Source of the DNA: a virus
Lineage: Duplodnaviria > Caudoviricetes
Strand: one strand, 5' to 3'
DNA: 64,000 nt
IMG/VR virus record: IMGVR_UViG_3300028591_000200
Coordinates: 4,132-68,131 of that record
The position numbers and the translations under genes are program-made. Under the pieces are notes generated by a model. The model did no database searches, had not been told where the DNA came from, and worked only from the letters and a program-made list of their open reading frames with translations. Within the stretch, counting starts at the first letter, position 1. Every line of letters begins with the position of its first letter. Shown piece after piece: positions 1 through 64,000 of the stretch.

Positions 1-13
1 AAGGGGTAGAAAA

Positions 14-487
14 ATGAATGACGAGCGATTAGCGGAATTAAAAGAAAAATATAAAAATCGAAATTTATTAGAGGAATTAGCATGGGGCATATACTGGAAT
101 CACAGCGGATATACTTCTAAACAAAACGGAGAGTTTTTAAACTGGTTATGCCTGATGGCTTATAGATCCTTGAAAGAAAGACTGCAAGGCGATCTGATAA
201 GCCGTGAGGCTTTAAGAAATACAATCCTAAATGACCACAAGTTAGATGGCTCAAATGCTAATTGGGAAGTTAATCGTATTTTAGTTCATATCGACAATGC
301 TCCGGCAGTTGTTAATGAAAAGTTGACAACTGAAAGATCACAAGGTGAGTGGATAATTGATCAAGAGGAAACTAAAAATACAGTTACTCTTGTAACATAT
401 ACATGTCCTTTTTGTGGTGAGCGACATTGTTGCAAAATGAACTTTTGTGGTAATTGTGGAGCAGAGTTGAAAGGTAAAGAAGAATGA
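14..487 (+). CDS. Phage accessory protein with C-terminal zinc ribbon (ERxQGEW...CxxC...FCxxCGA family)
   Basis: ORF; paralogous module occurs in about 7 genes in the window; ends GKEE at junction motif. Confidence 0.75.
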   Translation: MNDERLAELKEKYKNRNLLEELAWGIYWNHSGYTSKQNGEFLNWLCLMAYRSLKERLQGDLISREALRNTILNDHKLDGSNANWEVNRILVHIDNAPAVVNEKLTTERSQGEWIIDQEETKNTVTLVTYTCPFCGERHCCKMNFCGNCGAELKGKEE

Positions 488-687
488 GCATAACAAAAGA
501 GGACTACATTAAACTCTATAAAGAAACAGGTGTTGGGTGTGCTTTTGAAGAAATTGAACACATGACATATGATGAGGCTAAAGAATACTTATTCACTTGT
601 CCTATCATGGGAGTACCCGAAGATATAGGGCGATTTGAAGAAGAACGAAAAGCGAGATATGAGGCTTGGAGAAAAACGAGAATATGA
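484..687 (+). CDS. Hypothetical phage protein
   Basis: ATGA overlap with upstream gene, SD AAGGT. Confidence 0.7.
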   Translation: MSITKEDYIKLYKETGVGCAFEEIEHMTYDEAKEYLFTCPIMGVPEDIGRFEEERKARYEAWRKTRI

Positions 688-1097
688 GTAAACTGGCAGA
701 TGGGATCAACGACAGATTGATAAATGAATATATTAGCAAAGTCGGGTGCTGTGATGAGTGCTTTGCTTCCACATACTGCACAGTGAATGGATTAAGAGAA
801 ACCCGTGTGCCACAGGACTATTGTGTAAAAAATATAAAAAGATATTTTGGTGATAATACAAAGATGCAGAAAAGAAGAATGACAAAAGAAGAAATAGTAC
901 AGTTAGCGATTGACAATGATTTAATATTTTCTGTATATGATGTTCTGCATGATATAGTTATTGCTCAAATGAACAAGTTACAAGATGAAGTTAATGCGGC
1001 TAATTCTGATTTAAGACTCATTAAGAAGTTTGCAAATGCTAACAAATTAGACACAATTAAACTTATTTTGGAGGAAGAGAATGAAGCTGATAATTGA
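684..1097 (+). CDS. Hypothetical Cys-rich phage protein
   Basis: ORF; ATG 684 preferred over TTG 666. Confidence 0.65.
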   Translation: MSKLADGINDRLINEYISKVGCCDECFASTYCTVNGLRETRVPQDYCVKNIKRYFGDNTKMQKRRMTKEEIVQLAIDNDLIFSVYDVLHDIVIAQMNKLQDEVNAANSDLRLIKKFANANKLDTIKLILEEENEADN

Positions 1098-1326
1098 TAT
1101 TGATGAAGATATGCTTACCGAGGAAGAAATTGAAGCGTGTATTAAACTTGCGAAAACAGATTTTTCTGATGTTACAGTTCTCCCAAAAGGACATGGAAGA
1201 TTGATTGATGCTGATGCTTTAGAGCCAGATTATTATGGTGATTGGAATGGATTGTGCATCACAGAAGATAAATACAAGCAAAGTACCATTGACAAGGCAC
1301 CAACAATTATAGAAGCAGATAAGTGA
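1081..1326 (+). CDS. Phage accessory protein, MKLxIDI / LPKGHGRLIDAD mosaic family
   Basis: Paralogous to 44643-44903 and 47343-47576. Confidence 0.75.
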   Translation: MKLIIDIDEDMLTEEEIEACIKLAKTDFSDVTVLPKGHGRLIDADALEPDYYGDWNGLCITEDKYKQSTIDKAPTIIEADK

Positions 1327-1337
1327 GGTAGATTGAT

Positions 1338-1598
1338 ATGAAACTGATGATTGATATTCCTGATGAAATGTATGATGACATCAAAAACGGATACATTTGT
1401 TCTGAATATGCAGATACACTTATTCAGCTAATTCCAAGTAGCAAACCTTATGAAGAAAGACCACAAGGTGAGTGGCTTTTTACAGAAATTGATGAAAATT
1501 GTCATGTTTACGGTCAATGCTCCGTTTGTAAAGAAAGAAACAGAATTGGTAAGGCTTGTCGTTCTTGCGGAGCAGAAATGAAAGGCGGTGCAGGATGA
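1338..1598 (+). CDS. Phage accessory protein: MKLxIDIP N-module plus zinc ribbon
   Basis: Follows GAGGTAGATTGATATG junction; ERPQGEW...CSVC...CRSCGA. Confidence 0.75.
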   Translation: MKLMIDIPDEMYDDIKNGYICSEYADTLIQLIPSSKPYEERPQGEWLFTEIDENCHVYGQCSVCKERNRIGKACRSCGAEMKGGAG

Positions 1599-1792
1599 AA
1601 GTAGTATTTGAAACAATAGGAGCTTTAATCGTTTCATTGTTCTTAATGGTTGTACCTATTTTATGTGCGTTGTCATTTGCTTATAACTGGTATGTAGGAC
1701 TCAAATTCATTTTGACTGTTGCTTGTTCCGTTGAATGTTTTGGGCTTATGAATTTGTTATGTGAGATAGGGGATAAGCAGGATAAAAAATGA
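1595..1792 (+). CDS. Small membrane protein (2 TM)
   Basis: ATGA overlap; two hydrophobic segments. Confidence 0.65.
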   Translation: MKVVFETIGALIVSLFLMVVPILCALSFAYNWYVGLKFILTVACSVECFGLMNLLCEIGDKQDKK

Positions 1793-1833
1793 AAGGTGGT
1801 ACACAATAATAGTATCTTATGAGGTAAAGAAGA

Positions 1834-1995
1834 ATGAGAATTGAATTTGATGAAGAACAAAAAGGTGGGCATATGGATTGTCCTGCTTTAGAGTGCAAAT
1901 GGAATATAAATGGTATTTGTACTTGTGAAGGTATTATGCCTTGTTTAGATTATGAATATCCGTTATTGAGAGGTAAAGAAGATGACAAAATCTGA
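1834..1995 (+). CDS. Small Cys-rich hypothetical protein
   Basis: Manually translated 53 aa ORF after GAGGTAAAGAAGAATG. Confidence 0.6.
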   Translation: MRIEFDEEQKGGHMDCPALECKWNINGICTCEGIMPCLDYEYPLLRGKEDDKI

Positions 1996-2161
1996 AGAAG
2001 AAATTATCGACTGGGAATTTGAAGAACTGTTACGACATTTCATATCTTCTTATATCAAGTTGACCGGAGGTTTTGATAGTTTTGACACTTCCATAGATAC
2101 TCACCAAGAGATTAAGGAGATCTATGATATTAAGATCACAAGGAGATTGAAAAATGGATAA
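1982..2161 (+). CDS. Hypothetical protein
   Basis: Manually translated 59 aa ORF after junction variant. Confidence 0.55.
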   Translation: MTKSEEEIIDWEFEELLRHFISSYIKLTGGFDSFDTSIDTHQEIKEIYDIKITRRLKNG

Positions 2162-2495
2162 TTTTAATTTTGCACAGCAGGGTTGGCAGTGTCCTATTTG
2201 TAAGAGGGTATATTCCCCATTTACTCCTATGTGCTATTGTTGTGGAGCAGAGGGTACGACAAATACAAGCACTGATAGGGTTATACATCAGAAAGAACCT
2301 CCCCGTTTTACAGAAGAACCTTCAAGTTTTACAAGTGTATTCACAGGGTATGATACTTATACCGCAGAAGATATAAGAACTTGTGATAATTGTAAACACA
2401 ACGCAGGATTACCAAGTCACAACGGAACCAAGGAATACAGCGGAGCTTGCAAGAAATGTGTTGCTAAAGATATGTGGGAGAGGAAGTATGAGTGA
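2154..2495 (+). CDS. Zinc-finger phage protein (GWQCPICKRVYSP)
   Basis: CxxC motifs; SD AGGAG. Confidence 0.7.
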   Translation: MDNFNFAQQGWQCPICKRVYSPFTPMCYCCGAEGTTNTSTDRVIHQKEPPRFTEEPSSFTSVFTGYDTYTAEDIRTCDNCKHNAGLPSHNGTKEYSGACKKCVAKDMWERKYE

Positions 2496-2679
2496 ATTGA
2501 AAATTGTATCAAACGAAGAATATCTACCGCATGAAGTAAGTGAAGTTATCTGTTTGAAGTGTCTACATAGGTGAATAGCCGTTTATCCTTCTCAAACATT
2601 ATTAAAAGAACTTGAATGTATATGTGGTGAAATTGGATATGTTATTAAAACAGGACAAACAATACCTGAAGATAGATAA
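2488..2679 (+). pseudogene. Zinc-ribbon gene interrupted by in-frame TGA (2572-2574): nonsense allele or readthrough
   Basis: Frame reads CLKCLHR*IAVYP...ECICG...DR then TAA at 2677 just before the next junction. Confidence 0.6.
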
Positions 2680-2693
2680 TGAGGTAAAGAAGA

Positions 2694-2876
2694 ATGATAT
2701 GCTATGATTGTAAGGAGTGTAGATATAAATACACGGTTAAGTGTGAAAGCGGTAATGAGTATATTGTTTGTGATAATCAAAAGTGTCAAGAGGAAAAGAA
2801 GCAACTTGTCGGAAATTCCGACAGGTCGATAAAGAAGGTGACAAAGAATGATTATACCAAGACACAAAGAATGTGA
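2694..2876 (+). CDS. Small Cys-rich hypothetical protein
   Basis: Junction motif start. Confidence 0.6.
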   Translation: MICYDCKECRYKYTVKCESGNEYIVCDNQKCQEEKKQLVGNSDRSIKKVTKNDYTKTQRM

Positions 2877-3051
2877 TTTTTGCAACGAGCCTGTTGGAGT
2901 AAATAAGCGTTATTTCAAAATTAAAAGTAAAAATTATCTTGTTGGCTATGCAGGTAGTTGTTCTGATAATAGAACATACCATATGTGCGAAGATTGTATG
3001 CGAGAATTTGCAAAATATCTTCACTCCAAATTGAGAGGTAAAGAAGAATGA
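2848..3051 (+). CDS. Zinc-ribbon hypothetical protein
   Basis: CDFC...CEDC; ends GKEE. Confidence 0.7.
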   Translation: MIIPRHKECDFCNEPVGVNKRYFKIKSKNYLVGYAGSCSDNRTYHMCEDCMREFAKYLHSKLRGKEE

Positions 3052-3251
3052 CACTTGGAGATATGCTTATAACCTTAAGAACACATCAATTTGAGCGTGT
3101 TGAAGTTAGAGATTTTGAGGGAAATGAAATATTTACATGTCCAGTGGATTCAGAAATTATTATCCCATTTAAAGATTGTGATGTTTCTGAATGGTTTCCA
3201 CACGGATCACCCAATAAAGACGCTACACTTACGGTTTACATTAAGAGGTAA
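3048..3251 (+). CDS. Hypothetical protein
   Basis: Junction motif start. Confidence 0.7.
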   Translation: MTLGDMLITLRTHQFERVEVRDFEGNEIFTCPVDSEIIIPFKDCDVSEWFPHGSPNKDATLTVYIKR

Positions 3252-3257
3252 AGAAGA

Positions 3258-3662
3258 ATGAGACTAATTGACGCAGACAATTTGAAATATAAAAACCTTG
3301 CGGAAGTTAATGGCAAATTAACTTATGTCTTAACCGCAGAAGAAATCGACAATGCCCCGACAGTTGCGGTTAATTGCAAAGAATGTGATGGATATGAAGC
3401 AGGACATTCAGCAGGGTTAAAAGACGCAGAAAGACCACAAAGCGAGATTTTTCCTATGGAAATTGTTGCAGGCAAATGCCCGATTGAGGCTGGCGGAAAT
3501 TGCCCGTTAAGACCACAGGGCAAGTGGATCAAGAAAATCGACAATGTTGGTTTTATATCTCATATTTGCTCTGAATGTGGTGCAGAAATCGAAGAGGAAG
3601 ATCCGTGTGATAATAAGTTCTGTTGGAATTGCGGAGCGAAAATGGAGAGTGATGAAGAATGA
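3258..3662 (+). CDS. Mosaic accessory protein: RLIDAD module plus zinc ribbon
   Basis: Shared modules with other array genes. Confidence 0.75.
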   Translation: MRLIDADNLKYKNLAEVNGKLTYVLTAEEIDNAPTVAVNCKECDGYEAGHSAGLKDAERPQSEIFPMEIVAGKCPIEAGGNCPLRPQGKWIKKIDNVGFISHICSECGAEIEEEDPCDNKFCWNCGAKMESDEE

Positions 3663-3892
3663 CAAATAAAGAGGCTATTGAACATCTTAAAGAGCTGAAA
3701 ACATTAAGAATTGAATTTCCGAATGTATTACAAGAGGAGGCTCTCGACCTTGCTATCAAGGCACTTGAAATAATTGATGATGTAAACCATAAGATTTATA
3801 GAAACGAGAATTGTCCTCGAAAGAATAGGTGCTATGATTATCAAGGGTATCATTGTGCTGGCTGTGGCTGGGAAGTAAAGCGTGAGGTATAA
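3659..3892 (+). CDS. Accessory protein with EALDLAIKALE module
   Basis: Module shared at DNA level with 52661-52975. Confidence 0.7.
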   Translation: MTNKEAIEHLKELKTLRIEFPNVLQEEALDLAIKALEIIDDVNHKIYRNENCPRKNRCYDYQGYHCAGCGWEVKREV

Positions 3893-3895
3893 AGA

Positions 3896-4675
3896 ATGAA
3901 ATTTATCTGTCAGGCAAATGCGTTAGATAATCTCAAACTCCTTGCTGATCATAACCAGCATGGCGTTCTTATTGTTGGGGATCCGGGTAGCGGTAAGACA
4001 TACTTGGCAAGAAAATATTCTGAATTTTTAGGTATTCCCGATTTTTACATAATCAATCCAGTTATATCCGACCTGAAAACAATGATTGATACCTGCGTGG
4101 AATCCCAAACCAAAGTTGTCATCTGCATAGAAAATCTTGATGGCGGCGTAATTCAGGCTTCTTATCCCTTACTGAAACTGATTGAAGATTGCCCCAGCTA
4201 CATTTATGTAGTAGTTACTTGTAATAATTTATATGCTATTCCGGACACCATACCAAGCAGATGTGCGGTAGTAACAATGAATCCTGCTACCAAGTCCGAC
4301 CTTGAACAATATGCTAAAGCAAAAGATACTACAGCATATGAGTTTCTGAAAGATAAGAAAGTATGGAAGTGCATTAAGGGATTCGGTGATACCGATATAG
4401 TATTAAAATTCACGCCTGAACATTTAAAATATTTCGATAATTTAGATACCCTGAATTTCACTAAAAATACAGTATCTAATTTATCTTGGACATTACAACA
4501 TTATGAGGATAAGACAGAAACTCCATTACCCTTGGTGATCAGGTATTTAATGCAAAATGTATGCCAAACATATCGGAAAGCCTGTCTTGATTGCCTTAAT
4601 GACCTCAATGAGAATAGGATCTCTAAAAATGCCATTATCAGTAAACTGGTATTTGAATTGAAATATACAGAGTAA
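3896..4675 (+). CDS. Clamp-loader-like AAA+ ATPase (DNA Pol III delta'/gamma-like)
   Basis: Walker A GDPGSGKT; LLKLIEDCP...VVVT..IPDTIPSRC resembles HolB/DnaX LLKxLEEP...L..TI.SRC. Confidence 0.7.
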   Translation: MKFICQANALDNLKLLADHNQHGVLIVGDPGSGKTYLARKYSEFLGIPDFYIINPVISDLKTMIDTCVESQTKVVICIENLDGGVIQASYPLLKLIEDCPSYIYVVVTCNNLYAIPDTIPSRCAVVTMNPATKSDLEQYAKAKDTTAYEFLKDKKVWKCIKGFGDTDIVLKFTPEHLKYFDNLDTLNFTKNTVSNLSWTLQHYEDKTETPLPLVIRYLMQNVCQTYRKACLDCLNDLNENRISKNAIISKLVFELKYTE

Positions 4676-4781
4676 ACTGCTGTAATAATCCGCAATAACC
4701 TTATATCTATATGGACTTAATGATTTAATTGTTATGATACATAAGTATAAGGTTATTTTATTATTTATAAGGGGCATTATT

Positions 4782-5003
4782 ATGAAAAGATATATTAAAA
4801 GTAGTTTTAATCCTAAAACCATAGAGTATGGCGGTTACTTCATTGATCATTATGAGTACGATGATGGTACAGAAGAATTTGTAGTAGATATTGATCTTGC
4901 TGGTGATGGCGATGAGCATTTCTTTGATTCTGAATCTGAAGCTATGGAATTTATTGATGATTTGAACAGAATGGATAATATTAACAAGAAATTAGGTTTC
5001 TAA
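4782..5003 (+). CDS. Small acidic protein with MKRYIKSS leader
   Basis: SD GGGG before ATG 4782; domain resembles the N-terminus of 36876-37190. Confidence 0.75.
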   Translation: MKRYIKSSFNPKTIEYGGYFIDHYEYDDGTEEFVVDIDLAGDGDEHFFDSESEAMEFIDDLNRMDNINKKLGF

Positions 5004-5019
5004 TATAAGGAGAAGATAA

Positions 5020-5427
5020 ATGAGTGGTGGTAGTTTAGATTATTTTTATAGCCAGTTAAATGACCATGTTGGAGATTTCAAAGACAGAGAGCTTGATGAA
5101 CTCGTAGGGGATCTTGCTGAACTATTCCATGTTAGGGAGTGGTATCTGTCCGGTGATTATTGCGAGGGTGAATGGAACGAATCAAGGGATAAGTTTAAGC
5201 AAAAGTGGTTTACTGATGTTAGCAGACAACAAAGAGTAGAACAGGCTTTTGATAATGCCAAAAATGAATTATTACAATCTTTCGGGTTTGAAACCAAATA
5301 TTGTAAGGATTGCAAGCATTGGACTGTTTCTGATAAGCACAAAGAAGGCAGATATGGTAATTGCGAATTTGAGACAGGGTGCTATATGCACAGGTGCGAA
5401 ACTTGTGAGAAGTGGGAGAAGAAGTAA
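5020..5427 (+). CDS. Hypothetical phage protein (MSGGSLDY) with Cys-rich C-terminus
   Basis: SD AGGAG. Confidence 0.75.
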   Translation: MSGGSLDYFYSQLNDHVGDFKDRELDELVGDLAELFHVREWYLSGDYCEGEWNESRDKFKQKWFTDVSRQQRVEQAFDNAKNELLQSFGFETKYCKDCKHWTVSDKHKEGRYGNCEFETGCYMHRCETCEKWEKK

Positions 5428-5500
5428 TATAAGGCTGATAACCTTTTATAGTTACAGTTAAATAATAGTAGATTACTTTTTAATATAAGGAGGTACAACT

Positions 5501-6121
5501 ATGGGTAAATATGGTTCTGATGAGCAGGTAAAATTCTTTTACAATGGCGAATTTTTAGGTGCTTCCGATCCGGAGTACATGGATTGCCGTAGGCTTTATG
5601 ATGTTATGCAATCAGATAAGGTATTGTCAGATTTAATTCTTGAATACTTAAACTCATTTGGTGATCCTATTTATCCTATCTCTGATGAAGAATGGGATGA
5701 GCCTGAAACAGATTCCAGCAAATTAGATATTTGGGATTTATACAATACCTTTATGGATTGGATTAGCCGTGAATACAGAGAATACCCGGAAGATTTTTAT
5801 GTAGACCTTTCTGTACCGAGATCAGGTAAGCATACTTTGGAAATCTTTACGGGTTCCGTAGCAGAAGAAAATGTAGTAGGTTCTAAAAAGATTAAGGCTT
5901 CCAAAGGTGGCAGAACCTATACAGCCCTCTACAATGGGGAGATCTTCGATGTTTCTTCTGATTGTGATACCTTAATTGAGCAATTAAAGGCTGAAATTGA
6001 TGAAGCTATTGCTGACGGTGATGTAGAAAACATTGATTTTGGCGAGTGCTGGGTAGAGGATGACGATGAAGAAGTAATGTATATCGCTGACGGTGATGCC
6101 GATTACGCAGAGTATATTTAA
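5501..6121 (+). CDS. Acidic two-domain protein with internal KKIKAS linker
   Basis: SD GGAGG; C-domain homologous to the C-domain of 26812-27600. Confidence 0.8.
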   Translation: MGKYGSDEQVKFFYNGEFLGASDPEYMDCRRLYDVMQSDKVLSDLILEYLNSFGDPIYPISDEEWDEPETDSSKLDIWDLYNTFMDWISREYREYPEDFYVDLSVPRSGKHTLEIFTGSVAEENVVGSKKIKASKGGRTYTALYNGEIFDVSSDCDTLIEQLKAEIDEAIADGDVENIDFGECWVEDDDEEVMYIADGDADYAEYI

Positions 6122-6125
6122 TTAA

Positions 6126-6677
6126 ATGAAAATTTATATTCGCAACACTTCAAAAATTTATGCAGGAGCATCTTCTAAACCAGAGGGTGCTTCTAATTCA
6201 TTAAAATTCTATCATTATGATGATCGTGAATTTTCGGTTGGAGATGTGATAACTGGAAATTTTTATCCTACACAATTTGATGTTATTAAAGCGGAATACT
6301 CCAAAGTTTGTCCTGAAATTGATGACATAACTAAAGTTTTATATATGTATGACGCCCCAGTAGATGAATCCTTTGAGGTGTATAAGTTTGGCTATGTTGT
6401 TTCTCCGGATTGTTGTTTGCGAAGATTTTCTGATTATTCTTATGTAATGTGTTGTCTGCATATTAACGATATTGTCAGCAAACATTCCGCTTGGGGAGAA
6501 AAGACTTTATCTAATGTAATTTCTGAATACAGTACACTAATGGCTAATGCTTATATTGGGAATCATAATGCTATGAAATCTCTTAAAGATTCCTATAGTG
6601 TAGACATTTCTAATGAAATTGAGTATATCAGCAATAATGGAACTATTGTTTCAGTAATACAAAATCCTGATAAGTGA
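6126..6677 (+). CDS. Leader-bearing protein, possibly Arr-like ADP-ribosyltransferase fold
   Basis: MKIYIR leader; FYHxxxxxFxVGDxIxG loosely resembles the Arr N-terminal motif (weak). Confidence 0.45.
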   Translation: MKIYIRNTSKIYAGASSKPEGASNSLKFYHYDDREFSVGDVITGNFYPTQFDVIKAEYSKVCPEIDDITKVLYMYDAPVDESFEVYKFGYVVSPDCCLRRFSDYSYVMCCLHINDIVSKHSAWGEKTLSNVISEYSTLMANAYIGNHNAMKSLKDSYSVDISNEIEYISNNGTIVSVIQNPDK

Positions 6678-6736
6678 TAAACCTTTTATTTATATGAATT
6701 TATATTTTTTAACTATATAAAGGAGATTATAAGATT

Positions 6737-6970
6737 ATGCGTAGTTTTTATGTTTCAGTAAAAGATTTTATTTATGAAACTGTACCTGCAAATGCCCAGA
6801 TTTTAGTATATAGCAGTATGATGAGTGATCACGGAGAAGTATTATTTGAGGGTACTCCTGATGACTTGTTCGATAATAATAAGCCACTTGCACAAGATTT
6901 TACTTCTTGGCTTATAGATGAGGCTGTGGCAAACAACAATGTCCTTGAAATAGGTTGTTTTAAGAGATGA
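6737..6970 (+). CDS. Hypothetical protein
   Basis: SD AAGGAG within repeated 5' UTR. Confidence 0.7.
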   Translation: MRSFYVSVKDFIYETVPANAQILVYSSMMSDHGEVLFEGTPDDLFDNNKPLAQDFTSWLIDEAVANNNVLEIGCFKR

Positions 6971-7018
6971 TCCAAGATAATATCTTTATAGCAATAATAT
7001 AAAGGAGATTATAAGATT

Positions 7019-7462
7019 ATGAAAAGATATATTAGTGCGGCAAATAGACGGAAACAGCTTATAGATATTACATATTTCTATCAGGAGAATAGAGGTGACG
7101 CACACAGACGGGCGAGCTTTTATTTAGGTATAGGTGCTACATATACTACTAATTTTTACCGTAGACAACCTGATACTGTATGTCAAAACTGGCAACTGGA
7201 ATTTAGAGGGGACAAGATAGTTAATCTGGCTGATGCAGAGATAATAGAAGATTATATATATGCTATCAGTTATATAATCCGAAATCATCGTGATTTATTT
7301 CCGTCAGATGTCGATTTTAGTAGTTGTGGTAGAGCAGATAGGATTTTAGGCATACTGGATAGTCAATATTATGGGATTACTATCTATTTAGATGACAAGT
7401 CTGAATTTGAATTAGTCAGGAATGTTTTATCCGAAGAGGGATTAGTGCTGGAAAAGAAATAA
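7019..7462 (+). CDS. Protein with MKRYISAA leader
   Basis: SD AAGGAG. Confidence 0.75.
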   Translation: MKRYISAANRRKQLIDITYFYQENRGDAHRRASFYLGIGATYTTNFYRRQPDTVCQNWQLEFRGDKIVNLADAEIIEDYIYAISYIIRNHRDLFPSDVDFSSCGRADRILGILDSQYYGITIYLDDKSEFELVRNVLSEEGLVLEKK

Positions 7463-7503
7463 AGATAACATATTTACAATAATATAAAGGAGAATTAAAG
7501 ATT

Positions 7504-7737
7504 ATGCGTTTATCGGAATTACTTAATCTGATGCAGACATCTAGCCACGGCATATATCCTCGTATTTTCATATCTGATTATGGATCTAGTGATGTCAGTG
7601 GTGATTTTGGTTATGTCGATGAGGTACTTGCTCTTGATGACGAGTATGCTTTTTTATTAGATGCAGAAGTAACCCATATAGATTTCGAAAACGGTGTTAA
7701 TGGGGAATTGTATCTTGACATTCAGGTACAGTCATAA
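7504..7737 (+). CDS. Small acidic hypothetical protein
   Basis: SD AAGGAG. Confidence 0.7.
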   Translation: MRLSELLNLMQTSSHGIYPRIFISDYGSSDVSGDFGYVDEVLALDDEYAFLLDAEVTHIDFENGVNGELYLDIQVQS

Positions 7738-7742
7738 TACTT

Positions 7743-8159
7743 ATGTTACAAGATAATGTCTTTACAACAGTAATCCAATCCAGTCAACTCTCTGAAATAC
7801 CTTTGAATACCAAGATATATAATTCAAAGGATTTCAGTGAGATTGTCTGTGTAAAATTACCACCTCAAATGCCAAGAGATATGGAATTATCCGAGATCTA
7901 TAATCTTGAAACTTCGAAGGAACTGGATTTTGCAGACTTCGTAGAAAGAGATGAACAAAGACCTTGGATTGATATTCAGGCAACTATCCTTGACACAATG
8001 ACTGGTCAGCATGTTTATCGAATGACATTTCAGAAACCTGATTGTAAGCTAAAGGCTACCTGCTGGTTCAGTTATATTATTCAGGATAATAATCCGGAGA
8101 AACCATATATCTATATGAACCGAGATGAGGATTCAGGTGGATCCAGTAGTTCGGGGTAA
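7743..8159 (+). CDS. Hypothetical protein (possibly virion-associated)
   Basis: ORF followed by terminator. Confidence 0.7.
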   Translation: MLQDNVFTTVIQSSQLSEIPLNTKIYNSKDFSEIVCVKLPPQMPRDMELSEIYNLETSKELDFADFVERDEQRPWIDIQATILDTMTGQHVYRMTFQKPDCKLKATCWFSYIIQDNNPEKPYIYMNRDEDSGGSSSSG

Positions 8160-8185
8160 TACATGTAACAAATAAAACGCATAAT

Positions 8186-8224
8186 GGGTGGTAGGCTGGA
8201 ATAAACTTACCGCCCTAATTTTTT
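8186..8224 (+). terminator. Rho-independent terminator
   Basis: GGGTGGTAGG / CTTACCGCCC stem then TAATTTTTT. Confidence 0.7.
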
Positions 8225-8239
8225 ATTACGAGGGATTTG

Positions 8240-8875
8240 ATGAAACGCTATATTGTTGCTACAACTATGCCTGATTTTGAAAATCTATATGATTTCAGTA
8301 GTTTTCATCAGCAGATAGATGATACGCTTAAATACTTTCCAAAATTTAAGGAACCTATAAAATCTTCGTTATGTAAGCGGCTGAACAACAAGCCTATAAA
8401 TCAGTTGACACTTGAAGATATTGCGGTTCTTTATACAATGTATTGGACTTGGTATATGGGTGAACGATATAGTCAAGACGGCGATTTTATAAAGTGGCTG
8501 GCAGACGCTTGGGAGTGGCATGAAGAAGATTTTAGATCATGCTATGACTGGGTTCATACCTTTACTTTTCCGTTGACAATTTATAGGGCGGTTACTGATA
8601 AGCAGGAGCTTACCCAAGATATATCCGGAAAATCAAGAGCATGGTCTTGGACTACGGATCCTAATTTGTATTCTGCGGATAATTCCGCTTTTAAGAATTG
8701 CAAGAATGTCTATTCCGCAGAGATAAATGCTAATGTCATATCCAACATATACACTATTTCAAATTTTGTGTCCTATTCCTCTCGCCCTCAATACGGCAGA
8801 TACCCTGAATGTGAAATAACCCTAAAAGACCGATTTAAGATGTCAGATCTACATAATCTGACAAAGATAAAGTAA
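8240..8875 (+). CDS. Putative R-S-E clade ADP-ribosyltransferase with MKRYIVAT leader
   Basis: LTIYRAV (R), WSWTTD (S-x-T), PECEIT (ExE) in canonical order. Confidence 0.65.
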   Translation: MKRYIVATTMPDFENLYDFSSFHQQIDDTLKYFPKFKEPIKSSLCKRLNNKPINQLTLEDIAVLYTMYWTWYMGERYSQDGDFIKWLADAWEWHEEDFRSCYDWVHTFTFPLTIYRAVTDKQELTQDISGKSRAWSWTTDPNLYSADNSAFKNCKNVYSAEINANVISNIYTISNFVSYSSRPQYGRYPECEITLKDRFKMSDLHNLTKIK

Positions 8876-8941
8876 GAGCATAACCTTATATTATAGTAAG
8901 ATATTTATTTATATTTGAATTTTGAGAGGTAGTATCAAAAT

Positions 8942-9667
8942 ATGAGATTGCAAAGAATCTATTCATCAAAGATATATTTAACCAGCTCTCGTAAAGATAG
9001 GATTCATGCCGCTATACAGGATCCTATCAATGTTGAGTTAGTTCAGCAACTTTCAGATTATCTTGATGATGAAGCTAAAATGGAGTTAGAGGAAGCCCAG
9101 TCTGAAATTAAGCAGAAGGCTGAAAAGAGTGAAACGGACAAGTCAACCGAACAATCTTCTTCATCTTCCGAGGATTCTTCAAGACCTACACTTCCAACAG
9201 GTAATTCTTCCTTTTCGGGTAGCCCCTTGGCTGACTTCGGTGAAGATGAGTTTTCTGATGTTGATGATGCTGGTGTAGACACAGACACTTCTGATGAACC
9301 TGCCGATGAAATAGTAGAATCTGTAACCCAAGAGGGTGAACCCATTACCGCTACTTCTTTAATTTGGACTACTATTGAGGATATAGTAAGCGATTGTGAT
9401 ACTATTAAGGGTACTCTTAACACAAGAGAAGATACCAGCGGTGTTACAAGATTAGAAGTAAAAGATAATGAACTTTGGATTTATTACAATGATGACAGCA
9501 ATCTTAATGATAAGATGATTGAAGTAATCAGCGTACTTAATTCCACTGGATATACTTATTTGAAGTTCAACCGACTTGCAAGATCTAATAATGCCATTGT
9601 ATTTGACATCAATCTTAATTTTGCAGATCAGATTAAGTCAAACAAGGAGTTAGAAGAAAAGAAGTAA
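8942..9667 (+). CDS. Hypothetical late protein with acidic linker (prohead-core-like?)
   Basis: Late motif at 8881; RIYSS and ITATS motifs. Confidence 0.75.
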   Translation: MRLQRIYSSKIYLTSSRKDRIHAAIQDPINVELVQQLSDYLDDEAKMELEEAQSEIKQKAEKSETDKSTEQSSSSSEDSSRPTLPTGNSSFSGSPLADFGEDEFSDVDDAGVDTDTSDEPADEIVESVTQEGEPITATSLIWTTIEDIVSDCDTIKGTLNTREDTSGVTRLEVKDNELWIYYNDDSNLNDKMIEVISVLNSTGYTYLKFNRLARSNNAIVFDINLNFADQIKSNKELEEKK

Positions 9668-9670
9668 ATT

Positions 9671-9985
9671 ATGAAAGATTTACCTGTTAAAGATGAATTA
9701 GACTTCCAGTATCTTCTTCAATTACTTCCACCCTTGGAGAACGAACCCGAATTTGCTTGGCTCCCGGAACTGTTCAGTATTATTGGTGCGAGAAATCTTA
9801 TAACCCTCTGCAAGTACGCAGGGGGCGAAACTATTAAAGTACCTACGCTGGAACAGTTGGCACAAGATATAGAAGCTCTACAGTGGTACTATGATGTATT
9901 TATCAGCAGGAAAAAAGAACTGGGGGAGATCCCTGCTGAATTATGTGCTTTGGTGATGAAGATAAGGAATATATATAATGCTTGA
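9671..9985 (+). CDS. Mor-like transcription regulator
   Basis: ELFSIIG...LCKYAGGETIKVP matches the Mor-family ...IG.....L...GG..IYIP pattern. Confidence 0.55.
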   Translation: MKDLPVKDELDFQYLLQLLPPLENEPEFAWLPELFSIIGARNLITLCKYAGGETIKVPTLEQLAQDIEALQWYYDVFISRKKELGEIPAELCALVMKIRNIYNA

Positions 9986-10157
9986 AACTGTAAAGACATA
10001 TATTCGGGATCTGCCTGACATCCCATTTAGTATCTATTATCAGAACTATATCTGTGATGTTCAAGATCGGAATATCGTATTAGAGGTTAATAGCATTAAG
10101 ACTGATGAGATATTAACAATAGAACGCCTGATAACTTCAATCAAGCGAAGATTGTAA
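9978..10157 (+). CDS. Hypothetical protein
   Basis: Manually translated 59 aa ORF overlapping upstream stop. Confidence 0.55.
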   Translation: MLETVKTYIRDLPDIPFSIYYQNYICDVQDRNIVLEVNSIKTDEILTIERLITSIKRRL

Positions 10158-10198
10158 TAAAACCTTATATTTATATATACATTATTGTAGAGGTTAGT

Positions 10199-10723
10199 AT
10201 GACAGTAACAAAAATCACTTCATCCGATTCCGTTATTACTTCATCTGATATTCAGGTAAAGTATGAACAACTTTACGAGTTTTTGATGGATTTCCTGTGG
10301 GAGTTCCCGGTTGTCCAGTCTATCGCTAATCTTGAAATTGCTGTATTTAAGAGATTTCCTGACAAAGATGAGATGATTAAAGCATTAAATGAATTAAAGC
10401 GTAACATCTCCGCAACTTATAATGAGCTGGAAACCGAAGAAGATGAGGTCGAGTTTAAGGAAACCTTTGAATCCTTGGAAGAAGCCATAAATGACTTCGA
10501 TCCCGAACATGCTGGTTGTGAATTGTATGGAGTTGAGACTGTTATTGATGGTCCTGAAGATGCACTGACCGCTTCTGACGATATAGACACAGAGGAAGAA
10601 GGGGCAGGAAAGCGTAAATTCCGTATTGGAAACATCAGGAAGATCACCAAAGAAGAACGAGAGCTTCAAGAAGAAGCCGCAAATACATTAAGTAATCCAT
10701 TTGAAAATACGGAGGAAGAATAA
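10199..10723 (+). CDS. Acidic hypothetical late protein
   Basis: Late motif at 10161; ITSS/LTAS motifs. Confidence 0.75.
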   Translation: MTVTKITSSDSVITSSDIQVKYEQLYEFLMDFLWEFPVVQSIANLEIAVFKRFPDKDEMIKALNELKRNISATYNELETEEDEVEFKETFESLEEAINDFDPEHAGCELYGVETVIDGPEDALTASDDIDTEEEGAGKRKFRIGNIRKITKEERELQEEAANTLSNPFENTEEE

Positions 10724-10725
10724 TA

Positions 10726-11256
10726 ATGAGAATTTCTAAATCTACAAAGACAGATGTAAAGGCTTCAGTAGAACCTAATACGCCTGATGCAAATAAGGCA
10801 AAGTTGGTAAGACAGATTATTAAGCAAGCAGAAGAAATTAGAGATTATTTCCAGTCTCATAATAATAATCTTAATCGTACACAGGAACAGTATTTAGAAG
10901 ATTTGTCTGACGGTATTGATAATCAGTCTGTTATGGCTATCCGTGAGGCTGTTGAGAGCCTTAAATTTAATAGTAAGAATCTTCGTAAGGAGCAATATTA
11001 TCTTATAGAGGATTTGTATGATGAGTTCAACTTGGCTAATGGTAAGTTTGAGGGTATGGGCAGACCGGGTTCTGATGATGTAGATGCTTGTGGAGACATA
11101 AAGGCTTCAAAGAAACTTTCTGCTAATGATCAGGCATTAACCCATATCAAAGCGGCAATAGACATTCTCGGTAAGTCAGGTCAGAAGGATGAAGTTACAA
11201 AAGATTCTATTGCTAATCTTGCTACTGTAATGTTTGATATTAAGGGAAATAAGTGA
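10726..11256 (+). CDS. Hypothetical protein with VKAS/IKAS motifs
   Basis: SD GGAGG; DVKAS and DIKASKKLSAN. Confidence 0.75.
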   Translation: MRISKSTKTDVKASVEPNTPDANKAKLVRQIIKQAEEIRDYFQSHNNNLNRTQEQYLEDLSDGIDNQSVMAIREAVESLKFNSKNLRKEQYYLIEDLYDEFNLANGKFEGMGRPGSDDVDACGDIKASKKLSANDQALTHIKAAIDILGKSGQKDEVTKDSIANLATVMFDIKGNK

Positions 11257-11268
11257 GGAATATTAAGT

Positions 11269-11721
11269 ATGAGAAGATTTACTGTTTATCCTAAAAATTA
11301 TGTATCTGCTACAACAAAGAAAGAACTGGAACAACGCCGAAAAGGTTTAAGGGATGCTCGCTATTCTGAATTAGAGCAAGCAGGTGTTACCCGTGATGAA
11401 ATTAGAAACGCTGGATTTTTTAGCAAATTAAATTCTCATCTTCCTGCTGGTCGTGCTGAATATTACAATACCCAAAGCGAAGAACTCGATGCTATTGATA
11501 TGCTACATTCTATTTTGGCTTATGAGCCGGGGCATACTGTTGATAGCTTAATGGCAAATAGATATATGCAGAGGTACATTAAATCCTTGGGCGCAGATCG
11601 TGTTGCTGAACTATGTCAGCAAGAGTTAGATGAGTTTGCTAATGCAAGAGTAAACAAAGATGTATTTGTTGATGACGAGGGCTTGTCCTATAATTCTGTT
11701 ACTTTCAGAGATGAAGAATAA
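11269..11721 (+). CDS. Hypothetical protein with leader variant (KNYVSAT)
   Basis: SD GAGG. Confidence 0.75.
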   Translation: MRRFTVYPKNYVSATTKKELEQRRKGLRDARYSELEQAGVTRDEIRNAGFFSKLNSHLPAGRAEYYNTQSEELDAIDMLHSILAYEPGHTVDSLMANRYMQRYIKSLGADRVAELCQQELDEFANARVNKDVFVDDEGLSYNSVTFRDEE

Positions 11722-11832
11722 TATAAGTCATTACAATAAATTATTAACGCAATAAAAGGTTAGATCATAGGATTTAACCTTTTATAATATTGAAGAAGAA
11801 CATAAATTTATAACCTTCGGAGAATACATAAA

Positions 11833-12411
11833 ATGGTAATTTTAGCCGCAGAAATAGCACAAATAGACTGGGGAACGGTGATTGTTCAATCACTTATTAC
11901 CCTCGGAGTAGTATTTGGTGGTGCTGGGTACTGGGAATATAGGCGAGCCAAGTTGCAGAAAAAATGGGATGAAGAAAGCAAGAAGAACGGTGTAGAGAAT
12001 AAAGTAGATATACTATCTGACGATGTAAAGAAGATCAATACTACCATAGAGTTTATGGCAGAGGATGTATTAGAACTTAAACAAGATATAGCATTACTTC
12101 AAGAAGCCAATGAAGTCACTATTAGATATAGAGAGACACGAGATGAGCAGGATAGGGTAAGTTCTGAAGAACGAACTGCACTTATAGAGTCCATGAGAGC
12201 GATGATCAGGGATAGACTTTTAGACGCTTATGAAAGGTGTGTGACAAAAGGCTACTACACCATAGAAGAACGGGAAACATACAGCAAACTATACGAATGT
12301 TATCATGGTAAAACCTTAAAGGGTAACGGCGTAATGGAAGAACTGCGAGAGGAAATGCTACGACTTCCGAAGAAAAAGGAAGATGTGAAAAAAGAGATTG
12401 TAAAGAAGTAA
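11833..12411 (+). CDS. Membrane protein, holin/lysis-associated type
   Basis: N-terminal TM, coiled coil, C-terminal RDRL...KGY...Y..Y....GNG pattern recalled from Firmicute phage lysis modules. Confidence 0.5.
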   Translation: MVILAAEIAQIDWGTVIVQSLITLGVVFGGAGYWEYRRAKLQKKWDEESKKNGVENKVDILSDDVKKINTTIEFMAEDVLELKQDIALLQEANEVTIRYRETRDEQDRVSSEERTALIESMRAMIRDRLLDAYERCVTKGYYTIEERETYSKLYECYHGKTLKGNGVMEELREEMLRLPKKKEDVKKEIVKK

Positions 12412-12454
12412 TTTGAAGATACATATACCACATTGGTTTTCTCACCTTATTTGA

Positions 12455-12490
12455 TTCAGGCTTTGGTGCTATCCGGAGCCTGAATTATTT
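12455..12490 (+). terminator. Rho-independent terminator
   Basis: TTCAGGCT / AGCCTGAA stem plus T-rich tail. Confidence 0.6.
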
Positions 12491-12499
12491 ATATTAGTA

Positions 12500-12528
12500 T
12501 TGAACTATAAATATTTGTATTGTATAAT
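12500..12528 (+). promoter_or_regulatory. Sigma-A-type promoter for the RHH gene
   Basis: TTGAAC-17-TATAAT with extended TG. Confidence 0.7.
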
Positions 12529-12561
12529 ATCGGTACAAATTATGAGTAGGAGGATTACTAC

Positions 12562-12741
12562 ATGGGCAGACCAAAAGGAAAAACAACTGAATGTACGAGT
12601 TTTAGCTTAAACAGAGATGTTCTTGCAAGACTAAATGCTTATTCCGAAGAATCTATGATTTCCAAGACAAAGGTAGTTGAGAGATCCATAACAGAGTATT
12701 TGGATAAGGTCGGATTTAAGATGGAGGGTGCTGATATGTAA
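12562..12741 (+). CDS. Ribbon-helix-helix DNA-binding protein
   Basis: MGRPK...TSFSLNRDVLARLNAYSEESMISKTKVVERSITEYL; SD AGGAGG; missed by the ORF track. Confidence 0.7.
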   Translation: MGRPKGKTTECTSFSLNRDVLARLNAYSEESMISKTKVVERSITEYLDKVGFKMEGADM

Positions 12742-12765
12742 ATCTTATATAAAGGAGAACATATT

Positions 12766-13002
12766 ATGCTTTACCTAAACAAAGAAGATTCTAAAATTCT
12801 GTTCGATACCAATATGGTACTTTATGAACTATTTCAGGCTGGTCTACTTACATCAGAACAAGAGCAGGTGCTTGCAAGGTTTTATAAGTTACGGCAGGAT
12901 TCGGAAGCCTACTCAAACAGATGTAGAAGTAAGGCGAAGAAGTCAGTTCAGGAAAAACGCAAGGTAGATAAGACATACGCACACAGTAAGAAACACAATT
13001 AA
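12766..13002 (+). CDS. Hypothetical basic protein
   Basis: SD AAGGAG. Confidence 0.7.
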   Translation: MLYLNKEDSKILFDTNMVLYELFQAGLLTSEQEQVLARFYKLRQDSEAYSNRCRSKAKKSVQEKRKVDKTYAHSKKHN

Positions 13003-13033
13003 ATATTTTTAGATATAAAATGGTATAAATATA

Positions 13034-13067
13034 TTGTATTTGTACCATTTTATATTATAATTATAAT
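13034..13067 (+). promoter_or_regulatory. Sigma-A-type promoter
   Basis: TTGTAT-16-TATAAT, with a second TTGTAC-16-TATAAT register. Confidence 0.65.
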
Positions 13068-13096
13068 ATACTAACAATCTAAAAGGAGCAGATGTC

Positions 13097-14173
13097 ATGG
13101 AAAACAAGTTTGATTACATGCCGTTAGTATCGGATTGTGTACTTACTGCTTTAAGTAACTATAACTCCGGTATATCAAAAGACCAGTTTTATAGCATGAA
13201 TATACTGGATGCTACTGATGTGACCGAAGATGATATGCGTGATGTCAACGAGGGAGTTATCCAGTATTGCCGGGAGAATGGATGCTATGCGGCATTACCG
13301 CCTTTTGAGGAAGGTGCATTTATTGATCGTAGCGAGCGTAGATACACCCATTGGAAAGTTTTAGAAGTTCAAGATGAGTATTTCCGATTAGAATTTAATC
13401 ACTACCCGATTATCTTTGTAGATAATGAAACTTTTATCCGTGTTAAGCAGGGCGATTCAATCAATATAGATCACCCTTGCTGGTATCGGTCTTGCAGAAC
13501 TGTGGTAAAGGTTAAACTCCTTACAACTGAAGAGCATGTAGAAATGCTTTCTCGCCACCCTGATTTTATAGGTATAGACGAGCAGATTGCTGAACGCCCT
13601 GAACTGATCACCCAGTTATCTAATCTGCTGAAAACCCAGTACCATGTTGGCGGCGTACTTGAAGATTATGAGTATTATATGCCCCATGATCTGAAAAAAC
13701 TGGTAAAGAAGGGTAAGTATTATACTTCTGATGGTCAGTTTGTTAATAGCTCGTGGATTAAATCGGTTGTTGCTGATACATTAGAGCTGGGTATGGAAGC
13801 TGGGTTACAGAGTATGTTATTTTGTAGCACTGGACCAATAATCGAGATGTTTGTATATATGAACTATATGCTCTCTCAAAAATCAACAAGTTCATCTACA
13901 TTAAGGCATATCACTTCCTACTATGTCCCTGATACCGAAGCTCCTGAACTTCGTAAGGAGAGGCACTTTGGCAAGATCAAGGTTATATCTGAAAAGAAAC
14001 CGAGATCTGTAAATGCCAAGAATATCCAGCGAATTTATACGACAGCCGTATGGCAGAGAAGGAGCCATTTAAGACACTTGGCATCTGGTAAAGTAGTTCC
14101 TGTCAAATCTGCTACTTGTAAGAGACATAATGTTGAAGATGTTCTTGCACCACAGGTGATTTACAAGATATAA
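13097..14173 (+). CDS. Conserved phage protein with C-terminal W.RR.H.R...GK motif
   Basis: SD AAGGAG; VWQRRSHLRHLASGKVVPVK. Confidence 0.75.
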   Translation: MENKFDYMPLVSDCVLTALSNYNSGISKDQFYSMNILDATDVTEDDMRDVNEGVIQYCRENGCYAALPPFEEGAFIDRSERRYTHWKVLEVQDEYFRLEFNHYPIIFVDNETFIRVKQGDSINIDHPCWYRSCRTVVKVKLLTTEEHVEMLSRHPDFIGIDEQIAERPELITQLSNLLKTQYHVGGVLEDYEYYMPHDLKKLVKKGKYYTSDGQFVNSSWIKSVVADTLELGMEAGLQSMLFCSTGPIIEMFVYMNYMLSQKSTSSSTLRHITSYYVPDTEAPELRKERHFGKIKVISEKKPRSVNAKNIQRIYTTAVWQRRSHLRHLASGKVVPVKSATCKRHNVEDVLAPQVIYKI

Positions 14174-14184
14174 TTTGTATGTCT

Positions 14185-14259
14185 ATCCGTATGGTGTAAT
14201 TGGTAGCACGATAGTCTCCAAAACTGTTTGTCAGGGTTCAAGTCCTTGTGCGGATGCCA
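14185..14259 (+). tRNA. trnW: tRNA-Trp (CCA)
   Basis: Cloverleaf: acceptor ATCCGTA/TGCGGAT, anticodon loop CT-CCA-AA, GGTTCAAGTCC T-arm, encoded CCA end. Confidence 0.95.
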
Positions 14260-14336
14260 TTTATATATGAGGTATGGTATGAAACGATATATTAAATTTT
14301 CTAAAGATTTATAACTCGTATCTGCATTAAATAGTT

Positions 14337-14370
14337 AAAAGGGTAGGCGATAAACCTACCCTTTTTCTTT
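14337..14370 (+). terminator. Rho-independent terminator after tRNA
   Basis: AAAAGGGTAGG / CCTACCCTTTTT. Confidence 0.85.
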
Positions 14371-14408
14371 TAACCTTATATATTTATATCAAAACATAAT
14401 ATAAAGGA

Positions 14409-14993
14409 ATGTTAATCGGTATGGATAACGAACCTAAAACCGTTGGGGGAGTGGACAATACAGATGTTTCTCTTACTAATCCCCTACTAATAGCACAAAT
14501 AAATCAAGCGGCAGAGATGCGTACATCTCTCTTAACTTGCACTACAAGTGATTTAAGATCCGCAAAAGTAGCATTACAGAATATAGCCGTATTACAGATA
14601 TATCACGAAGTAGCAAAGATTATCCGTTTTACGGAACAAATGGATAGGTGGGAAGATAAGCTCTACGACAGTATGGATATGTGCATAGGCGGTATGGATT
14701 CCGCCGATCCTGCTACTTTAATGCTAATGCTTAAAGTGCAGGGGGATTTATACAAGACTATGGTATTATCCCAAGAGTTGTTAAAGCCTTATATGAATAT
14801 TGATTTAGAAGCCATAGCCCCACCCAAAGCCATAAACGAAGATACCTCTTTTGGTGCCGCTATACTACCGAGGGAATCAAGAGCAGTAATCAGAAACGGC
14901 GCACAAGCACTTTTAACCGAACTCCGTAAAACTGAAAACCTTCCAGTAGACGAGAACAATAATGACGGAAATAGTACAGCCGATACACAGTGA
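14409..14993 (+). CDS. Helical protein upstream of TerL; candidate terminase small subunit
   Basis: Position overlapping the TerL start; late motif at 14371. Confidence 0.4.
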   Translation: MLIGMDNEPKTVGGVDNTDVSLTNPLLIAQINQAAEMRTSLLTCTTSDLRSAKVALQNIAVLQIYHEVAKIIRFTEQMDRWEDKLYDSMDMCIGGMDSADPATLMLMLKVQGDLYKTMVLSQELLKPYMNIDLEAIAPPKAINEDTSFGAAILPRESRAVIRNGAQALLTELRKTENLPVDENNNDGNSTADTQ

Positions 14994-17412
14994 TTCATTA
15001 GACTATGAGGATATAATCTCACGCATAAGGGGCATATATAATAGTTGCTCACCTATTGAACAACGCCAGTTATTAAAGATACTGGAAGAATTAGGCGATA
15101 AAGGCTATTCAGGAACTCTCGAAAAGATATACCTTGTAGACTTTAAAGAAGTCCCCGTCAGCATAGACAGATTTTTAACCGATCCTCAATACCTTGGAGA
15201 ATCCAATGATTGTGGAAGGCAGATTTATCCGGGCTGGTGGGATGCTCATCACAGCGTTTTCGATGCCCAATCTGATAAGTATGAAATTATTTTATCAGGT
15301 GCCACTCGTATAGGTAAAACATCTACGGCGGTATCAATGATGTGCTATATGACATATCTCTTGATGTGTTATCGTAATCCGCAGAAGTATTTTGGTTTGA
15401 AAGATGTATCAAGAGCAACAATCGCTTTTGCAAATTTGACAAAAGAATTAGCCGAAGGTGTTGCTTTCCGAGAGTATAACGATACTCTTAAAAAATCACC
15501 TTGGTTTAATACACATGGCAGATTTACAAATGCTCGACACCCCATTTATATTCCCGAAGGTGATCATATAGAGTTAGTTGCCGCTTCGGATTCTGCTCAT
15601 GTTTTGGGTATGCAACTTTGGTGCCTTGTGGGTAGCACCGAGATTGTAACTTCTGAAGGAATTAAATCTTTGGCAGAGTTAGAGGGTACGCAAGTATCTG
15701 TTTTGCAATATGATTATGCTTCTTCTTCATATACATTTACTAATGCCCCAGTTATAAAGACTAAATATGTCCAAGATACTATAAAGATAACATTAGAAGA
15801 TGGTACAATTTTTGAAGGAACTCCGGAACATCAAGTAATGTTAGTTGATGGTACATATAAGCGGTTAGACGAATTAACTGATATTGATGAGGTATTATCT
15901 TTACGAGTGATTACTACTCCGAGAGGACACCTGTTGATGAAAATATCTAAAATAGAACATATACATTATGAAGAACCTATTCCTGTATATGATGTGGTCA
16001 ATGCTGGGAATTTACATAATTTTGTAGTGCATACAGATAACAGTAATGTAGTTGCACATAATTGTTTATTACAAGACGAGGTAAACTTTGCAAAGGCTGG
16101 TATCAAAGATATATCTAAATCCAAAGCACACATGAAGCAGATGTATGATACCGCTAATGCCCGTATTACTGGTACATTTAAGTTGAATGGTAAGATCTAT
16201 GGCAAGATGTTTACCTGCTCATCAAAGAATACTGATAATGATTATCTTTCTGAACATATAGAGAAACAGTTAGACGCTGGTAATACCCACATGTATCTAT
16301 TTGATAAACCCCAGTGGGAAGTATTACCTAAATACCGTTTCGGAGATGAGACATTCTATATTACTGTTGGTGATAGATACAAGCGTGGCTTTGTAGTGTC
16401 TGATGAAAATTCAGATGAAGCTCATTTACAGGAATACAGGAATGAGGGGTATCAAGTATTAGAAGTTCCAGCAGACTATAAACCTAATTTTAGAGCTGAT
16501 TATGATATTGCGTTGCGAGATATTGCAGGTATATCAGTAATCGGTGCTATGGGTTTTATTACACAGGAGATGATAACTCCGAATATTTCTGAAGATAGGG
16601 TAAATCCGTTCTTTGAGGATTATTACGAAATAGGGATTCAAGACAATGATACTTTGGAGAGACACTTTCATCTTGATGTAGTTCCTGCGGAATTAAAGCG
16701 TAAACCTCTGTATGTTCACATCGACTTTGCAGAAAATTCCGACCACATAGGTCTTTCCGGGGGTGTTAGAGATGGTGATAAATTTGTCGTAGATCCTATT
16801 ACCTTGAAGAAAATATCTATGCCATTCTTCAGGCAGATATTTCAGGTAGCTATCGGCGCACCAAGGGGTGATAGGATGTCATTTCAGAAGGTAATCAATT
16901 TTATAGTGTGGCTTAAGCAAAACGGGTTTAATGTATATATGTGTACTGCGGATCGCTTCCAGTCTACCTATGCACTGGAAAGTTTAAGACAACAGGGATT
17001 TACTACTGAACATGTATCTGTTGATAAAACCGATCAACCATATATAGGGTTGCGAAACTTATTGCAGGATCAGAGAATCGAGTTGATTAAAAATGATCTG
17101 CAAGAAGTTGAGATGATAAACCTGCAACGCATAAATGATCGTGTGGATCATAAGCCACAAGCAAGTTCCAATTCTACTGTTATGCCGTGTTTGGCTAATG
17201 GTTACAACAGTAAGGGTATTGGTAAGGACTGTGCAGATGCTCTTTGTGGGTGGACTGCGGCGGCTATCCTACACGCAGAAGTAGTTAAACCACATACTAA
17301 ACCTGTACTAAATGCAATAGCCAGCGTTAATGGTGCAAGAAACTATGGTGTAGGACCGAATGGGAAACCAAAATATATCCCCGGTTTTGGTCAGCAATAC
17401 AGGAAGTATTAA
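14962..17412 (+). CDS. terL: Terminase large subunit containing a mini-intein
   Basis: Walker A GATRIGKT, Walker B LLQDE, nuclease VHIDFA...KDCADA. Confidence 0.9.
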   Translation: MTEIVQPIHSDSLDYEDIISRIRGIYNSCSPIEQRQLLKILEELGDKGYSGTLEKIYLVDFKEVPVSIDRFLTDPQYLGESNDCGRQIYPGWWDAHHSVFDAQSDKYEIILSGATRIGKTSTAVSMMCYMTYLLMCYRNPQKYFGLKDVSRATIAFANLTKELAEGVAFREYNDTLKKSPWFNTHGRFTNARHPIYIPEGDHIELVAASDSAHVLGMQLWCLVGSTEIVTSEGIKSLAELEGTQVSVLQYDYASSSYTFTNAPVIKTKYVQDTIKITLEDGTIFEGTPEHQVMLVDGTYKRLDELTDIDEVLSLRVITTPRGHLLMKISKIEHIHYEEPIPVYDVVNAGNLHNFVVHTDNSNVVAHNCLLQDEVNFAKAGIKDISKSKAHMKQMYDTANARITGTFKLNGKIYGKMFTCSSKNTDNDYLSEHIEKQLDAGNTHMYLFDKPQWEVLPKYRFGDETFYITVGDRYKRGFVVSDENSDEAHLQEYRNEGYQVLEVPADYKPNFRADYDIALRDIAGISVIGAMGFITQEMITPNISEDRVNPFFEDYYEIGIQDNDTLERHFHLDVVPAELKRKPLYVHIDFAENSDHIGLSGGVRDGDKFVVDPITLKKISMPFFRQIFQVAIGAPRGDRMSFQKVINFIVWLKQNGFNVYMCTADRFQSTYALESLRQQGFTTEHVSVDKTDQPYIGLRNLLQDQRIELIKNDLQEVEMINLQRINDRVDHKPQASSNSTVMPCLANGYNSKGIGKDCADALCGWTAAAILHAEVVKPHTKPVLNAIASVNGARNYGVGPNGKPKYIPGFGQQYRKY
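15622..16062 (+). mobile_element. Mini-intein (147 aa, no endonuclease) in TerL
   Basis: N-terminal CLVGSTEI, block B GTPEHQVM, C-terminal VYDV...HNFVV...VAHN, +1 Cys. Confidence 0.92.
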
Positions 17413-17461
17413 GCTACGGCTTAACTTTAAATAATACATTATTATAAAGGAGAACAATTTT

Positions 17462-19048
17462 ATGTTAGTTACAAAAACCTTTTGTAAGCCCGGATCCCTC
17501 GTTTACATTGTCCCCACCGGATTACTCGTATCTTTAAGGTATGATGTTCATGGTTCCCTCAATTTAATTTCAAAGGGGTATTTCGCTCATGGGGATCCTG
17601 CAATAGAGGAATCTGCTATCTCTGACAAGTTTTTAGATGCGGTTGTCAAGAATGGGTTAGTTCCGGGTTCTATTCGTATTACTGGAACAACTTCTGTTAT
17701 TTGGGGCGTATTCTACTCTGATGAGTTTAAATCCCCTAATGGAGAAGTGCCTGAATGTGAATATGATAGGATTATTAACGATATTATTTCAGGTAATATC
17801 AAATATAAATTCTTCATCGGACACATGGACAGTGGGGCAACTACTATCAGTAATCCTACCGCTTTGAATACTTGGGGTAAGATGTCGGGTTTTGATATTC
17901 TCCCCTCTTGGCTTGTCCCGTCAGACGCTACCGATAAATCTCTTAAAGATTTCATTTCAAGTAATATCCACTATCCTTTTAAATATCCTCTTGTTTCAGG
18001 CTACATTGTTTATGAAAACGCAGGGAACCCTTATTTTTATCGGTTGAGCCTTCGTACCGTAACCGTCAAGGATGCTACCAAATATGTAAAACATTCAGGG
18101 TATATAAAGTACAAGGTTCAGTATGACGATGAATACCTCTATATGAATTATCCCGATGCGGCGTTCTTTAATGTAAAGAAGAACTCCCAGCTCATTCTTG
18201 ATGGTGAAACAGTTATTTGGAGTAATACTAAATCATCTAACCATTCCGATAGATTACCGAAGCGTATTGTATGTAAATCCTGCGGTAATATTTTAGATGT
18301 ACCTGATACTGGATATATGACTTGTACTAATCCATATTGCACTTCATTACTTTACCCAAGGATTGAGAGATTCTGCACTGTTTTAGGATTAGATGTATTG
18401 TCAAAAGAGCAATTTGATAAGTATGTAAAGGATTCAGAATTGCAGATCCTTCCTGATGTGTTACTTCTCCCGGAGTACAAAGATACGAAGATCAAGAAGA
18501 ATCTTTGGGAAATCATCTTTGCTTGCTTACCTATTGAGGTAGGTACAGATAAACAATGGCTTATTAAATTCTGTAATCGTTGCAATAACAATTATCAGAC
18601 GGTCAAATTTTACTTTGATAGTCCGGTCAGGATCTACACAGAGCTGGATATGAATGTATCACGCCGCTTGGCTAACTGGTTGTCCGAACCTCAAAACATT
18701 TTGGAGTTACACACAATCATAAATTCAGATCAGATTGAAATTGCTGTTCACGACAAGATTATGAACTTTGATGGCGCACCTATATTCCGCAATAAGACTA
18801 TCTATATTACTGGTGTATTCAAGCATGGATCCCACGCAGATATTAGATCAATACTGGAAAGTTATTCTGCAACAGTAGTTACGGACTTTGATAATTATAT
18901 TCAGTGTGTACTTGTCGGAGATATTAAAGATGGTATTGACGGTCAGGCTATCCTTGCCGCAAGGGAACTTCACTTACCTATTTTCAACGAATCTGAATTT
19001 TTCGCCAAGTACGATATTGATACAGACCTTGAAAAGTTCCTCTTATAA
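17462..19048 (+). CDS. NAD-dependent DNA ligase homologue, apparently inactive
   Basis: Motif I equivalent YIVPTGLLVSLRY lacks K and D of KxDG; C4 zinc finger CKSC...CTNPYC; C-terminal BRCT (KTIYITG...LVG). Confidence 0.7.
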   Translation: MLVTKTFCKPGSLVYIVPTGLLVSLRYDVHGSLNLISKGYFAHGDPAIEESAISDKFLDAVVKNGLVPGSIRITGTTSVIWGVFYSDEFKSPNGEVPECEYDRIINDIISGNIKYKFFIGHMDSGATTISNPTALNTWGKMSGFDILPSWLVPSDATDKSLKDFISSNIHYPFKYPLVSGYIVYENAGNPYFYRLSLRTVTVKDATKYVKHSGYIKYKVQYDDEYLYMNYPDAAFFNVKKNSQLILDGETVIWSNTKSSNHSDRLPKRIVCKSCGNILDVPDTGYMTCTNPYCTSLLYPRIERFCTVLGLDVLSKEQFDKYVKDSELQILPDVLLLPEYKDTKIKKNLWEIIFACLPIEVGTDKQWLIKFCNRCNNNYQTVKFYFDSPVRIYTELDMNVSRRLANWLSEPQNILELHTIINSDQIEIAVHDKIMNFDGAPIFRNKTIYITGVFKHGSHADIRSILESYSATVVTDFDNYIQCVLVGDIKDGIDGQAILAARELHLPIFNESEFFAKYDIDTDLEKFLL

Positions 19049-19076
19049 CCTTTTATAGAAACGGAGGAATTTCTTA

Positions 19077-20597
19077 ATGGCTACTTGGTATCAAAGATTA
19101 TTTAGTCCGAAAAAGCAACAAGTTTCTCGTTTGAGAAGTACAGTTGCCGTTGGCGGTTCCATATACAGAATATCTGATTTAAGAACTAATTCCGATATTG
19201 AAGATATTCGTACACAGATTTTAGTAATGCGAGCATTGGCAAGGGATTCCCAAATCAGTACCGCATTAACCTATTATGCTACTGATGCCACTACCCCTAA
19301 TACGGCTGGCGATATTATTTGGGCTACTGCAATAGAACCCAAATATCAGGAAGTGGCTGATATTGTAAATGAATGTTTTAAGCGTTGGAAAGTAAACAAC
19401 TATGTAGGTGATCATATCTTGGAGCTGGCTACTATTGGTCAGTTCTATATGCCTACTACGGAGATGTATCGTGGTCCAGCAACTAACCAAAGACGAGAAT
19501 TGATGTCATTAGACAATAATACTCTCGCTAATATGGATTACGATTTAATACCTTCTTACATGATTCCGCCCGAAGATATTATTCATCTTTGGTATAGGGG
19601 TGAGCCACAGGGTTATGTTTATCAGCCATCTGACGCAGAATCAGGTATGTTTAGCCGTAGTGAAGCTATCTCTTATCCTGAATCTTCTATTATTCATTTT
19701 TCGCTGGGTGGCTTGCTTGGCAAGTATCATATTTCAGCATTAGATTCAAATAATAACACTATCGACTACGACATTCAGTTTGCGGATCCGCTGATGTCCA
19801 ATGCGGTACAGCCTACGCAAACATTAAGTCTTTTGGAAGATGCCCTGCTACTTTCATCTCTTACAAGAGCCGTTAAGTTCGTAAATGTTGAATGTGGCGA
19901 TTTGGGTGATGAAGATGAGATAGGACTTCAACTTCAAAAGATTAAGGATAAGATTGAGCAACAATTAGCACTTAATACCTCTACCGGAGATATTCAGAGT
20001 TTTGTAAATCCCCAAAGTCCGAATAACCTGATTTATTTGGCGAGAGTAAATGGGGCAGATGCTATATCTATTACAGATATGAATATGGCAGAAACTACCG
20101 ACAGTGATAATAAGTTATTGGACTATTATCAGAATAAGAAGTTGTCTGTTCTTGGCGTTCCCAAGGAAGCCATGAACTTCTCATCTGCCGAGGGTTTAGG
20201 TGGAGCAGGTGCGGTAATGTCACAGAGATCTGCTTTGTATGCCAATAGGCTCACAAGACTTGAAACCGCATACAAAAATGGCTGGACAGATGCCCTTAAT
20301 AAATATTTCTTATCAAGGAATATGAGTGGATTTGTTGATAAGTTTGTTCTTAATATGTCACCAATCATTACCAATATGGATCAAGTTCTGTTTGAAAAGC
20401 GTGATGCCACCATTAGTCAGGCACAGAATATTGTCAATATGATGAAAGAACTTGGCATTGAGAAGGCAGATGATTACAAGCAAGCAATCACAGAGATACT
20501 TACCCAAGCGTTCCCTCAAACTGGATCTGCGGTAAATACTTGGAAGGTAGATGTTAATGCTGGTGGCGGTGAATCCGGTGGCATGGGTGGATTTTAA
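19077..20597 (+). CDS. Portal protein (T4 gp20-like)
   Basis: About 500 aa near TerL; M..D.QISTAL..YA.DAT and HI.ELATIGQFY resemble gp20-family motifs. Confidence 0.75.
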   Translation: MATWYQRLFSPKKQQVSRLRSTVAVGGSIYRISDLRTNSDIEDIRTQILVMRALARDSQISTALTYYATDATTPNTAGDIIWATAIEPKYQEVADIVNECFKRWKVNNYVGDHILELATIGQFYMPTTEMYRGPATNQRRELMSLDNNTLANMDYDLIPSYMIPPEDIIHLWYRGEPQGYVYQPSDAESGMFSRSEAISYPESSIIHFSLGGLLGKYHISALDSNNNTIDYDIQFADPLMSNAVQPTQTLSLLEDALLLSSLTRAVKFVNVECGDLGDEDEIGLQLQKIKDKIEQQLALNTSTGDIQSFVNPQSPNNLIYLARVNGADAISITDMNMAETTDSDNKLLDYYQNKKLSVLGVPKEAMNFSSAEGLGGAGAVMSQRSALYANRLTRLETAYKNGWTDALNKYFLSRNMSGFVDKFVLNMSPIITNMDQVLFEKRDATISQAQNIVNMMKELGIEKADDYKQAITEILTQAFPQTGSAVNTWKVDVNAGGGESGGMGGF

Positions 20598-20624
20598 TGA
20601 AAGGTAGGTTAGCATAAAACCGTT

Positions 20625-20987
20625 ATGACAACTAATGAATTGACAGCTTGTTTCTTTTCAGATTTAAAGAAGTACAACACATCAAATTTCAAAACTCTTG
20701 AAAAAGCTAATCTTGCCGAAGATGGTGATAGCCCTATGGTAAGAAAAGCCTTTTCAAGTGTTATTACGAGATATTTTATTTTTAGGGAAAAGCACCCCGA
20801 AATCACAGATGAAGAAAATAAGATATTGTATTACAAACTTAAATTAGATTTAGTGGCAAAGTATTTCAGTGAATACCCTGAAACAACTACTGATAATCTT
20901 GTAGGGTTTCAGATTGAATTGAAAAACTATGTCAAAGAGCATAAAGAATATCTTGAAGTAGAGAAAGCAGAAAAGGTAACGGCATGA
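20625..20987 (+). CDS. Hypothetical protein
   Basis: ORF downstream of portal. Confidence 0.7.
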   Translation: MTTNELTACFFSDLKKYNTSNFKTLEKANLAEDGDSPMVRKAFSSVITRYFIFREKHPEITDEENKILYYKLKLDLVAKYFSEYPETTTDNLVGFQIELKNYVKEHKEYLEVEKAEKVTA

Positions 20988-21637
20988 GTAATCCGCTTCG
21001 TTATAACATCTCACATTGGGTACAGTTAGCTGAATGTAAATCAAATAATTCAACTGATCTGTATATTACGGTAAAGCAAGTAATAGATGATGGCAGTCAC
21101 AGACTTACTGGAACTATAATTATGGTAAATCATACCCAGTACGGTAATCTGTTTACCTGCCTAATCAATTCCAGCGGAAGTTTGCTGACACCCGATCCCT
21201 ATTCAGGAGTTATAAAAGAGTTCTCTACTGACGAGATACTGGAGGAATTAAATAAATTCGGCTTTGATGTTACATTTGAAATCAACCAGCATTTAAGCGG
21301 CGATCAGATTTCCTACCTTATTACACTCAACGACCTTGGCTTTGATAAGATTAGAAAGCTCTATGTCTATCGAGATGGCGATATGATCATATCCGGGAAT
21401 ACTGAAACCATTCAAAGACATTACTCGGAGTACATTGTGGCGTTTAATGTAGAAAAATGTCCTGACTGGATTCAAAATGATTACACTTGCAGTGAAAAGG
21501 TATTCCTTAATGCTCTGAATATTAGTGGGGCTATGAACCTTACGGATCTTAAACAGACTAAAGGCTTTGATTGGACTTGGCTTACTTATGTAGCAAATAT
21601 TGAAGATATTATTGAAGATAATGGGCAGGGGGATTGA
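20984..21637 (+). CDS. Hypothetical protein
   Basis: ATGA overlap. Confidence 0.75.
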   Translation: MSNPLRYNISHWVQLAECKSNNSTDLYITVKQVIDDGSHRLTGTIIMVNHTQYGNLFTCLINSSGSLLTPDPYSGVIKEFSTDEILEELNKFGFDVTFEINQHLSGDQISYLITLNDLGFDKIRKLYVYRDGDMIISGNTETIQRHYSEYIVAFNVEKCPDWIQNDYTCSEKVFLNALNISGAMNLTDLKQTKGFDWTWLTYVANIEDIIEDNGQGD

Positions 21638-21640
21638 GTT

Positions 21641-21934
21641 ATGAAAAGATATGTTAGAGCAAACGGGCAACCAATAGTACAATCTGCCCCAGAACCCATA
21701 GGCTACGGTCCAGTTTTAACCATAGATACCCTGAAAGTAAGAAAAACTGACTATGCAACTTACCAATATAACAGAGTACGCAGAGTATATGAAGACGCTG
21801 TAGGTCGTTGTGCCGATGGTAGTAAGTTATTATACTATCAATATGCTAATCATCTGCATATTGTATATTTTAGTGATTGTTACTTAAATGGTCCAATGTC
21901 TATGCTACGCTGGGAACATTCACACGGTCTCTGA
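21641..21934 (+). CDS. Protein with MKRYVRAN leader
   Basis: ORF and leader. Confidence 0.7.
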   Translation: MKRYVRANGQPIVQSAPEPIGYGPVLTIDTLKVRKTDYATYQYNRVRRVYEDAVGRCADGSKLLYYQYANHLHIVYFSDCYLNGPMSMLRWEHSHGL

Positions 21935-21953
21935 ACTTGGGGAATAATGCCAT

Positions 21954-22421
21954 ATGAAAATATACATTCGGGCATATTGGTTTGATGATGACAATGAATC
22001 CATAGATGATTTCATCTATGGGCGTAATCATTATTCTGATAGTGCTGATGATATAGGTGAACCCGAAGAAGTTATACCGTATGATCCTGATGAAGATACT
22101 ATTGGGTACAGTGATTTTGATGAGTATGAACTTTACGACTATTCTGAATACGAAGATTTTTATGATCACATAAAGAAACGAAAGGTTTATGTGCCTTTGC
22201 GAGTAGCAAGAGATATTCCTGATTACAATGCTTATCGTAAAAACCTATTTGGGACTTTATATCTGTCAATGCAATCAGGCGAATCAATAGAAACCTTATA
22301 CGATGAGATCTGTTCTACATTTCCCGGAATACTGAAAGCTGATGTTATAAATGAATCTGATATGCTTTTAGAGATTGTGGATGCCACACTGTATGCACAA
22401 AATCTTTTAAATGCGGCTTAA
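21954..22421 (+). CDS. Highly acidic protein with MKIYIRA leader
   Basis: D/E/Y-rich N-terminal half. Confidence 0.7.
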   Translation: MKIYIRAYWFDDDNESIDDFIYGRNHYSDSADDIGEPEEVIPYDPDEDTIGYSDFDEYELYDYSEYEDFYDHIKKRKVYVPLRVARDIPDYNAYRKNLFGTLYLSMQSGESIETLYDEICSTFPGILKADVINESDMLLEIVDATLYAQNLLNAA

Positions 22422-22436
22422 ATAAGGAGACTATTT

Positions 22437-22766
22437 ATGAAACGATACATTAGAAGTTCAGGGGATATTTCTTATACACTACTTAAACAGGCTATGGATA
22501 TGGTTAAGTGTTTCGACCATACTGAATACGACATAGATAATCACCGTATTGTAGTACCGTTAAGCCCCGGAACCACCAAAGACGATATTATGCAAGAGGG
22601 TATGTTAGGTTCTTGGTTTGTAGATCATGGATTTGAGCTATCTTTTACTACTGGTGATTTTGAGTATCTGACCAAGGGGACATTAAATACAAGGGCTATG
22701 CGTAGAGAAGGTGCTGGCAATAAAAGATATTTACGCAATAGAACCATTATGACAATAACTTGGTGA
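22437..22766 (+). CDS. Protein with MKRYIRSS leader
   Basis: SD AAGGAG. Confidence 0.75.
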   Translation: MKRYIRSSGDISYTLLKQAMDMVKCFDHTEYDIDNHRIVVPLSPGTTKDDIMQEGMLGSWFVDHGFELSFTTGDFEYLTKGTLNTRAMRREGAGNKRYLRNRTIMTITW

Positions 22767-22806
22767 TGATTTAATATACTGATGAATTTTTGAAAAGGAA
22801 ACTACA

Positions 22807-23352
22807 ATGAGTAATCACTTAATAGGTTCAGATATAACATTAATGCGTAAAAGATACAATGAAGCTCTCCAAATGAGAGGGATCCCCTGTACCTATCAAT
22901 TTCCTAATCTTGCGCAAGCTAATGAGCAGGGCGAACCGGAGATTGACAGTTATTCTGAACCTATGCCTACTCATGTATTTTATGATGGTAATCCAAAAGT
23001 AAAAACATTCAAGAGGTTTGGCTGGGTAGTTGATAATGATAAGGATTTACCATTTTTGATCCATTGTAGCTGGGATTTACCCAAAGTACAAAAAGATAGT
23101 ATTTTTAGTATTGCAGGTGAGTATTCTGAATTGCCTGAAAGGAAGTTCAGGGTTACAGAGATAAGTTATGATCTCCAAGCCCCTGATCACCTTGTATGTC
23201 AGATAGTCCCCGTTGCTAATAATCAACCGATTGTTGGGAAAACAAGAAAAGAGATTGCACAGACATTTAATAAATCCAGCTATTTTATTAAAGATAATTC
23301 GGATTATCGTGGCGCACCAGTAGACGGAGCCTATCATCCGGGAGATAAGTGA
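22807..23352 (+). CDS. Candidate neck/head-completion protein
   Basis: Size, beta-rich content and context only. Confidence 0.35.
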   Translation: MSNHLIGSDITLMRKRYNEALQMRGIPCTYQFPNLAQANEQGEPEIDSYSEPMPTHVFYDGNPKVKTFKRFGWVVDNDKDLPFLIHCSWDLPKVQKDSIFSIAGEYSELPERKFRVTEISYDLQAPDHLVCQIVPVANNQPIVGKTRKEIAQTFNKSSYFIKDNSDYRGAPVDGAYHPGDK

Positions 23353-24020
23353 GGATAGCAATTATGATAGACCTTGAGGGACTTACAGTTTGGGATATTT
23401 ATAAAATGATCTTAACTGCAAAACCATTGTCTAATAAACGGTACGAGCAAAACATGGAGTTTAGTCGTGGTTTTGATGATATGTATTTTAATGATGCGGT
23501 TGAGTTAGTCGGAGATACTGACTACGAAATCCCATTTGTTCACAGGCATAACATTGAAATCTCTAAATGTTGGTTTGTAGGTACTGGTGACTGGGGCGAA
23601 CCTATATCATTATTAGGCGGTGCTGATTACTATAAATCAGGTAAGCGAGTTCCCAGAACTGTTCAATATACCGTAGGTGTATATGGAGACAACCCTGATG
23701 AAAATATTATGTCATATCTGACTTTTGATGACGCTCTGCAAAGTGCTTTATATTATCTTCAGGGAGATTCTTCTTGGCAGGATTTAGTTACAGAAACTAT
23801 CTATCAGAATACCCGTAATCCCAATAAGTTTTTAAGTGTGTTCACTTTTAATACGGATTACGGAGATGAATACTATGTAATGCAATACATTGAAACCTAT
23901 AATCCTGCATTGGATAAGATAAATAGAAATAATATTGGCAATAGACTTGGGGAAGATTATCATTATAAATATTCTAAATCCGATTTAGATATACTATTAG
24001 AGGACTATGTTGAAGTATAG
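23349..24020 (+). CDS. Hypothetical protein
   Basis: GTGA overlap; SD GGAG. Confidence 0.65.
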   Translation: MRIAIMIDLEGLTVWDIYKMILTAKPLSNKRYEQNMEFSRGFDDMYFNDAVELVGDTDYEIPFVHRHNIEISKCWFVGTGDWGEPISLLGGADYYKSGKRVPRTVQYTVGVYGDNPDENIMSYLTFDDALQSALYYLQGDSSWQDLVTETIYQNTRNPNKFLSVFTFNTDYGDEYYVMQYIETYNPALDKINRNNIGNRLGEDYHYKYSKSDLDILLEDYVEV

Positions 24021-24084
24021 TGAAACCTTTTATTTATATAGTCGTTAGAATATGAGGTTTATTGATTTGGTGAGGAAAGATTAA

Positions 24085-24708
24085 GTGTTATACCTTTACG
24101 ACCGGGCGATATGTGACAATCTCAAAGCGTCATTGACTGATGCCGCTAATCAGAATGTCTTTTTAACTACTCCTGAAAACTATCCGGGGATCCTTGCCCA
24201 AATTCAAGATGACACTATTACTTATCCGCTCATACTGTTACATAGGGAAGATGATGTCCAAATCATCAAGGAGTTGATGAATTTTACAAGGTATCAGTTT
24301 GGTGTACCCTGCTCTTTTGATAATAAAACAAACAATGTTTACTACGAAAGAGCATTACCAGTAGGACTTAATTATACTTTGAGAATACTGTCAACTACCG
24401 TTGCTGAAACTGATGAGCTGGCAAGGGAGTTGTTCTATAAGTATATTTCCATGTATTACCTTACTATCCAGTTGCCTTATGAATCAGATCGAAAGTTGAG
24501 ATTTGGTATTTCCGTAGATCCTGATTATGGCATTAAACGAGAATCCGGTAGCGCTGAATACACCCAAACAGGCTCCTTGTATCAATCTACTATGATGCTT
24601 AAAACCGAAGGTTGCGTATCATTAACATACACTTCAAGGCATTTACAGCGAAGTGTTATTGCTACTGATAAGGTAGGAGTTGAAAATCCGAAACCTAAAA
24701 ATACTTAA
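24085..24708 (+). CDS. Candidate tail terminator/sheath stabiliser
   Basis: YP.I.L.R...P..LNY.L.I.S.......EL pattern; late motif at 24023. Confidence 0.45.
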   Translation: MLYLYDRAICDNLKASLTDAANQNVFLTTPENYPGILAQIQDDTITYPLILLHREDDVQIIKELMNFTRYQFGVPCSFDNKTNNVYYERALPVGLNYTLRILSTTVAETDELARELFYKYISMYYLTIQLPYESDRKLRFGISVDPDYGIKRESGSAEYTQTGSLYQSTMMLKTEGCVSLTYTSRHLQRSVIATDKVGVENPKPKNT

Positions 24709-25442
24709 CTGTATTTATAAGTTACATATTCACAAAGATAGAACGGAACATACTTATCGGTATCTTCCGTTTTTATATGCCATTTTGCCCCATTTGGATT
24801 CCACCAAATCTTTTTCTTGTTAGTTCGGGAAATTACGGTTGCTCCGATAAGCTGATATATAGTATTGGTGTACGAATTTTCAGTAGTGTCTCTAATTAAA
24901 ACTTCTGAAAATCCAAACATCTCTGTTAAGTACCGTAGCATCATGTATGTTCCGTAAGCTACTGAACAGTCCTGCTTTGTTACATTGGCTATTATTTTAT
25001 TATCTTTAATAATAATACATTGATATATGGTCTGATCCTTTATCCAAGCCAGCCGAAGAACATCTTTATCATAGATAGGAGTTGCCCCATTATCTTTTAG
25101 AAACCTATTGGCAGATTTTCTGTTGAGTTTCCATATACTTAAGTCCTGCGTGTCCAGTACAGTTTTTGGGAATATCCGTTCCAGCACTCTATTCATATCA
25201 GCATCAAAATTTATCCTGATGTAATTGTATTCATAGTTATTTACTGGATAATATTCAAAATCAAGTAGCAGATCCTTGCTGGGTATATAGATCCTATATA
25301 GATGATTACCTACCCAGTAGTTCCATGTATATTCAACATCATGACTGGTAAGCCACATTTCAGCGGCACTTACTTTATCCTTTATCATTTCGGTAAATTG
25401 CTTGTATATTTCAGATGTCAGGTTTGGCTGTGATATATTCAT
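24705..25442 (-). CDS. Degenerate Hef-like homing-endonuclease homologue; the only well-supported minus-strand gene
   Basis: I..L..K.AN.FL..N ... YG..ML.Y ... D......Y..IG.......W pattern; own AACCTTTTAT motif on the minus strand. Confidence 0.45.
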   Translation of the reverse strand: MNISQPNLTSEIYKQFTEMIKDKVSAAEMWLTSHDVEYTWNYWVGNHLYRIYIPSKDLLLDFEYYPVNNYEYNYIRINFDADMNRVLERIFPKTVLDTQDLSIWKLNRKSANRFLKDNGATPIYDKDVLRLAWIKDQTIYQCIIIKDNKIIANVTKQDCSVAYGTYMMLRYLTEMFGFSEVLIRDTTENSYTNTIYQLIGATVISRTNKKKIWWNPNGAKWHIKTEDTDKYVPFYLCEYVTYKYS

Positions 25443-25552
25443 AGTTTTGAAACCAACTGATACTATTTGAATTTTTTAATTACCCTTTCATAAAAGGTTG
25501 TTATTACCTTGTATGAATGTATCAAACTATTATTTATAGGAGGAATGTAAAG

Positions 25553-26098
25553 ATGTTTACTCCCTTGGCTATGGGTACAAATCACATGCTTGGCATTGAT
25601 AACTATGTACCGCTTTCACAACAAAACTTTGAAATCCGTATCTATAATATGGATGGTACAACCCCTGCGGAATTTTCAGATCTTTTAACGCTCTCTACAA
25701 AAGAGGTAGCAGAGATTTCCGAAAGTGAAGAAGCTCTTGAGGTACATTATGGTAATGGTATCATCAAGTTTCCGGGTAAGGTTACTTATGGCGAAGTTAA
25801 TTGGACTTTGCAGTGCTATACCACACCTAATGTAGTTACAGCTCTCCGTGATTGGAGAACAAAGGTCTATGATCCAGTAACAGAGAAGATGGGATTGCCA
25901 TCAGATTATATGCGTCAGGTTTTCTTCATCAAGTATGATGGTCAAGGAAATCCGAGAGATATTATTCGTTGTCCGGGTACTTGGATCAGAAATCTCTCCA
26001 ATGGTGCTATGAATCAGAATGGCGGTCTTGTTGAGGTTACTGTTGAGCTTGTAATTTCCAAGGCGATCTATATGAAGCCTGAAGATTTCCAGTCCTGA
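25553..26098 (+). CDS. Tail tube protein (T4 gp19-like)
   Basis: SD AGGAGG at ATG 25553; KFPGKVTY...W...DP...G.PSDY...YD..G....W. Confidence 0.85.
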   Translation: MFTPLAMGTNHMLGIDNYVPLSQQNFEIRIYNMDGTTPAEFSDLLTLSTKEVAEISESEEALEVHYGNGIIKFPGKVTYGEVNWTLQCYTTPNVVTALRDWRTKVYDPVTEKMGLPSDYMRQVFFIKYDGQGNPRDIIRCPGTWIRNLSNGAMNQNGGLVEVTVELVISKAIYMKPEDFQS

Positions 26099-26113
26099 TA
26101 ATTATTTTGAAGG

Positions 26114-26150
26114 TAGAGGGTAGTCTATCAAGGCTACCCTCTATCATTTT
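26114..26150 (+). terminator. Rho-independent terminator
   Basis: TAGAGGGTAG / CTACCCTCTA stem. Confidence 0.75.
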
Positions 26151-26235
26151 AATTTACTCATTTATTACGAAATGACGAAGTTGACAAATTAAATGACTAA
26201 ATTAAAATCTATATTATTTTATATCAAATAATATC

Positions 26236-26264
26236 TTGACATATATAACATATAATATTAAAAT
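26236..26264 (+). promoter_or_regulatory. Possible sigma-A promoter
   Basis: TTGACA-17-TAAAAT in AT-rich DNA. Confidence 0.45.
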
Positions 26265-26337
26265 CAGGCTGTGTAGATGCAGGTACTTTATACAAACCTT
26301 ATATCTATATAGCAATATTTTAAGGAGATATAAAATT

Positions 26338-26796
26338 ATGGCGAGTTGGAAAGAACAACGAGATGGTGGCTACGGAACCATTTATAGACCGGATAATATT
26401 GTTGTAGATATTACCCCTGACTGGGAACTTACTCTTGACGGTACATTAGACGAAATGATGGAAAACTTCTATTGGGAGGACAATGACGAGGGTGGAGATG
26501 GTGGCACTCTTTTCTTCGGTGTTGGTGTTCTCACAAACAAGAACGATGGCAGGAAGATTATGTTCAAATTTTGGTTGCCATATTACATATTTGGTAATCT
26601 TGAAGATCCCGATGAATTTCATTTAGACCACATGACTTATGATCAAACGGATCTTGATGTATGCGATGAACATTTTATGTCTATTGATGACGCTGATGCA
26701 GAAGATATTGTTAATTGGGAATTAGAAGATGATATTATTTCCGGCTTGTACGACATTGTTGATGCTAATTTGTATAAGTTTGGATATGATTTGTAA
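26338..26796 (+). CDS. Acidic hypothetical protein
   Basis: SD AAGGAG at ATG 26338; late motif at 26294. Confidence 0.75.
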   Translation: MASWKEQRDGGYGTIYRPDNIVVDITPDWELTLDGTLDEMMENFYWEDNDEGGDGGTLFFGVGVLTNKNDGRKIMFKFWLPYYIFGNLEDPDEFHLDHMTYDQTDLDVCDEHFMSIDDADAEDIVNWELEDDIISGLYDIVDANLYKFGYDL

Positions 26797-26811
26797 AGGA
26801 GATATAAAACT

Positions 26812-27600
26812 ATGGGTGCTGGTGCAGGTTATACTATTGAAACTAAAGATGTAAAGATTGTTGGCGATGTTCAGATCAATTCCTTTGAGAAGATCGGAGA
26901 AGATAGTAATGCTATTTTCCGTTATGATGTTATTGATGTAGATTGTAATATCTCTCTTATTGGTTCAGTTAGAGCTACATCTTATATGTTCGGGTGCGAC
27001 TGGATTAAGGATGTTCCTATGACTGTTACAGGGGTATCTATTAATTTTCTCAATGATGGAGGTAATGCTGAAATTTCAGAGGGCGATATTGCTGACATAC
27101 TTAATAATACCCAAAATTATATCGGAGAAGCTATATATGGTGGTGGTTGGTCACATTCTACCTTTGACGGTACTTTTGAACTTCGCCCTGAAGATGATTA
27201 TGCAGATGATATTGATAATGTAATTATTACTATTGATAATAAGTATATTGTAGATTTCATTGATCTTGCCGTTACCGGAGATAACAAAGAATATTCCGTA
27301 GTCCTTAATGGGGAGCCAGTTGATTCATTTGAAGATCAGGATGAAGCTATTGACCAGTTGGATGCGTGGATTCGTGATGACATTTCTGCAAAGGGCATTG
27401 ATAGCATTGATTTTTCTGAATGTTTTGTTGAAGAACTCTTTTGGCAGGAAAATGTTGATGGTGAAATTGATTTCGTGGAACCTTGGTATGACAACATTGT
27501 ATATCGTGCAGATGAGAGCGATTTTGAGGATTTTTTGGGTGCTGTGGAAGAACTCAATGAAGAAGATGATACCGGAGTTGATGAAGGATTTGATATTTAA
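26812..27600 (+). CDS. Acidic two-domain protein
   Basis: C-domain homologous to the C-domain of 5501-6121. Confidence 0.8.
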   Translation: MGAGAGYTIETKDVKIVGDVQINSFEKIGEDSNAIFRYDVIDVDCNISLIGSVRATSYMFGCDWIKDVPMTVTGVSINFLNDGGNAEISEGDIADILNNTQNYIGEAIYGGGWSHSTFDGTFELRPEDDYADDIDNVIITIDNKYIVDFIDLAVTGDNKEYSVVLNGEPVDSFEDQDEAIDQLDAWIRDDISAKGIDSIDFSECFVEELFWQENVDGEIDFVEPWYDNIVYRADESDFEDFLGAVEELNEEDDTGVDEGFDI

Positions 27601-27614
27601 GGAGATGAATAACT

Positions 27615-27878
27615 ATGCAGGATTATGAAGTAAAAGATTTTATTGATATGGAAATCGAGCAGAAGTTGGATTACCTTTGGGATCTGTTTCTTGATTTGGG
27701 AATCTGTTCAGAAGAAACATTAACCGTAGTCGTTAAGATAAATGGGTACAATGCTCAAACAATGGAAGATGTTTTATATGTAACTACTGGGCTTCGTAGC
27801 ATAGAACAGCTTTGTGATGAGTTCGAACTTTCTCCCGAAGATTATCCTGAACTGTTTCATATTGATACCGAAGAATAA
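27615..27878 (+). CDS. Small acidic phage protein (G...EE.L..V..INGYN...L)
   Basis: SD AGGAG. Confidence 0.75.
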   Translation: MQDYEVKDFIDMEIEQKLDYLWDLFLDLGICSEETLTVVVKINGYNAQTMEDVLYVTTGLRSIEQLCDEFELSPEDYPELFHIDTEE

Positions 27879-27890
27879 AGGAGCATATTC

Positions 27891-28250
27891 ATGAAACGCT
27901 ATATGCCAAATAGATCTGCCAGCAATAGATCCAAGTATGTTAGATCAGATATAAACTCCTATTCTCCGAGATACTTTGCGAACATGGTAAGTTGTGCAAC
28001 CGAAGATGAAGATGATTATGGAGATAACTTCTTAATAGAAGGATTTTATGATAATCAGAGAAGGAGTTTAGCAGAATCCGCAGAAACTTCTGATGTGTCT
28101 GCACTCAACGAACTTGCCAATGAGTATGCTAATAAAGGGTACTATATTGTAGTTCATGACCTTATAGATGGTACGGTCACTGAATTTTCTGCGGATACTT
28201 GGTTTGATGAATTAGCACCCAATGGCGCTTTATTATTTATGAGATGGTGA
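27891..28250 (+). CDS. Protein with doubled leader (MKRYM...KYVRSDINSYS)
   Basis: SD AGGAG. Confidence 0.75.
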   Translation: MKRYMPNRSASNRSKYVRSDINSYSPRYFANMVSCATEDEDDYGDNFLIEGFYDNQRRSLAESAETSDVSALNELANEYANKGYYIVVHDLIDGTVTEFSADTWFDELAPNGALLFMRW

Positions 28251-28259
28251 GGTATTATT

Positions 28260-28661
28260 ATGAAAAAGTATGTTAGAGCAAATGCCGGGAGCAATCTTGT
28301 TTATCACAACTATGGTGATGTGAATTTTGCTGATTTCGGAAGGTTAGTTGCCAAGGATCCGGATAGAGAAAATTGCTACTATGTAATCACTTGTGATCCT
28401 GTTTATGACACGGCTGAACCTACATGGTCTATTACTGAAAACTATGTCGATTTGGAAGATGACTGGTTTGATGTAGATGAGATCAATAGGTGGGCAGGTA
28501 GTTCTCTTGAAACCGAACCTGAAGCACTGGCTTTCATGATTATTGATTATTACGGCTCACAGAACCCTTATGATGATAGAATGGTATCATCAGAAGAAGC
28601 TGAAAAATTCTTAAACAGCCTTAATGTAGCAGACGAAGTATATTGGGGAGCATCTGTTTGA
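28260..28661 (+). CDS. Acidic protein with MKKYVRAN leader
   Basis: SD GAGGT. Confidence 0.75.
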   Translation: MKKYVRANAGSNLVYHNYGDVNFADFGRLVAKDPDRENCYYVITCDPVYDTAEPTWSITENYVDLEDDWFDVDEINRWAGSSLETEPEALAFMIIDYYGSQNPYDDRMVSSEEAEKFLNSLNVADEVYWGASV

Positions 28662-28682
28662 TTTTTATTGAAGGGAAAATAT

Positions 28683-29069
28683 ATGAAGAAATATATCAAG
28701 TCAGACATAAATTCTTATTCTTACACAGGTTCAGGTTTTGCAGATGATAGTATCGTTTTGGCACACTACACTAAAGGGGACAGTAATCATTACGATGATT
28801 GGGTAGAGGTGTCCTTAATCCAAGACGGTTTTACTTGTTATGTTGAAGTAGAGGATTTCTATGATGATGAGCGTACATATTACAAGGCTTACTGCATGTC
28901 CGATATTGAATCTGCATTAGCTGATTTTAATGAAAAGGCAAAGGCTTTAGGTTGCTGGAAAACTACTACTTTAGCTGATTTAGATATGCACTTATCCGAG
29001 GGTTACGGAAAATCCATATATGATTATCTCCCCGGCGGCTATTATGATAATTTAAGGAAAAACAAATAA
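28683..29069 (+). CDS. Acidic protein with MKKYIKSDINSYS leader
   Basis: ATG 28683 with AAGGG SD. Confidence 0.75.
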   Translation: MKKYIKSDINSYSYTGSGFADDSIVLAHYTKGDSNHYDDWVEVSLIQDGFTCYVEVEDFYDDERTYYKAYCMSDIESALADFNEKAKALGCWKTTTLADLDMHLSEGYGKSIYDYLPGGYYDNLRKNK

Positions 29070-29130
29070 GTGGTGCAAAAGCGACATTTAACAACTTTGT
29101 TGAAGAATATAATTAAGGAGAATAATCACT

Positions 29131-29406
29131 ATGTCAAGAATACCACAAGACGAACTTACCATATTAAAAGCGGCAACTGCCGTTAAGACAGTAGCGGCAA
29201 GTGCGGTGGCAGAATTAGAGGAGATGTCTGTTGCTCATCTTATCAATACCGCCGCTAATACTGGTGAGTATCAAGCCGTGTATAGCAAACCCATAAGTTC
29301 AGCATTAAGAACTAAACTGGAAGGGCAGGGATATACCCTTTCTTCTCCTTACCCGATTGCTAAACCCGGGGATGAAACAATTATTAGCTGGAAAGACGCT
29401 GAATAA
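29131..29406 (+). CDS. Small Ala-rich protein, possibly structural
   Basis: SD AAGGAG. Confidence 0.7.
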   Translation: MSRIPQDELTILKAATAVKTVAASAVAELEEMSVAHLINTAANTGEYQAVYSKPISSALRTKLEGQGYTLSSPYPIAKPGDETIISWKDAE

Positions 29407-29414
29407 AATTAACT

Positions 29415-29930
29415 ATGCCTGAAACCGATCACGGAAAGAAAGCAGAGAAGAAGATCAAGGAGTGGTTGAACAGACCACAAGACGGATATAGTTTCGATAG
29501 AATACCCGATCAGATGACCGGGTATTATCGCATTTCAAGGAACATTTGCGATTTTATCTGCTATAAATATCCTAATATGTATTACATTGAATCCAAGTGT
29601 ACGGAGCATGATAGGTTCGATTTTAGCGAATTATCTGATACCCAGCGAAACGGGTTACGGCTTAAATCTGATATTTTAGGTGCATACGGACTTGTTATAG
29701 TATGCTTTGCTTATTATAAACGAGCCTTTGTATTCAATATACGAGATATTGCTGACATAGATCCTGACAAGGACATTGACGCAGATGATAAGACTTTCCT
29801 TACAATTAAATCAGTAAACATTAAAAAGATAGATAAGTGGACTATCCCATATAGGGAAATTCGAACCACACCCAGTAGAAAAGAGTTTTTAGATTACGAG
29901 GGTGAGCTTGAAGAATATATCCCAAAATGA
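29415..29930 (+). CDS. RecU-like Holliday junction resolvase (PD-(D/E)xK)
   Basis: GKKAE...RIPD...CDF...IESK...F....LSDTQ. Confidence 0.75.
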   Translation: MPETDHGKKAEKKIKEWLNRPQDGYSFDRIPDQMTGYYRISRNICDFICYKYPNMYYIESKCTEHDRFDFSELSDTQRNGLRLKSDILGAYGLVIVCFAYYKRAFVFNIRDIADIDPDKDIDADDKTFLTIKSVNIKKIDKWTIPYREIRTTPSRKEFLDYEGELEEYIPK

Positions 29931-29983
29931 GATAACCTTTAATACTATATATGAATAATTATTTTATATAAGGAGATACACCT

Positions 29984-30934
29984 ATGGCTGATTACAATGA
30001 GGAACTTGTAAGCGTTGTCAAGGAAGCATTAAATAGGATTCTTGATGCTGATGGCACTATTGAATACTATGTGGATTATAGAGATAGAGGTTGCTTTAAT
30101 TCTGCTGAAGATATTGAGAAACTTGCTAAATATCTGAAAGAAGCTGGGGGAGATGTAAAGACTGCGGCTACTTGGGCATTTTATGATAACCCTGATGCTT
30201 ATACTGTTTCAGATGATTTAGAGAATTATGTCAGAGAAGAAGTAGAAAAAGCCGTTTCTGATTATGATAGATCTAATGGCACTACTTTATCTGCTGAATT
30301 AGAAGATATAGATAACAATATGGAATTTTGGGATTTCTTGGAATATTGTGGATATAATGGTGTTAATATTCCATGCGAAGAATTTTATCCAAGCGAGATT
30401 TGTTTAGATATTACACTTGCTACTTATGAAGAAGCTAACCACGAGGGTTATATCATTGATTTCTTTGGTGGTTATTATCCTCATACCTCAAATATTGAAG
30501 ATCCTGAAATGCGTGATAATATGCTCGTAGAATTTATGCAATCACAGGGATTAGAACCCGAAGATGTCTTTGATGAAAGTAAGTCAGGCAAGGTATTAGA
30601 TAGTGTTAGAGCAGAAATAAATAATATGTCCTCTAATATTGATTTCCTTACTGTATGTGCTTCGTTTGATTTATCTGATGCTACCCGACTATTAAGTGGT
30701 GATTTTAGTTCCATTACGATCAATCCGGGAACTACAATGGGTATATTTGATTCTTGGAATGGTGGCGGTTCTATCTTTGAGATTGAAGTAGCATCTCCTT
30801 GGACAGTTCCGGCTGATAAGGTTGATGGTGTTAGCTTATCTACCAGCTCAAGAGGTGGTTATTCTGTTGCTGATGTTTACGGTATTAGCCCCGATGATAC
30901 AGGTTGGTACAGAGATACAGTTACAGTTAATTGA
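29984..30934 (+). CDS. Acidic hypothetical protein
   Basis: SD AAGGAG; late motif at 29933. Confidence 0.8.
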   Translation: MADYNEELVSVVKEALNRILDADGTIEYYVDYRDRGCFNSAEDIEKLAKYLKEAGGDVKTAATWAFYDNPDAYTVSDDLENYVREEVEKAVSDYDRSNGTTLSAELEDIDNNMEFWDFLEYCGYNGVNIPCEEFYPSEICLDITLATYEEANHEGYIIDFFGGYYPHTSNIEDPEMRDNMLVEFMQSQGLEPEDVFDESKSGKVLDSVRAEINNMSSNIDFLTVCASFDLSDATRLLSGDFSSITINPGTTMGIFDSWNGGGSIFEIEVASPWTVPADKVDGVSLSTSSRGGYSVADVYGISPDDTGWYRDTVTVN

Positions 30935-30951
30935 TTATAGGAGAGCTAACT

Positions 30952-31455
30952 ATGACATACATTAGTTTAGAAATTAAAACATCTTTATCCAATGCTTTCT
31001 TCTATTATGAAGAAGATACCGATAGATTTGATGAATGGTTTAAGAATAAGTTATCTGACGCTGGTTTATTTAACTGGGTAATGTATGATAATCCACAGGG
31101 TATTCCCGAAGTGTCTACATTAGAGTTATTCGTCAACGATTTTGACTATCAGCATACTCTCGATGTATCTATAAAAGTTGATGACGGTACTCATGATTTT
31201 GACGAACTCTACGATAATACAGCTCTGTTGGATTATATCGAGCGTGATGTTGCTCCGAGGGCTATTCGTGAACTTAACGAGATCTGCAATCAAGTCACCA
31301 TTCCTATGATTGGTGGTACATTTAACGATTTAATGTTTAGTGAAAATAATGAGTTCTATGCACTGATCCACTCCTACGGTAAAGATTACTTCGTTAGCCC
31401 TGATCTCAAAGAAGAACAGTTCTATGCAGAAGATGATTATGAAGTTTATGTATAA
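30952..31455 (+). CDS. Acidic hypothetical protein
   Basis: SD AGGAG at ATG 30952. Confidence 0.75.
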   Translation: MTYISLEIKTSLSNAFFYYEEDTDRFDEWFKNKLSDAGLFNWVMYDNPQGIPEVSTLELFVNDFDYQHTLDVSIKVDDGTHDFDELYDNTALLDYIERDVAPRAIRELNEICNQVTIPMIGGTFNDLMFSENNEFYALIHSYGKDYFVSPDLKEEQFYAEDDYEVYV

Positions 31456-31478
31456 ACTGATACAAGGAGATTAAAACT

Positions 31479-32300
31479 ATGTTTGATGATTATGATGATT
31501 ACAATGATACTTATGATGTACCATATGAAGTAACCCCTTCGGGATCTTCCGAAGTGCTTACAGGTCAGGATATGGTCGATGCCTTGGACTCATTAGAGCC
31601 GGGTACTCCAGTTTTAATTGATGATGGTGTGGGCAGATATATTCAGGTTATCTATATGGGTATAGGAGAAGTACAGTATCAGACTGTATTCCAGTTTTAT
31701 GATGGCAGTGGTATTAGCGGTACTTTCGGATTTTCCGCAAAATTCATTGTGAATAACCCTGATAAGGTATCTATAATTTTAGATGATAATGATCCAGCCA
31801 AAGTCACTAAACTATTAGAGGATGTCAACGCAACAACTTCTGTAAAGAGAAGATTTAGAGTAGATGCAAGCAAAAAGATTAAGGCTGGTAAATCTCCACT
31901 GTCTATACACAAGGCTTTTGACGATCTTGACGATAGATTTGATTTTGAGCTTGATGATGAATTTGAAATCTATGTAGGTAACGAAAGAGTACCCTGCTTT
32001 GTAACAGAATCCTTCGTATTTGGATACGGTTCAGGCGTAACATACACAATAGTAACCCCTGTATTTAGTGATAACCATTGGCAGATGAGTTCTTGGATCC
32101 AGCGTGGGCTTGATGAATACTTTAAGCAGGAGACAGACGGCAGTGACTATACCTATGGCTTGGGTGCCACAGGGGAGGCTAACATTTATGAGCCTGACAT
32201 TCCCGATGCCACAGCATATTATGTAACTGATGTTGATATATACCCTTATCAAAATGTCAATTCGTATGGCGAATATGGGATTGACAACGGATTAGAATAA
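31479..32300 (+). CDS. Acidic two-domain protein with basic VNATTS...VDASKKIKAG linker
   Basis: SD AAGGAG. Confidence 0.8.
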   Translation: MFDDYDDYNDTYDVPYEVTPSGSSEVLTGQDMVDALDSLEPGTPVLIDDGVGRYIQVIYMGIGEVQYQTVFQFYDGSGISGTFGFSAKFIVNNPDKVSIILDDNDPAKVTKLLEDVNATTSVKRRFRVDASKKIKAGKSPLSIHKAFDDLDDRFDFELDDEFEIYVGNERVPCFVTESFVFGYGSGVTYTIVTPVFSDNHWQMSSWIQRGLDEYFKQETDGSDYTYGLGATGEANIYEPDIPDATAYYVTDVDIYPYQNVNSYGEYGIDNGLE

Positions 32301-32335
32301 TTCATTTCACAATATTATTTTGGAGGCACAGAAAA

Positions 32336-33253
32336 ATGAAGATATTAAAGCGTTATTCATCTATCAGAGCAAATAAGATTGTTTCTAACCGTAGATCAAT
32401 AAGACCTCGTAGAATTTATTCTGCTGATGAAACTGATGTCGATGAGACTGATGTTGAAGAAGATGAGACCGAAGATACTGGATCTGCTGATGATAAGGAA
32501 GTCTCTCCCAAGGTGGAAGAAGCCTTTAATGACTTGATAGATGAACTTCAAGATACCGCCTTTGAGGATTTAGGTGACGCATTAGATGATATTGTTAATG
32601 ATCCGAAGTTATATGCTCTGCTGGCAGAGGGGTTCGGTGACGGTGCATTAGCAAATGTAAAAATGTCATCTTCCCCCGAAGCTATTCCGGTATTAAAACT
32701 AATTCCCTGTCAGTCTGAAATCGGATTGGATAACTCATTGTCATATCCGTTAAAGCAAGATTGCACAAATCTTTTTGAAGATACTGTTCAGATCGTTGCT
32801 CCGATAGTTACTTACGAAGGTCTGTTTGTTATTGATGGACACCACAGATGGAGCCAGCTTTACATGATGAACCCCGAAGCCAAGATCTCTGCTATCAATT
32901 TTGAATACACTAATGATTCTCCTTGGGTAGCTTTGAGAAATTTCCAAGGTGCAATCGCCGTTGCTAATAAGGATGTTCCGAAGTCTTATAGCAAGGTCAA
33001 TAATGTCTTTGAAATGTCAGAAGATGAGATTGCTGATTATGTGGATAAAAACATCTCCGATGCTTGCTGGAAGAGTTTAGTTAAGGTTGGCGTTTGTGAT
33101 GACAGAGATTCTGCTATTGAGTACATCACAAATAATGCTTTAAGGTTAAAGAAAAGCAACTATCCGTTCCCCGGCGCACCTGACCGTGAGTTTATGCCAC
33201 AGACCGATAAGAAGTCTATTGAGGTTGCAAAAGAAGGTCAGACAAATATTTAA
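32336..33253 (+). CDS. ParB/Srx-like domain protein with basic leader and acidic linker
   Basis: PIV...VIDGHHRW; N-terminus KRYSSIRA...RRIYSA. Confidence 0.65.
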   Translation: MKILKRYSSIRANKIVSNRRSIRPRRIYSADETDVDETDVEEDETEDTGSADDKEVSPKVEEAFNDLIDELQDTAFEDLGDALDDIVNDPKLYALLAEGFGDGALANVKMSSSPEAIPVLKLIPCQSEIGLDNSLSYPLKQDCTNLFEDTVQIVAPIVTYEGLFVIDGHHRWSQLYMMNPEAKISAINFEYTNDSPWVALRNFQGAIAVANKDVPKSYSKVNNVFEMSEDEIADYVDKNISDACWKSLVKVGVCDDRDSAIEYITNNALRLKKSNYPFPGAPDREFMPQTDKKSIEVAKEGQTNI

Positions 33254-33258
33254 TCCCT

Positions 33259-33627
33259 ATGAAAAGATATATCCGTTCTTACAATTTAGATGACATTCCT
33301 GAAGAAAATAAGCATGGCGATTGTTTTGTGTCTGCTTTGCATAATCAGGTAAATCATTTGAGAGAAGGCTATATTTTAGTTCATGGCATTGTTACTGGTC
33401 AGGGAGTAATCGAGGGTATTCAATATTGCCACGCTTGGTGCGAAAAGGGTGATATGGTATATGACTTGACACTCCCTTCAAAGTATCAGAAGATGCCTAA
33501 AATTCAGTATTATGCCATTGGTAATATTGAGATAACTAAAAGATACAAACCTGAACAGACATATCATATGATAGAGAAGTATGGGACTTATGGTCCTTGG
33601 GACAAGGTGTTTGAGGGCTACCCATAA
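33259..33627 (+). CDS. Papain/transglutaminase-fold Cys protease or deamidase with MKRYIRS leader
   Basis: GDC...HAWCE...YD triad. Confidence 0.6.
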   Translation: MKRYIRSYNLDDIPEENKHGDCFVSALHNQVNHLREGYILVHGIVTGQGVIEGIQYCHAWCEKGDMVYDLTLPSKYQKMPKIQYYAIGNIEITKRYKPEQTYHMIEKYGTYGPWDKVFEGYP

Positions 33628-33662
33628 TCCATAACCTTATATAAAGTCAGAGGTAATATATA

Positions 33663-34010
33663 ATGATTACATATAAAAACATTTCTTATTCTGCAAAAAC
33701 CTTTTACGGAGTGAAATTCAATCCCGGAGAGACTAAATCGGTTCCGGGTTACATCAATCATAGGAGTATGGTGAGGATATTTGGAGCGCCCAATTTAGGT
33801 ACTCCTGATGTATCTGATAAGAAGGTGCAGGAAACCCAACCAACATCTGAATCCGAACCTATATCTTTATTTGAAGAACCTAAACCGAGCAAAGTCGAAA
33901 CACGAGGGAGAAAGAAGAAGTCAACTGATCCCGAAAAGGAATCACTTGCAGAAACAGAGACTAAAATAGAACTTTCCAAGGAGGAAACTACTGATGGCAA
34001 TTACTGTTAA
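33663..34010 (+). CDS. Hypothetical protein upstream of sheath
   Basis: Late motif at 33632; overlaps the sheath start. Confidence 0.7.
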   Translation: MITYKNISYSAKTFYGVKFNPGETKSVPGYINHRSMVRIFGAPNLGTPDVSDKKVQETQPTSESEPISLFEEPKPSKVETRGRKKKSTDPEKESLAETETKIELSKEETTDGNYC

Positions 34011-36066
34011 TGTCATTTCCGAGAATAATGCTTTTGCGGTTGAAAATGCGAATTACTGTACTGTCGCACTTCCGATCACCGCTTGCTGGGGACCGGGATT
34101 TACACTTCCTACATCGGAGATGAGCGATTCTTCGGGTTCATCTGCTGATCCTATTGAAACCGCACTTGAAAATACCGCATGGGGTTTATTCCCTGCTGGT
34201 CCTGATGGACTTGAAGCCTTTATCGCTACATATAGAGGGCCATCAGCTAACTATCGTTCTACAAAAGATTATTCCTATTTTATGGCTTTATCTCTTTTGA
34301 ACGCTGGCTATGCAGTTCAGACTTGTAGATTATGCCCCGGTACCCCTGCTTCCATAACTCTCCCTGTTTCTTACACTGAAGAGTTCAAGGGTGATGGTGC
34401 GAAAAAAGAGTTCGCTTTGGCACAGCCTTGTGATGATGTAGTTTCTGTAAAGGTTGATGGTCAGACTCAAACTACAACCGCTTATACCATTACAGATGAC
34501 AACAAGTTGAAGTTTGATCCTGCACCTGCCGCTAACAAGGTGATTGAAATTGTTTACACATCAGGTGGTCTTGCCATAACCGCAAAATACCCCGGAACTT
34601 TTGGTAACAATTTAAGAGTTCAGCTTAAAAAGAAGGAATCAGCAGGATCTCTCTACTGGAATTTAATCGGTTACGCCGTAGATTCTACTGGTGCTACAAG
34701 AGCCGTTGAGAACCTGATTTTCGTATTTGAGGTTGAACACTCAACAGACACAATCGTAACTATTGATGAATTACAGTCAAAGTTCTTTGATTTTAGAGTC
34801 ATTAGAACAATTACTGACAGTTCTGCAATCGGGGGCAATTCATTAGTTGCTCTTATGGGTGGTTCAGATGTAGAGGACGCTACAGGTCAGACCGCTGGAC
34901 AGATTATGGCGGAAGCCGTTGCTCTTGCAAGATTAAGATACAATGTAGGTAGCGATTACCTTACTGTTCTTACCAACCTTGCACAACTCGCAGAAAGAGG
35001 AAAGGTCAGCAAGACTACTGCTGAAAATATCCGTTTCAACGAGTGGATTTATTCTCGTACTACTGGTGTTAAGGCTCAACTGGATCCATATGTAGGTACA
35101 AGAGATGGCGTTCTTGATCTCCTTAAAGACAGAATTAACTACAACCCTAACAGAATTATCTCACCTTGGGATGACCAAGATATTTCTGCTCTTGATCCTG
35201 ATCGTCAGATCCAAAATATGCTCCCTTCTCCTATGGCACTTGAACTTATGGAAGTTGCCGCAGATAGTAGATGTGCAACCGCATATATTGATGTTCCGAA
35301 GTCTTTACCTCGTAGCAGAGTTTGGGATGATACAGAGGGCAACTTTGGTTATGCTCAACAGTTATCCAGCCCCGAAGCATCTCCAGCAATTCTGACTGAT
35401 CCGCTTTATCCTTCAAATTCTGCATTATTCGCACCTTGGGGACAATATACTTATGCTGGTACATCAAGACAGGCTCCTGCTACACCTTCATTTATGGCAC
35501 TTCTTATTGAGAGAGCCATGATTAAGAACCAGTCTGCACAGTATGAGTGGGCATTACCTACTACGAGAAACAATAATGTTAAGTTAGGACAGCTCGCTTA
35601 CACCGTACCGAAGGCACTTCTTGATAACTGGCAAGCACCTGACGGAACGAGAGTTAATACGATTACCACTGTTCCTTCCCTCGGAACAACAATTTGGGGT
35701 AACGCTACATTATTTGATGTTCCGGTTGCTACATATCAGGCACTTATGAACCTCTCTACAAGAAAGCTCATCAATGCCGTTAAGGACACAGTATTCAGGA
35801 TCGGTATTGGTATGGAGTTCCAGTATAACGGTCAGGAAGCATACGCAAAGTTCTTTGCTGGTGTAACACCTCTCCTTGATACAATGAGGAATGTAGGTGC
35901 TATTGAGGATTACAAGGTTAAGATGTCGGCAGATATTAACAACATTGATTCGATCAACGCTAACTCCGTAGTTGGTACAATCTATCTCGTAATCGTAGGC
36001 GTTATCGAAAATATCACGGTTGACCTTATCGCATTACCACAGGGTACTGATCTCAATCAGTATTAA
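33994..36066 (+). CDS. Tail sheath protein
   Basis: WGP near the N-terminus, AKYPG.FGNNL.V, C-terminal N.I...G..IWGN.TL...L..RKL. Confidence 0.9.
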   Translation: MAITVNVISENNAFAVENANYCTVALPITACWGPGFTLPTSEMSDSSGSSADPIETALENTAWGLFPAGPDGLEAFIATYRGPSANYRSTKDYSYFMALSLLNAGYAVQTCRLCPGTPASITLPVSYTEEFKGDGAKKEFALAQPCDDVVSVKVDGQTQTTTAYTITDDNKLKFDPAPAANKVIEIVYTSGGLAITAKYPGTFGNNLRVQLKKKESAGSLYWNLIGYAVDSTGATRAVENLIFVFEVEHSTDTIVTIDELQSKFFDFRVIRTITDSSAIGGNSLVALMGGSDVEDATGQTAGQIMAEAVALARLRYNVGSDYLTVLTNLAQLAERGKVSKTTAENIRFNEWIYSRTTGVKAQLDPYVGTRDGVLDLLKDRINYNPNRIISPWDDQDISALDPDRQIQNMLPSPMALELMEVAADSRCATAYIDVPKSLPRSRVWDDTEGNFGYAQQLSSPEASPAILTDPLYPSNSALFAPWGQYTYAGTSRQAPATPSFMALLIERAMIKNQSAQYEWALPTTRNNNVKLGQLAYTVPKALLDNWQAPDGTRVNTITTVPSLGTTIWGNATLFDVPVATYQALMNLSTRKLINAVKDTVFRIGIGMEFQYNGQEAYAKFFAGVTPLLDTMRNVGAIEDYKVKMSADINNIDSINANSVVGTIYLVIVGVIENITVDLIALPQGTDLNQY

Positions 36067-36107
36067 TCATTCAGTCCTCTTTGACTTGGTGGAAAATAAC
36101 TGGGAAT

Positions 36108-36138
36108 AGGGTGGCAGAAATGCCACCTTGTTTCTTTC
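36108..36138 (+). terminator. Rho-independent terminator after sheath
   Basis: GGTGGCA-GAAA-TGCCACC plus T tract. Confidence 0.8.
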
Positions 36139-36179
36139 TGTAATCGTTATAATAGATATATAGTGTATTCGAGGTGAGT

Positions 36180-36533
36180 ATGAAAATTACAGACAGAGAA
36201 GCATTACAGTTATTAAAGCGAGCTAATTCCGAAACGCTTTGGGAGTATGTTGATGCCTATCCTGAAGATGAATTGGACAATCAATCGGAATTAGACTTGG
36301 TTATGGATGAATTAGAGTACCTTATTTTTATGTACGAAGATGAGGGTACTATTCATTATGATAATTTACAGTATTCCAAGACGGTACTGAAAGAAACCCA
36401 TAATGGGAAAACTATGCCAGTTACATTACCTGATTTTGAGTTTAAGTACACCAAACAAGAGGTACAGGATGCAAAAGATACTGTAAACGAGTACAAACGA
36501 CTGAAAAGATTATTTAAGGAGTATTATGGATAA
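36180..36533 (+). CDS. Hypothetical protein
   Basis: SD GAGGT at ATG 36180. Confidence 0.7.
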   Translation: MKITDREALQLLKRANSETLWEYVDAYPEDELDNQSELDLVMDELEYLIFMYEDEGTIHYDNLQYSKTVLKETHNGKTMPVTLPDFEFKYTKQEVQDAKDTVNEYKRLKRLFKEYYG

Positions 36534-36861
36534 TAACCCACTTTTTGATATTGCAGAGAAAGTAAAGCAACAAAGATTAGACGAGAACATAACATCTATT
36601 AAGAAGGATATTGAATCTATTATGGCAAATAACAGGCAGGTAAAGTTAATTGAATTACGAGTATTCCAAGATGTCGGAAGTACACGAACAGTAAAGGAGA
36701 TATTCATTAACCCCGATTATATTACTTTTATTGCAGAAGATGGATCTAATGCGTATGTGCATCTTACCAGCGGCACCTCACTTCATACTGTGGAAAGCCA
36801 TAAAGATATACTCAACCTCATTGAAGCCAGCAACACCTCGGATAAATCATACATTGGATAA
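36526..36861 (+). CDS. FlbD-like small beta protein
   Basis: IFINPDYI..I.E.....V.L.SG..L..VES..DI. Confidence 0.5.
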   Translation: MDNNPLFDIAEKVKQQRLDENITSIKKDIESIMANNRQVKLIELRVFQDVGSTRTVKEIFINPDYITFIAEDGSNAYVHLTSGTSLHTVESHKDILNLIEASNTSDKSYIG

Positions 36862-36875
36862 CCTTTAATAAGATT

Positions 36876-37190
36876 ATGGATGAATATGATTATAAAGGTT
36901 ATATAATTACAGAAGTACCTGAAGGGGACTATGTTGTTAATGGAATTAAATTTCCTTCATATGACGAAGCTTGTGATTGGATAGATGAGGTATTACATTA
37001 TCCGCCTTTTACTACAAATCCTAACCCAGTTCCGGAGCTTCATACATATCATATCTCCTATGTAACGAAAAGTTATGATCGTGGCTATGACGAATATATT
37101 ATGGCGTACACCCCGGAAGCCGCTGAAAAGTACCTTCGCAGGTTGCACCGTGACATAGCCTATATATCTGATTTTTACGAGGTTGATTAA
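36876..37190 (+). CDS. Hypothetical two-module protein (possibly leaderless mRNA)
   Basis: ATG 16 nt after the start of the AACCTT motif; no SD. Confidence 0.7.
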   Translation: MDEYDYKGYIITEVPEGDYVVNGIKFPSYDEACDWIDEVLHYPPFTTNPNPVPELHTYHISYVTKSYDRGYDEYIMAYTPEAAEKYLRRLHRDIAYISDFYEVD

Positions 37191-37192
37191 CT

Positions 37193-37603
37193 ATGAAGCG
37201 ATATGTTAAATCAGAAACCGAGGGCAGATATACAAAAATACAAAATGATGTTGTAGATAGATACAATATTATTCTTGATGAGTTTTCTACATGTAGGCGC
37301 AGAACCCATGCTCATATAAAAGAACGGAGAGTGTGCAAATGGCACCCAAAAAATTCTATTGACAGTACATTTGAACTTTTGCATGAAATCGGGCATATCG
37401 AAACTACCAAAAGTAATATGCGTAGATGTGAAGCAGAATACTATGCAACTCAATGGGCGATTGACACAGCAAAGGAATACGGTTTAACAATTCCTGATAA
37501 ACTGATTAAATTTTATCAAGATTATATAGATCGAGAGCTTAACCGAGGTGTGCGTAGGCATGGATCTGATTATGATACAGAGGGGTTAAAATTGAAGCCA
37601 TGA
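37193..37603 (+). CDS. HExxH zinc metallopeptidase (IrrE/ImmA-like) with MKRYVKS leader
   Basis: LLHEIGH...EAEYYA..WA. Confidence 0.7.
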   Translation: MKRYVKSETEGRYTKIQNDVVDRYNIILDEFSTCRRRTHAHIKERRVCKWHPKNSIDSTFELLHEIGHIETTKSNMRRCEAEYYATQWAIDTAKEYGLTIPDKLIKFYQDYIDRELNRGVRRHGSDYDTEGLKLKP

Positions 37604-37851
37604 AAAGATATATTAAAGCAAATTCTGAAAAACCTGTTTTAGATAACATAGATGTAGAGTGGTCTGATCTTGATGATGGTATTCAATTTACCATATATGA
37701 CGGTTCAGGTGAGGTTCTGCTGGAAGAACTGTTTAGTTACGAAGATGTGGATCCTGATTCCGTTTACGATTCGGCTTTTGAGATGGCGAGAGTAGCATTA
37801 TCCCAAAAGTACACTCTTTCTGATGATGTGCTGGCTAAATTAGAAACATAA
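37600..37851 (+). CDS. Small acidic protein with MKRYIKAN leader
   Basis: ATGA overlap. Confidence 0.75.
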   Translation: MKRYIKANSEKPVLDNIDVEWSDLDDGIQFTIYDGSGEVLLEELFSYEDVDPDSVYDSAFEMARVALSQKYTLSDDVLAKLET

Positions 37852-37874
37852 TACTAACTACAACTTATATCGTT

Positions 37875-37906
37875 AGGCGTGTTCTTCCGGAACACGCTTT
37901 TATTTT
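37875..37906 (+). terminator. Rho-independent terminator
   Basis: AGGCGTGTTC / GAACACGCTT plus TTTATTTT. Confidence 0.8.
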
Positions 37907-37966
37907 GTAATCGTTAATATAAATATAGTTTGTTTATTATATTATTCACTGGTAGGGTAGGCGATT

Positions 37967-38317
37967 ATGGATTCAATAGTATTTAAAGACCGTTTAAAAC
38001 TTGCTATGACAGAGGCTTGTATAAACGGAGCAGAGTTGGCAGAAGCCTGTGGAACTTCTAAAAGTAGTATATGTCGGTATCTTAAAGGTGAGAGGATCCC
38101 CAAACCCACCACTATTACAAAAATGGCTAATGTTTTGCAGGTATCTGTATTTTGGCTACTTGGTGATGATGATGCCACACCAGTAAGATCAAAAGTAAAA
38201 ATACCTAAATATAATCCAATAGATTATAGCAAGCTGACACACGCTAATAGACTTCGACTTCAAGGGTACTATCAGGCATTACTTGATATACAAGCCAAAA
38301 ATTCCGAAATTATTTAA
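37967..38317 (+). CDS. XRE-family HTH transcription regulator
   Basis: ELAEACGTSKSSICRYLKGERIPK...MANVLQVS..WLLG. Confidence 0.85.
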   Translation: MDSIVFKDRLKLAMTEACINGAELAEACGTSKSSICRYLKGERIPKPTTITKMANVLQVSVFWLLGDDDATPVRSKVKIPKYNPIDYSKLTHANRLRLQGYYQALLDIQAKNSEII

Positions 38318-38336
38318 GAATTTAGTGGAATACATA

Positions 38337-38364
38337 TTGTTTTATTCGATATTATTGTTATAAT
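38337..38364 (+). promoter_or_regulatory. Sigma-A-type promoter for the helicase
   Basis: TTGTTT-16-TATAAT. Confidence 0.6.
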
Positions 38365-38412
38365 TAAAATATAAATATCAAATTATATCAATAGACCAAG
38401 AGGTTGTTAATT

Positions 38413-40593
38413 ATGACAGAATACAGAATTGAAGTAAAACCTTGGATGCTTAAATCCTCTACCCCCGGCTACGACTTTATGGCAAAGTGGAATAATGATA
38501 TTCCCATGCCGTTGCTCGTTATGTACGGTACAAAGATCGGTGAATCTCCAAAGATGACAAAGTTTAAACTTCATGGAGACATTCAGCAGAGGATTACCAC
38601 TACTTGCATGTGTTGTGGCAGACCGATTACAAACAAGATTTCCCAGTATTTCGGCATAGGACCTGTCTGTGGTGGACATAACTACACCAGCCCCTTTGCT
38701 ACTGAAGAGGAGCTTGATAAGGCAATAGCTGGCTATCGTGCAAAACTTGTCAAAAAGACTTGGATAGGCTGGATCCCCAATAATTCCATCATCTCTATTG
38801 ATGAGAATACTGATGTTATTCAGGAACTTGCAGATATGCCTTTTGAAGTAGTTCCCGAATCTGAATACTATATGGGCGGCAAGTCAGACCTTGATACTGA
38901 TTATGATAGATCACTCCCAGTAATTCGTGCAAGAATCGCTAAACCAGTTAAGGGTACAGATGATTTTTCTGTATTCCTGTCTTTTAAATACAACGAAGAA
39001 GCTAAAGACGCTATTAAAAATCTTCGAGTACACATTTGGAACAACGATACGAAGGAATGGGAGATTGAGTACAAGGAGTTCGATACTCTCAAAGAGACAC
39101 TTCCGGGATTTAGATTTGAGGTTTCGGGTGAGGAAATGTTACCGAAGAAAGTTGGTATCGAGGACATTTCTACTTTTAAGACCGCTCCAATGAGCCATCA
39201 GCTTGAAGGTGTTGTTTACGGTCTTAACCATAACCGCTGGCTTTTAGCTGATGATCAGGGGCTTGGGAAGTCGAAGCAACTTATTGACTTGGCTATTGCT
39301 CGCAAGAACGCTGGTCAGGTTAAGCACTGTCTTATAATCTGTGGTGTTAATTCCCTTAAATGGAACTGGATTGAAGAAATCAAAAAGCACTCTGACGAAG
39401 ATGGCTGGATCTTGGGTATGTATCGTAAGAACTATAAGACTAACAATCAGACTTGGGATATTGGTAGCAATCAGGACAAGTTGAATGATCTCAATAAGTT
39501 AGGTAGTGATCCTCACTTGGATAGTCACTTCTTCCTTATCACCAACATAGAATCCCTTCGTAATGTTGAGATTGCTGACAAGCTGGCAGAACTTTGCGAT
39601 ACAGGTATCATCAGCATGGTAGCGGTAGATGAAGTACACAGAGTACGCAATACTCGAACACAGGCTGGTCAGGGTTTGCTTAAACTCCAGCCTACATACA
39701 GAGTGGCTATGACGGGTACACCCTTAATCAATAATCCCTTGGATCTGTATGCAATCCTTAAATGGTTGGGTTATCAGAGATATGGGTTCAAATCCTTTAA
39801 GAACCATTTCTGCAATAGTGATGATTGGGGTGGCATTAGTAGTTATAAAAATATAGATCAGCTCCAAGAACAGTTAGATTCTATTATGCTACGCAGAAAG
39901 AAAGATGAGGTTTTGGATCTGCCTGATAAGATCTATGTAAACGAATATGTAGAACTTACTGATGAGCAAAAGCGACTTTACAATCAGGTTATAGTGGATG
40001 CTCTTGAATCCAAGGAGAATAAGTATTCTGATGAAAAAGAGTGCATACTTGCTACGCTCCTGAAACTTCGTCAGGTATCCGGTGGTATCGGTGCTTATGA
40101 CTTTATCAAGAAGAATCCCAAACTCGATAGACTTGAACAGTTAGTTGAAGAAGCCGTGTACTCCGGTACAAAAGTAATCGTGTATAGCAACTGGGTAGAG
40201 GGCATTAAACCTGCTCTTGCAAGACTGAAGAAGTACAATCCAGTAGTCATTACTGGTGAAACCAAAGACGCTGATCGACAGAGCATAGTAAATCAGTTTC
40301 AGACTGATGATACAGTCAAAGTTATCCTCGGCACTATCGGTGCTTTGGGTACTGGACTTACGCTGACTGCCGCAACCGAAGTAATCTTTTTAGATGAGCC
40401 TTGGAATGAAGCAACAAAAGAACAGGCATGTGATAGAGCATACAGAATAGGTACTACTTCTAATGTTACTATCCACACGATAATGACACACGGTACTTAT
40501 GATGAAGATGTCCACCTCATAGTTGAGGGTAAGGGTGATCTCGCTCATGCTATCGTAGACAAAGATGATTTGGCTATGCTGAAAATCGCCTAA
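38413..40593 (+). CDS. SNF2-family helicase with N-terminal zinc finger and HARP-like domain
   Basis: LADDQGLGKS, DEVH, MTGTP, QACDRAYRIG; CMCCGRPIT...GIGPVCG; FKYN...WN..TKEW. Confidence 0.9.
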   Translation: MTEYRIEVKPWMLKSSTPGYDFMAKWNNDIPMPLLVMYGTKIGESPKMTKFKLHGDIQQRITTTCMCCGRPITNKISQYFGIGPVCGGHNYTSPFATEEELDKAIAGYRAKLVKKTWIGWIPNNSIISIDENTDVIQELADMPFEVVPESEYYMGGKSDLDTDYDRSLPVIRARIAKPVKGTDDFSVFLSFKYNEEAKDAIKNLRVHIWNNDTKEWEIEYKEFDTLKETLPGFRFEVSGEEMLPKKVGIEDISTFKTAPMSHQLEGVVYGLNHNRWLLADDQGLGKSKQLIDLAIARKNAGQVKHCLIICGVNSLKWNWIEEIKKHSDEDGWILGMYRKNYKTNNQTWDIGSNQDKLNDLNKLGSDPHLDSHFFLITNIESLRNVEIADKLAELCDTGIISMVAVDEVHRVRNTRTQAGQGLLKLQPTYRVAMTGTPLINNPLDLYAILKWLGYQRYGFKSFKNHFCNSDDWGGISSYKNIDQLQEQLDSIMLRRKKDEVLDLPDKIYVNEYVELTDEQKRLYNQVIVDALESKENKYSDEKECILATLLKLRQVSGGIGAYDFIKKNPKLDRLEQLVEEAVYSGTKVIVYSNWVEGIKPALARLKKYNPVVITGETKDADRQSIVNQFQTDDTVKVILGTIGALGTGLTLTAATEVIFLDEPWNEATKEQACDRAYRIGTTSNVTIHTIMTHGTYDEDVHLIVEGKGDLAHAIVDKDDLAMLKIA

Positions 40594-40601
40594 ATAAAGT
40601 A

Positions 40602-40629
40602 TTGTATTTATATCAATTAGTATTATAAT
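40602..40629 (+). promoter_or_regulatory. Sigma-A-type promoter
   Basis: TTGTAT-16-TATAAT. Confidence 0.7.
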
Positions 40630-40647
40630 TAGGGTACAAATATTATT

Positions 40648-40878
40648 ATGAAAGTGAGGAGAGACAGAATGAACATTACAGTTAGCGAGGACATTTTGGC
40701 TAAAATCAAGAAGAGAAAGGGCGGCACTGCTTTGGTTTCGACACTTCTCGATCTTGCTGGCAGATCCAATACGGAGTACCACAGAGGGGTACTACATGGC
40801 TATTTGCTCTGCTTGTCCACAACCGGAGTTATTACTGGTGATGATGCCATGTGTATCCTTGAACAGATTGTACGCTGA
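40648..40878 (+). CDS. Hypothetical protein
   Basis: ORF after promoter; start may be ATG 40669 (SD GAGGAG). Confidence 0.65.
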   Translation: MKVRRDRMNITVSEDILAKIKKRKGGTALVSTLLDLAGRSNTEYHRGVLHGYLLCLSTTGVITGDDAMCILEQIVR

Positions 40879-40885
40879 TAATCAG

Positions 40886-41027
40886 TGGTGGTGAACGATT
40901 GACGGTGCAGACGCACGACAGGGCTTGAAAAAAGTAGCCCCTACGAAAGAGCTGGCGAAACTTGTATTTGATCCACATTTAGCCGCTTTCAATGAAGTTT
41001 TAAATGGAGTTTGACGAACAGCCACCA
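40886..41027 (+). ncRNA. Candidate structured ncRNA (unassigned)
   Basis: GC-richer intergenic tract; closing TGGTGG/CCACCA plus three internal hairpins, folded by eye. Confidence 0.4.
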
Positions 41028-41067
41028 TTAAATTCTGAAATAATTTAAGAATTTACCATATTGGGTA

Positions 41068-41095
41068 TTGTATTTTTAGATATTAGTATTATAAT
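41068..41095 (+). promoter_or_regulatory. Sigma-A-type promoter heading the small-gene array
   Basis: TTGTAT-16-TATAAT; near-copy of the 40602 promoter. Confidence 0.75.
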
Positions 41096-41148
41096 TATGG
41101 TATAAATATGCCTAAAACATATCAAAATTCCAAAGGAGGTATAGGCAG

Positions 41149-41454
41149 ATGTGTAAGAATAAAGGTGAACTCAACGAGCTGGTAGCAAAGAGAAGAAAGC
41201 TCTCTGCCGAGAAGAAGAAGATCGAGGCACAGATCAAGGATATTGATCATGACATCATTGAGTATGTGCTTGCCAAGGGCGTTGCTGGCGGAGAGGGTAA
41301 CAACACTCTTATCGTGTTTGGTGACGGATATAAGGTTTCCTACATTACCGTAGTATCTCACCCCTTGGATAATGAGAAGGTCAAGGACTATCTTGGAGAT
41401 AAGCTTCCTGACTTCCTGACCGTCAAGAGCAGTAACAGGCTGGATATTCGATAA
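41149..41454 (+). CDS. Hypothetical coiled-coil phage protein
   Basis: SD GGAGGT. Confidence 0.75.
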   Translation: MCKNKGELNELVAKRRKLSAEKKKIEAQIKDIDHDIIEYVLAKGVAGGEGNNTLIVFGDGYKVSYITVVSHPLDNEKVKDYLGDKLPDFLTVKSSNRLDIR

Positions 41455-41469
41455 GAAGGAGAGTTTACT

Positions 41470-41949
41470 ATGCCAAATTTTGTTACAAATGTAGTTACTT
41501 TGCAGGGTATCGGATCTGATAACAGATTCTATACCATAGATGAAGATACGAAGCACTTTGACTTCAACAAGATTATCCCGGAGCCTACAACCGCTGACGA
41601 GTGCGTTGCGAAGTATGGTACAGGCTATCTTGATAGCGTAGACGAGGAAGGACATAGCCTTAAAAGGTTAGACCACAGTGACGATAGACCTTGGTTTGAT
41701 TGGTATAACTGGCATCGTGATTTTTGGGGTACTAAATGGAACGCCTTTGGCACTGGAATTATTGATGACAATACTATCCAGTTTCAGACTGCTTGGGGCG
41801 CTCCTGATCCTATATTCGGAGCATTATCCCGAATGTTTCCGGACATAGAGTTGCGAGTACATTCGGAGTATGAAGGTGACGGTAGCGTTGATTCTGTGTA
41901 TCTGAATGGCAAAGTAGTTTCTTCTGTAATGTCAGAAGAACAGATGTAA
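41470..41949 (+). CDS. DUF1281/YubB ferredoxin-like protein
   Basis: MPN...FDFNKIIP...WY.W....WGTKWN...F.TAW.AP. Confidence 0.75.
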   Translation: MPNFVTNVVTLQGIGSDNRFYTIDEDTKHFDFNKIIPEPTTADECVAKYGTGYLDSVDEEGHSLKRLDHSDDRPWFDWYNWHRDFWGTKWNAFGTGIIDDNTIQFQTAWGAPDPIFGALSRMFPDIELRVHSEYEGDGSVDSVYLNGKVVSSVMSEEQM

Positions 41950-41965
41950 TTGAAAGGAGTATCTT

Positions 41966-42160
41966 ATGGAAGAAAGAGCTATTGTGTTTACTATCTCGCA
42001 GGTTAGCGATACCGAGTGCAGGATCTATACCCGTGATGGCAGGGTTAAGGATGCAGACAACAACATAACGGCTGTTAAGTCAAAGCTCATCAATGCTATG
42101 ATTATGGTTTCTGAAATCCTTAATGACGAAGGGTACGCCGTATTATTTGAGGTAGATTGA
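41966..42160 (+). CDS. Small hypothetical (ends EVD)
   Basis: Cassette array member. Confidence 0.7.
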   Translation: MEERAIVFTISQVSDTECRIYTRDGRVKDADNNITAVKSKLINAMIMVSEILNDEGYAVLFEVD

Positions 42161-42161
42161 T

Positions 42162-42428
42162 ATGACACTATTAGAACAATTAGTTACTAATTCCGGTGAA
42201 ACCGTAGTTATAAACCAAGACCTTAATGATAACTTTGTTGTACGGATGGACAAATGTTCTATATACAATAATCCGGGAGCATTGGGCGTAGCGGGTAGTG
42301 GGAAAACTGTCGAACAGGCTGTTAAAGATTATATACAGAAGATCAGCGGTAAGACCTTGGTGTTTAATTACGGTACTGAAAGTGAAAGATTTGCCAAGTT
42401 CATATTTATATTTGACGAGGTAGATTGA
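42162..42428 (+). CDS. Small hypothetical (ends EVD)
   Basis: Cassette array member. Confidence 0.7.
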   Translation: MTLLEQLVTNSGETVVINQDLNDNFVVRMDKCSIYNNPGALGVAGSGKTVEQAVKDYIQKISGKTLVFNYGTESERFAKFIFIFDEVD

Positions 42429-42429
42429 T

Positions 42430-42597
42430 ATGACCGACAGAGAGATTCTTGATAGGCTTTTAAAATGCTATCAGATTTATTTAGGCGGAGATATGAAACC
42501 TATCGAGGGTTATGATGATACATTTTATGACGGAGTGCTTTGGGCATTTGCAAGATTAACAGAGATCCAGCCGAGCGATGATGAGGAGGTAGATTGA
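42430..42597 (+). CDS. Small hypothetical (ends EVD)
   Basis: Manually translated between junctions. Confidence 0.65.
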   Translation: MTDREILDRLLKCYQIYLGGDMKPIEGYDDTFYDGVLWAFARLTEIQPSDDEEVD

Positions 42598-42598
42598 T

Positions 42599-42898
42599 AT
42601 GGGTAACAGTCCAAGCAACATCTTATTCAGACTTCATACGAAAGGTCATATTACTGATGAGGAATACGACAAACTTAAAAATGCAATAACCGTAGCACGA
42701 GATGAGAATGAACCCACAACCTTTATAGGTGATAGGGGTGCATACGATAGTTGTAAGCGCTGTGTGAAATGCGGATATAAGATCACCCAGTATGTCCTTA
42801 ATGACACTGATGCTAAATATTGTCCTAACTGTGGGCGCAAGATCAAGAACCTGCATCCTGCAACTATGTTTTCTTCGGAGTCCGGGGAGGTAGATTGA
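42599..42898 (+). CDS. Zinc-ribbon accessory protein
   Basis: CVKCG...YCPNCG; ends EVD. Confidence 0.7.
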   Translation: MGNSPSNILFRLHTKGHITDEEYDKLKNAITVARDENEPTTFIGDRGAYDSCKRCVKCGYKITQYVLNDTDAKYCPNCGRKIKNLHPATMFSSESGEVD

Positions 42899-42899
42899 T

Positions 42900-43118
42900 A
42901 TGGGTAAAGTTGACAGAAACCTTTTTAGGGCAAAGTATGGTGATGATCCTGTTGAATACTTTAAGCATCTGCCTGATGTCGAATCTGTGGAAGTTTGCCA
43001 TGATGAGATAAGAGTTACCTATAAGAGAGATACAAAACATATATTTCCAGAGGGAATTATGTATGGGAGATGCACAGGAGATCCAGTAGGTCGTACAGTT
43101 AGAATACCGTTTAAGTGA
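42900..43118 (+). CDS. Small hypothetical
   Basis: Junction start. Confidence 0.65.
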   Translation: MGKVDRNLFRAKYGDDPVEYFKHLPDVESVEVCHDEIRVTYKRDTKHIFPEGIMYGRCTGDPVGRTVRIPFK

Positions 43119-43129
43119 GGTGGGTTGAT

Positions 43130-43285
43130 ATGAAGAAACTCAAAAGGATAATTAAGAGGATTTGCAATCACATTAAGCATTTGATTAAGAAACAGCATGT
43201 CGTTACTTCCCCACATTGTTATGAATGTCCCCATTTTCATGATTATAGTTGTAAATACTTGCACAGTTGTAAGTACATGCCCTGA
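43130..43285 (+). CDS. Small basic Cys/His-rich hypothetical
   Basis: Manually translated. Confidence 0.55.
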   Translation: MKKLKRIIKRICNHIKHLIKKQHVVTSPHCYECPHFHDYSCKYLHSCKYMP

Positions 43286-43316
43286 TTGAAAATGAATGTA
43301 AGTGAGGTAGATTGAT

Positions 43317-43469
43317 ATGAAGATATGGCTTTATATTCCAGACTACGAAAAATTTATTGACCATGATGAGGAAAATGATTATTGCCGATATGCAGAAGAA
43401 TGTACGACAGATTGTCACCAGTGCAGATACTTTGAGCAGAAATGTGATGCGGAAAGTGAGGTAGATTGA
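43317..43469 (+). CDS. Small Cys-rich hypothetical (ends EVD)
   Basis: Manually translated between junctions. Confidence 0.6.
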   Translation: MKIWLYIPDYEKFIDHDEENDYCRYAEECTTDCHQCRYFEQKCDAESEVD

Positions 43470-43470
43470 T

Positions 43471-43680
43471 ATGAAAAAACTTACAAAAGACTATTTAGAA
43501 ACAAAAGATATTGAAGAATTAAGTGATATTCTTGGTGAACTCTGCGACATTAACGGCTATTCAGAAGATCAGATAGATGAGTTATTTGAAGATATTATAC
43601 GCAGAGATGATAATTTTGATTTGGATAAAGAGGATCTAATTTATTGGATTTTAAGATTACATGCTAATGAGGTAGATTGA
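43471..43680 (+). CDS. Small acidic hypothetical (ends EVD)
   Basis: Junction start. Confidence 0.7.
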   Translation: MKKLTKDYLETKDIEELSDILGELCDINGYSEDQIDELFEDIIRRDDNFDLDKEDLIYWILRLHANEVD

Positions 43681-43682
43681 TC

Positions 43683-44060
43683 ATGTCACGGTTGAATATC
43701 CAGCACCCTATTACAAAACAGTGTAGATGCTTTTCCACAGAAACAGATAGTTGGGTTAGTGATTGGCTCACAGAGGATGAGTACAAGGAGTGGTTGATAC
43801 AAGAGACTGTAAAACAAGTTGCATTTGACTTGGAGCAGTACGGTATAAGGAAGCCGCAATTTTATAGCTATAATGAGGCTGTGTATGATGCCGCCAAGAA
43901 GTTATATAGAGATGAGCATTGTAAAACTTGTACTGGATCTGATTGTGATAACTGCAAGGTATGGGGCTATGCAGACTGGGCGGATTATTTACACAATGCC
44001 CCGGAAGATTTCTTCCATTGTAAGCAGGATTTAATTGAGAAAACTAATTACACTCAATGA
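43683..44060 (+). CDS. Hypothetical protein
   Basis: Junction variant GAGGTAGATTGATCATG. Confidence 0.7.
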   Translation: MSRLNIQHPITKQCRCFSTETDSWVSDWLTEDEYKEWLIQETVKQVAFDLEQYGIRKPQFYSYNEAVYDAAKKLYRDEHCKTCTGSDCDNCKVWGYADWADYLHNAPEDFFHCKQDLIEKTNYTQ

Positions 44061-44071
44061 GGTAGATTGAT

Positions 44072-44446
44072 ATGATTAAGTATATTTGTGATGTATGTGG
44101 TGCTACATTTGATAATGAACACTATACAGGTGGTTATATCGACCATATGAATTTAGCAGAAAATCGTCATTATTATGATGATAACCTAAACGAGCTTATT
44201 GAAGATGTTGTTTTTGATGATAGTTCGTTGCGCTCCAAGTCTGATGTGGATAAGCGACTGAACTGTGTTATGCACTGGGACAATCTGCCTGACAGTGTTA
44301 AAGAGCAAGTCAAAATGAAAGTAGATGTACTGTATTCAGAGCATAGCGCCATTAAAGATAAAGCATACAACGATGCTAAAAATATTGCAAAATCTGATTA
44401 TATTTATGCTAAATATCTTCGTGACGCTTTAGATGCAAATATTTGA
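44072..44446 (+). CDS. Hypothetical protein (YICDVCG)
   Basis: Junction start. Confidence 0.7.
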   Translation: MIKYICDVCGATFDNEHYTGGYIDHMNLAENRHYYDDNLNELIEDVVFDDSSLRSKSDVDKRLNCVMHWDNLPDSVKEQVKMKVDVLYSEHSAIKDKAYNDAKNIAKSDYIYAKYLRDALDANI

Positions 44447-44467
44447 CAGGGGGCGAGGTAGATTGAT

Positions 44468-44641
44468 ATGACAGTAATTAGTGTTGATCAATTTTTGAGA
44501 GTATTAAGCGAGAGTGTTCCGGAGAAAGTTCGTACTTTAGTTATTGAAGAAGTATTAGATGATTGTACTAAATATGAAGTAGATGAAGATCTTTTAGATG
44601 CTTTGAAGGTGTTAAAGAGATATTTTAATGGGGTAGATTGA
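44468..44641 (+). CDS. Small hypothetical
   Basis: Manually translated between junctions. Confidence 0.6.
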   Translation: MTVISVDQFLRVLSESVPEKVRTLVIEEVLDDCTKYEVDEDLLDALKVLKRYFNGVD

Positions 44642-44642
44642 T

Positions 44643-44903
44643 ATGAAAGTAGTAATTGACATTCCTGATGAAGCATATGAATTGTTAAAGAGCAAGTCAG
44701 AGCTGGATAACATAGCGGAAAGCATTATAGCAAATGGCGTACCCTTACCTAAAGGGCATGGAAGATTGATTGATGCCGACAAATTAAATCGAAAAAAGAA
44801 GTATTGTTTTCGAACAGAACACGGTACATTTCCTAAATCAGAGTGGTTTATAAAAGCAGATGATTTGTTTTCAGCACAAACAATCATAGAAGCCGATAAG
44901 TGA
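44643..44903 (+). CDS. MKxVIDI / LPKGHGRLIDAD mosaic family protein
   Basis: Paralog of 1081-1326. Confidence 0.75.
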   Translation: MKVVIDIPDEAYELLKSKSELDNIAESIIANGVPLPKGHGRLIDADKLNRKKKYCFRTEHGTFPKSEWFIKADDLFSAQTIIEADK

Positions 44904-44914
44904 GGTAGATTGAT

Positions 44915-45067
44915 ATGGCGAAGAATTGGTGGGAACAAGAAGTTGAATACAGAAATACACTTCAGGAAATGTTAGATAGTGGCATATTTACTTACCAACA
45001 TCAGTTAGATGCTTTGGAATATGCAATATTTTTAATTCAGAAAGAGATAGATGGAGATATAGAGTGA
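44915..45067 (+). CDS. Small hypothetical
   Basis: Manually translated. Confidence 0.6.
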   Translation: MAKNWWEQEVEYRNTLQEMLDSGIFTYQHQLDALEYAIFLIQKEIDGDIE

Positions 45068-45068
45068 T

Positions 45069-45281
45069 ATGGAAACTATAGATATGAAAACATTAAAAGG
45101 AGTTATATCCAGTATTGAAACAAGCACTACTCCCACCGAATTTCCCGGTCATGAGAAATTCATTCAATATATGGACACCCCTGATGTTATGAGTTTTGGT
45201 AAATGGATGCAAGCCAATGGATTTAATACAGCGTTAATTGCTCTTGAAGTAGAGCTGAACAAAAGGGGATTTGATATTTGA
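45069..45281 (+). CDS. Small hypothetical
   Basis: Array member. Confidence 0.65.
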   Translation: METIDMKTLKGVISSIETSTTPTEFPGHEKFIQYMDTPDVMSFGKWMQANGFNTALIALEVELNKRGFDI

Positions 45282-45299
45282 ATTGTGAGGTGAGTTGGT

Positions 45300-45500
45300 A
45301 TGGAAGGTAAAATTATAGAAGCTCACTTTACTTCGGGAGAATCCATTGATTTAAAAGCCGCATCTACTATTTGTGACAGACTACAACGATATGATGAGAT
45401 AGAGCAGATTATAGAAGAATACAAAAGAGGTACAAGTAGAAATGTATTCACTAATGATAAGTATTTCAAAAGAATACTTGAAGTGTTTGAGGTAGATTGA
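45300..45500 (+). CDS. Small hypothetical (ends EVD)
   Basis: Array member. Confidence 0.7.
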   Translation: MEGKIIEAHFTSGESIDLKAASTICDRLQRYDEIEQIIEEYKRGTSRNVFTNDKYFKRILEVFEVD

Positions 45501-45501
45501 T

Positions 45502-45729
45502 ATGGCAGAGCTATTTAATGATATTCCTATTCATTCTGTATTTGTTTGGGGTGATGGGTTACAGTTTATCAAATTATCAAATGCTATCCCAAATGTCTCT
45601 ATGTCAAACCAAAAACCGAATTGTTTTGACTTACAAAAGCACCACTACTGTGTTATGTCTGCTACACATAAAGTTAAAATAGTCAAGACAGTAGACCAGT
45701 ACGATGACAGTCATCTTGATATTGAGTGA
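45502..45729 (+). CDS. Small hypothetical
   Basis: Array member. Confidence 0.7.
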   Translation: MAELFNDIPIHSVFVWGDGLQFIKLSNAIPNVSMSNQKPNCFDLQKHHYCVMSATHKVKIVKTVDQYDDSHLDIE

Positions 45730-45740
45730 GGTAGACCAGC

Positions 45741-45989
45741 ATGACAGAACTCAACAGAGATTTTCTTACAGATAAAGCCTCAAAGATGTTCGGAATACCT
45801 TATGCCGAAGTAACTGATTATCAGAGAACAGAAGCAAAGAACGCCGTGTTTGATTATATGTATTGCAGAACAGATAATTACCCCTTTAAGGATTGTCTAA
45901 TAACTGCAAAGTTACTTGAACCCAAAGCTGGCGATAATTCTTTGAAAAATCTTTATAACAAATTTATAAGAAACAGTGAGGTAGATTGA
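45741..45989 (+). CDS. Small hypothetical (ends EVD)
   Basis: Array member. Confidence 0.7.
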   Translation: MTELNRDFLTDKASKMFGIPYAEVTDYQRTEAKNAVFDYMYCRTDNYPFKDCLITAKLLEPKAGDNSLKNLYNKFIRNSEVD

Positions 45990-45990
45990 T

Positions 45991-46251
45991 ATGTATAATC
46001 AGAAGTTGATCAGGACATTAGAAGATAGATTTGATAAGTTACAGGCGTATCTTTTCAGATCATTTGATGGAGAAGAAGATCTATATTCATTTATTGCTTC
46101 GATAATGTATAACAAAGACTACGAAGATTGCTGTGAATGGAAGAACGGAGAACCTAACATACAGGGCAAGGATCTTCGTGATAGGGTGAAACAGTTTCTT
46201 ATTCCGGTAGTCATAGAATGTGGTGGCATTTCAGAAGATGAGGTAGATTGA
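45991..46251 (+). CDS. Small hypothetical (ends EVD)
   Basis: Array member. Confidence 0.7.
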   Translation: MYNQKLIRTLEDRFDKLQAYLFRSFDGEEDLYSFIASIMYNKDYEDCCEWKNGEPNIQGKDLRDRVKQFLIPVVIECGGISEDEVD

Positions 46252-46252
46252 T

Positions 46253-46456
46253 ATGATGGGTGAAGAGAATGGGATCAAGTGGGAAGTAGTTGATTGGAAA
46301 AGTCCGGCAGATATTACTATCTATGCTGCTGATGGAAATGTTCTGCATACAGAGAAATACCAGTGGATGCATGAACCTGTATTTGGTCCTGATGTAGATG
46401 ATTGTATAGAGATAGATAAAATTCTTGATAAGTTAATTAAAAAATATGGTAGTTGA
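46253..46456 (+). CDS. Small hypothetical
   Basis: Array member. Confidence 0.7.
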   Translation: MMGEENGIKWEVVDWKSPADITIYAADGNVLHTEKYQWMHEPVFGPDVDDCIEIDKILDKLIKKYGS

Positions 46457-46467
46457 GGTAGATTAAT

Positions 46468-46500
46468 ATGCAGGTAGTAATTGATATAGGAGACGGATAA
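46468..46500 (+). pseudogene. 10-codon remnant of the MKxVIDI module (MQVVIDIGDG)
   Basis: Follows a junction; matches N-termini of 44643, 47343 and 50374. Confidence 0.5.
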
Positions 46501-46504
46501 ACGC

Positions 46505-47035
46505 ATGAGTAGGCAAGAAGATTTTTACACAGTAGAACCTATTGAAAAGGAAGTAACCAAAGAGGATTTTGAGGAGTTTGTAAATAACTATCCAAGAAAA
46601 CTCGAAAGAGATTGGTGCGGAATTTATGAACCTCCTCTTATATCTTACAATGACTTTGAACTTGCTAATAGGTGGCCCCACAGTGTGGTCGCATGGACTT
46701 GGGATTATACCTACACTCCATATGGTATTGTTTATACTGATGAGGAGAAACATTATTATATAATAGTTAATTACGAAGAACTATTCAATAGTAAGACCGG
46801 ATATGAGGAACCTCATAGGTGGAGTCATATCGAAATGCGATTACCTGATGGACATTGGATTGATAAGAAAATAGATTATTGGAAATCTATAGACGATCAC
46901 ACCTACAAAATTATTATAGAAGGCACATCCTACACTGTAGGTAAATCTGATTGTATGTTTTATCTACTTTCCGGAGAGACTGGTTTGGCTGATGGTGAGA
47001 AGAAAGGCGGAGCTAACGATGAAAGCAAATATTGA
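46505..47035 (+). CDS. Hypothetical protein
   Basis: ORF track. Confidence 0.7.
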   Translation: MSRQEDFYTVEPIEKEVTKEDFEEFVNNYPRKLERDWCGIYEPPLISYNDFELANRWPHSVVAWTWDYTYTPYGIVYTDEEKHYYIIVNYEELFNSKTGYEEPHRWSHIEMRLPDGHWIDKKIDYWKSIDDHTYKIIIEGTSYTVGKSDCMFYLLSGETGLADGEKKGGANDESKY

Positions 47036-47153
47036 CCGAGATAAGTTAGAAAAAGATACTGAATGGGATGAATATGAAGATGGATTTATCTCTTACTCAC
47101 ACCTTCAGATTTTTAGTGAGCCTGTTGTAATTCCTGCTGATAAAGGAGAATAA
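47019..47153 (+). CDS. Small hypothetical
   Basis: Manually translated; SD GGCGGAG. Confidence 0.5.
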   Translation: MKANIDRDKLEKDTEWDEYEDGFISYSHLQIFSEPVVIPADKGE

Positions 47154-47156
47154 AGA

Positions 47157-47330
47157 ATGATGTTTGATTGGGAAGAGATGTATTATCGTTCACAAAGTTA
47201 TCCAGTGGACGGAGATTTAGAAGAACTTATTGAATTAGCAAAAGTAGAGTTTAATCTTCATCCATCGCCTTATACTGTAAGAGTTTATGATAATGAAACG
47301 GGTAGATGTGTATTTTCGTTAATTAAGTAA
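47157..47330 (+). CDS. Small hypothetical
   Basis: Manually translated; SD AAGGAG. Confidence 0.6.
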   Translation: MMFDWEEMYYRSQSYPVDGDLEELIELAKVEFNLHPSPYTVRVYDNETGRCVFSLIK

Positions 47331-47342
47331 GGAGGTTAAAGA

Positions 47343-47576
47343 ATGAAAATAGTAATTGATATTAATGATGAGATGTATTCAAGAATTATGAATAGCAAAT
47401 TACCTTTTAATGGTGAACCGCCGATGTCATTAGTGTGGGCAATCAAAAACGGCGCAGTTCTTCCCAAAGGACACGGAGAACTCATAGATAAAGATGTTGT
47501 GCTTGATATGATGAACCACGGGATACTTGAAGAATACATAACTACCATGGGTGGAGTAATTCACGCAGATAGGTGA
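47343..47576 (+). CDS. MKxVIDI / LPKGHG mosaic family protein
   Basis: Paralog of 1081 and 44643; SD AGGAGGT. Confidence 0.75.
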   Translation: MKIVIDINDEMYSRIMNSKLPFNGEPPMSLVWAIKNGAVLPKGHGELIDKDVVLDMMNHGILEEYITTMGGVIHADR

Positions 47577-47587
47577 GGTAGAGTGAT

Positions 47588-47818
47588 ATGGAATATTCTG
47601 ACGATTTGAAGTTCAAGGTGATTGCATATTTGCGAGAGTGCGGCGAAGATAATCCTGATATTGATGTGGTAGTTAATCAGTTTTCAGAACTATTTGATAA
47701 GATGCGCCAAGGTGAGAAGTTATCTCCTATATATGCTGTCGCATTATGTAATATTTTGGATATTGTGCAGGAGCAAACGACACTTGAGATTGTATCAGGC
47801 AACGGTGAGGTAGATTGA
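47588..47818 (+). CDS. Small hypothetical (ends EVD)
   Basis: Array member. Confidence 0.7.
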   Translation: MEYSDDLKFKVIAYLRECGEDNPDIDVVVNQFSELFDKMRQGEKLSPIYAVALCNILDIVQEQTTLEIVSGNGEVD

Positions 47819-47830
47819 GAGGTAATAAGC

Positions 47831-48223
47831 ATGAAAATTATTGATTTTTACACCTATGGTAATGTGATTAAACTATATCTCGGTGCTGATGACTGCGAAG
47901 ATTATTGGGGTGATGATTGGGATGATGCACCCTATGAACATAATGCTGGGCGAGTATATCCGGAATATATACAAGGCTATGTTGAGTTTGCATTTCCACT
48001 TAAATATGATGTTTGTGAGGCTTGTAATGGATATTTTAATTCTCCATTCAGCAAAGAAGATATGATAAATAAAAAAGTACCGTGTATTACAATATCTACA
48101 TCTACTAAACCCAAAATTGAGATTTATTTCGGAGATAACATTGATGAAGTCTCAAAACAAATAATAGAACTCGGCGGTTTTAAGATTTCAGAGATGAAAG
48201 GTGATGACCATGAAATGCAGTAA
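47831..48223 (+). CDS. Hypothetical phage protein (YWGDDWDDAPYEHNAG)
   Basis: SD GAGGT. Confidence 0.75.
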   Translation: MKIIDFYTYGNVIKLYLGADDCEDYWGDDWDDAPYEHNAGRVYPEYIQGYVEFAFPLKYDVCEACNGYFNSPFSKEDMINKKVPCITISTSTKPKIEIYFGDNIDEVSKQIIELGGFKISEMKGDDHEMQ

Positions 48224-48314
48224 AGAGTTTATACTAATGAGGGTTTTACTAATTTCTGATTTAGTTGCTTTGATCTTTGGAATAGCAGGTCTGATTATTG
48301 CGATTGTGAGGTAA
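48210..48314 (+). CDS. Small single-TM protein
   Basis: Manually translated 34 aa, hydrophobic. Confidence 0.45.
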   Translation: MKCSKEFILMRVLLISDLVALIFGIAGLIIAIVR

Positions 48315-48319
48315 AAAGA

Positions 48320-48490
48320 ATGGCAGATAAAAAATGTGATAGATGTAGCGGTATGAGCAATAATAAATCACTTTGCGATACTTGTTCACATATGTTTACT
48401 TGTGAGCGTAGCGATGTAGGAATTAGCTATGCTAATCATTCGGTTTGTTATGAGTATGATCCAGTGAGAGTAAGTAACTTAAATAATTGA
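48320..48490 (+). CDS. Small Cys-rich hypothetical
   Basis: Manually translated; junction variant. Confidence 0.6.
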   Translation: MADKKCDRCSGMSNNKSLCDTCSHMFTCERSDVGISYANHSVCYEYDPVRVSNLNN

Positions 48491-48589
48491 GTTTTATCCT
48501 TTATTTCGTAAATTATTTTGCGAAATAGGGAGATGAACCTGTAGATTTAAGGTAAATTGATATGAACAGTGCTTGTGAGGTAGGCTGAT

Positions 48590-48970
48590 ATGGAAGATAG
48601 CGTTAAGGCATGTGCCAAAGACATTTTAGAACAGGTTGAGAATGTTCATTATAGTCCCGAATTTTCTGATTTAAGGATCCGTAATGGTTGCCGAGGTGAG
48701 ATTGAATATATTATCAATTTTATCCAGCAAAAGTATTTAAGCGAGGAAAAACCATTCATCACTATATGTAGAGATACAGCTATAAAGGAGAATTTGCCTT
48801 TATACTTCATTTACTATGAAGAAACAGGAGTCTTTGAAGTTTATATAACAGAGACAAAAGAGTTATTTGAGAAAAGGCATTGTGCTAAACATCTGCCAAA
48901 TTATGAGTTCCAAGAGATTGTAACTAACTATTTAGATTCGTATTCAGATTGGAAAGGTGGTAATGAATGA
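48590..48970 (+). CDS. Hypothetical protein
   Basis: Junction variant start. Confidence 0.7.
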   Translation: MEDSVKACAKDILEQVENVHYSPEFSDLRIRNGCRGEIEYIINFIQQKYLSEEKPFITICRDTAIKENLPLYFIYYEETGVFEVYITETKELFEKRHCAKHLPNYEFQEIVTNYLDSYSDWKGGNE

Positions 48971-49287
48971 GACTAATCAATGCAGATGATTTGAAAGAAC
49001 ATGCTCAAAAACTTTTAGTCGGAGAAAGTATAAATACATATTTTGGGATAAATTTATACAAAATGTTTGAAGAAATCATTGACAACACTCCGACAGTAGA
49101 ACCGGAAAGATCACAAGGCGAGTGGCAAGAAACTGATGTGTTGTGGGAAGATAATTGCGGTGGCGGAATGGGCTATGACTATGGTTACTACTTTAAGTGT
49201 TCTGCTTGTGATAAAAAGGTAATAGACAAAACTAACTTTTGTCCTGAATGTGGTGCGACTATGCAGAACGGAGGTAAAGAAGAATGA
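48967..49287 (+). CDS. Mosaic: RLI.AD module plus zinc ribbon
   Basis: ERSQGEW...CSAC...FCPECGA; ends GKEE. Confidence 0.75.
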   Translation: MRLINADDLKEHAQKLLVGESINTYFGINLYKMFEEIIDNTPTVEPERSQGEWQETDVLWEDNCGGGMGYDYGYYFKCSACDKKVIDKTNFCPECGATMQNGGKEE

Positions 49288-49607
49288 CAGACAAAATTAA
49301 ATCAATCGTAATTGATTGCAAGTATTATCTTCCTTGTGGAAGGTGTGATAAGACAGGCGGCTGGTGTTCACAATTAGATCAAATTGGGGTACAACCGACT
49401 TCTTTTGTTTTACCTACCGAATATACAACAAGTACAAGTGCAGGAGAGGTGGAGAAGAATGACATAATTGCTAATGAAGTTATGCCAGAGGCGCAGTTCA
49501 TTGATGTTGATGTGCAAATGCGCATAATCAAGGGGGATTTACGGTATCTTTCCGAAAAAATTGATAAGTTATCATCTTTTATTGAGGAACAGAAGATAAA
49601 GAGGTAA
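49284..49607 (+). CDS. Hypothetical protein (CKYYLPCGRC)
   Basis: Junction start. Confidence 0.7.
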   Translation: MTDKIKSIVIDCKYYLPCGRCDKTGGWCSQLDQIGVQPTSFVLPTEYTTSTSAGEVEKNDIIANEVMPEAQFIDVDVQMRIIKGDLRYLSEKIDKLSSFIEEQKIKR

Positions 49608-49613
49608 ATTGAT

Positions 49614-50078
49614 ATGATGGATCCGAAAAGATACCCAAGTAGTCCTAAAAAGCCGGATAAAGAATTAAAGGAGTGGAAGCGGTTTTTCAACACGGAACAA
49701 GCGGTAGTAACTGCATTTCTATATCTTATACAGGATCTTGCGCCTGTTATCGGGCTTGATGAAGCACAACGGCTGGTAAATATCATTAAAGGAGCAAATA
49801 TGTGTAATACTACTATGGATGATATGGAAGAACTTATCCATGCTTTAGAGATGGGTAAACCTGATTATGACGGGGAAGATGTTAATTACGATGTTGCAAC
49901 TATTGAAGATGCAATTAAATATTTAAAGCAATATGCAGAGATAAAGAAAGTAGTAGATGAGTTTAATGCAATCCGTGATAGTTCACCTATGGTAGAAAAC
50001 GCATATGCTGAATATACCAAGATTGAAAAAGCAGAATGTTTTGATCAGATACGAGGACTTTTAAGGAGTGACTTATGA
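49614..50078 (+). CDS. Hypothetical protein
   Basis: Junction variant. Confidence 0.7.
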   Translation: MMDPKRYPSSPKKPDKELKEWKRFFNTEQAVVTAFLYLIQDLAPVIGLDEAQRLVNIIKGANMCNTTMDDMEELIHALEMGKPDYDGEDVNYDVATIEDAIKYLKQYAEIKKVVDEFNAIRDSSPMVENAYAEYTKIEKAECFDQIRGLLRSDL

Positions 50079-50371
50079 AAGAATTTAGCTTTAACATAAA
50101 CCATATAATTAAAGTCAAGCTGACTGATAGTGGTAAAGATATACTCAATAAGCATTTTTCTGAAATCAACAAGTATTGCACAGGTCTTGAACTTGACTAT
50201 ACTCCAACCCAGTATGCAGAAGAATATGCAGAAGATATTGACGGATATACCCAGTTTCAGTTATGGGATTTTATGAATATTTTTGGATCCTATTTTATGC
50301 TGGGTTCTCCTGTACTTATTCAGAATAATGATATTATTTTTAATGAAGATGCTTTGTGTGAGGTAAAATGA
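50075..50371 (+). CDS. Hypothetical phage protein (N..VKVKLT..G...FQLW.FM..FG)
   Basis: SD AAGGAG. Confidence 0.75.
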   Translation: MKEFSFNINHIIKVKLTDSGKDILNKHFSEINKYCTGLELDYTPTQYAEEYAEDIDGYTQFQLWDFMNIFGSYFMLGSPVLIQNNDIIFNEDALCEVK

Positions 50372-50634
50372 TAATGAAACTTGTAATTGATATTCCGGAA
50401 GAAGTTGTAACGGCAATACAGAATGGTCAAGATTACAGATACGACATTCATACAGCGATAGCACAAGGTACACCAGTTTCAAATGATTATGTGAAATCAT
50501 TATCAGAATACTGTTCTATGCGTAATATAATCTGCGGTAACCTTAAATGTGACAAGCGATTATCAAACGGATTTTGTAGCCGGGCTTATCCATGCTCCGA
50601 ATTTCAATGCCCCAGTTTGAACTTGATACACTGA
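50368..50634 (+). CDS. MKLVIDIP module plus Cys-rich tail
   Basis: Mosaic family. Confidence 0.7.
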   Translation: MIMKLVIDIPEEVVTAIQNGQDYRYDIHTAIAQGTPVSNDYVKSLSEYCSMRNIICGNLKCDKRLSNGFCSRAYPCSEFQCPSLNLIH

Positions 50635-50701
50635 AAGCGGCTAAACTGTCCGAGCAGGATAATTTAGTACCGCTTAAAGATCTGTACCATAAGGGGTTTG
50701 A

Positions 50702-50965
50702 GTGATGTTTACAATAGATGATTTGATTTCAAAGATGGATAACCATTTTAACCTGATAGCATTACTGGATAGTAATAATACCAAAACATTTACAGGCACA
50801 GTAGATGAGTTCAGGGTGAGCGAGTTGTATCCAAAAATAGCACATGCCAAGGTTACTGAAATTTTTTCAGAAGATAATGGTACAATATGGATCTGCTACT
50901 GTGACGAAGAATCCAATACCATAGAGGATATTTCAGTCGTGTGTATTGAGGATTATACTTTATAA
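50702..50965 (+). CDS. Small hypothetical
   Basis: ORF track. Confidence 0.6.
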   Translation: MMFTIDDLISKMDNHFNLIALLDSNNTKTFTGTVDEFRVSELYPKIAHAKVTEIFSEDNGTIWICYCDEESNTIEDISVVCIEDYTL

Positions 50966-51069
50966 ACCTTATATTTATATAAGTCTTGTCAAATTTTGCC
51001 ATAAAGACAACTCGGAGGCGGAGAATACTTCGGTGTTCTCCGTTTTCAGTTAAAACCTTTAATATAATT

Positions 51070-51273
51070 ATGAGCGATAGAGAACGAAATACTTTACAAT
51101 ACAAAGATGTTGATGTTATTGTTGAAACCGATATTGAATCTGTGTCAGGCATCAGCTTTCTTATAAGGGATAATTCCCTTCCCGGAAATGCGTATTCCGC
51201 TTTTGCATATTTCGATGATGTTCGAAGATTTATAGATTGCGGTTGCGATTGGAATAAGATGATCAAGGGCTAA
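51070..51273 (+). CDS. Small hypothetical (possibly leaderless)
   Basis: ATG 16 nt after the start of the AACCTT motif at 51054. Confidence 0.55.
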   Translation: MSDRERNTLQYKDVDVIVETDIESVSGISFLIRDNSLPGNAYSAFAYFDDVRRFIDCGCDWNKMIKG

Positions 51274-51276
51274 CCC

Positions 51277-51774
51277 GTGAAAATTACATTTGCACAACGA
51301 AATAACTATCCAAGAACCAGCTCCCCATATCAGCTTTTATATCTGATGTCCAATTTTGAGTACATCAACTTTGATACACTTATGAGTTCAAAAGAAGTTG
51401 CTGATACTTCATCAGGTTCTTGCCATGATCAAGTTATATTTGAGCTGGATGAATTAAGCAAGCAGGGCTTAAATCCAAAGGCTAAATTTCTTATTGCTGT
51501 TGATCCCAATGGTAACGGTGGCGAAACCCATTCTTTTGTATTTTATCAAGAAGATAGCAAATTATACTGGTTCGAAAATGCGTGGAAAGATTATAGAGGG
51601 ATCCACGAATTTGATACCGAACATGAATTGCTTGATTTTGTATTAGATGCTTTTGCAGATCGAAACCCCGGTAAAGAAGTCTTTGTTGGTGCGTTTATTC
51701 CTGAAGAACACCATATAGGTGAGGACTTACAGACATTGGTAGATATTTGCATGGATAACGCTGTTCAGGCGTAA
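51277..51774 (+). CDS. Transglutaminase/papain-like Cys protease fold protein
   Basis: GSCHDQ...THSF..Y...YWFENAW (C-H-E triad). Confidence 0.65.
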   Translation: MKITFAQRNNYPRTSSPYQLLYLMSNFEYINFDTLMSSKEVADTSSGSCHDQVIFELDELSKQGLNPKAKFLIAVDPNGNGGETHSFVFYQEDSKLYWFENAWKDYRGIHEFDTEHELLDFVLDAFADRNPGKEVFVGAFIPEEHHIGEDLQTLVDICMDNAVQA

Positions 51775-51801
51775 TTTTATCTGCTAATCGTTATTATACC
51801 C

Positions 51802-52431
51802 ATGAAACAAGTTACAATGAAACAAATAGGTTTAACACTACTATCTTATATTGTTTGTGCTGGCGTACTATTAGTTATTGCCGCATTTGATCTGCCCAGC
51901 AGAGTACCTACGGTTAGTTCTACCCTTGATCTGACCAGTAAAGAGTTTGTAAGGGTTATTTGTACTCCCACTCCACAACCTCTGCCTACTGTTGAAGTAA
52001 CCCCTACTCCGACACCTGTTCCGACAACTCCGGTTGAGATACTTATTGATGAGCCAGTATCTAATCAGGAGTTTTATGATACCTGTGTGGCAAGGGGCAT
52101 GATTACTCCTGCTAATGATTATGACGATAGAATTACCGCTGAACGAGGTGGGTACATGGGACCGTCAGGCAGGGAGACTTACTATAATTTAAAGATGGAT
52201 CTCTGCGTATATTACATGAGGGAGCTTGGGTATGATGAAGAAGAATACCCGTACTGGATCCGTGATGACGGCGCTAAAATGCTTGGTAATTATGTGATGT
52301 GTGCGGCAAACTGGAAGATAAGACCGAAGGGGACTATTATCCCGACATCGCTCGGTGATGCCATAGTAGTTGACACAGGCGAGTTTGTGGCAGATTACCC
52401 AAACGGAGTAGATTTAGCGGTTGATTGGTAA
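51802..52431 (+). CDS. Membrane-anchored 3D-domain-like cell-wall hydrolase
   Basis: N-terminal TM, P/T-rich linker, C-terminal ETYY...AA....P.GT.I....G.A.V.DTG...DL. Confidence 0.6.
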   Translation: MKQVTMKQIGLTLLSYIVCAGVLLVIAAFDLPSRVPTVSSTLDLTSKEFVRVICTPTPQPLPTVEVTPTPTPVPTTPVEILIDEPVSNQEFYDTCVARGMITPANDYDDRITAERGGYMGPSGRETYYNLKMDLCVYYMRELGYDEEEYPYWIRDDGAKMLGNYVMCAANWKIRPKGTIIPTSLGDAIVVDTGEFVADYPNGVDLAVDW

Positions 52432-52442
52432 AGGAGGAAAAA

Positions 52443-52664
52443 ATGAACGATATTAAAGTTGGAAGTGTTGTAAAACTTTTATATTGGCAAGACAAAAAAG
52501 TACACGAGTTTACTATTACAGATATTTATTTTGAGCGATATATTTCTGATTACAAGACCATTGTAAAAGCAAAATATTATTCAGAAAAAAGTGAGTGCTG
52601 GCATAGTGATACCTTTTTCTCAAATGATTTCTTTAAGGCTATGAAAGAAGGTGCAGAAGAATGA
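52443..52664 (+). CDS. Small hypothetical
   Basis: SD AGGAGG before MNDIK. Confidence 0.65.
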   Translation: MNDIKVGSVVKLLYWQDKKVHEFTITDIYFERYISDYKTIVKAKYYSEKSECWHSDTFFSNDFFKAMKEGAEE

Positions 52665-52975
52665 TTGATAATGTGACAACAGATAATATGTCAAATGAAG
52701 AAGTTATCGAAACCTTGAAAGGTATTGTCTTTAATGGTTTTGACAGAACAACTCGAAAAGAAAGGCAGGCTCTTGACCTTGCTATCAAGGCTCTTGAAGA
52801 TAGACCGCAAAGCGAGTGGGTAGGAAATGCTTTTGATGAACATCATTGTAAAAGGTGTGGACATCCTGCCTTGTGGGAAGAAGAACCCGACGGTTATTAT
52901 GCAGACAGTTATTATGAAGTTCAGTCAAACTTTTGTCCTGAGTGTGGGGCAGATATGAGAGGTAAAGAAGAATGA
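52661..52975 (+). CDS. Mosaic: ALDLAIKALE module plus zinc ribbon
   Basis: Shared modules; ends GKEE. Confidence 0.75.
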   Translation: MIDNVTTDNMSNEEVIETLKGIVFNGFDRTTRKERQALDLAIKALEDRPQSEWVGNAFDEHHCKRCGHPALWEEEPDGYYADSYYEVQSNFCPECGADMRGKEE

Positions 52976-53193
52976 AGTGGTTTGGGTATGTTTGGATTGC
53001 TATTTTAGTAATAATGTGGTTAGTTTGGACAATAAAATGTATTAAGGATTTTATTACTGATTATCGTTATTTTCGTGCAAGAGGCGGACTTGATTCTGCA
53101 CTTGAGTTAGAAACGAGTTGGATTATATGGATAGCAGTCCATGTAGGCGTGATTTTTATATCTTCTTTAATTTGGTTTATTTATTCAATGTGA
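52972..53193 (+). CDS. Small membrane protein (2 TM)
   Basis: Hydrophobic segments. Confidence 0.7.
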   Translation: MKWFGYVWIAILVIMWLVWTIKCIKDFITDYRYFRARGGLDSALELETSWIIWIAVHVGVIFISSLIWFIYSM

Positions 53194-53204
53194 GGTGAAG
53201 AAGA

Positions 53205-53639
53205 ATGACAGTTAATTTACCAATGGAAATGATAGTTGATGTATATAATCTTCCTGATGATTTTGAAATACAGGTACAGCAAGCATTTGCAGAATACACT
53301 TCCGGAACATCAAAAGATTATACATATCAGGACAAATTGAGTTTTATCGACCTTGCTTCTGAATATCTTCATGGAAAAAAGGATCCGGATGAAGCCGTCA
53401 GAAAGTTAATGCACGATAAGTTTGACTACGAGCTTGATGAACAATGCAGAATTGCAGACGAGACAGATTTCTATTCTACCGAGTTTATGGAATGGTGCTA
53501 TCAGGAAGGTGCTGAAAGCCAGAAGTTACATTCAAGAACATTTGAAGGAGTCAAAAATCATCACGACAGGGAAAAGATAGAAGAAATGCTGGTCAGATTT
53601 ATCAAGGCAGTTATTGATTATGAGAAGGAGAGAACTTGA
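53205..53639 (+). CDS. Hypothetical protein
   Basis: Junction variant. Confidence 0.75.
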   Translation: MTVNLPMEMIVDVYNLPDDFEIQVQQAFAEYTSGTSKDYTYQDKLSFIDLASEYLHGKKDPDEAVRKLMHDKFDYELDEQCRIADETDFYSTEFMEWCYQEGAESQKLHSRTFEGVKNHHDREKIEEMLVRFIKAVIDYEKERT

Positions 53640-53962
53640 TCCACAGAGAGGTGACAACAATGACTAAACAAGAGCATACAGAAGAATACAAGCGTGGTTT
53701 TCATTGTGGATATGAAGTCGCAAGGCAGAAGTTTAACCGCAAATTATCTAAAAATAAACCGGATAAATCCCGGTTAGTAAATTTAGCAGAAATTCCACCG
53801 AAAATTGAATGGCTGACGATAGATGATATTGGCGGTGACTATGATTCTTTTTTCTGCTCTAATTGTCATACCTCATACGATGGGTGGTCAGAGCCATTTA
53901 AGTTTTGCCCGGAATGTGGTGGTAGAAGTTCATTAGCAGATGTGAGAGGTGAAGAAGAATGA
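53636..53962 (+). CDS. Zinc-ribbon accessory protein
   Basis: CSNC...FCPECG. Confidence 0.7.
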   Translation: MIHREVTTMTKQEHTEEYKRGFHCGYEVARQKFNRKLSKNKPDKSRLVNLAEIPPKIEWLTIDDIGGDYDSFFCSNCHTSYDGWSEPFKFCPECGGRSSLADVRGEEE

Positions 53963-54432
53963 CACCCGAAGAAATGATACAAAGTAACATAGATATGATA
54001 GACACTGAAATATATGATTTGCTTACTTATATAAATCGTGTTGAAGGAATACGCACTACTGGTTCATGTTTTGGGCATAATGAACGCCCTTGTATGATAT
54101 GTTGCGAAGCTGATAGTATTGCAACGGTTCATAAGTTTATGCGAGATTATTTTTATAATGATGAGCTATGGACTATCCGACTCTATATTACCGATGCTCT
54201 TATTGATGATAATGACTGGGATAAAGTAGAGTTTGTTATTCAAAGTGATGCCAGATATATTGATTTTCCATCAGTAAATCTAATGGTAAATAACCTTACT
54301 TATAGGTTTTGGAAACATCAGAATTATGATACTTCACATTTGTTACTGCCAGTTGATAACTCTATAAAGTTAGAAGATGTTATTAGAGAAGTAATAATGA
54401 AAGAATGTAATGAGAATGATAAAAAGATATGA
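53959..54432 (+). CDS. Hypothetical protein, TYW3-like N-terminus
   Basis: ID..I..L...IN...G..T..SCFGH (weak). Confidence 0.5.
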   Translation: MTPEEMIQSNIDMIDTEIYDLLTYINRVEGIRTTGSCFGHNERPCMICCEADSIATVHKFMRDYFYNDELWTIRLYITDALIDDNDWDKVEFVIQSDARYIDFPSVNLMVNNLTYRFWKHQNYDTSHLLLPVDNSIKLEDVIREVIMKECNENDKKI

Positions 54433-54445
54433 GAGGTGAAGAAGA

Positions 54446-54577
54446 ATGACACAGGAAGAAAAAGACGAAATTTTAACAACGATTGCTCAAATACCATTAT
54501 CAGATCCAACAATGGATAGTACAAGAAATCTTATACTTACATATTTAGCGGAAAAGTTTAGAGGTAAAGAAGAATGA
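54446..54577 (+). CDS. Small hypothetical (ends GKEE)
   Basis: Manually translated between junctions. Confidence 0.6.
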   Translation: MTQEEKDEILTTIAQIPLSDPTMDSTRNLILTYLAEKFRGKEE

Positions 54578-54783
54578 TTGAAGATGATAAGTTGATAAGA
54601 AGAACGAGAGTATATAGCGAAGAACGAAATGCTCCAATTTATAAGAATGAAGTTGTGATAACAAAAGAAGAATTTTTGGAATGTTTTAATGAATGGGTAG
54701 TCAAGCCCTCACAAGGAACCCCTGCATCATTACAGACGAAATTTCATGTTCCTGCTGATAGTAGTGGAATAGTACCTGCATAG
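54574..54783 (+). CDS. Small hypothetical
   Basis: Junction start. Confidence 0.65.
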   Translation: MIEDDKLIRRTRVYSEERNAPIYKNEVVITKEEFLECFNEWVVKPSQGTPASLQTKFHVPADSSGIVPA

Positions 54784-54801
54784 AAAGTGAGGTAAAGAAG
54801 A

Positions 54802-54978
54802 ATGAATATTGATTTAGGTGAAAATATTGCAGATACTATTAAAGTATCTGACTTAATACAGGTATTAAATAACTATGAACCTAATGCTGAAGTAAAGTTA
54901 ATAATATACGGTTCATCAGATTATCCTTCTGCATCTCTTACTATAACCGGGGATATTATTATGACGAGTGACTGGTGA
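54802..54978 (+). CDS. Small hypothetical
   Basis: Manually translated; junction start. Confidence 0.6.
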   Translation: MNIDLGENIADTIKVSDLIQVLNNYEPNAEVKLIIYGSSDYPSASLTITGDIIMTSDW

Positions 54979-55009
54979 TAAACCTTTTATTTATGTGGAG
55001 GGTATAGAT

Positions 55010-55282
55010 ATGGAATATCAATCATATCAGGATTTGTTTTCTCAAAAGTTCAAAAGATGTAAGTCTAAAAAGGACTATAAGAAGCTCTGCAAAGAGATGA
55101 TTCATCAATTTGAAGTGATAGATCAGGTTGAGCAGAACCAATCACGCATATTCTCATCTATGCTTGGTTCCGATACTTATGTTAAAGGCATGGCATTAGC
55201 AATAAAGATGTATATGCTGGAACAACAAGGCATATCCTGTGATGTTATATCTATTGAAGATATAATCGAGCATTTTGAATAG
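55010..55282 (+). CDS. Hypothetical protein
   Basis: SD GGAGG at ATG 55010; late motif at 54980. Confidence 0.7.
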   Translation: MEYQSYQDLFSQKFKRCKSKKDYKKLCKEMIHQFEVIDQVEQNQSRIFSSMLGSDTYVKGMALAIKMYMLEQQGISCDVISIEDIIEHFE

Positions 55283-55311
55283 GACTTTCTATCTTGTTTT
55301 TCTTCCACCTG

Positions 55312-55354
55312 AACACCCTACATCAATCCATCTGCGATGTGGGGTGTTTACTTT
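55312..55354 (+). terminator. Terminator-like hairpin
   Basis: AACACCCTACATC / GATGTGGGGTGTT. Confidence 0.6.
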
Positions 55355-55478
55355 ATATATAACCTTTTATAGTATTGATACTAAATCGCTTTATTAAATA
55401 CTTTTTCTTAAAGCGGTAGGCACAATTTAATAAAAGACGAAATACCACATCACAAAACACTTTTTTGGAGGTACTTAA

Positions 55479-56339
55479 ATGGCTATTTCAGAAAAAATCG
55501 AACTTTTAGGCAAAGGTCTGTATAAAGACATTCCCGATGTTCTCACATTAAAGGCGCTCCCAACGGCTTCTGAATTGGATTATGTCGGCGGCGAAGATTT
55601 TTACGCTACTATGTTAGATAGTATCTTCCCAGCGGCAATCGAAGAACAGTTCAACTACCGTAATCTGTTGGAAATTGATTTCCATTGGATTTGCAGATGT
55701 TTGAGGATGCTTAATTACGGATATTATTACACTACTAATAATATTATTTGCTATGATTGCAGACAAGTTTCTCATGGAGAATATCAGGTTGATTTACGCA
55801 CTATTGAAGTAAAAGCGTTGCCTTCAGGGTTTGTGAATAAGATGACAATTTCAAAATCCGAGTTCATTGATTTTGATGGTGATATAGTCATTTCACTCCC
55901 TACCATTCAGGATATTATTAACGCAGATAAGGACACCCTGTTTGTGGATAAGAATGGAGATACTAATAGAGAATTATCTCGTGTCTGCTATATGATTAAG
56001 AGTATTAAAGGAAATAGCTTAATGGCTGTTCCTGAAATTAAATACGCAATCCAGCATGATCTCTCTCCTGCGGATTTCTATATACTGAAAAGTCGTGCTA
56101 ACGAATTAACTGACTACGGGCTTCGTGCTGGCGGTTCTACTGTTTGCCCGAAGTGCCATAGTCCTCATGGTGGTTTTATGGCTTTGATAGATGACCGCTT
56201 TTTTCGCCCGACCTTGGGAGATCTCCGGAGTTGGAAATCAGATCGTAATGCCAAGGTCGCAGATAAATCCGCAAGCACAACAAGTGTTAGTGGGGGAGGA
56301 ATGGAAATCTTTCCATCAAATGCGACAACACAAGTATGA
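55479..56339 (+). CDS. Tail assembly chaperone / baseplate hub assembly protein (T4 gp26-like)
   Basis: Directly upstream of tape measure; two CxxC; ...DDRFF. Confidence 0.6.
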   Translation: MAISEKIELLGKGLYKDIPDVLTLKALPTASELDYVGGEDFYATMLDSIFPAAIEEQFNYRNLLEIDFHWICRCLRMLNYGYYYTTNNIICYDCRQVSHGEYQVDLRTIEVKALPSGFVNKMTISKSEFIDFDGDIVISLPTIQDIINADKDTLFVDKNGDTNRELSRVCYMIKSIKGNSLMAVPEIKYAIQHDLSPADFYILKSRANELTDYGLRAGGSTVCPKCHSPHGGFMALIDDRFFRPTLGDLRSWKSDRNAKVADKSASTTSVSGGGMEIFPSNATTQV

Positions 56340-56508
56340 ACGGATAATTGAAGAAACAGTATATATTGCAAGGGCATCAGAAGGTGCAATTAGCGCTGAA
56401 TGGATAATGAAACAACCCATATTTGTACGAGCTAAATATGTAAAAGAACTCGATGATGAGATGAAAGAACGGCAAAAACAATTAAACAAGGGAGCGACAA
56501 AGCAGTAA
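56191..56508 (+). CDS. Overlapping +1-frame ORF (gpT/gp51-like); probably a frameshift extension
   Basis: Opens at TTT TTT CGC; IIEE..YIA....IS..WIM..P...R..Y..L. Confidence 0.55.
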   Translation: MTAFFARPWEISGVGNQIVMPRSQINPQAQQVLVGEEWKSFHQMRQHKYERIIEETVYIARASEGAISAEWIMKQPIFVRAKYVKELDDEMKERQKQLNKGATKQ

Positions 56509-56511
56509 TAC

Positions 56512-59500
56512 ATGCCTGATCCTAATGACCAACAACAGATTACAAATCCTACTTATGATCCCTTTCAGGATCAAATAAGACCACGCAATACTGGTGATCC
56601 GGCTCTTGATGCCATATATTATTTTGCTGATACTATTAGAACTAATCCTAATTTCAGCAGAAACTTTAATGCACCAAGACAATCCCAGTCAAATGTATCT
56701 GCTCAAAGCAAGTGGACATTCGGTAATAGAAATGGATATGGTGGAGGTAGACGAAACTCATCAGGCGGTTTGCTTGATGATTTTGAAGCTGGCATTAGAG
56801 ATGGTTTATTAGATTCTCTTGCTGGTGGTAACTTCAAGGCTGGTATTCAGGGTGCGTTATCCGAGTTTACCAACAAGTTCGGATTTCAACTTAAAGATTT
56901 ACCTAATCAATACGGTAAACATCTTGGAAAATTATTATCAGAAACTAAATTAGCCAAAAATCTTGGTAATAAACTTTCGGGATTAGCTGAAAAGTTCTTA
57001 ACCAAAGCATTAGGTTCATCCGAAGCTGGTTCTATTATGAACGCCTTTAAGGGTGGCGCACAGAATCTATTAGGTGGCGGCGGTGGCGGCGGTCTATTAG
57101 GCGGTGGTGGTCCTAATGGTCCTTTAACCAATGCTAATGCTGAAAAGTTATTCGGTAAGTTTGATAAGTTCTTCTCTAATATTGGCGTTGGCGGTGGAAT
57201 TGCTATTGCCGTATTTATTGCTTGCATGAAACCTCTCCTTGAAGGAGCCACAGACTTCTTCAAGTCTTGGGGTGCCGCTGTTATGCGTGACGAGAATGAG
57301 CGTAAGAAGAAACTGGAGAACGCTCAAAAGAGATTAAAAGCCGATTTAGAGTATATTGCAAAAGAACCGTTTGAAATTCTCAAAAAGGGTGCCGAAGAAT
57401 GGTATAACACTTGGGATGCTAATCTTTCCAAGGTAGCATTAACGCAGGGTTACACCAAAGAGGGAGTGTACGAGTTATATTCTTCTATTGCGGAAAACCT
57501 CAATGCTAATGGATTAGGTAAGGTTATCCCGGCTACTGATGTTGTCAATAATCTCGGTAAGATCCTTGAAACTGGTTTAAGTGGTGCAATAGCGGAAGCG
57601 TTTGCATATGAATCTACTTGGTTATCAGCCGCAATTCCTACGCAAGATTTTACTTCTTATGCTTCTACTTATGCCCAAGTTGCAAGTGACGCTATAAATG
57701 CTGGGTTAAGTCAGGAAGAAGCTATTGCGTATGCAAATACCCAGTTAGAAGAATTTGCAAGTAACTTATTGTATTCAAGCAGAACTCTGACAGGTGGTTT
57801 CACTACTGGATTAAAAGATGCTCAATCTTTATTCCAAAATGCGGTAGAGATAGCACAAACGGCTAAAACTCATAATGTTTCTGAAATTTCGGGTGTACTG
57901 ACTTCCGTATCAGGTGTAATCGGATCGGTAGCACCGGATCTCGCACAAGGATTAGTTCAGAACATTGTTCAGGCGGCTATTGGTGGTAACGATAGTTCAA
58001 TCGTTGCTTTGCGTTCTCTTGCTGGTATTAACGCTGGCAATACAGACTTCTTACGCCAAATGGCGCAGGATCCACAAAGTGTATTTGTAAATATTTTCCG
58101 TAATCTCGGTGAAATGCAGAATATGTCACCGACTAACTACATGGAAGTTGCTGAAGGGCTTTCATCTGTATTCGGTGTAGATATGAAAGCACTGGCAAGG
58201 GTTGATTTTAACCAACTTGCCGAAAAGATCTCTACAATGCAGGTTAATACCAGTTCATTAGCCGAGAACTTGGAGATCTTGCAATCCGGTCAATCCACAT
58301 TAACCGCTGATCAGTTAAGGTATCAGGAAATCAATAATGATATTCTGAATAATGGTCTTGCCTATGTCATTGATAGCGAATACGGCAGAATGATTCAGGA
58401 ACACATGTGGGAAGAGCAGATTGCTAATCAACTCTCTGAAAATGAGTATGCGGTTAATCTGCAAGGTTCTGCATTAAGCCTTCTCGAAGGTTTACGCCAT
58501 ACAGTTGCTAACATTTTGAGTTTCTTGAATCCTATCGGTTGGGCGGCAGATAAGGTTGCTCAAATATGGGTTGTAGAGAACGAGAGAAAAGAAAATACTC
58601 GTCAGATTGCAGACATTCTTGAAAGAGGTGCGGTTGGCAGTAATGCTTCTTCATTTGCGAACCTTACTAATGTCTCCGGTGCAGACTTGCAACTTACAAG
58701 ATCATTAGTAGAGCTGATGGGCGGTAAGGATCTTAAATCTGCTTATCGAGAAGCCGCACGAATGGCTACTGATATTGCCAGCGGTATTGGTAATCCATTA
58801 CTTGCTTTCGCCGCTGGTGTTATCAATGAACAAACTGGTGGTATTGGTAATAGTAGAGTAGGTAATGTCCTGTTAGGTCCGTCATCTTGGAATAGAGGCG
58901 TTAATGATGTAGGTGGCATGGCTGGTATGTTTGGCGATTGGCTTGGCACACCCACCATGACATCAACTGGTAGCATAGCCAGCCGAGTTTCTAAATACTC
59001 CGGCTTCAATGTGGGCAAGAGCGTAGTATCTTCCGCTGGCGTTTACAGTGGCACTACTGGTAGTCCCCTTACGGCAAGTGAGGTGGCGGCTTCATTTGCT
59101 ACCGATAAGACTATCCTTCAAGATTTCATCAATAGTGCGGCAACTGCCGCCGAAACTATGACTTATGCAGAGTATTTAAAGACTGCAAAGGATCATGGTA
59201 TTGAGGATATTCAAACCGCATTAGACGATTATGGTATAACCCCTGAAACATTAGAGGGTTACTTTGAAGAATACCGTAGTGGTATTAGCGGAACCAAAGA
59301 AGAAGAACGCAAGCAGAATATTCAGGATTTTATCGAAGAAAATCGTGCTTTTTGGGATTATACTTCGGGATCCAGTGGAATATTCCAAACCGCTATGTGG
59401 TTGCCGTTCTTTGGTGATGGTAGAAAATATGATACTCGCATGGATTCCGTTGATACCGCATTGGCAAATATCCAATCCCAGTTAGGTAATCAGGATAGGC

Positions 59501-59949
59501 ATACTGTAATAAGCGGTATTGAAGAATTGAGCCGTAAACTTGGTGATGATTCATCTCATACTGTTATTAGTGCATTAGAAACTATGCACGAAACATTCAC
59601 AGATACTTTTGTTGATACTTCAAGTGTATTCCAGCGTTGTTTAGCTGACTGGATCAGATACATAGCAGAATCAAAAGAGTACACAAGCACAATAGATAAA
59701 TCACAGGCTTGGAATGATTTTAAGTATGCAGAGCAGGATCAGCGAACCGAAGCTACTCTTGCATTGGCTAACGCACTCCAAGTATTTAGCGCCGAGGAAC
59801 TTCAAAAGATGGATCCTCAATTACAAGCCAATGCGTTGCTTGGCGAAATCGTAATCATATTACAGGCTATCATGCAACAAACCAATACTCCGGGCGGCTT
59901 GAACTTGATAGATGCCATCAGTGCCATGAGCGTAGGAATGACTAAATAA
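56512..59949 (+). CDS. Tape measure protein
   Basis: 1145 aa, Ala/Gly/Leu-rich helical, follows chaperone, precedes baseplate genes. Confidence 0.75.
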   Translation: MPDPNDQQQITNPTYDPFQDQIRPRNTGDPALDAIYYFADTIRTNPNFSRNFNAPRQSQSNVSAQSKWTFGNRNGYGGGRRNSSGGLLDDFEAGIRDGLLDSLAGGNFKAGIQGALSEFTNKFGFQLKDLPNQYGKHLGKLLSETKLAKNLGNKLSGLAEKFLTKALGSSEAGSIMNAFKGGAQNLLGGGGGGGLLGGGGPNGPLTNANAEKLFGKFDKFFSNIGVGGGIAIAVFIACMKPLLEGATDFFKSWGAAVMRDENERKKKLENAQKRLKADLEYIAKEPFEILKKGAEEWYNTWDANLSKVALTQGYTKEGVYELYSSIAENLNANGLGKVIPATDVVNNLGKILETGLSGAIAEAFAYESTWLSAAIPTQDFTSYASTYAQVASDAINAGLSQEEAIAYANTQLEEFASNLLYSSRTLTGGFTTGLKDAQSLFQNAVEIAQTAKTHNVSEISGVLTSVSGVIGSVAPDLAQGLVQNIVQAAIGGNDSSIVALRSLAGINAGNTDFLRQMAQDPQSVFVNIFRNLGEMQNMSPTNYMEVAEGLSSVFGVDMKALARVDFNQLAEKISTMQVNTSSLAENLEILQSGQSTLTADQLRYQEINNDILNNGLAYVIDSEYGRMIQEHMWEEQIANQLSENEYAVNLQGSALSLLEGLRHTVANILSFLNPIGWAADKVAQIWVVENERKENTRQIADILERGAVGSNASSFANLTNVSGADLQLTRSLVELMGGKDLKSAYREAARMATDIASGIGNPLLAFAAGVINEQTGGIGNSRVGNVLLGPSSWNRGVNDVGGMAGMFGDWLGTPTMTSTGSIASRVSKYSGFNVGKSVVSSAGVYSGTTGSPLTASEVAASFATDKTILQDFINSAATAAETMTYAEYLKTAKDHGIEDIQTALDDYGITPETLEGYFEEYRSGISGTKEEERKQNIQDFIEENRAFWDYTSGSSGIFQTAMWLPFFGDGRKYDTRMDSVDTALANIQSQLGNQDRHTVISGIEELSRKLGDDSSHTVISALETMHETFTDTFVDTSSVFQRCLADWIRYIAESKEYTSTIDKSQAWNDFKYAEQDQRTEATLALANALQVFSAEELQKMDPQLQANALLGEIVIILQAIMQQTNTPGGLNLIDAISAMSVGMTK

Positions 59950-59983
59950 CACCTTTTATTTATATAAATGGAGGAATAACTAA

Positions 59984-62869
59984 ATGCCACATTTTATTAC
60001 ATTTTCAGTTGCATCCACTAATATCTTCCCCTTGGTAAATTCTAAACAAGGTGGTCAGTATGCTACTGAATACAATCTTAAAGCAAGGGAAATGGTAGCT
60101 ACTAACCCTAATGTTAAGTACGCTATCGGTCCTTCATTTATTCATAGTCTTGACGATTTTAAGGTAAAGCCGCTGGAAGATACGGATATTCCTTTATACT
60201 CCACGACTTCAAGATACGCAAAAGGTGATTATTGCAGATATAACGGCAACGCTTATATCTGTATTGCCAATATCACTACTCCTGAAGAATTTAATCCCGA
60301 TCACTGGAAACAGACAACCCTTACGGCGTTACACTCTGTAATACAGATTGATCCCGGTAGAGCTGTAATAAACGGACACTTTGTTGAATCATTAGCTCCC
60401 ATGATGATTGACTTGAACGCTACTAATGCCGAGTTGATCCAGCAAGCAAAAGAGCCGTTATACGGTAATCTGTCTATTGGTATTAAATCGTACTTCAGTA
60501 CCAATACTACTATGGCAGGATCTATGCTCGTAGAAAATTCTGACGGTATGTATATCGGTGTCCAACTGGTAATTGAAAAATCCGCTAAATTCAAGACACC
60601 CGATATGGTTCCTGCATTAGAACAAGCAGGTACGGCTACGGCTGATGTTAAGCTGGCTGACTTTACCTATGTTAATGGTGTCGTAACTCCTGAAAGTATC
60701 AAGATGAATCCCGAAGCAACGAGATATATCCCTTCGGATAGAATTACCGATTTCGACAATATTCTTTCCAGTAAATATGTTACTTCGGCAAATCTCGTAA
60801 ATGGCTGGTTCTATACATTTTCAGGAACATCAAAAGACTGGTGCAATTCTACTGACAGCCTTATGGTTTGGGATGTTGATTCTATTCATCATACAACTAC
60901 AACTAAACCCTATGGTAATCAAGCCGAGTTCGCTACTGATAATGATGGTAATGTTCATCTTATTGTTCCTCATAAGCAACAAGACGGATTCGTTAATGAT
61001 AACGGTGATAGGCTCTATTATGCTAATAGAGATATTCGTTTCCCTACGGCTAATTTTGATGAGGGTAGTTCAGGTATAGTAACTGCTGAATATACTAATA
61101 AGATTAAAGATGTTGAAAGAATAATTAAGACATACAAAGAGTTTACTAATGGTAAACAGATCATTTATTGGGATAGATTAACAGTAACTTCCGAAGGTGA
61201 TAGCCTTAAATACACTCCTGAATTTCCTGTTGATATATCTCAATTCAATATCGGAGATTACATTTTAGTCCGTGAGGATTATACGATTTCAAATGTAGAG
61301 GGATTAAGCTCTGCTCCTTCTACTATGTATTTTATTGTTCCCGGAAGAATCTCTGATCTGTACTCCAAAGATATGAAAACCACTAAACCATCAGGGTGTC
61401 ATCTTGGAATAACACAAGTGTGGTTTGAGGGTGAGAGGGGTGTACCTGTAATTGATCCTGCTAATCCCGAAAATAATAATCCTAATGATGAAGAACTTCG
61501 TTCTATGTTTAAGTACACCAACTACTATGGAACCGAGGGTGATTATTTTGAGATTGAGTGGCATTACAGTGACGAATTAACAAACCCTGAACATGCTGAA
61601 CCTTTACACTTCTATTATCCAGTAACGATTACCAGCCTTAAAACTTGGTCAGATCCTATACTGATTACTGGTGGAATACCTTTGGCAACGGATTCGCAGA
61701 TTGGCGGTTTCTATAATGTAACGAGTAGTTCAGACTATACTGACGGTGGATATGTCTACCTTGATAACACCGGACATCTTCGCCTTATGGATTACTCATT
61801 ACTTCGTTCAGGTGCTTTGGCATACCAGTTAGGTGAAACCGTTACTGTTCCTACTAATTCTACACTGGCGTACATTCAAGAGTATCTGAATGAGTATGTA
61901 AATGAGAGAGTAGCATTTAAGTCAAATGCTGTCTTAACATCAACCCCCACAATGATTGATATTTACATCACGCTCCCGAAAGACGGTGGTGGTACATTAA
62001 ATCTGTTCAAGATTGATTCAAGATTTAATACTGGTGTCTATCTGCACTTCTTGTCTGATGATACCACAGCGAATTTCAGTGATATTATTATCAACATTTC
62101 AGATTGTCAGAAGGTTAGGATTGATGATTCCGTTACCACTTGGGTAAACGGTCCTATGATTAACATATTCAGATCTGAATTATATTACAGTGCGAGTGTT
62201 ATCAACTACATTAGAACTTGTGATATAAATAGCCAGCGTGAAGTTATGTTTTCCTCTTATACTGATTTTACTGGATTTGATAATTTATCACTTTGGTATT
62301 CAAGATTTAAGGTCACGGATCCTGAACTGGTAGTAAATGGCATGGAAATATTACAGCCTGATGTATCTATCACAATACAGAATATTGATTTTTGGAGTGA
62401 AGATGTAGCAAACGATAACCATTACTCGGTTGCTTTGCGTAGCATTACAATGAGTGGTAGCGGTTCAATTACTGGTTGTAGCCTGTATGTATCTAATAAC
62501 TCAACACAGACTGTCAATACTACCCAGCATATTATTATTGGTGGCGATTTCGAATTACCTCAAAGTAATAATCTTAATTACCCTGCCGCTTGTATTGACC
62601 ACCCCCTTAAAGTTACTGGTACATTTACTACGGCATATTTGGATAACACCCAAGCTCACTGGATTACTACTGAAACAACATTTACAGCCGAAACGGGAAC
62701 ATATGTTCCTGCTACTGGAATGGGTAATGGTGAGATAGTGTTCAATTCTAAAACAGATTTACTTGATACACGATATACTAATGTTAGCGTAATAGATGCT
62801 TGGTATCCGGGTTCATACCATATCTTCTATGGAGGAACGACTTGGAATGTTGATACACGACATAATTAA
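59984..62869 (+). CDS. Baseplate/tail-associated structural protein with CBM5/12-like insert
   Basis: 961 aa beta-rich; SD GGAGG; Y..GD.C.Y.G..Y.C...F.P..W. Confidence 0.55.
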   Translation: MPHFITFSVASTNIFPLVNSKQGGQYATEYNLKAREMVATNPNVKYAIGPSFIHSLDDFKVKPLEDTDIPLYSTTSRYAKGDYCRYNGNAYICIANITTPEEFNPDHWKQTTLTALHSVIQIDPGRAVINGHFVESLAPMMIDLNATNAELIQQAKEPLYGNLSIGIKSYFSTNTTMAGSMLVENSDGMYIGVQLVIEKSAKFKTPDMVPALEQAGTATADVKLADFTYVNGVVTPESIKMNPEATRYIPSDRITDFDNILSSKYVTSANLVNGWFYTFSGTSKDWCNSTDSLMVWDVDSIHHTTTTKPYGNQAEFATDNDGNVHLIVPHKQQDGFVNDNGDRLYYANRDIRFPTANFDEGSSGIVTAEYTNKIKDVERIIKTYKEFTNGKQIIYWDRLTVTSEGDSLKYTPEFPVDISQFNIGDYILVREDYTISNVEGLSSAPSTMYFIVPGRISDLYSKDMKTTKPSGCHLGITQVWFEGERGVPVIDPANPENNNPNDEELRSMFKYTNYYGTEGDYFEIEWHYSDELTNPEHAEPLHFYYPVTITSLKTWSDPILITGGIPLATDSQIGGFYNVTSSSDYTDGGYVYLDNTGHLRLMDYSLLRSGALAYQLGETVTVPTNSTLAYIQEYLNEYVNERVAFKSNAVLTSTPTMIDIYITLPKDGGGTLNLFKIDSRFNTGVYLHFLSDDTTANFSDIIINISDCQKVRIDDSVTTWVNGPMINIFRSELYYSASVINYIRTCDINSQREVMFSSYTDFTGFDNLSLWYSRFKVTDPELVVNGMEILQPDVSITIQNIDFWSEDVANDNHYSVALRSITMSGSGSITGCSLYVSNNSTQTVNTTQHIIIGGDFELPQSNNLNYPAACIDHPLKVTGTFTTAYLDNTQAHWITTETTFTAETGTYVPATGMGNGEIVFNSKTDLLDTRYTNVSVIDAWYPGSYHIFYGGTTWNVDTRHN

Positions 62870-62870
62870 A

Positions 62871-63422
62871 ATGAAATATGTCAATCTTGGTTATATCAAG
62901 AAGAACTATCCTTATCATTTAATCTCCGATGAGGAAATGTTTAATGCGTTCATTGATTTAGGAAATGCCGAATTTAATGAGCGTACCACTATGATTGATC
63001 CTAATGTCAGGCTTTTTAACGACTACTATCCAAACCCTTTTGCTGAAGATGACTACATCTATGAGAAGAAGAACTCTAACGGTGAGGTTGTAGAACGAAT
63101 AAGTCTTTCCGAAGTCTATTCTACCTTAAAATCGTATATCATCTCCTGCATACAGAATTATCTTGCTGGTGCAGGGGCATTACCTAACTGGGTATATACT
63201 TATATGTTAGGCGAAGTCATATACAATAGTTCTGAATATTTGGATATTCAGGATCTATTAACGGCAATAGATAGTTTTAATATTGATAACGAATTTACAC
63301 GGGAAGCTTGTGTAAAGTGCTTTATAATAAGTTTAAGGTATGTATCTACTGGCACCGTTACAAGACCGCCTACAATTTTTGGTGAGCCACACATAATCAA
63401 GATGTTAAGGACAGGTAAATAA
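62871..63422 (+). CDS. Hypothetical tail-module protein
   Basis: ATG 62871 just after the upstream stop. Confidence 0.65.
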   Translation: MKYVNLGYIKKNYPYHLISDEEMFNAFIDLGNAEFNERTTMIDPNVRLFNDYYPNPFAEDDYIYEKKNSNGEVVERISLSEVYSTLKSYIISCIQNYLAGAGALPNWVYTYMLGEVIYNSSEYLDIQDLLTAIDSFNIDNEFTREACVKCFIISLRYVSTGTVTRPPTIFGEPHIIKMLRTGK

Positions 63423-63423
63423 T

Positions 63424-64000
63424 ATGCAATACCTTACAATGTCAAAAGATATGACTTTATCAAAACTTTCCAGCATTGTAGGAGAGCGAAATGTTGATAC
63501 TGTTCTTAATGCTAACAGCCTTGAACGCTGTGTGAATGTGGGTAAGGCATTTTCAGATCGTAACAAGCAGATTATCAGTGATTATGGTAGTGCTGGAGTG
63601 GACTATCAGACAAAACTTAATATCCTTAATCAGTTTGTAGGGGATTCCGATATTTATGAAAAGGCGGCATTGGGTACAGAAGATGATTGGGTAACATTAT
63701 CCCAGTTTAACTGTTTTACTGATGCTTTGAAAATTCCTGATGAGGTTAAATTACCCCCATTTGAAGGACTTTTAGGGAATAGCGAACCTGTTGATACCAC
63801 TGTATATGACGAGTGCGTTGATTCTCTGCTAAATTCTATAGATCATGTTATTAACCCATCAATATTTACTCAACACGAGATTTCCTACACACAGGGTAGC
63901 TACGGTATTACTAATACTGGTGTAATCTCCGAAGGGGCATGGCTGAACGATTTTGTTTTTCCGAAAGATATATTTTTATATTCTTCTTTAACTGACGAGG
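63424..64000 (+). CDS. Partial tail-module protein (runs off window)
   Basis: Manually translated open frame MQYLTMSKD... to the window end. Confidence 0.65.
   Translation, partial: MQYLTMSKDMTLSKLSSIVGERNVDTVLNANSLERCVNVGKAFSDRNKQIISDYGSAGVDYQTKLNILNQFVGDSDIYEKAALGTEDDWVTLSQFNCFTDALKIPDEVKLPPFEGLLGNSEPVDTTVYDECVDSLLNSIDHVINPSIFTQHEISYTQGSYGITNTGVISEGAWLNDFVFPKDIFLYSSLTDE

Follow-up and report, generated by a model that had tools for sequence, protein, structure and literature searches.

At least 12 unrelated small proteins of an uncultured sheep-gut phage share a seven-residue N-terminal tag, MKRYI-K/R-A/S. Because the tag ends in the motif that a T4-type head protease appears to cut, it is most likely a T4-like load-then-clip signal. 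Judging from sequence comparisons, the tag is probably a modified form of phage T4's capsid-targeting sequence (CTS) with a putative cut after Ala/Ser like that of herpesvirus assemblin. A literature search found no paper describing an MKRYI[KR][AS]-type leader motif.

We analyzed a stretch of 64,000 nucleotides of this phage (the window). The pattern M-[KR]-[RKI]-Y-[IV]-x-[ASN] opens 12 + strand ORFs in the window, and longer leader variants open four to six further ORFs. The 12 leader starts (4782 through 37600) and the variant leaders at 6126, 11269 and 32336 reported by an earlier sequence-only reading were all confirmed on the + strand, at the following positions:

4782..5003, + strand: leader gene, MKRYIKSS; 73 aa, acidic body
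6126..6677, + strand: leader variant MKIYIRNTSKIYAGAS; 183 aa, two site-like copies
7019..7462, + strand: leader gene, MKRYISAA; 147 aa
8240..8875, + strand: leader gene, MKRYIVAT; 211 aa, C-terminal half with a weakly ART-like fold
11269..11721, + strand: longer 'class 2' leader MRRFTVYPKNYVSAT; 150 aa
21641..21934, + strand: leader gene, MKRYVRAN; 97 aa, in a variable island downstream of portal operon genes
21954..22421, + strand: leader gene, MKIYIRAY; 155 aa, very acidic
22437..22766, + strand: leader gene, MKRYIRSS; 109 aa
27891..28250, + strand: extended leader MKRYM...SKYVRSD; 119 aa
28260..28661, + strand: leader gene, MKKYVRAN; 133 aa
28683..29069, + strand: leader gene, MKKYIKSD; 128 aa
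32336..33253, + strand: basic 30-residue N-terminus, acidic linker and a domain with DGHHR; 305 aa
33259..33627, + strand: leader gene, MKRYIRSY; 122 aa
37193..37603, + strand: leader gene, MKRYVKSE, small HExxH zincin-like protein; 136 aa
37600..37851, + strand: leader gene, MKRYIKAN; 83 aa, acidic

When all six frames of the whole 68-kb contig were searched with the pattern M[KR][RKI][YF][IVM][KRSV][ASN], which does not cover the 27891 leader, 12 matches emerged, all of them + strand ORF starts and the 6126 variant among them; matches on the - strand and internal matches both numbered zero. The core motif was found at 11 of 142 N-termini and at 1 of 20,037 internal positions, an N-terminal excess well beyond chance (Fisher p=1.7e-23). 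As had been claimed, the ORF list and the scan place no motif among the small genes at 1-3.9 kb or at 41-55 kb, and the tagged bodies are unrelated to one another in all-against-all BLASTP. The cargo is mostly acidic, with a median pI of 4.6-4.8 and no protein above 8.5.

The phage is one of a clade of uncultured ruminant-gut myophages that measure about 145-185 kb and have T4-type heads. Comparison with relatives was anchored on the portal protein, for which there are 24 related loci. This gene and others considered below are:

8942..9667, + strand: conserved core gene, candidate processed head-core protein; 241 aa, acidic middle
10726..11256, + strand: basic N-terminal peptide ending DVKAS; 176 aa
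14962..17412, + strand: large terminase (phrog_17415)
19077..20597, + strand: portal protein (phrog_213)
33994..36066, + strand: tail sheath (Phage_sheath_1C E=1.9e-4, which misses the Pfam cut-off)

A motif search over the whole genome and its relatives showed that the tag is clade-wide, occurs only at N-termini and is joined to proteins of over 100 unrelated families. In two complete relatives, 163 and 171 kb long, the tagged ORFs number 23 and 18 and all share the strand of the portal gene, with N-terminal confinement at p 1e-33 to 1e-34. The 150 tagged proteins collected from the clade fall into 121 sequence clusters; Y4 is present in 149 of the 150 proteins and K2 is nearly invariant. Synonymous variation in the leader codons (Arg AGA/CGN, Ser TCN/AGY) proved genuine. 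Among the 150 clade genes, Arg3 is encoded by AGA (73), CGA (25), AGG (6), CGC (6), CGT (4) and CGG (2), and Ser7 by TCN in 79 cases vs AGY in 14. Since Arg and Ser each draw on both of their codon boxes, the constraint is at the peptide level.

Conservation at the nucleic-acid or translation level, as an A/U-rich initiation booster or a microhomology junction for cassette swapping, would fit the A/U-rich leader codons and the behavior of metagenome contigs from other animals, which diverge just past the leader codons or begin matching at the start of a leader gene. A bovine-gut contig aligns to 21662, just beyond the 21641 leader codons, and then diverges, and the early region of this phage does have standardised DNA junctions. 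However, the amino acid is kept across Arg AGR and CGN codons and across Ser TCN and AGY codons, and many early genes lack the motif, making this explanation very improbable.

The tag also behaves as a unit separate from the protein that it precedes. Among the best 120 of the roughly 490 homologues of the 37193 protein, about 106 are without its 9-10-residue N-terminal extension, which marks the tag as a portable add-on. In the 8240 family the leader is kept in 17 of 17 orthologues, where M1, K2, Y4 and I5 are invariant and positions 3 and 6 vary; the 22437 homologue in relative G013 begins MKRYIRCT. The AF2 model of the 8240 protein has a pLDDT of 82 with residues 1-5 below 50, and structural alignments of the 37193 protein begin at residue 7-11. 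In both, the fold starts downstream of the tag, which we counted in favor of the capsid-targeting reading.

Most of the enzyme identities proposed for these bodies from the sequence alone drew weak support. Nearly all fold matches of the 8240 protein are to ARTs, as had been suggested, at weak scores (Z 5.6 at most, for TreTu; Foldseek E above 1) and with no match in a Pfam search; its conserved residues R116, S136-W-T and E190-x-E192 may be compared with the R / S-x-T / E-x-E of R-S-E ARTs. The HExxH peptidase at 37193 matched a zincin-like fold weakly (MPTase-PolyVal, TM 0.60; ImmA/IrrE, TM 0.50), and the ParB assignment at 32336 has a ParBc_2 match (E=0.036) that misses the Pfam cut-off. 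The Cys protease/deamidase call at 33259 was not upheld, the Atlas giving only unnamed viral clusters; a YunG-like identity for this protein is a lead, scoring below 0.9. A Pfam search with the 4782 protein gave no match, and most cargo proteins are without recognisable function. Tagged proteins of relatives carry ART-PolyVal (two proteins), SAM lyase and PRTase domains, which fit host-directed effectors. Together with the structural resemblance of 37193 to MPTase-PolyVal, the ART-PolyVal matches recall the effector domains of polyvalent proteins, domains which have been proposed to enter the host along with DNA. Here, by contrast, they sit in separate small proteins that each bear a tag, rather than being modules of one giant protein.

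The head module of the relatives is T4-type, with a Gp23-family capsid protein and a gp21-like Peptidase_S77 fused to a coiled-coil scaffold within an ORF of roughly 490 aa. PF03420 and PF07068 match four of four complete relatives, above cut-off in two of four (PF03420) and four of four (PF07068). Neither has a match on the window's contig, which is 45% complete, so the link to these two proteins depends on relatives whose portals are 56-65% identical. In line with the suggestion that leader genes share an upstream motif with head and tail genes, a promoter-like sequence, AA[CT]C[GT]T[TA]WWT, lies upstream of operons with portal, sheath and leader genes and occurs 27 times on the + strand and 7 times on the - strand.

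The leader ends in I/V-x-A/S, the motif enriched in the capsid propeptides and scaffolds of the relatives. Comparison with shuffles shows an excess of [IV]xA[STAGN] in the scaffold-encoding half of the protease ORF (6 vs 1.5 expected, 9 vs 0.9 and 6 vs 1.1; p=0.003 to 0.0002) and in capsid-protein N-termini (3 vs 0.5 expected, p about 0.01-0.03). In a ranking of proteins by site density, G010 has the protease ORF and capsid protein within its top three, and G013 has them in first and sixth place. The tripeptide motif is low in information, the per-protein enrichment p values are modest and the G004 scaffold has only one site. [LIV]xE is absent from the capsid N-termini of G004, G010 and G013 and not enriched in scaffolds, and no Glu is conserved downstream of the leader in the tagged proteins of the clade; thus, the signs of T4-style cleavage after Glu were not found. 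These data point to [IV]-x-A-[STAG] as the putative prohead-protease cleavage motif.

Since just the last three leader residues match this motif, the leader could be a processing site only, with head entry directed otherwise or the protein not retained in the head. In several proteins, too, the site follows a different basic N-terminus that lacks MKRY. The 8942 protein has several copies in its basic N-terminus (RIYSS, RIHAA) ahead of a conserved DPIN block, and its homologues keep I-x-[AS]-[AST] in fixed register before [DNS]P[IV]N (9 of 9 distinct sequences), a conservation that also counts in favor of the capsid-targeting reading; the counterparts of 10726 in relatives end this peptide in VKAS, VTAN or VKSA, and the basic N-terminus of 32336 has three copies (IRAN, IVSN, IYSA). 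The 11269 leader pattern, MKRxFTxxPxxx[IV]x[AS], recurs in five genes of G013. Yet the gp21-type protease of T4 acts inside the prohead, so cleavage by such an enzyme implies a head location, and K2 and Y4 lie outside the tripeptide but are nearly invariant. In the T4 CTS, moreover, targeting is carried by residues 4 and 7 (PMC9026906), and we regard processing alone as unlikely.

The leader and the putative protease site change in step across lineages. In the cultured Streptococcus phage GXN1 the leaders read MRL[IV][RK]L[TN]E and the capsid N-terminus has L-x-E sites; G004 leaders begin MKRVI..., and T4 has its 10-residue CTS. This covariation, and a tag end that equals the head-propeptide motif, argue against the tag being read by another shared partner, whether a modifying enzyme of the RiPP/radical-SAM style, a chaperone, or an export or timing factor. 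Radical_SAM (PF04055) has no match in G000, G010 or G013, a set that includes the two complete genomes with the most tagged genes, and the tag lacks the hydrophobic core expected of a secretion signal. Such a partner seems still less likely than a role in processing alone.

The portable capsid-targeting or maturation tag proposed earlier is consistent with all computational tests that we ran, but to call it a different code is an overstatement because the T4 logic is kept: an M-K-x-Y start and an aliphatic-x-P1 end common to capsid and scaffold propeptides. In both systems a short N-terminal leader stands on unrelated, fast-turning-over proteins (in T4, IPI, IPII, IPIII and Alt, and the polymorphic T-even ip loci) alongside a T4-type head module (gp20-like portal, Gp23-family capsid protein and gp21-family protease). 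The clade tag has 7 residues rather than 10, its inferred P1 is Ala/Ser rather than Glu, and there are 12-23 tagged genes per genome compared with a handful in T4. The clade, known from sequence alone, also differs in a protease fused to the scaffold and in mostly acidic cargo. T4 IPII and IPIII are basic, a difference that we counted against the tag reading. The 10 residues of the T4 CTS include 4 and 7 for targeting and 8 and 10 for processing (PMC9026906), and the T4 internal proteins are diverse defence proteins with only the CTS in common (PMC3012670, PMC9026906). All gp21-family proteases studied so far cut after Glu (PMC5694885), making the Ala/Ser site a putative departure.

As a comparison, pseudorabies assemblin has the sites YLQA|T and VQA|S, and the inferred Y-[IV]-[KR]-A|S and [IV]-x-A|[ST] of the clade match the herpes consensus (PMC4498786). 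The herpes protease fold is shared by T4 gp21 (PMC5694885), and the relatives' protease domain lies N-terminal to its fused scaffold, as in UL26-type assemblin. Directly past the protease domain is an invariant I-A-A-x-T, and V-T-A-S-T occurs near the C-terminus in two of four sequences (V-T-G-S-T in a third); from motifs alone, this placement resembles the herpes R and M sites. By contrast, the phage enzyme is Pfam Peptidase_S77 by sequence and not of the herpes family, and the clade's site comes from motif enrichment only. We know of no herpesvirus that uses an assemblin site as a cargo-loading tag. In the giant phages phiKZ, 201phi2-1 and SPN3US, gp175/gp245 process head proteins, and many head-internal or ejection proteins have propeptides with redundant sites cut by a gp21-like protease (PMC9026906, PMC5694885). 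Those proteases, however, cut after Glu (S/A/G-x-E), and the propeptides are mostly over 100 residues with no uniform short tag.

In the CTS-like mechanism that we favor, K2, Y4, I5 and the small residue at 7 would dock a newly synthesised protein to the scaffold core while the prohead assembles. The scaffold-fused gp21-family protease would then cut the tag after the Ala/Ser of [IV]-x-[AS], as it would the capsid-protein propeptide and the scaffold at the same motif, and the freed cargo would be retained in the head and delivered together with the DNA, where anti-defence roles may await it. A more specific version, which we put forward tentatively and hold somewhat doubtful, is that the protease, joined to its scaffold and bearing R- and M-like sites in the manner of herpes UL26, has the specificity of assemblin (Y-[IV]-x-A|S), and that the 7-residue tag alone is enough to load a hypervariable, mostly acidic arsenal for co-injection, with 12-23 members per genome and more than 100 families in the clade as a whole.

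If the tag works in this way, a 7-residue peptide would reveal, by sequence alone, the proteins that an uncultured clade of gut phages delivers with its DNA. It would provide a list of candidate early-acting effectors from more than 100 families and a sequence marker for injected anti-defence proteins in uncultured phages. Phage engineering in Gram-positive-type hosts would gain a useful packaging handle in a shorter tag that may be orthogonal to the T4 CTS. An Ala/Ser-cutting T4-family protease would link the phage enzymes specific for Glu with the herpesvirus assemblins, and its specificity would bear on the shared origin of phage and herpesvirus maturation systems.

A six-frame scan for the leader with the pattern M[KR][RKI][YF][IVM][KRSV][ASN] resulted in 12 matches, each of which coincides with an ORF start on the + strand. 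The starts claimed in the sequence-only reading were present at + strand ORF starts, with those at 27891, 11269, and 32336 being longer variants.

Leader ORFs and longer variants
4782, 6126, 7019, 8240, 21641, 21954, 22437, 28260, 28683, 33259, 37193, 37600; + strand; ORF starts with the leader (six-frame scan)
27891; longer leader variant, MKRYM...SKYVRSD
32336; longer leader variant, MKILKRYSSIRAN...RRIYSAD
11269; longer leader variant, MRRFTVYPKNYVSAT
8942; longer leader variant, core gene
98114-99698 and 160376 of the relative G013 (reverse-complement coordinates); second-class leader genes

The second, longer class of leader, MKRxFTxxPxxx[IV]x[AS][ST], is carried by gene 11269 of the window and by five genes of G013 that adjoin or lie near one another. 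In the window phage, 11 of 142 N-termini have the leader motif versus 1 match among 20,037 positions inside proteins (p=1.7e-23), and the same comparison in G010 and G013, two complete relatives, gave p-values of 1e-33 to 1e-34. The motif is thus more frequent at N-termini, and chance was rejected as its origin. As had been proposed, the small genes of the window between 1 and 3.9 kb and between 41 and 55 kb, about 70 in number, all lack it. Between 41950 and 50640 there are dozens of tiny early-type genes, each preceded by a near-identical GAGGTAGATTGAT-ATG junction and none with the leader.

Leader codons vary between copies in the window. In 150 tagged genes of the clade (the uncultured gut-phage relatives of the window phage), Arg3 is encoded by AGA (73), CGA (25), AGG (6), CGC (6), CGT (4), or CGG (2), and Ser7 by TCN (79) or AGY (14); the 44 stretches that match a narrow leader DNA pattern are biased to AGA and AAA codons at the match itself. 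Because codons differ among copies, the constraint acts on the peptide, which bears out the earlier argument from synonymous variation. A leader maintained for translation or as a DNA junction is contradicted by these codon data. Together, these results confirm that the leader is shared.

The window comprises bases 4132-68131 of a 68,131-bp IMG/VR virus contig (45% complete by CheckV) with a G+C content of about 36% and nearly every gene on the + strand. One sheep-gut metagenome run contains the full DNA of the contig and may be its source; a second sheep-gut study contains part of it, and bovine and goat gut runs contain shorter shares. Megablast with 10 kb of query gave no match to a cultured phage. 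By tblastn with the portal, the nearest cultured phages are Streptococcus phage vB_SagM-GXN1 (GXN1), Listeria phage LIS04, and Bacillus phage SP-15 (22-23% identity). The portal also led to 24 related IMG/VR loci. G010 (complete, 162,817 bp with terminal repeats) and G013 (complete, 170,977 bp) have portals 59% and 65% identical to that of the window, respectively. Recognized genes in the window are the large terminase, a ligase-like gene, portal, tail tube, Holliday-junction resolvase, sheath, and SNF2 helicase. The NAD-ligase-like ORF (528 aa, 17462-19048) lies between terminase and portal, a position kept in all relatives. Small contigs from RNA libraries (metatranscriptome) are identical to the portal and its neighbors; the leader genes at 21641-22766 are outside their coverage.

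There are 23 ORF-start leaders in G010 and 18 in G013, all on the portal strand. Over all fetched loci we found 150 distinct tagged proteins (median length 126 aa), which fell into 121 clusters by BLASTP, and few cargo families were common to several genomes. Y4 is kept in 149 of the 150. M1, K2, Y4, and I5 show no variation among 17 orthologues of 8240; position 7 takes A, S, or T there, and both position 3 and position 6 differ between sequences. The more distant complete relative G004 has MKRVI-x-[AS] six times in place of the window-type leader. G010 also contains a 23-kb island with 21 tagged ORFs (69945-92800, reverse-complement coordinates), including about eight paralogues of approximately 210-290 aa that start MKRYIKA[AS]KTIEDYE and belong to no Pfam family.

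The bodies that follow the leader had been described as unrelated, and all-against-all BLASTP in the window agreed with this, giving no meaningful similarity between them. A paralogous family was rejected as the origin of the leader. Pfam gave no match above cut-off for any of the 16 leader proteins of the window, and PDB sequence searches gave nothing informative. Pfam searches with the 121 cluster representatives identified ART-PolyVal (two), S-AdoMet lyase, phosphoribosyltransferase, LRR and LRV repeats, DUF5662, and DUF3293. The enzymes named in the sequence-only reading were partly backed by weak fold matches. The proposed ART, 8240, has a conserved R, S-W-T, and E-x-E, and its matches to ART folds are weak but consistent (TreTu Z 5.6); the proposed HExxH peptidase, 37193, resembles MPTase-PolyVal (TM 0.60) and ImmA/IrrE zincins (TM 0.50). 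The ParB-like match of 32336 was sub-threshold (E=0.036), and no named relative was found for 33259, suggested earlier to be a Cys protease/deamidase. The cargo bodies are acidic, with a median pI of 4.6-4.8 and no value above 8.5, whereas T4 IPII and IPIII are basic. It may be, as speculation, that the acidic cargo are DNA-mimic-type inhibitors.

The small HExxH protein 37193, which illustrates the portability of the leader, has 490 database homologues. Among the best 120 of these, approximately 106 begin straight at a conserved M-x-K/R-Y/F-T-D-I-Q-N-E-V core, and the leader is a 9-10-residue N-terminal extension in only the approximately 14 closest. Atlas structure matches and an AF2 model place the fold after the leader, with alignments beginning at residues 7-16 and leader residues 1-5 at pLDDT <50. 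Among metagenome contigs from other animals, there are some that part from the window sequence just past the leader codons of 21641 or match from the start of 21954; as single contigs, they are weak evidence. The three leader genes that follow the portal operon (21641-22766) form an island that varies among relatives (L013-L026) and is empty or has other small genes in more distant relatives.

Neither capsid protein nor protease is in the window. An HK97-type head was rejected in favor of a T4-type head, with the HK97-type capsid (PF05065) and S78 protease (PF04586) giving no matches in the genome of the window or in four relatives. In all four complete relatives searched, a Peptidase_S77 domain (that of T4 prohead protease gp21) is N-terminal in an ORF of 468-507 aa adjoined by a Gp23-family capsid gene, and the C-terminal half of this ORF is coiled-coil and scaffold-like. 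A candidate head-protease site, [IV]-x-A-[STAG], recurs in the scaffolds (IKAS, ITAA, ILAS, VTAS, IQAS, ITAS) and capsid N-termini (VTAG, ITAG, IMAS) of the relatives, and the capsid has a conserved [IV]-[TM]-A-A-T-N-T boundary directly ahead of its conserved RPDFLELLP core. Compared with composition-preserving shuffles, three scaffold halves had 6, 9, and 6 sites versus 1.5, 0.9, and 1.1 expected (p=0.003, 0.0002, and 0.0008), and capsid N-termini had 3 versus 0.5-0.8 (p=0.01-0.03); the G004 scaffold has a single site. In the same test, the T4 motif [LIV]-x-E was not enriched in the relatives' scaffolds and had no occurrences in their capsid N-termini. Genome-wide, no protein of G010 or of G013 is denser in the motif than the protease ORF; the capsid protein comes third in G010 and sixth in G013. 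Leader residues 5-7 (I/V, K/R, A/S) are exactly this head-protein motif. Co-folding of the relatives' protease domain with residues 1-60 of 8240 scored 0.02 against a mark of 0.32, which is neutral on binding.

A propeptide that is only cleaved off is a possible reading of such a site, but it leaves the invariant K2 and Y4 unexplained. A radical-SAM or RiPP-type tag is not supported, as Radical_SAM genes are absent from both G010 and G013. We also rejected a Sec/Tat signal, for want of a hydrophobic core in the leader. A Prp/L27-type host-protease site was rejected because the motif of the L27 N-terminal extension is unlike the leader and the phages encode their own protease.

In the window, the site lies within the first 20 residues of 19 of 53 genes of the late region, as compared with 7 of 71 others (p=0.0007). 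Every homologue of core gene 8942 (9 of 9) has it in fixed register ahead of a conserved DP[IV]N block, and in the 10726 protein and its counterparts it closes a basic N-terminal peptide. The core gene (8942-9667), conserved in all relatives, encodes a basic N-terminus with multiple sites, then an acidic middle region and a C-terminal domain that is conserved, and may specify a processed head-core protein; it is upstream of the terminase and not near the capsid gene. A small acidic protein adjoining the head genes (G010 149926-150246, G013 102896-103300, reverse-complement coordinates), with two or three [ILV]-x-A-S sites in basic N- and C-terminal tails, recalls the T4 prohead core proteins gp67 and gp68.

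The T4 capsid targeting sequence (CTS) is reportedly MKTYQEFIAE, which has M-K-x-Y and an I-x-P1 ending in common with MKRYIKA of the clade. The first 10 residues of T4 IPIII are enough for packaging, with residues 4 and 7 mainly setting targeting and residues 8 and 10 processing (PMC9026906). T-even internal proteins are described as diverse defence proteins with only the CTS in common (PMC3012670). Full-text searches for MKRYI/V-K/R forms gave no paper, and the literature on phages from metagenomes yielded nothing relevant on CTS-like tags. In the distant, cultured GXN1, several small genes close to those for head and tail begin with MRLVRLTE, MRLVKLTE, or MRLIRLNE, and its capsid N-terminus has four L-x-E sites and zero [IV]-x-A. 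This recurring leader, MRL[IV][RK]L[TN]E, is at locus 26821-38900 (L097, PQ819873.1); GXN1 is culturable, so the CTS idea could be tried there. In three lineages, the final tripeptide of the leader tracks the motif of that lineage's own capsid propeptide, as predicted for a protease-processed targeting peptide.

The gp21-family proteases studied all cut after Glu, and T4 gp21 has a herpesvirus protease fold (PMC5694885). Herpes assemblins are fused to scaffold and cut Y-L-Q-A|T and V-x-A|S (PMC4498786). The order protease then scaffold is the same in the approximately 490-aa fusion ORF of the relatives (L089-L092, from G013, G004, G002, and G010), which has an invariant I-A-A-x-T after the protease domain and, about 45 residues from the C-terminus, V-T-A-S-T in two of four sequences and V-T-G-S-T in a third. 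Judged by motifs alone, this layout resembles the R and M sites of herpes UL26.

The capsid-targeting interpretation of the sequence-only reading is supported, at the level of sequence, as the best explanation of the leader. We consider it fairly probable that the leader is a capsid-targeting and maturation tag in this clade, with packaging, cleavage, and an effector role predicted for the proteins that carry it.
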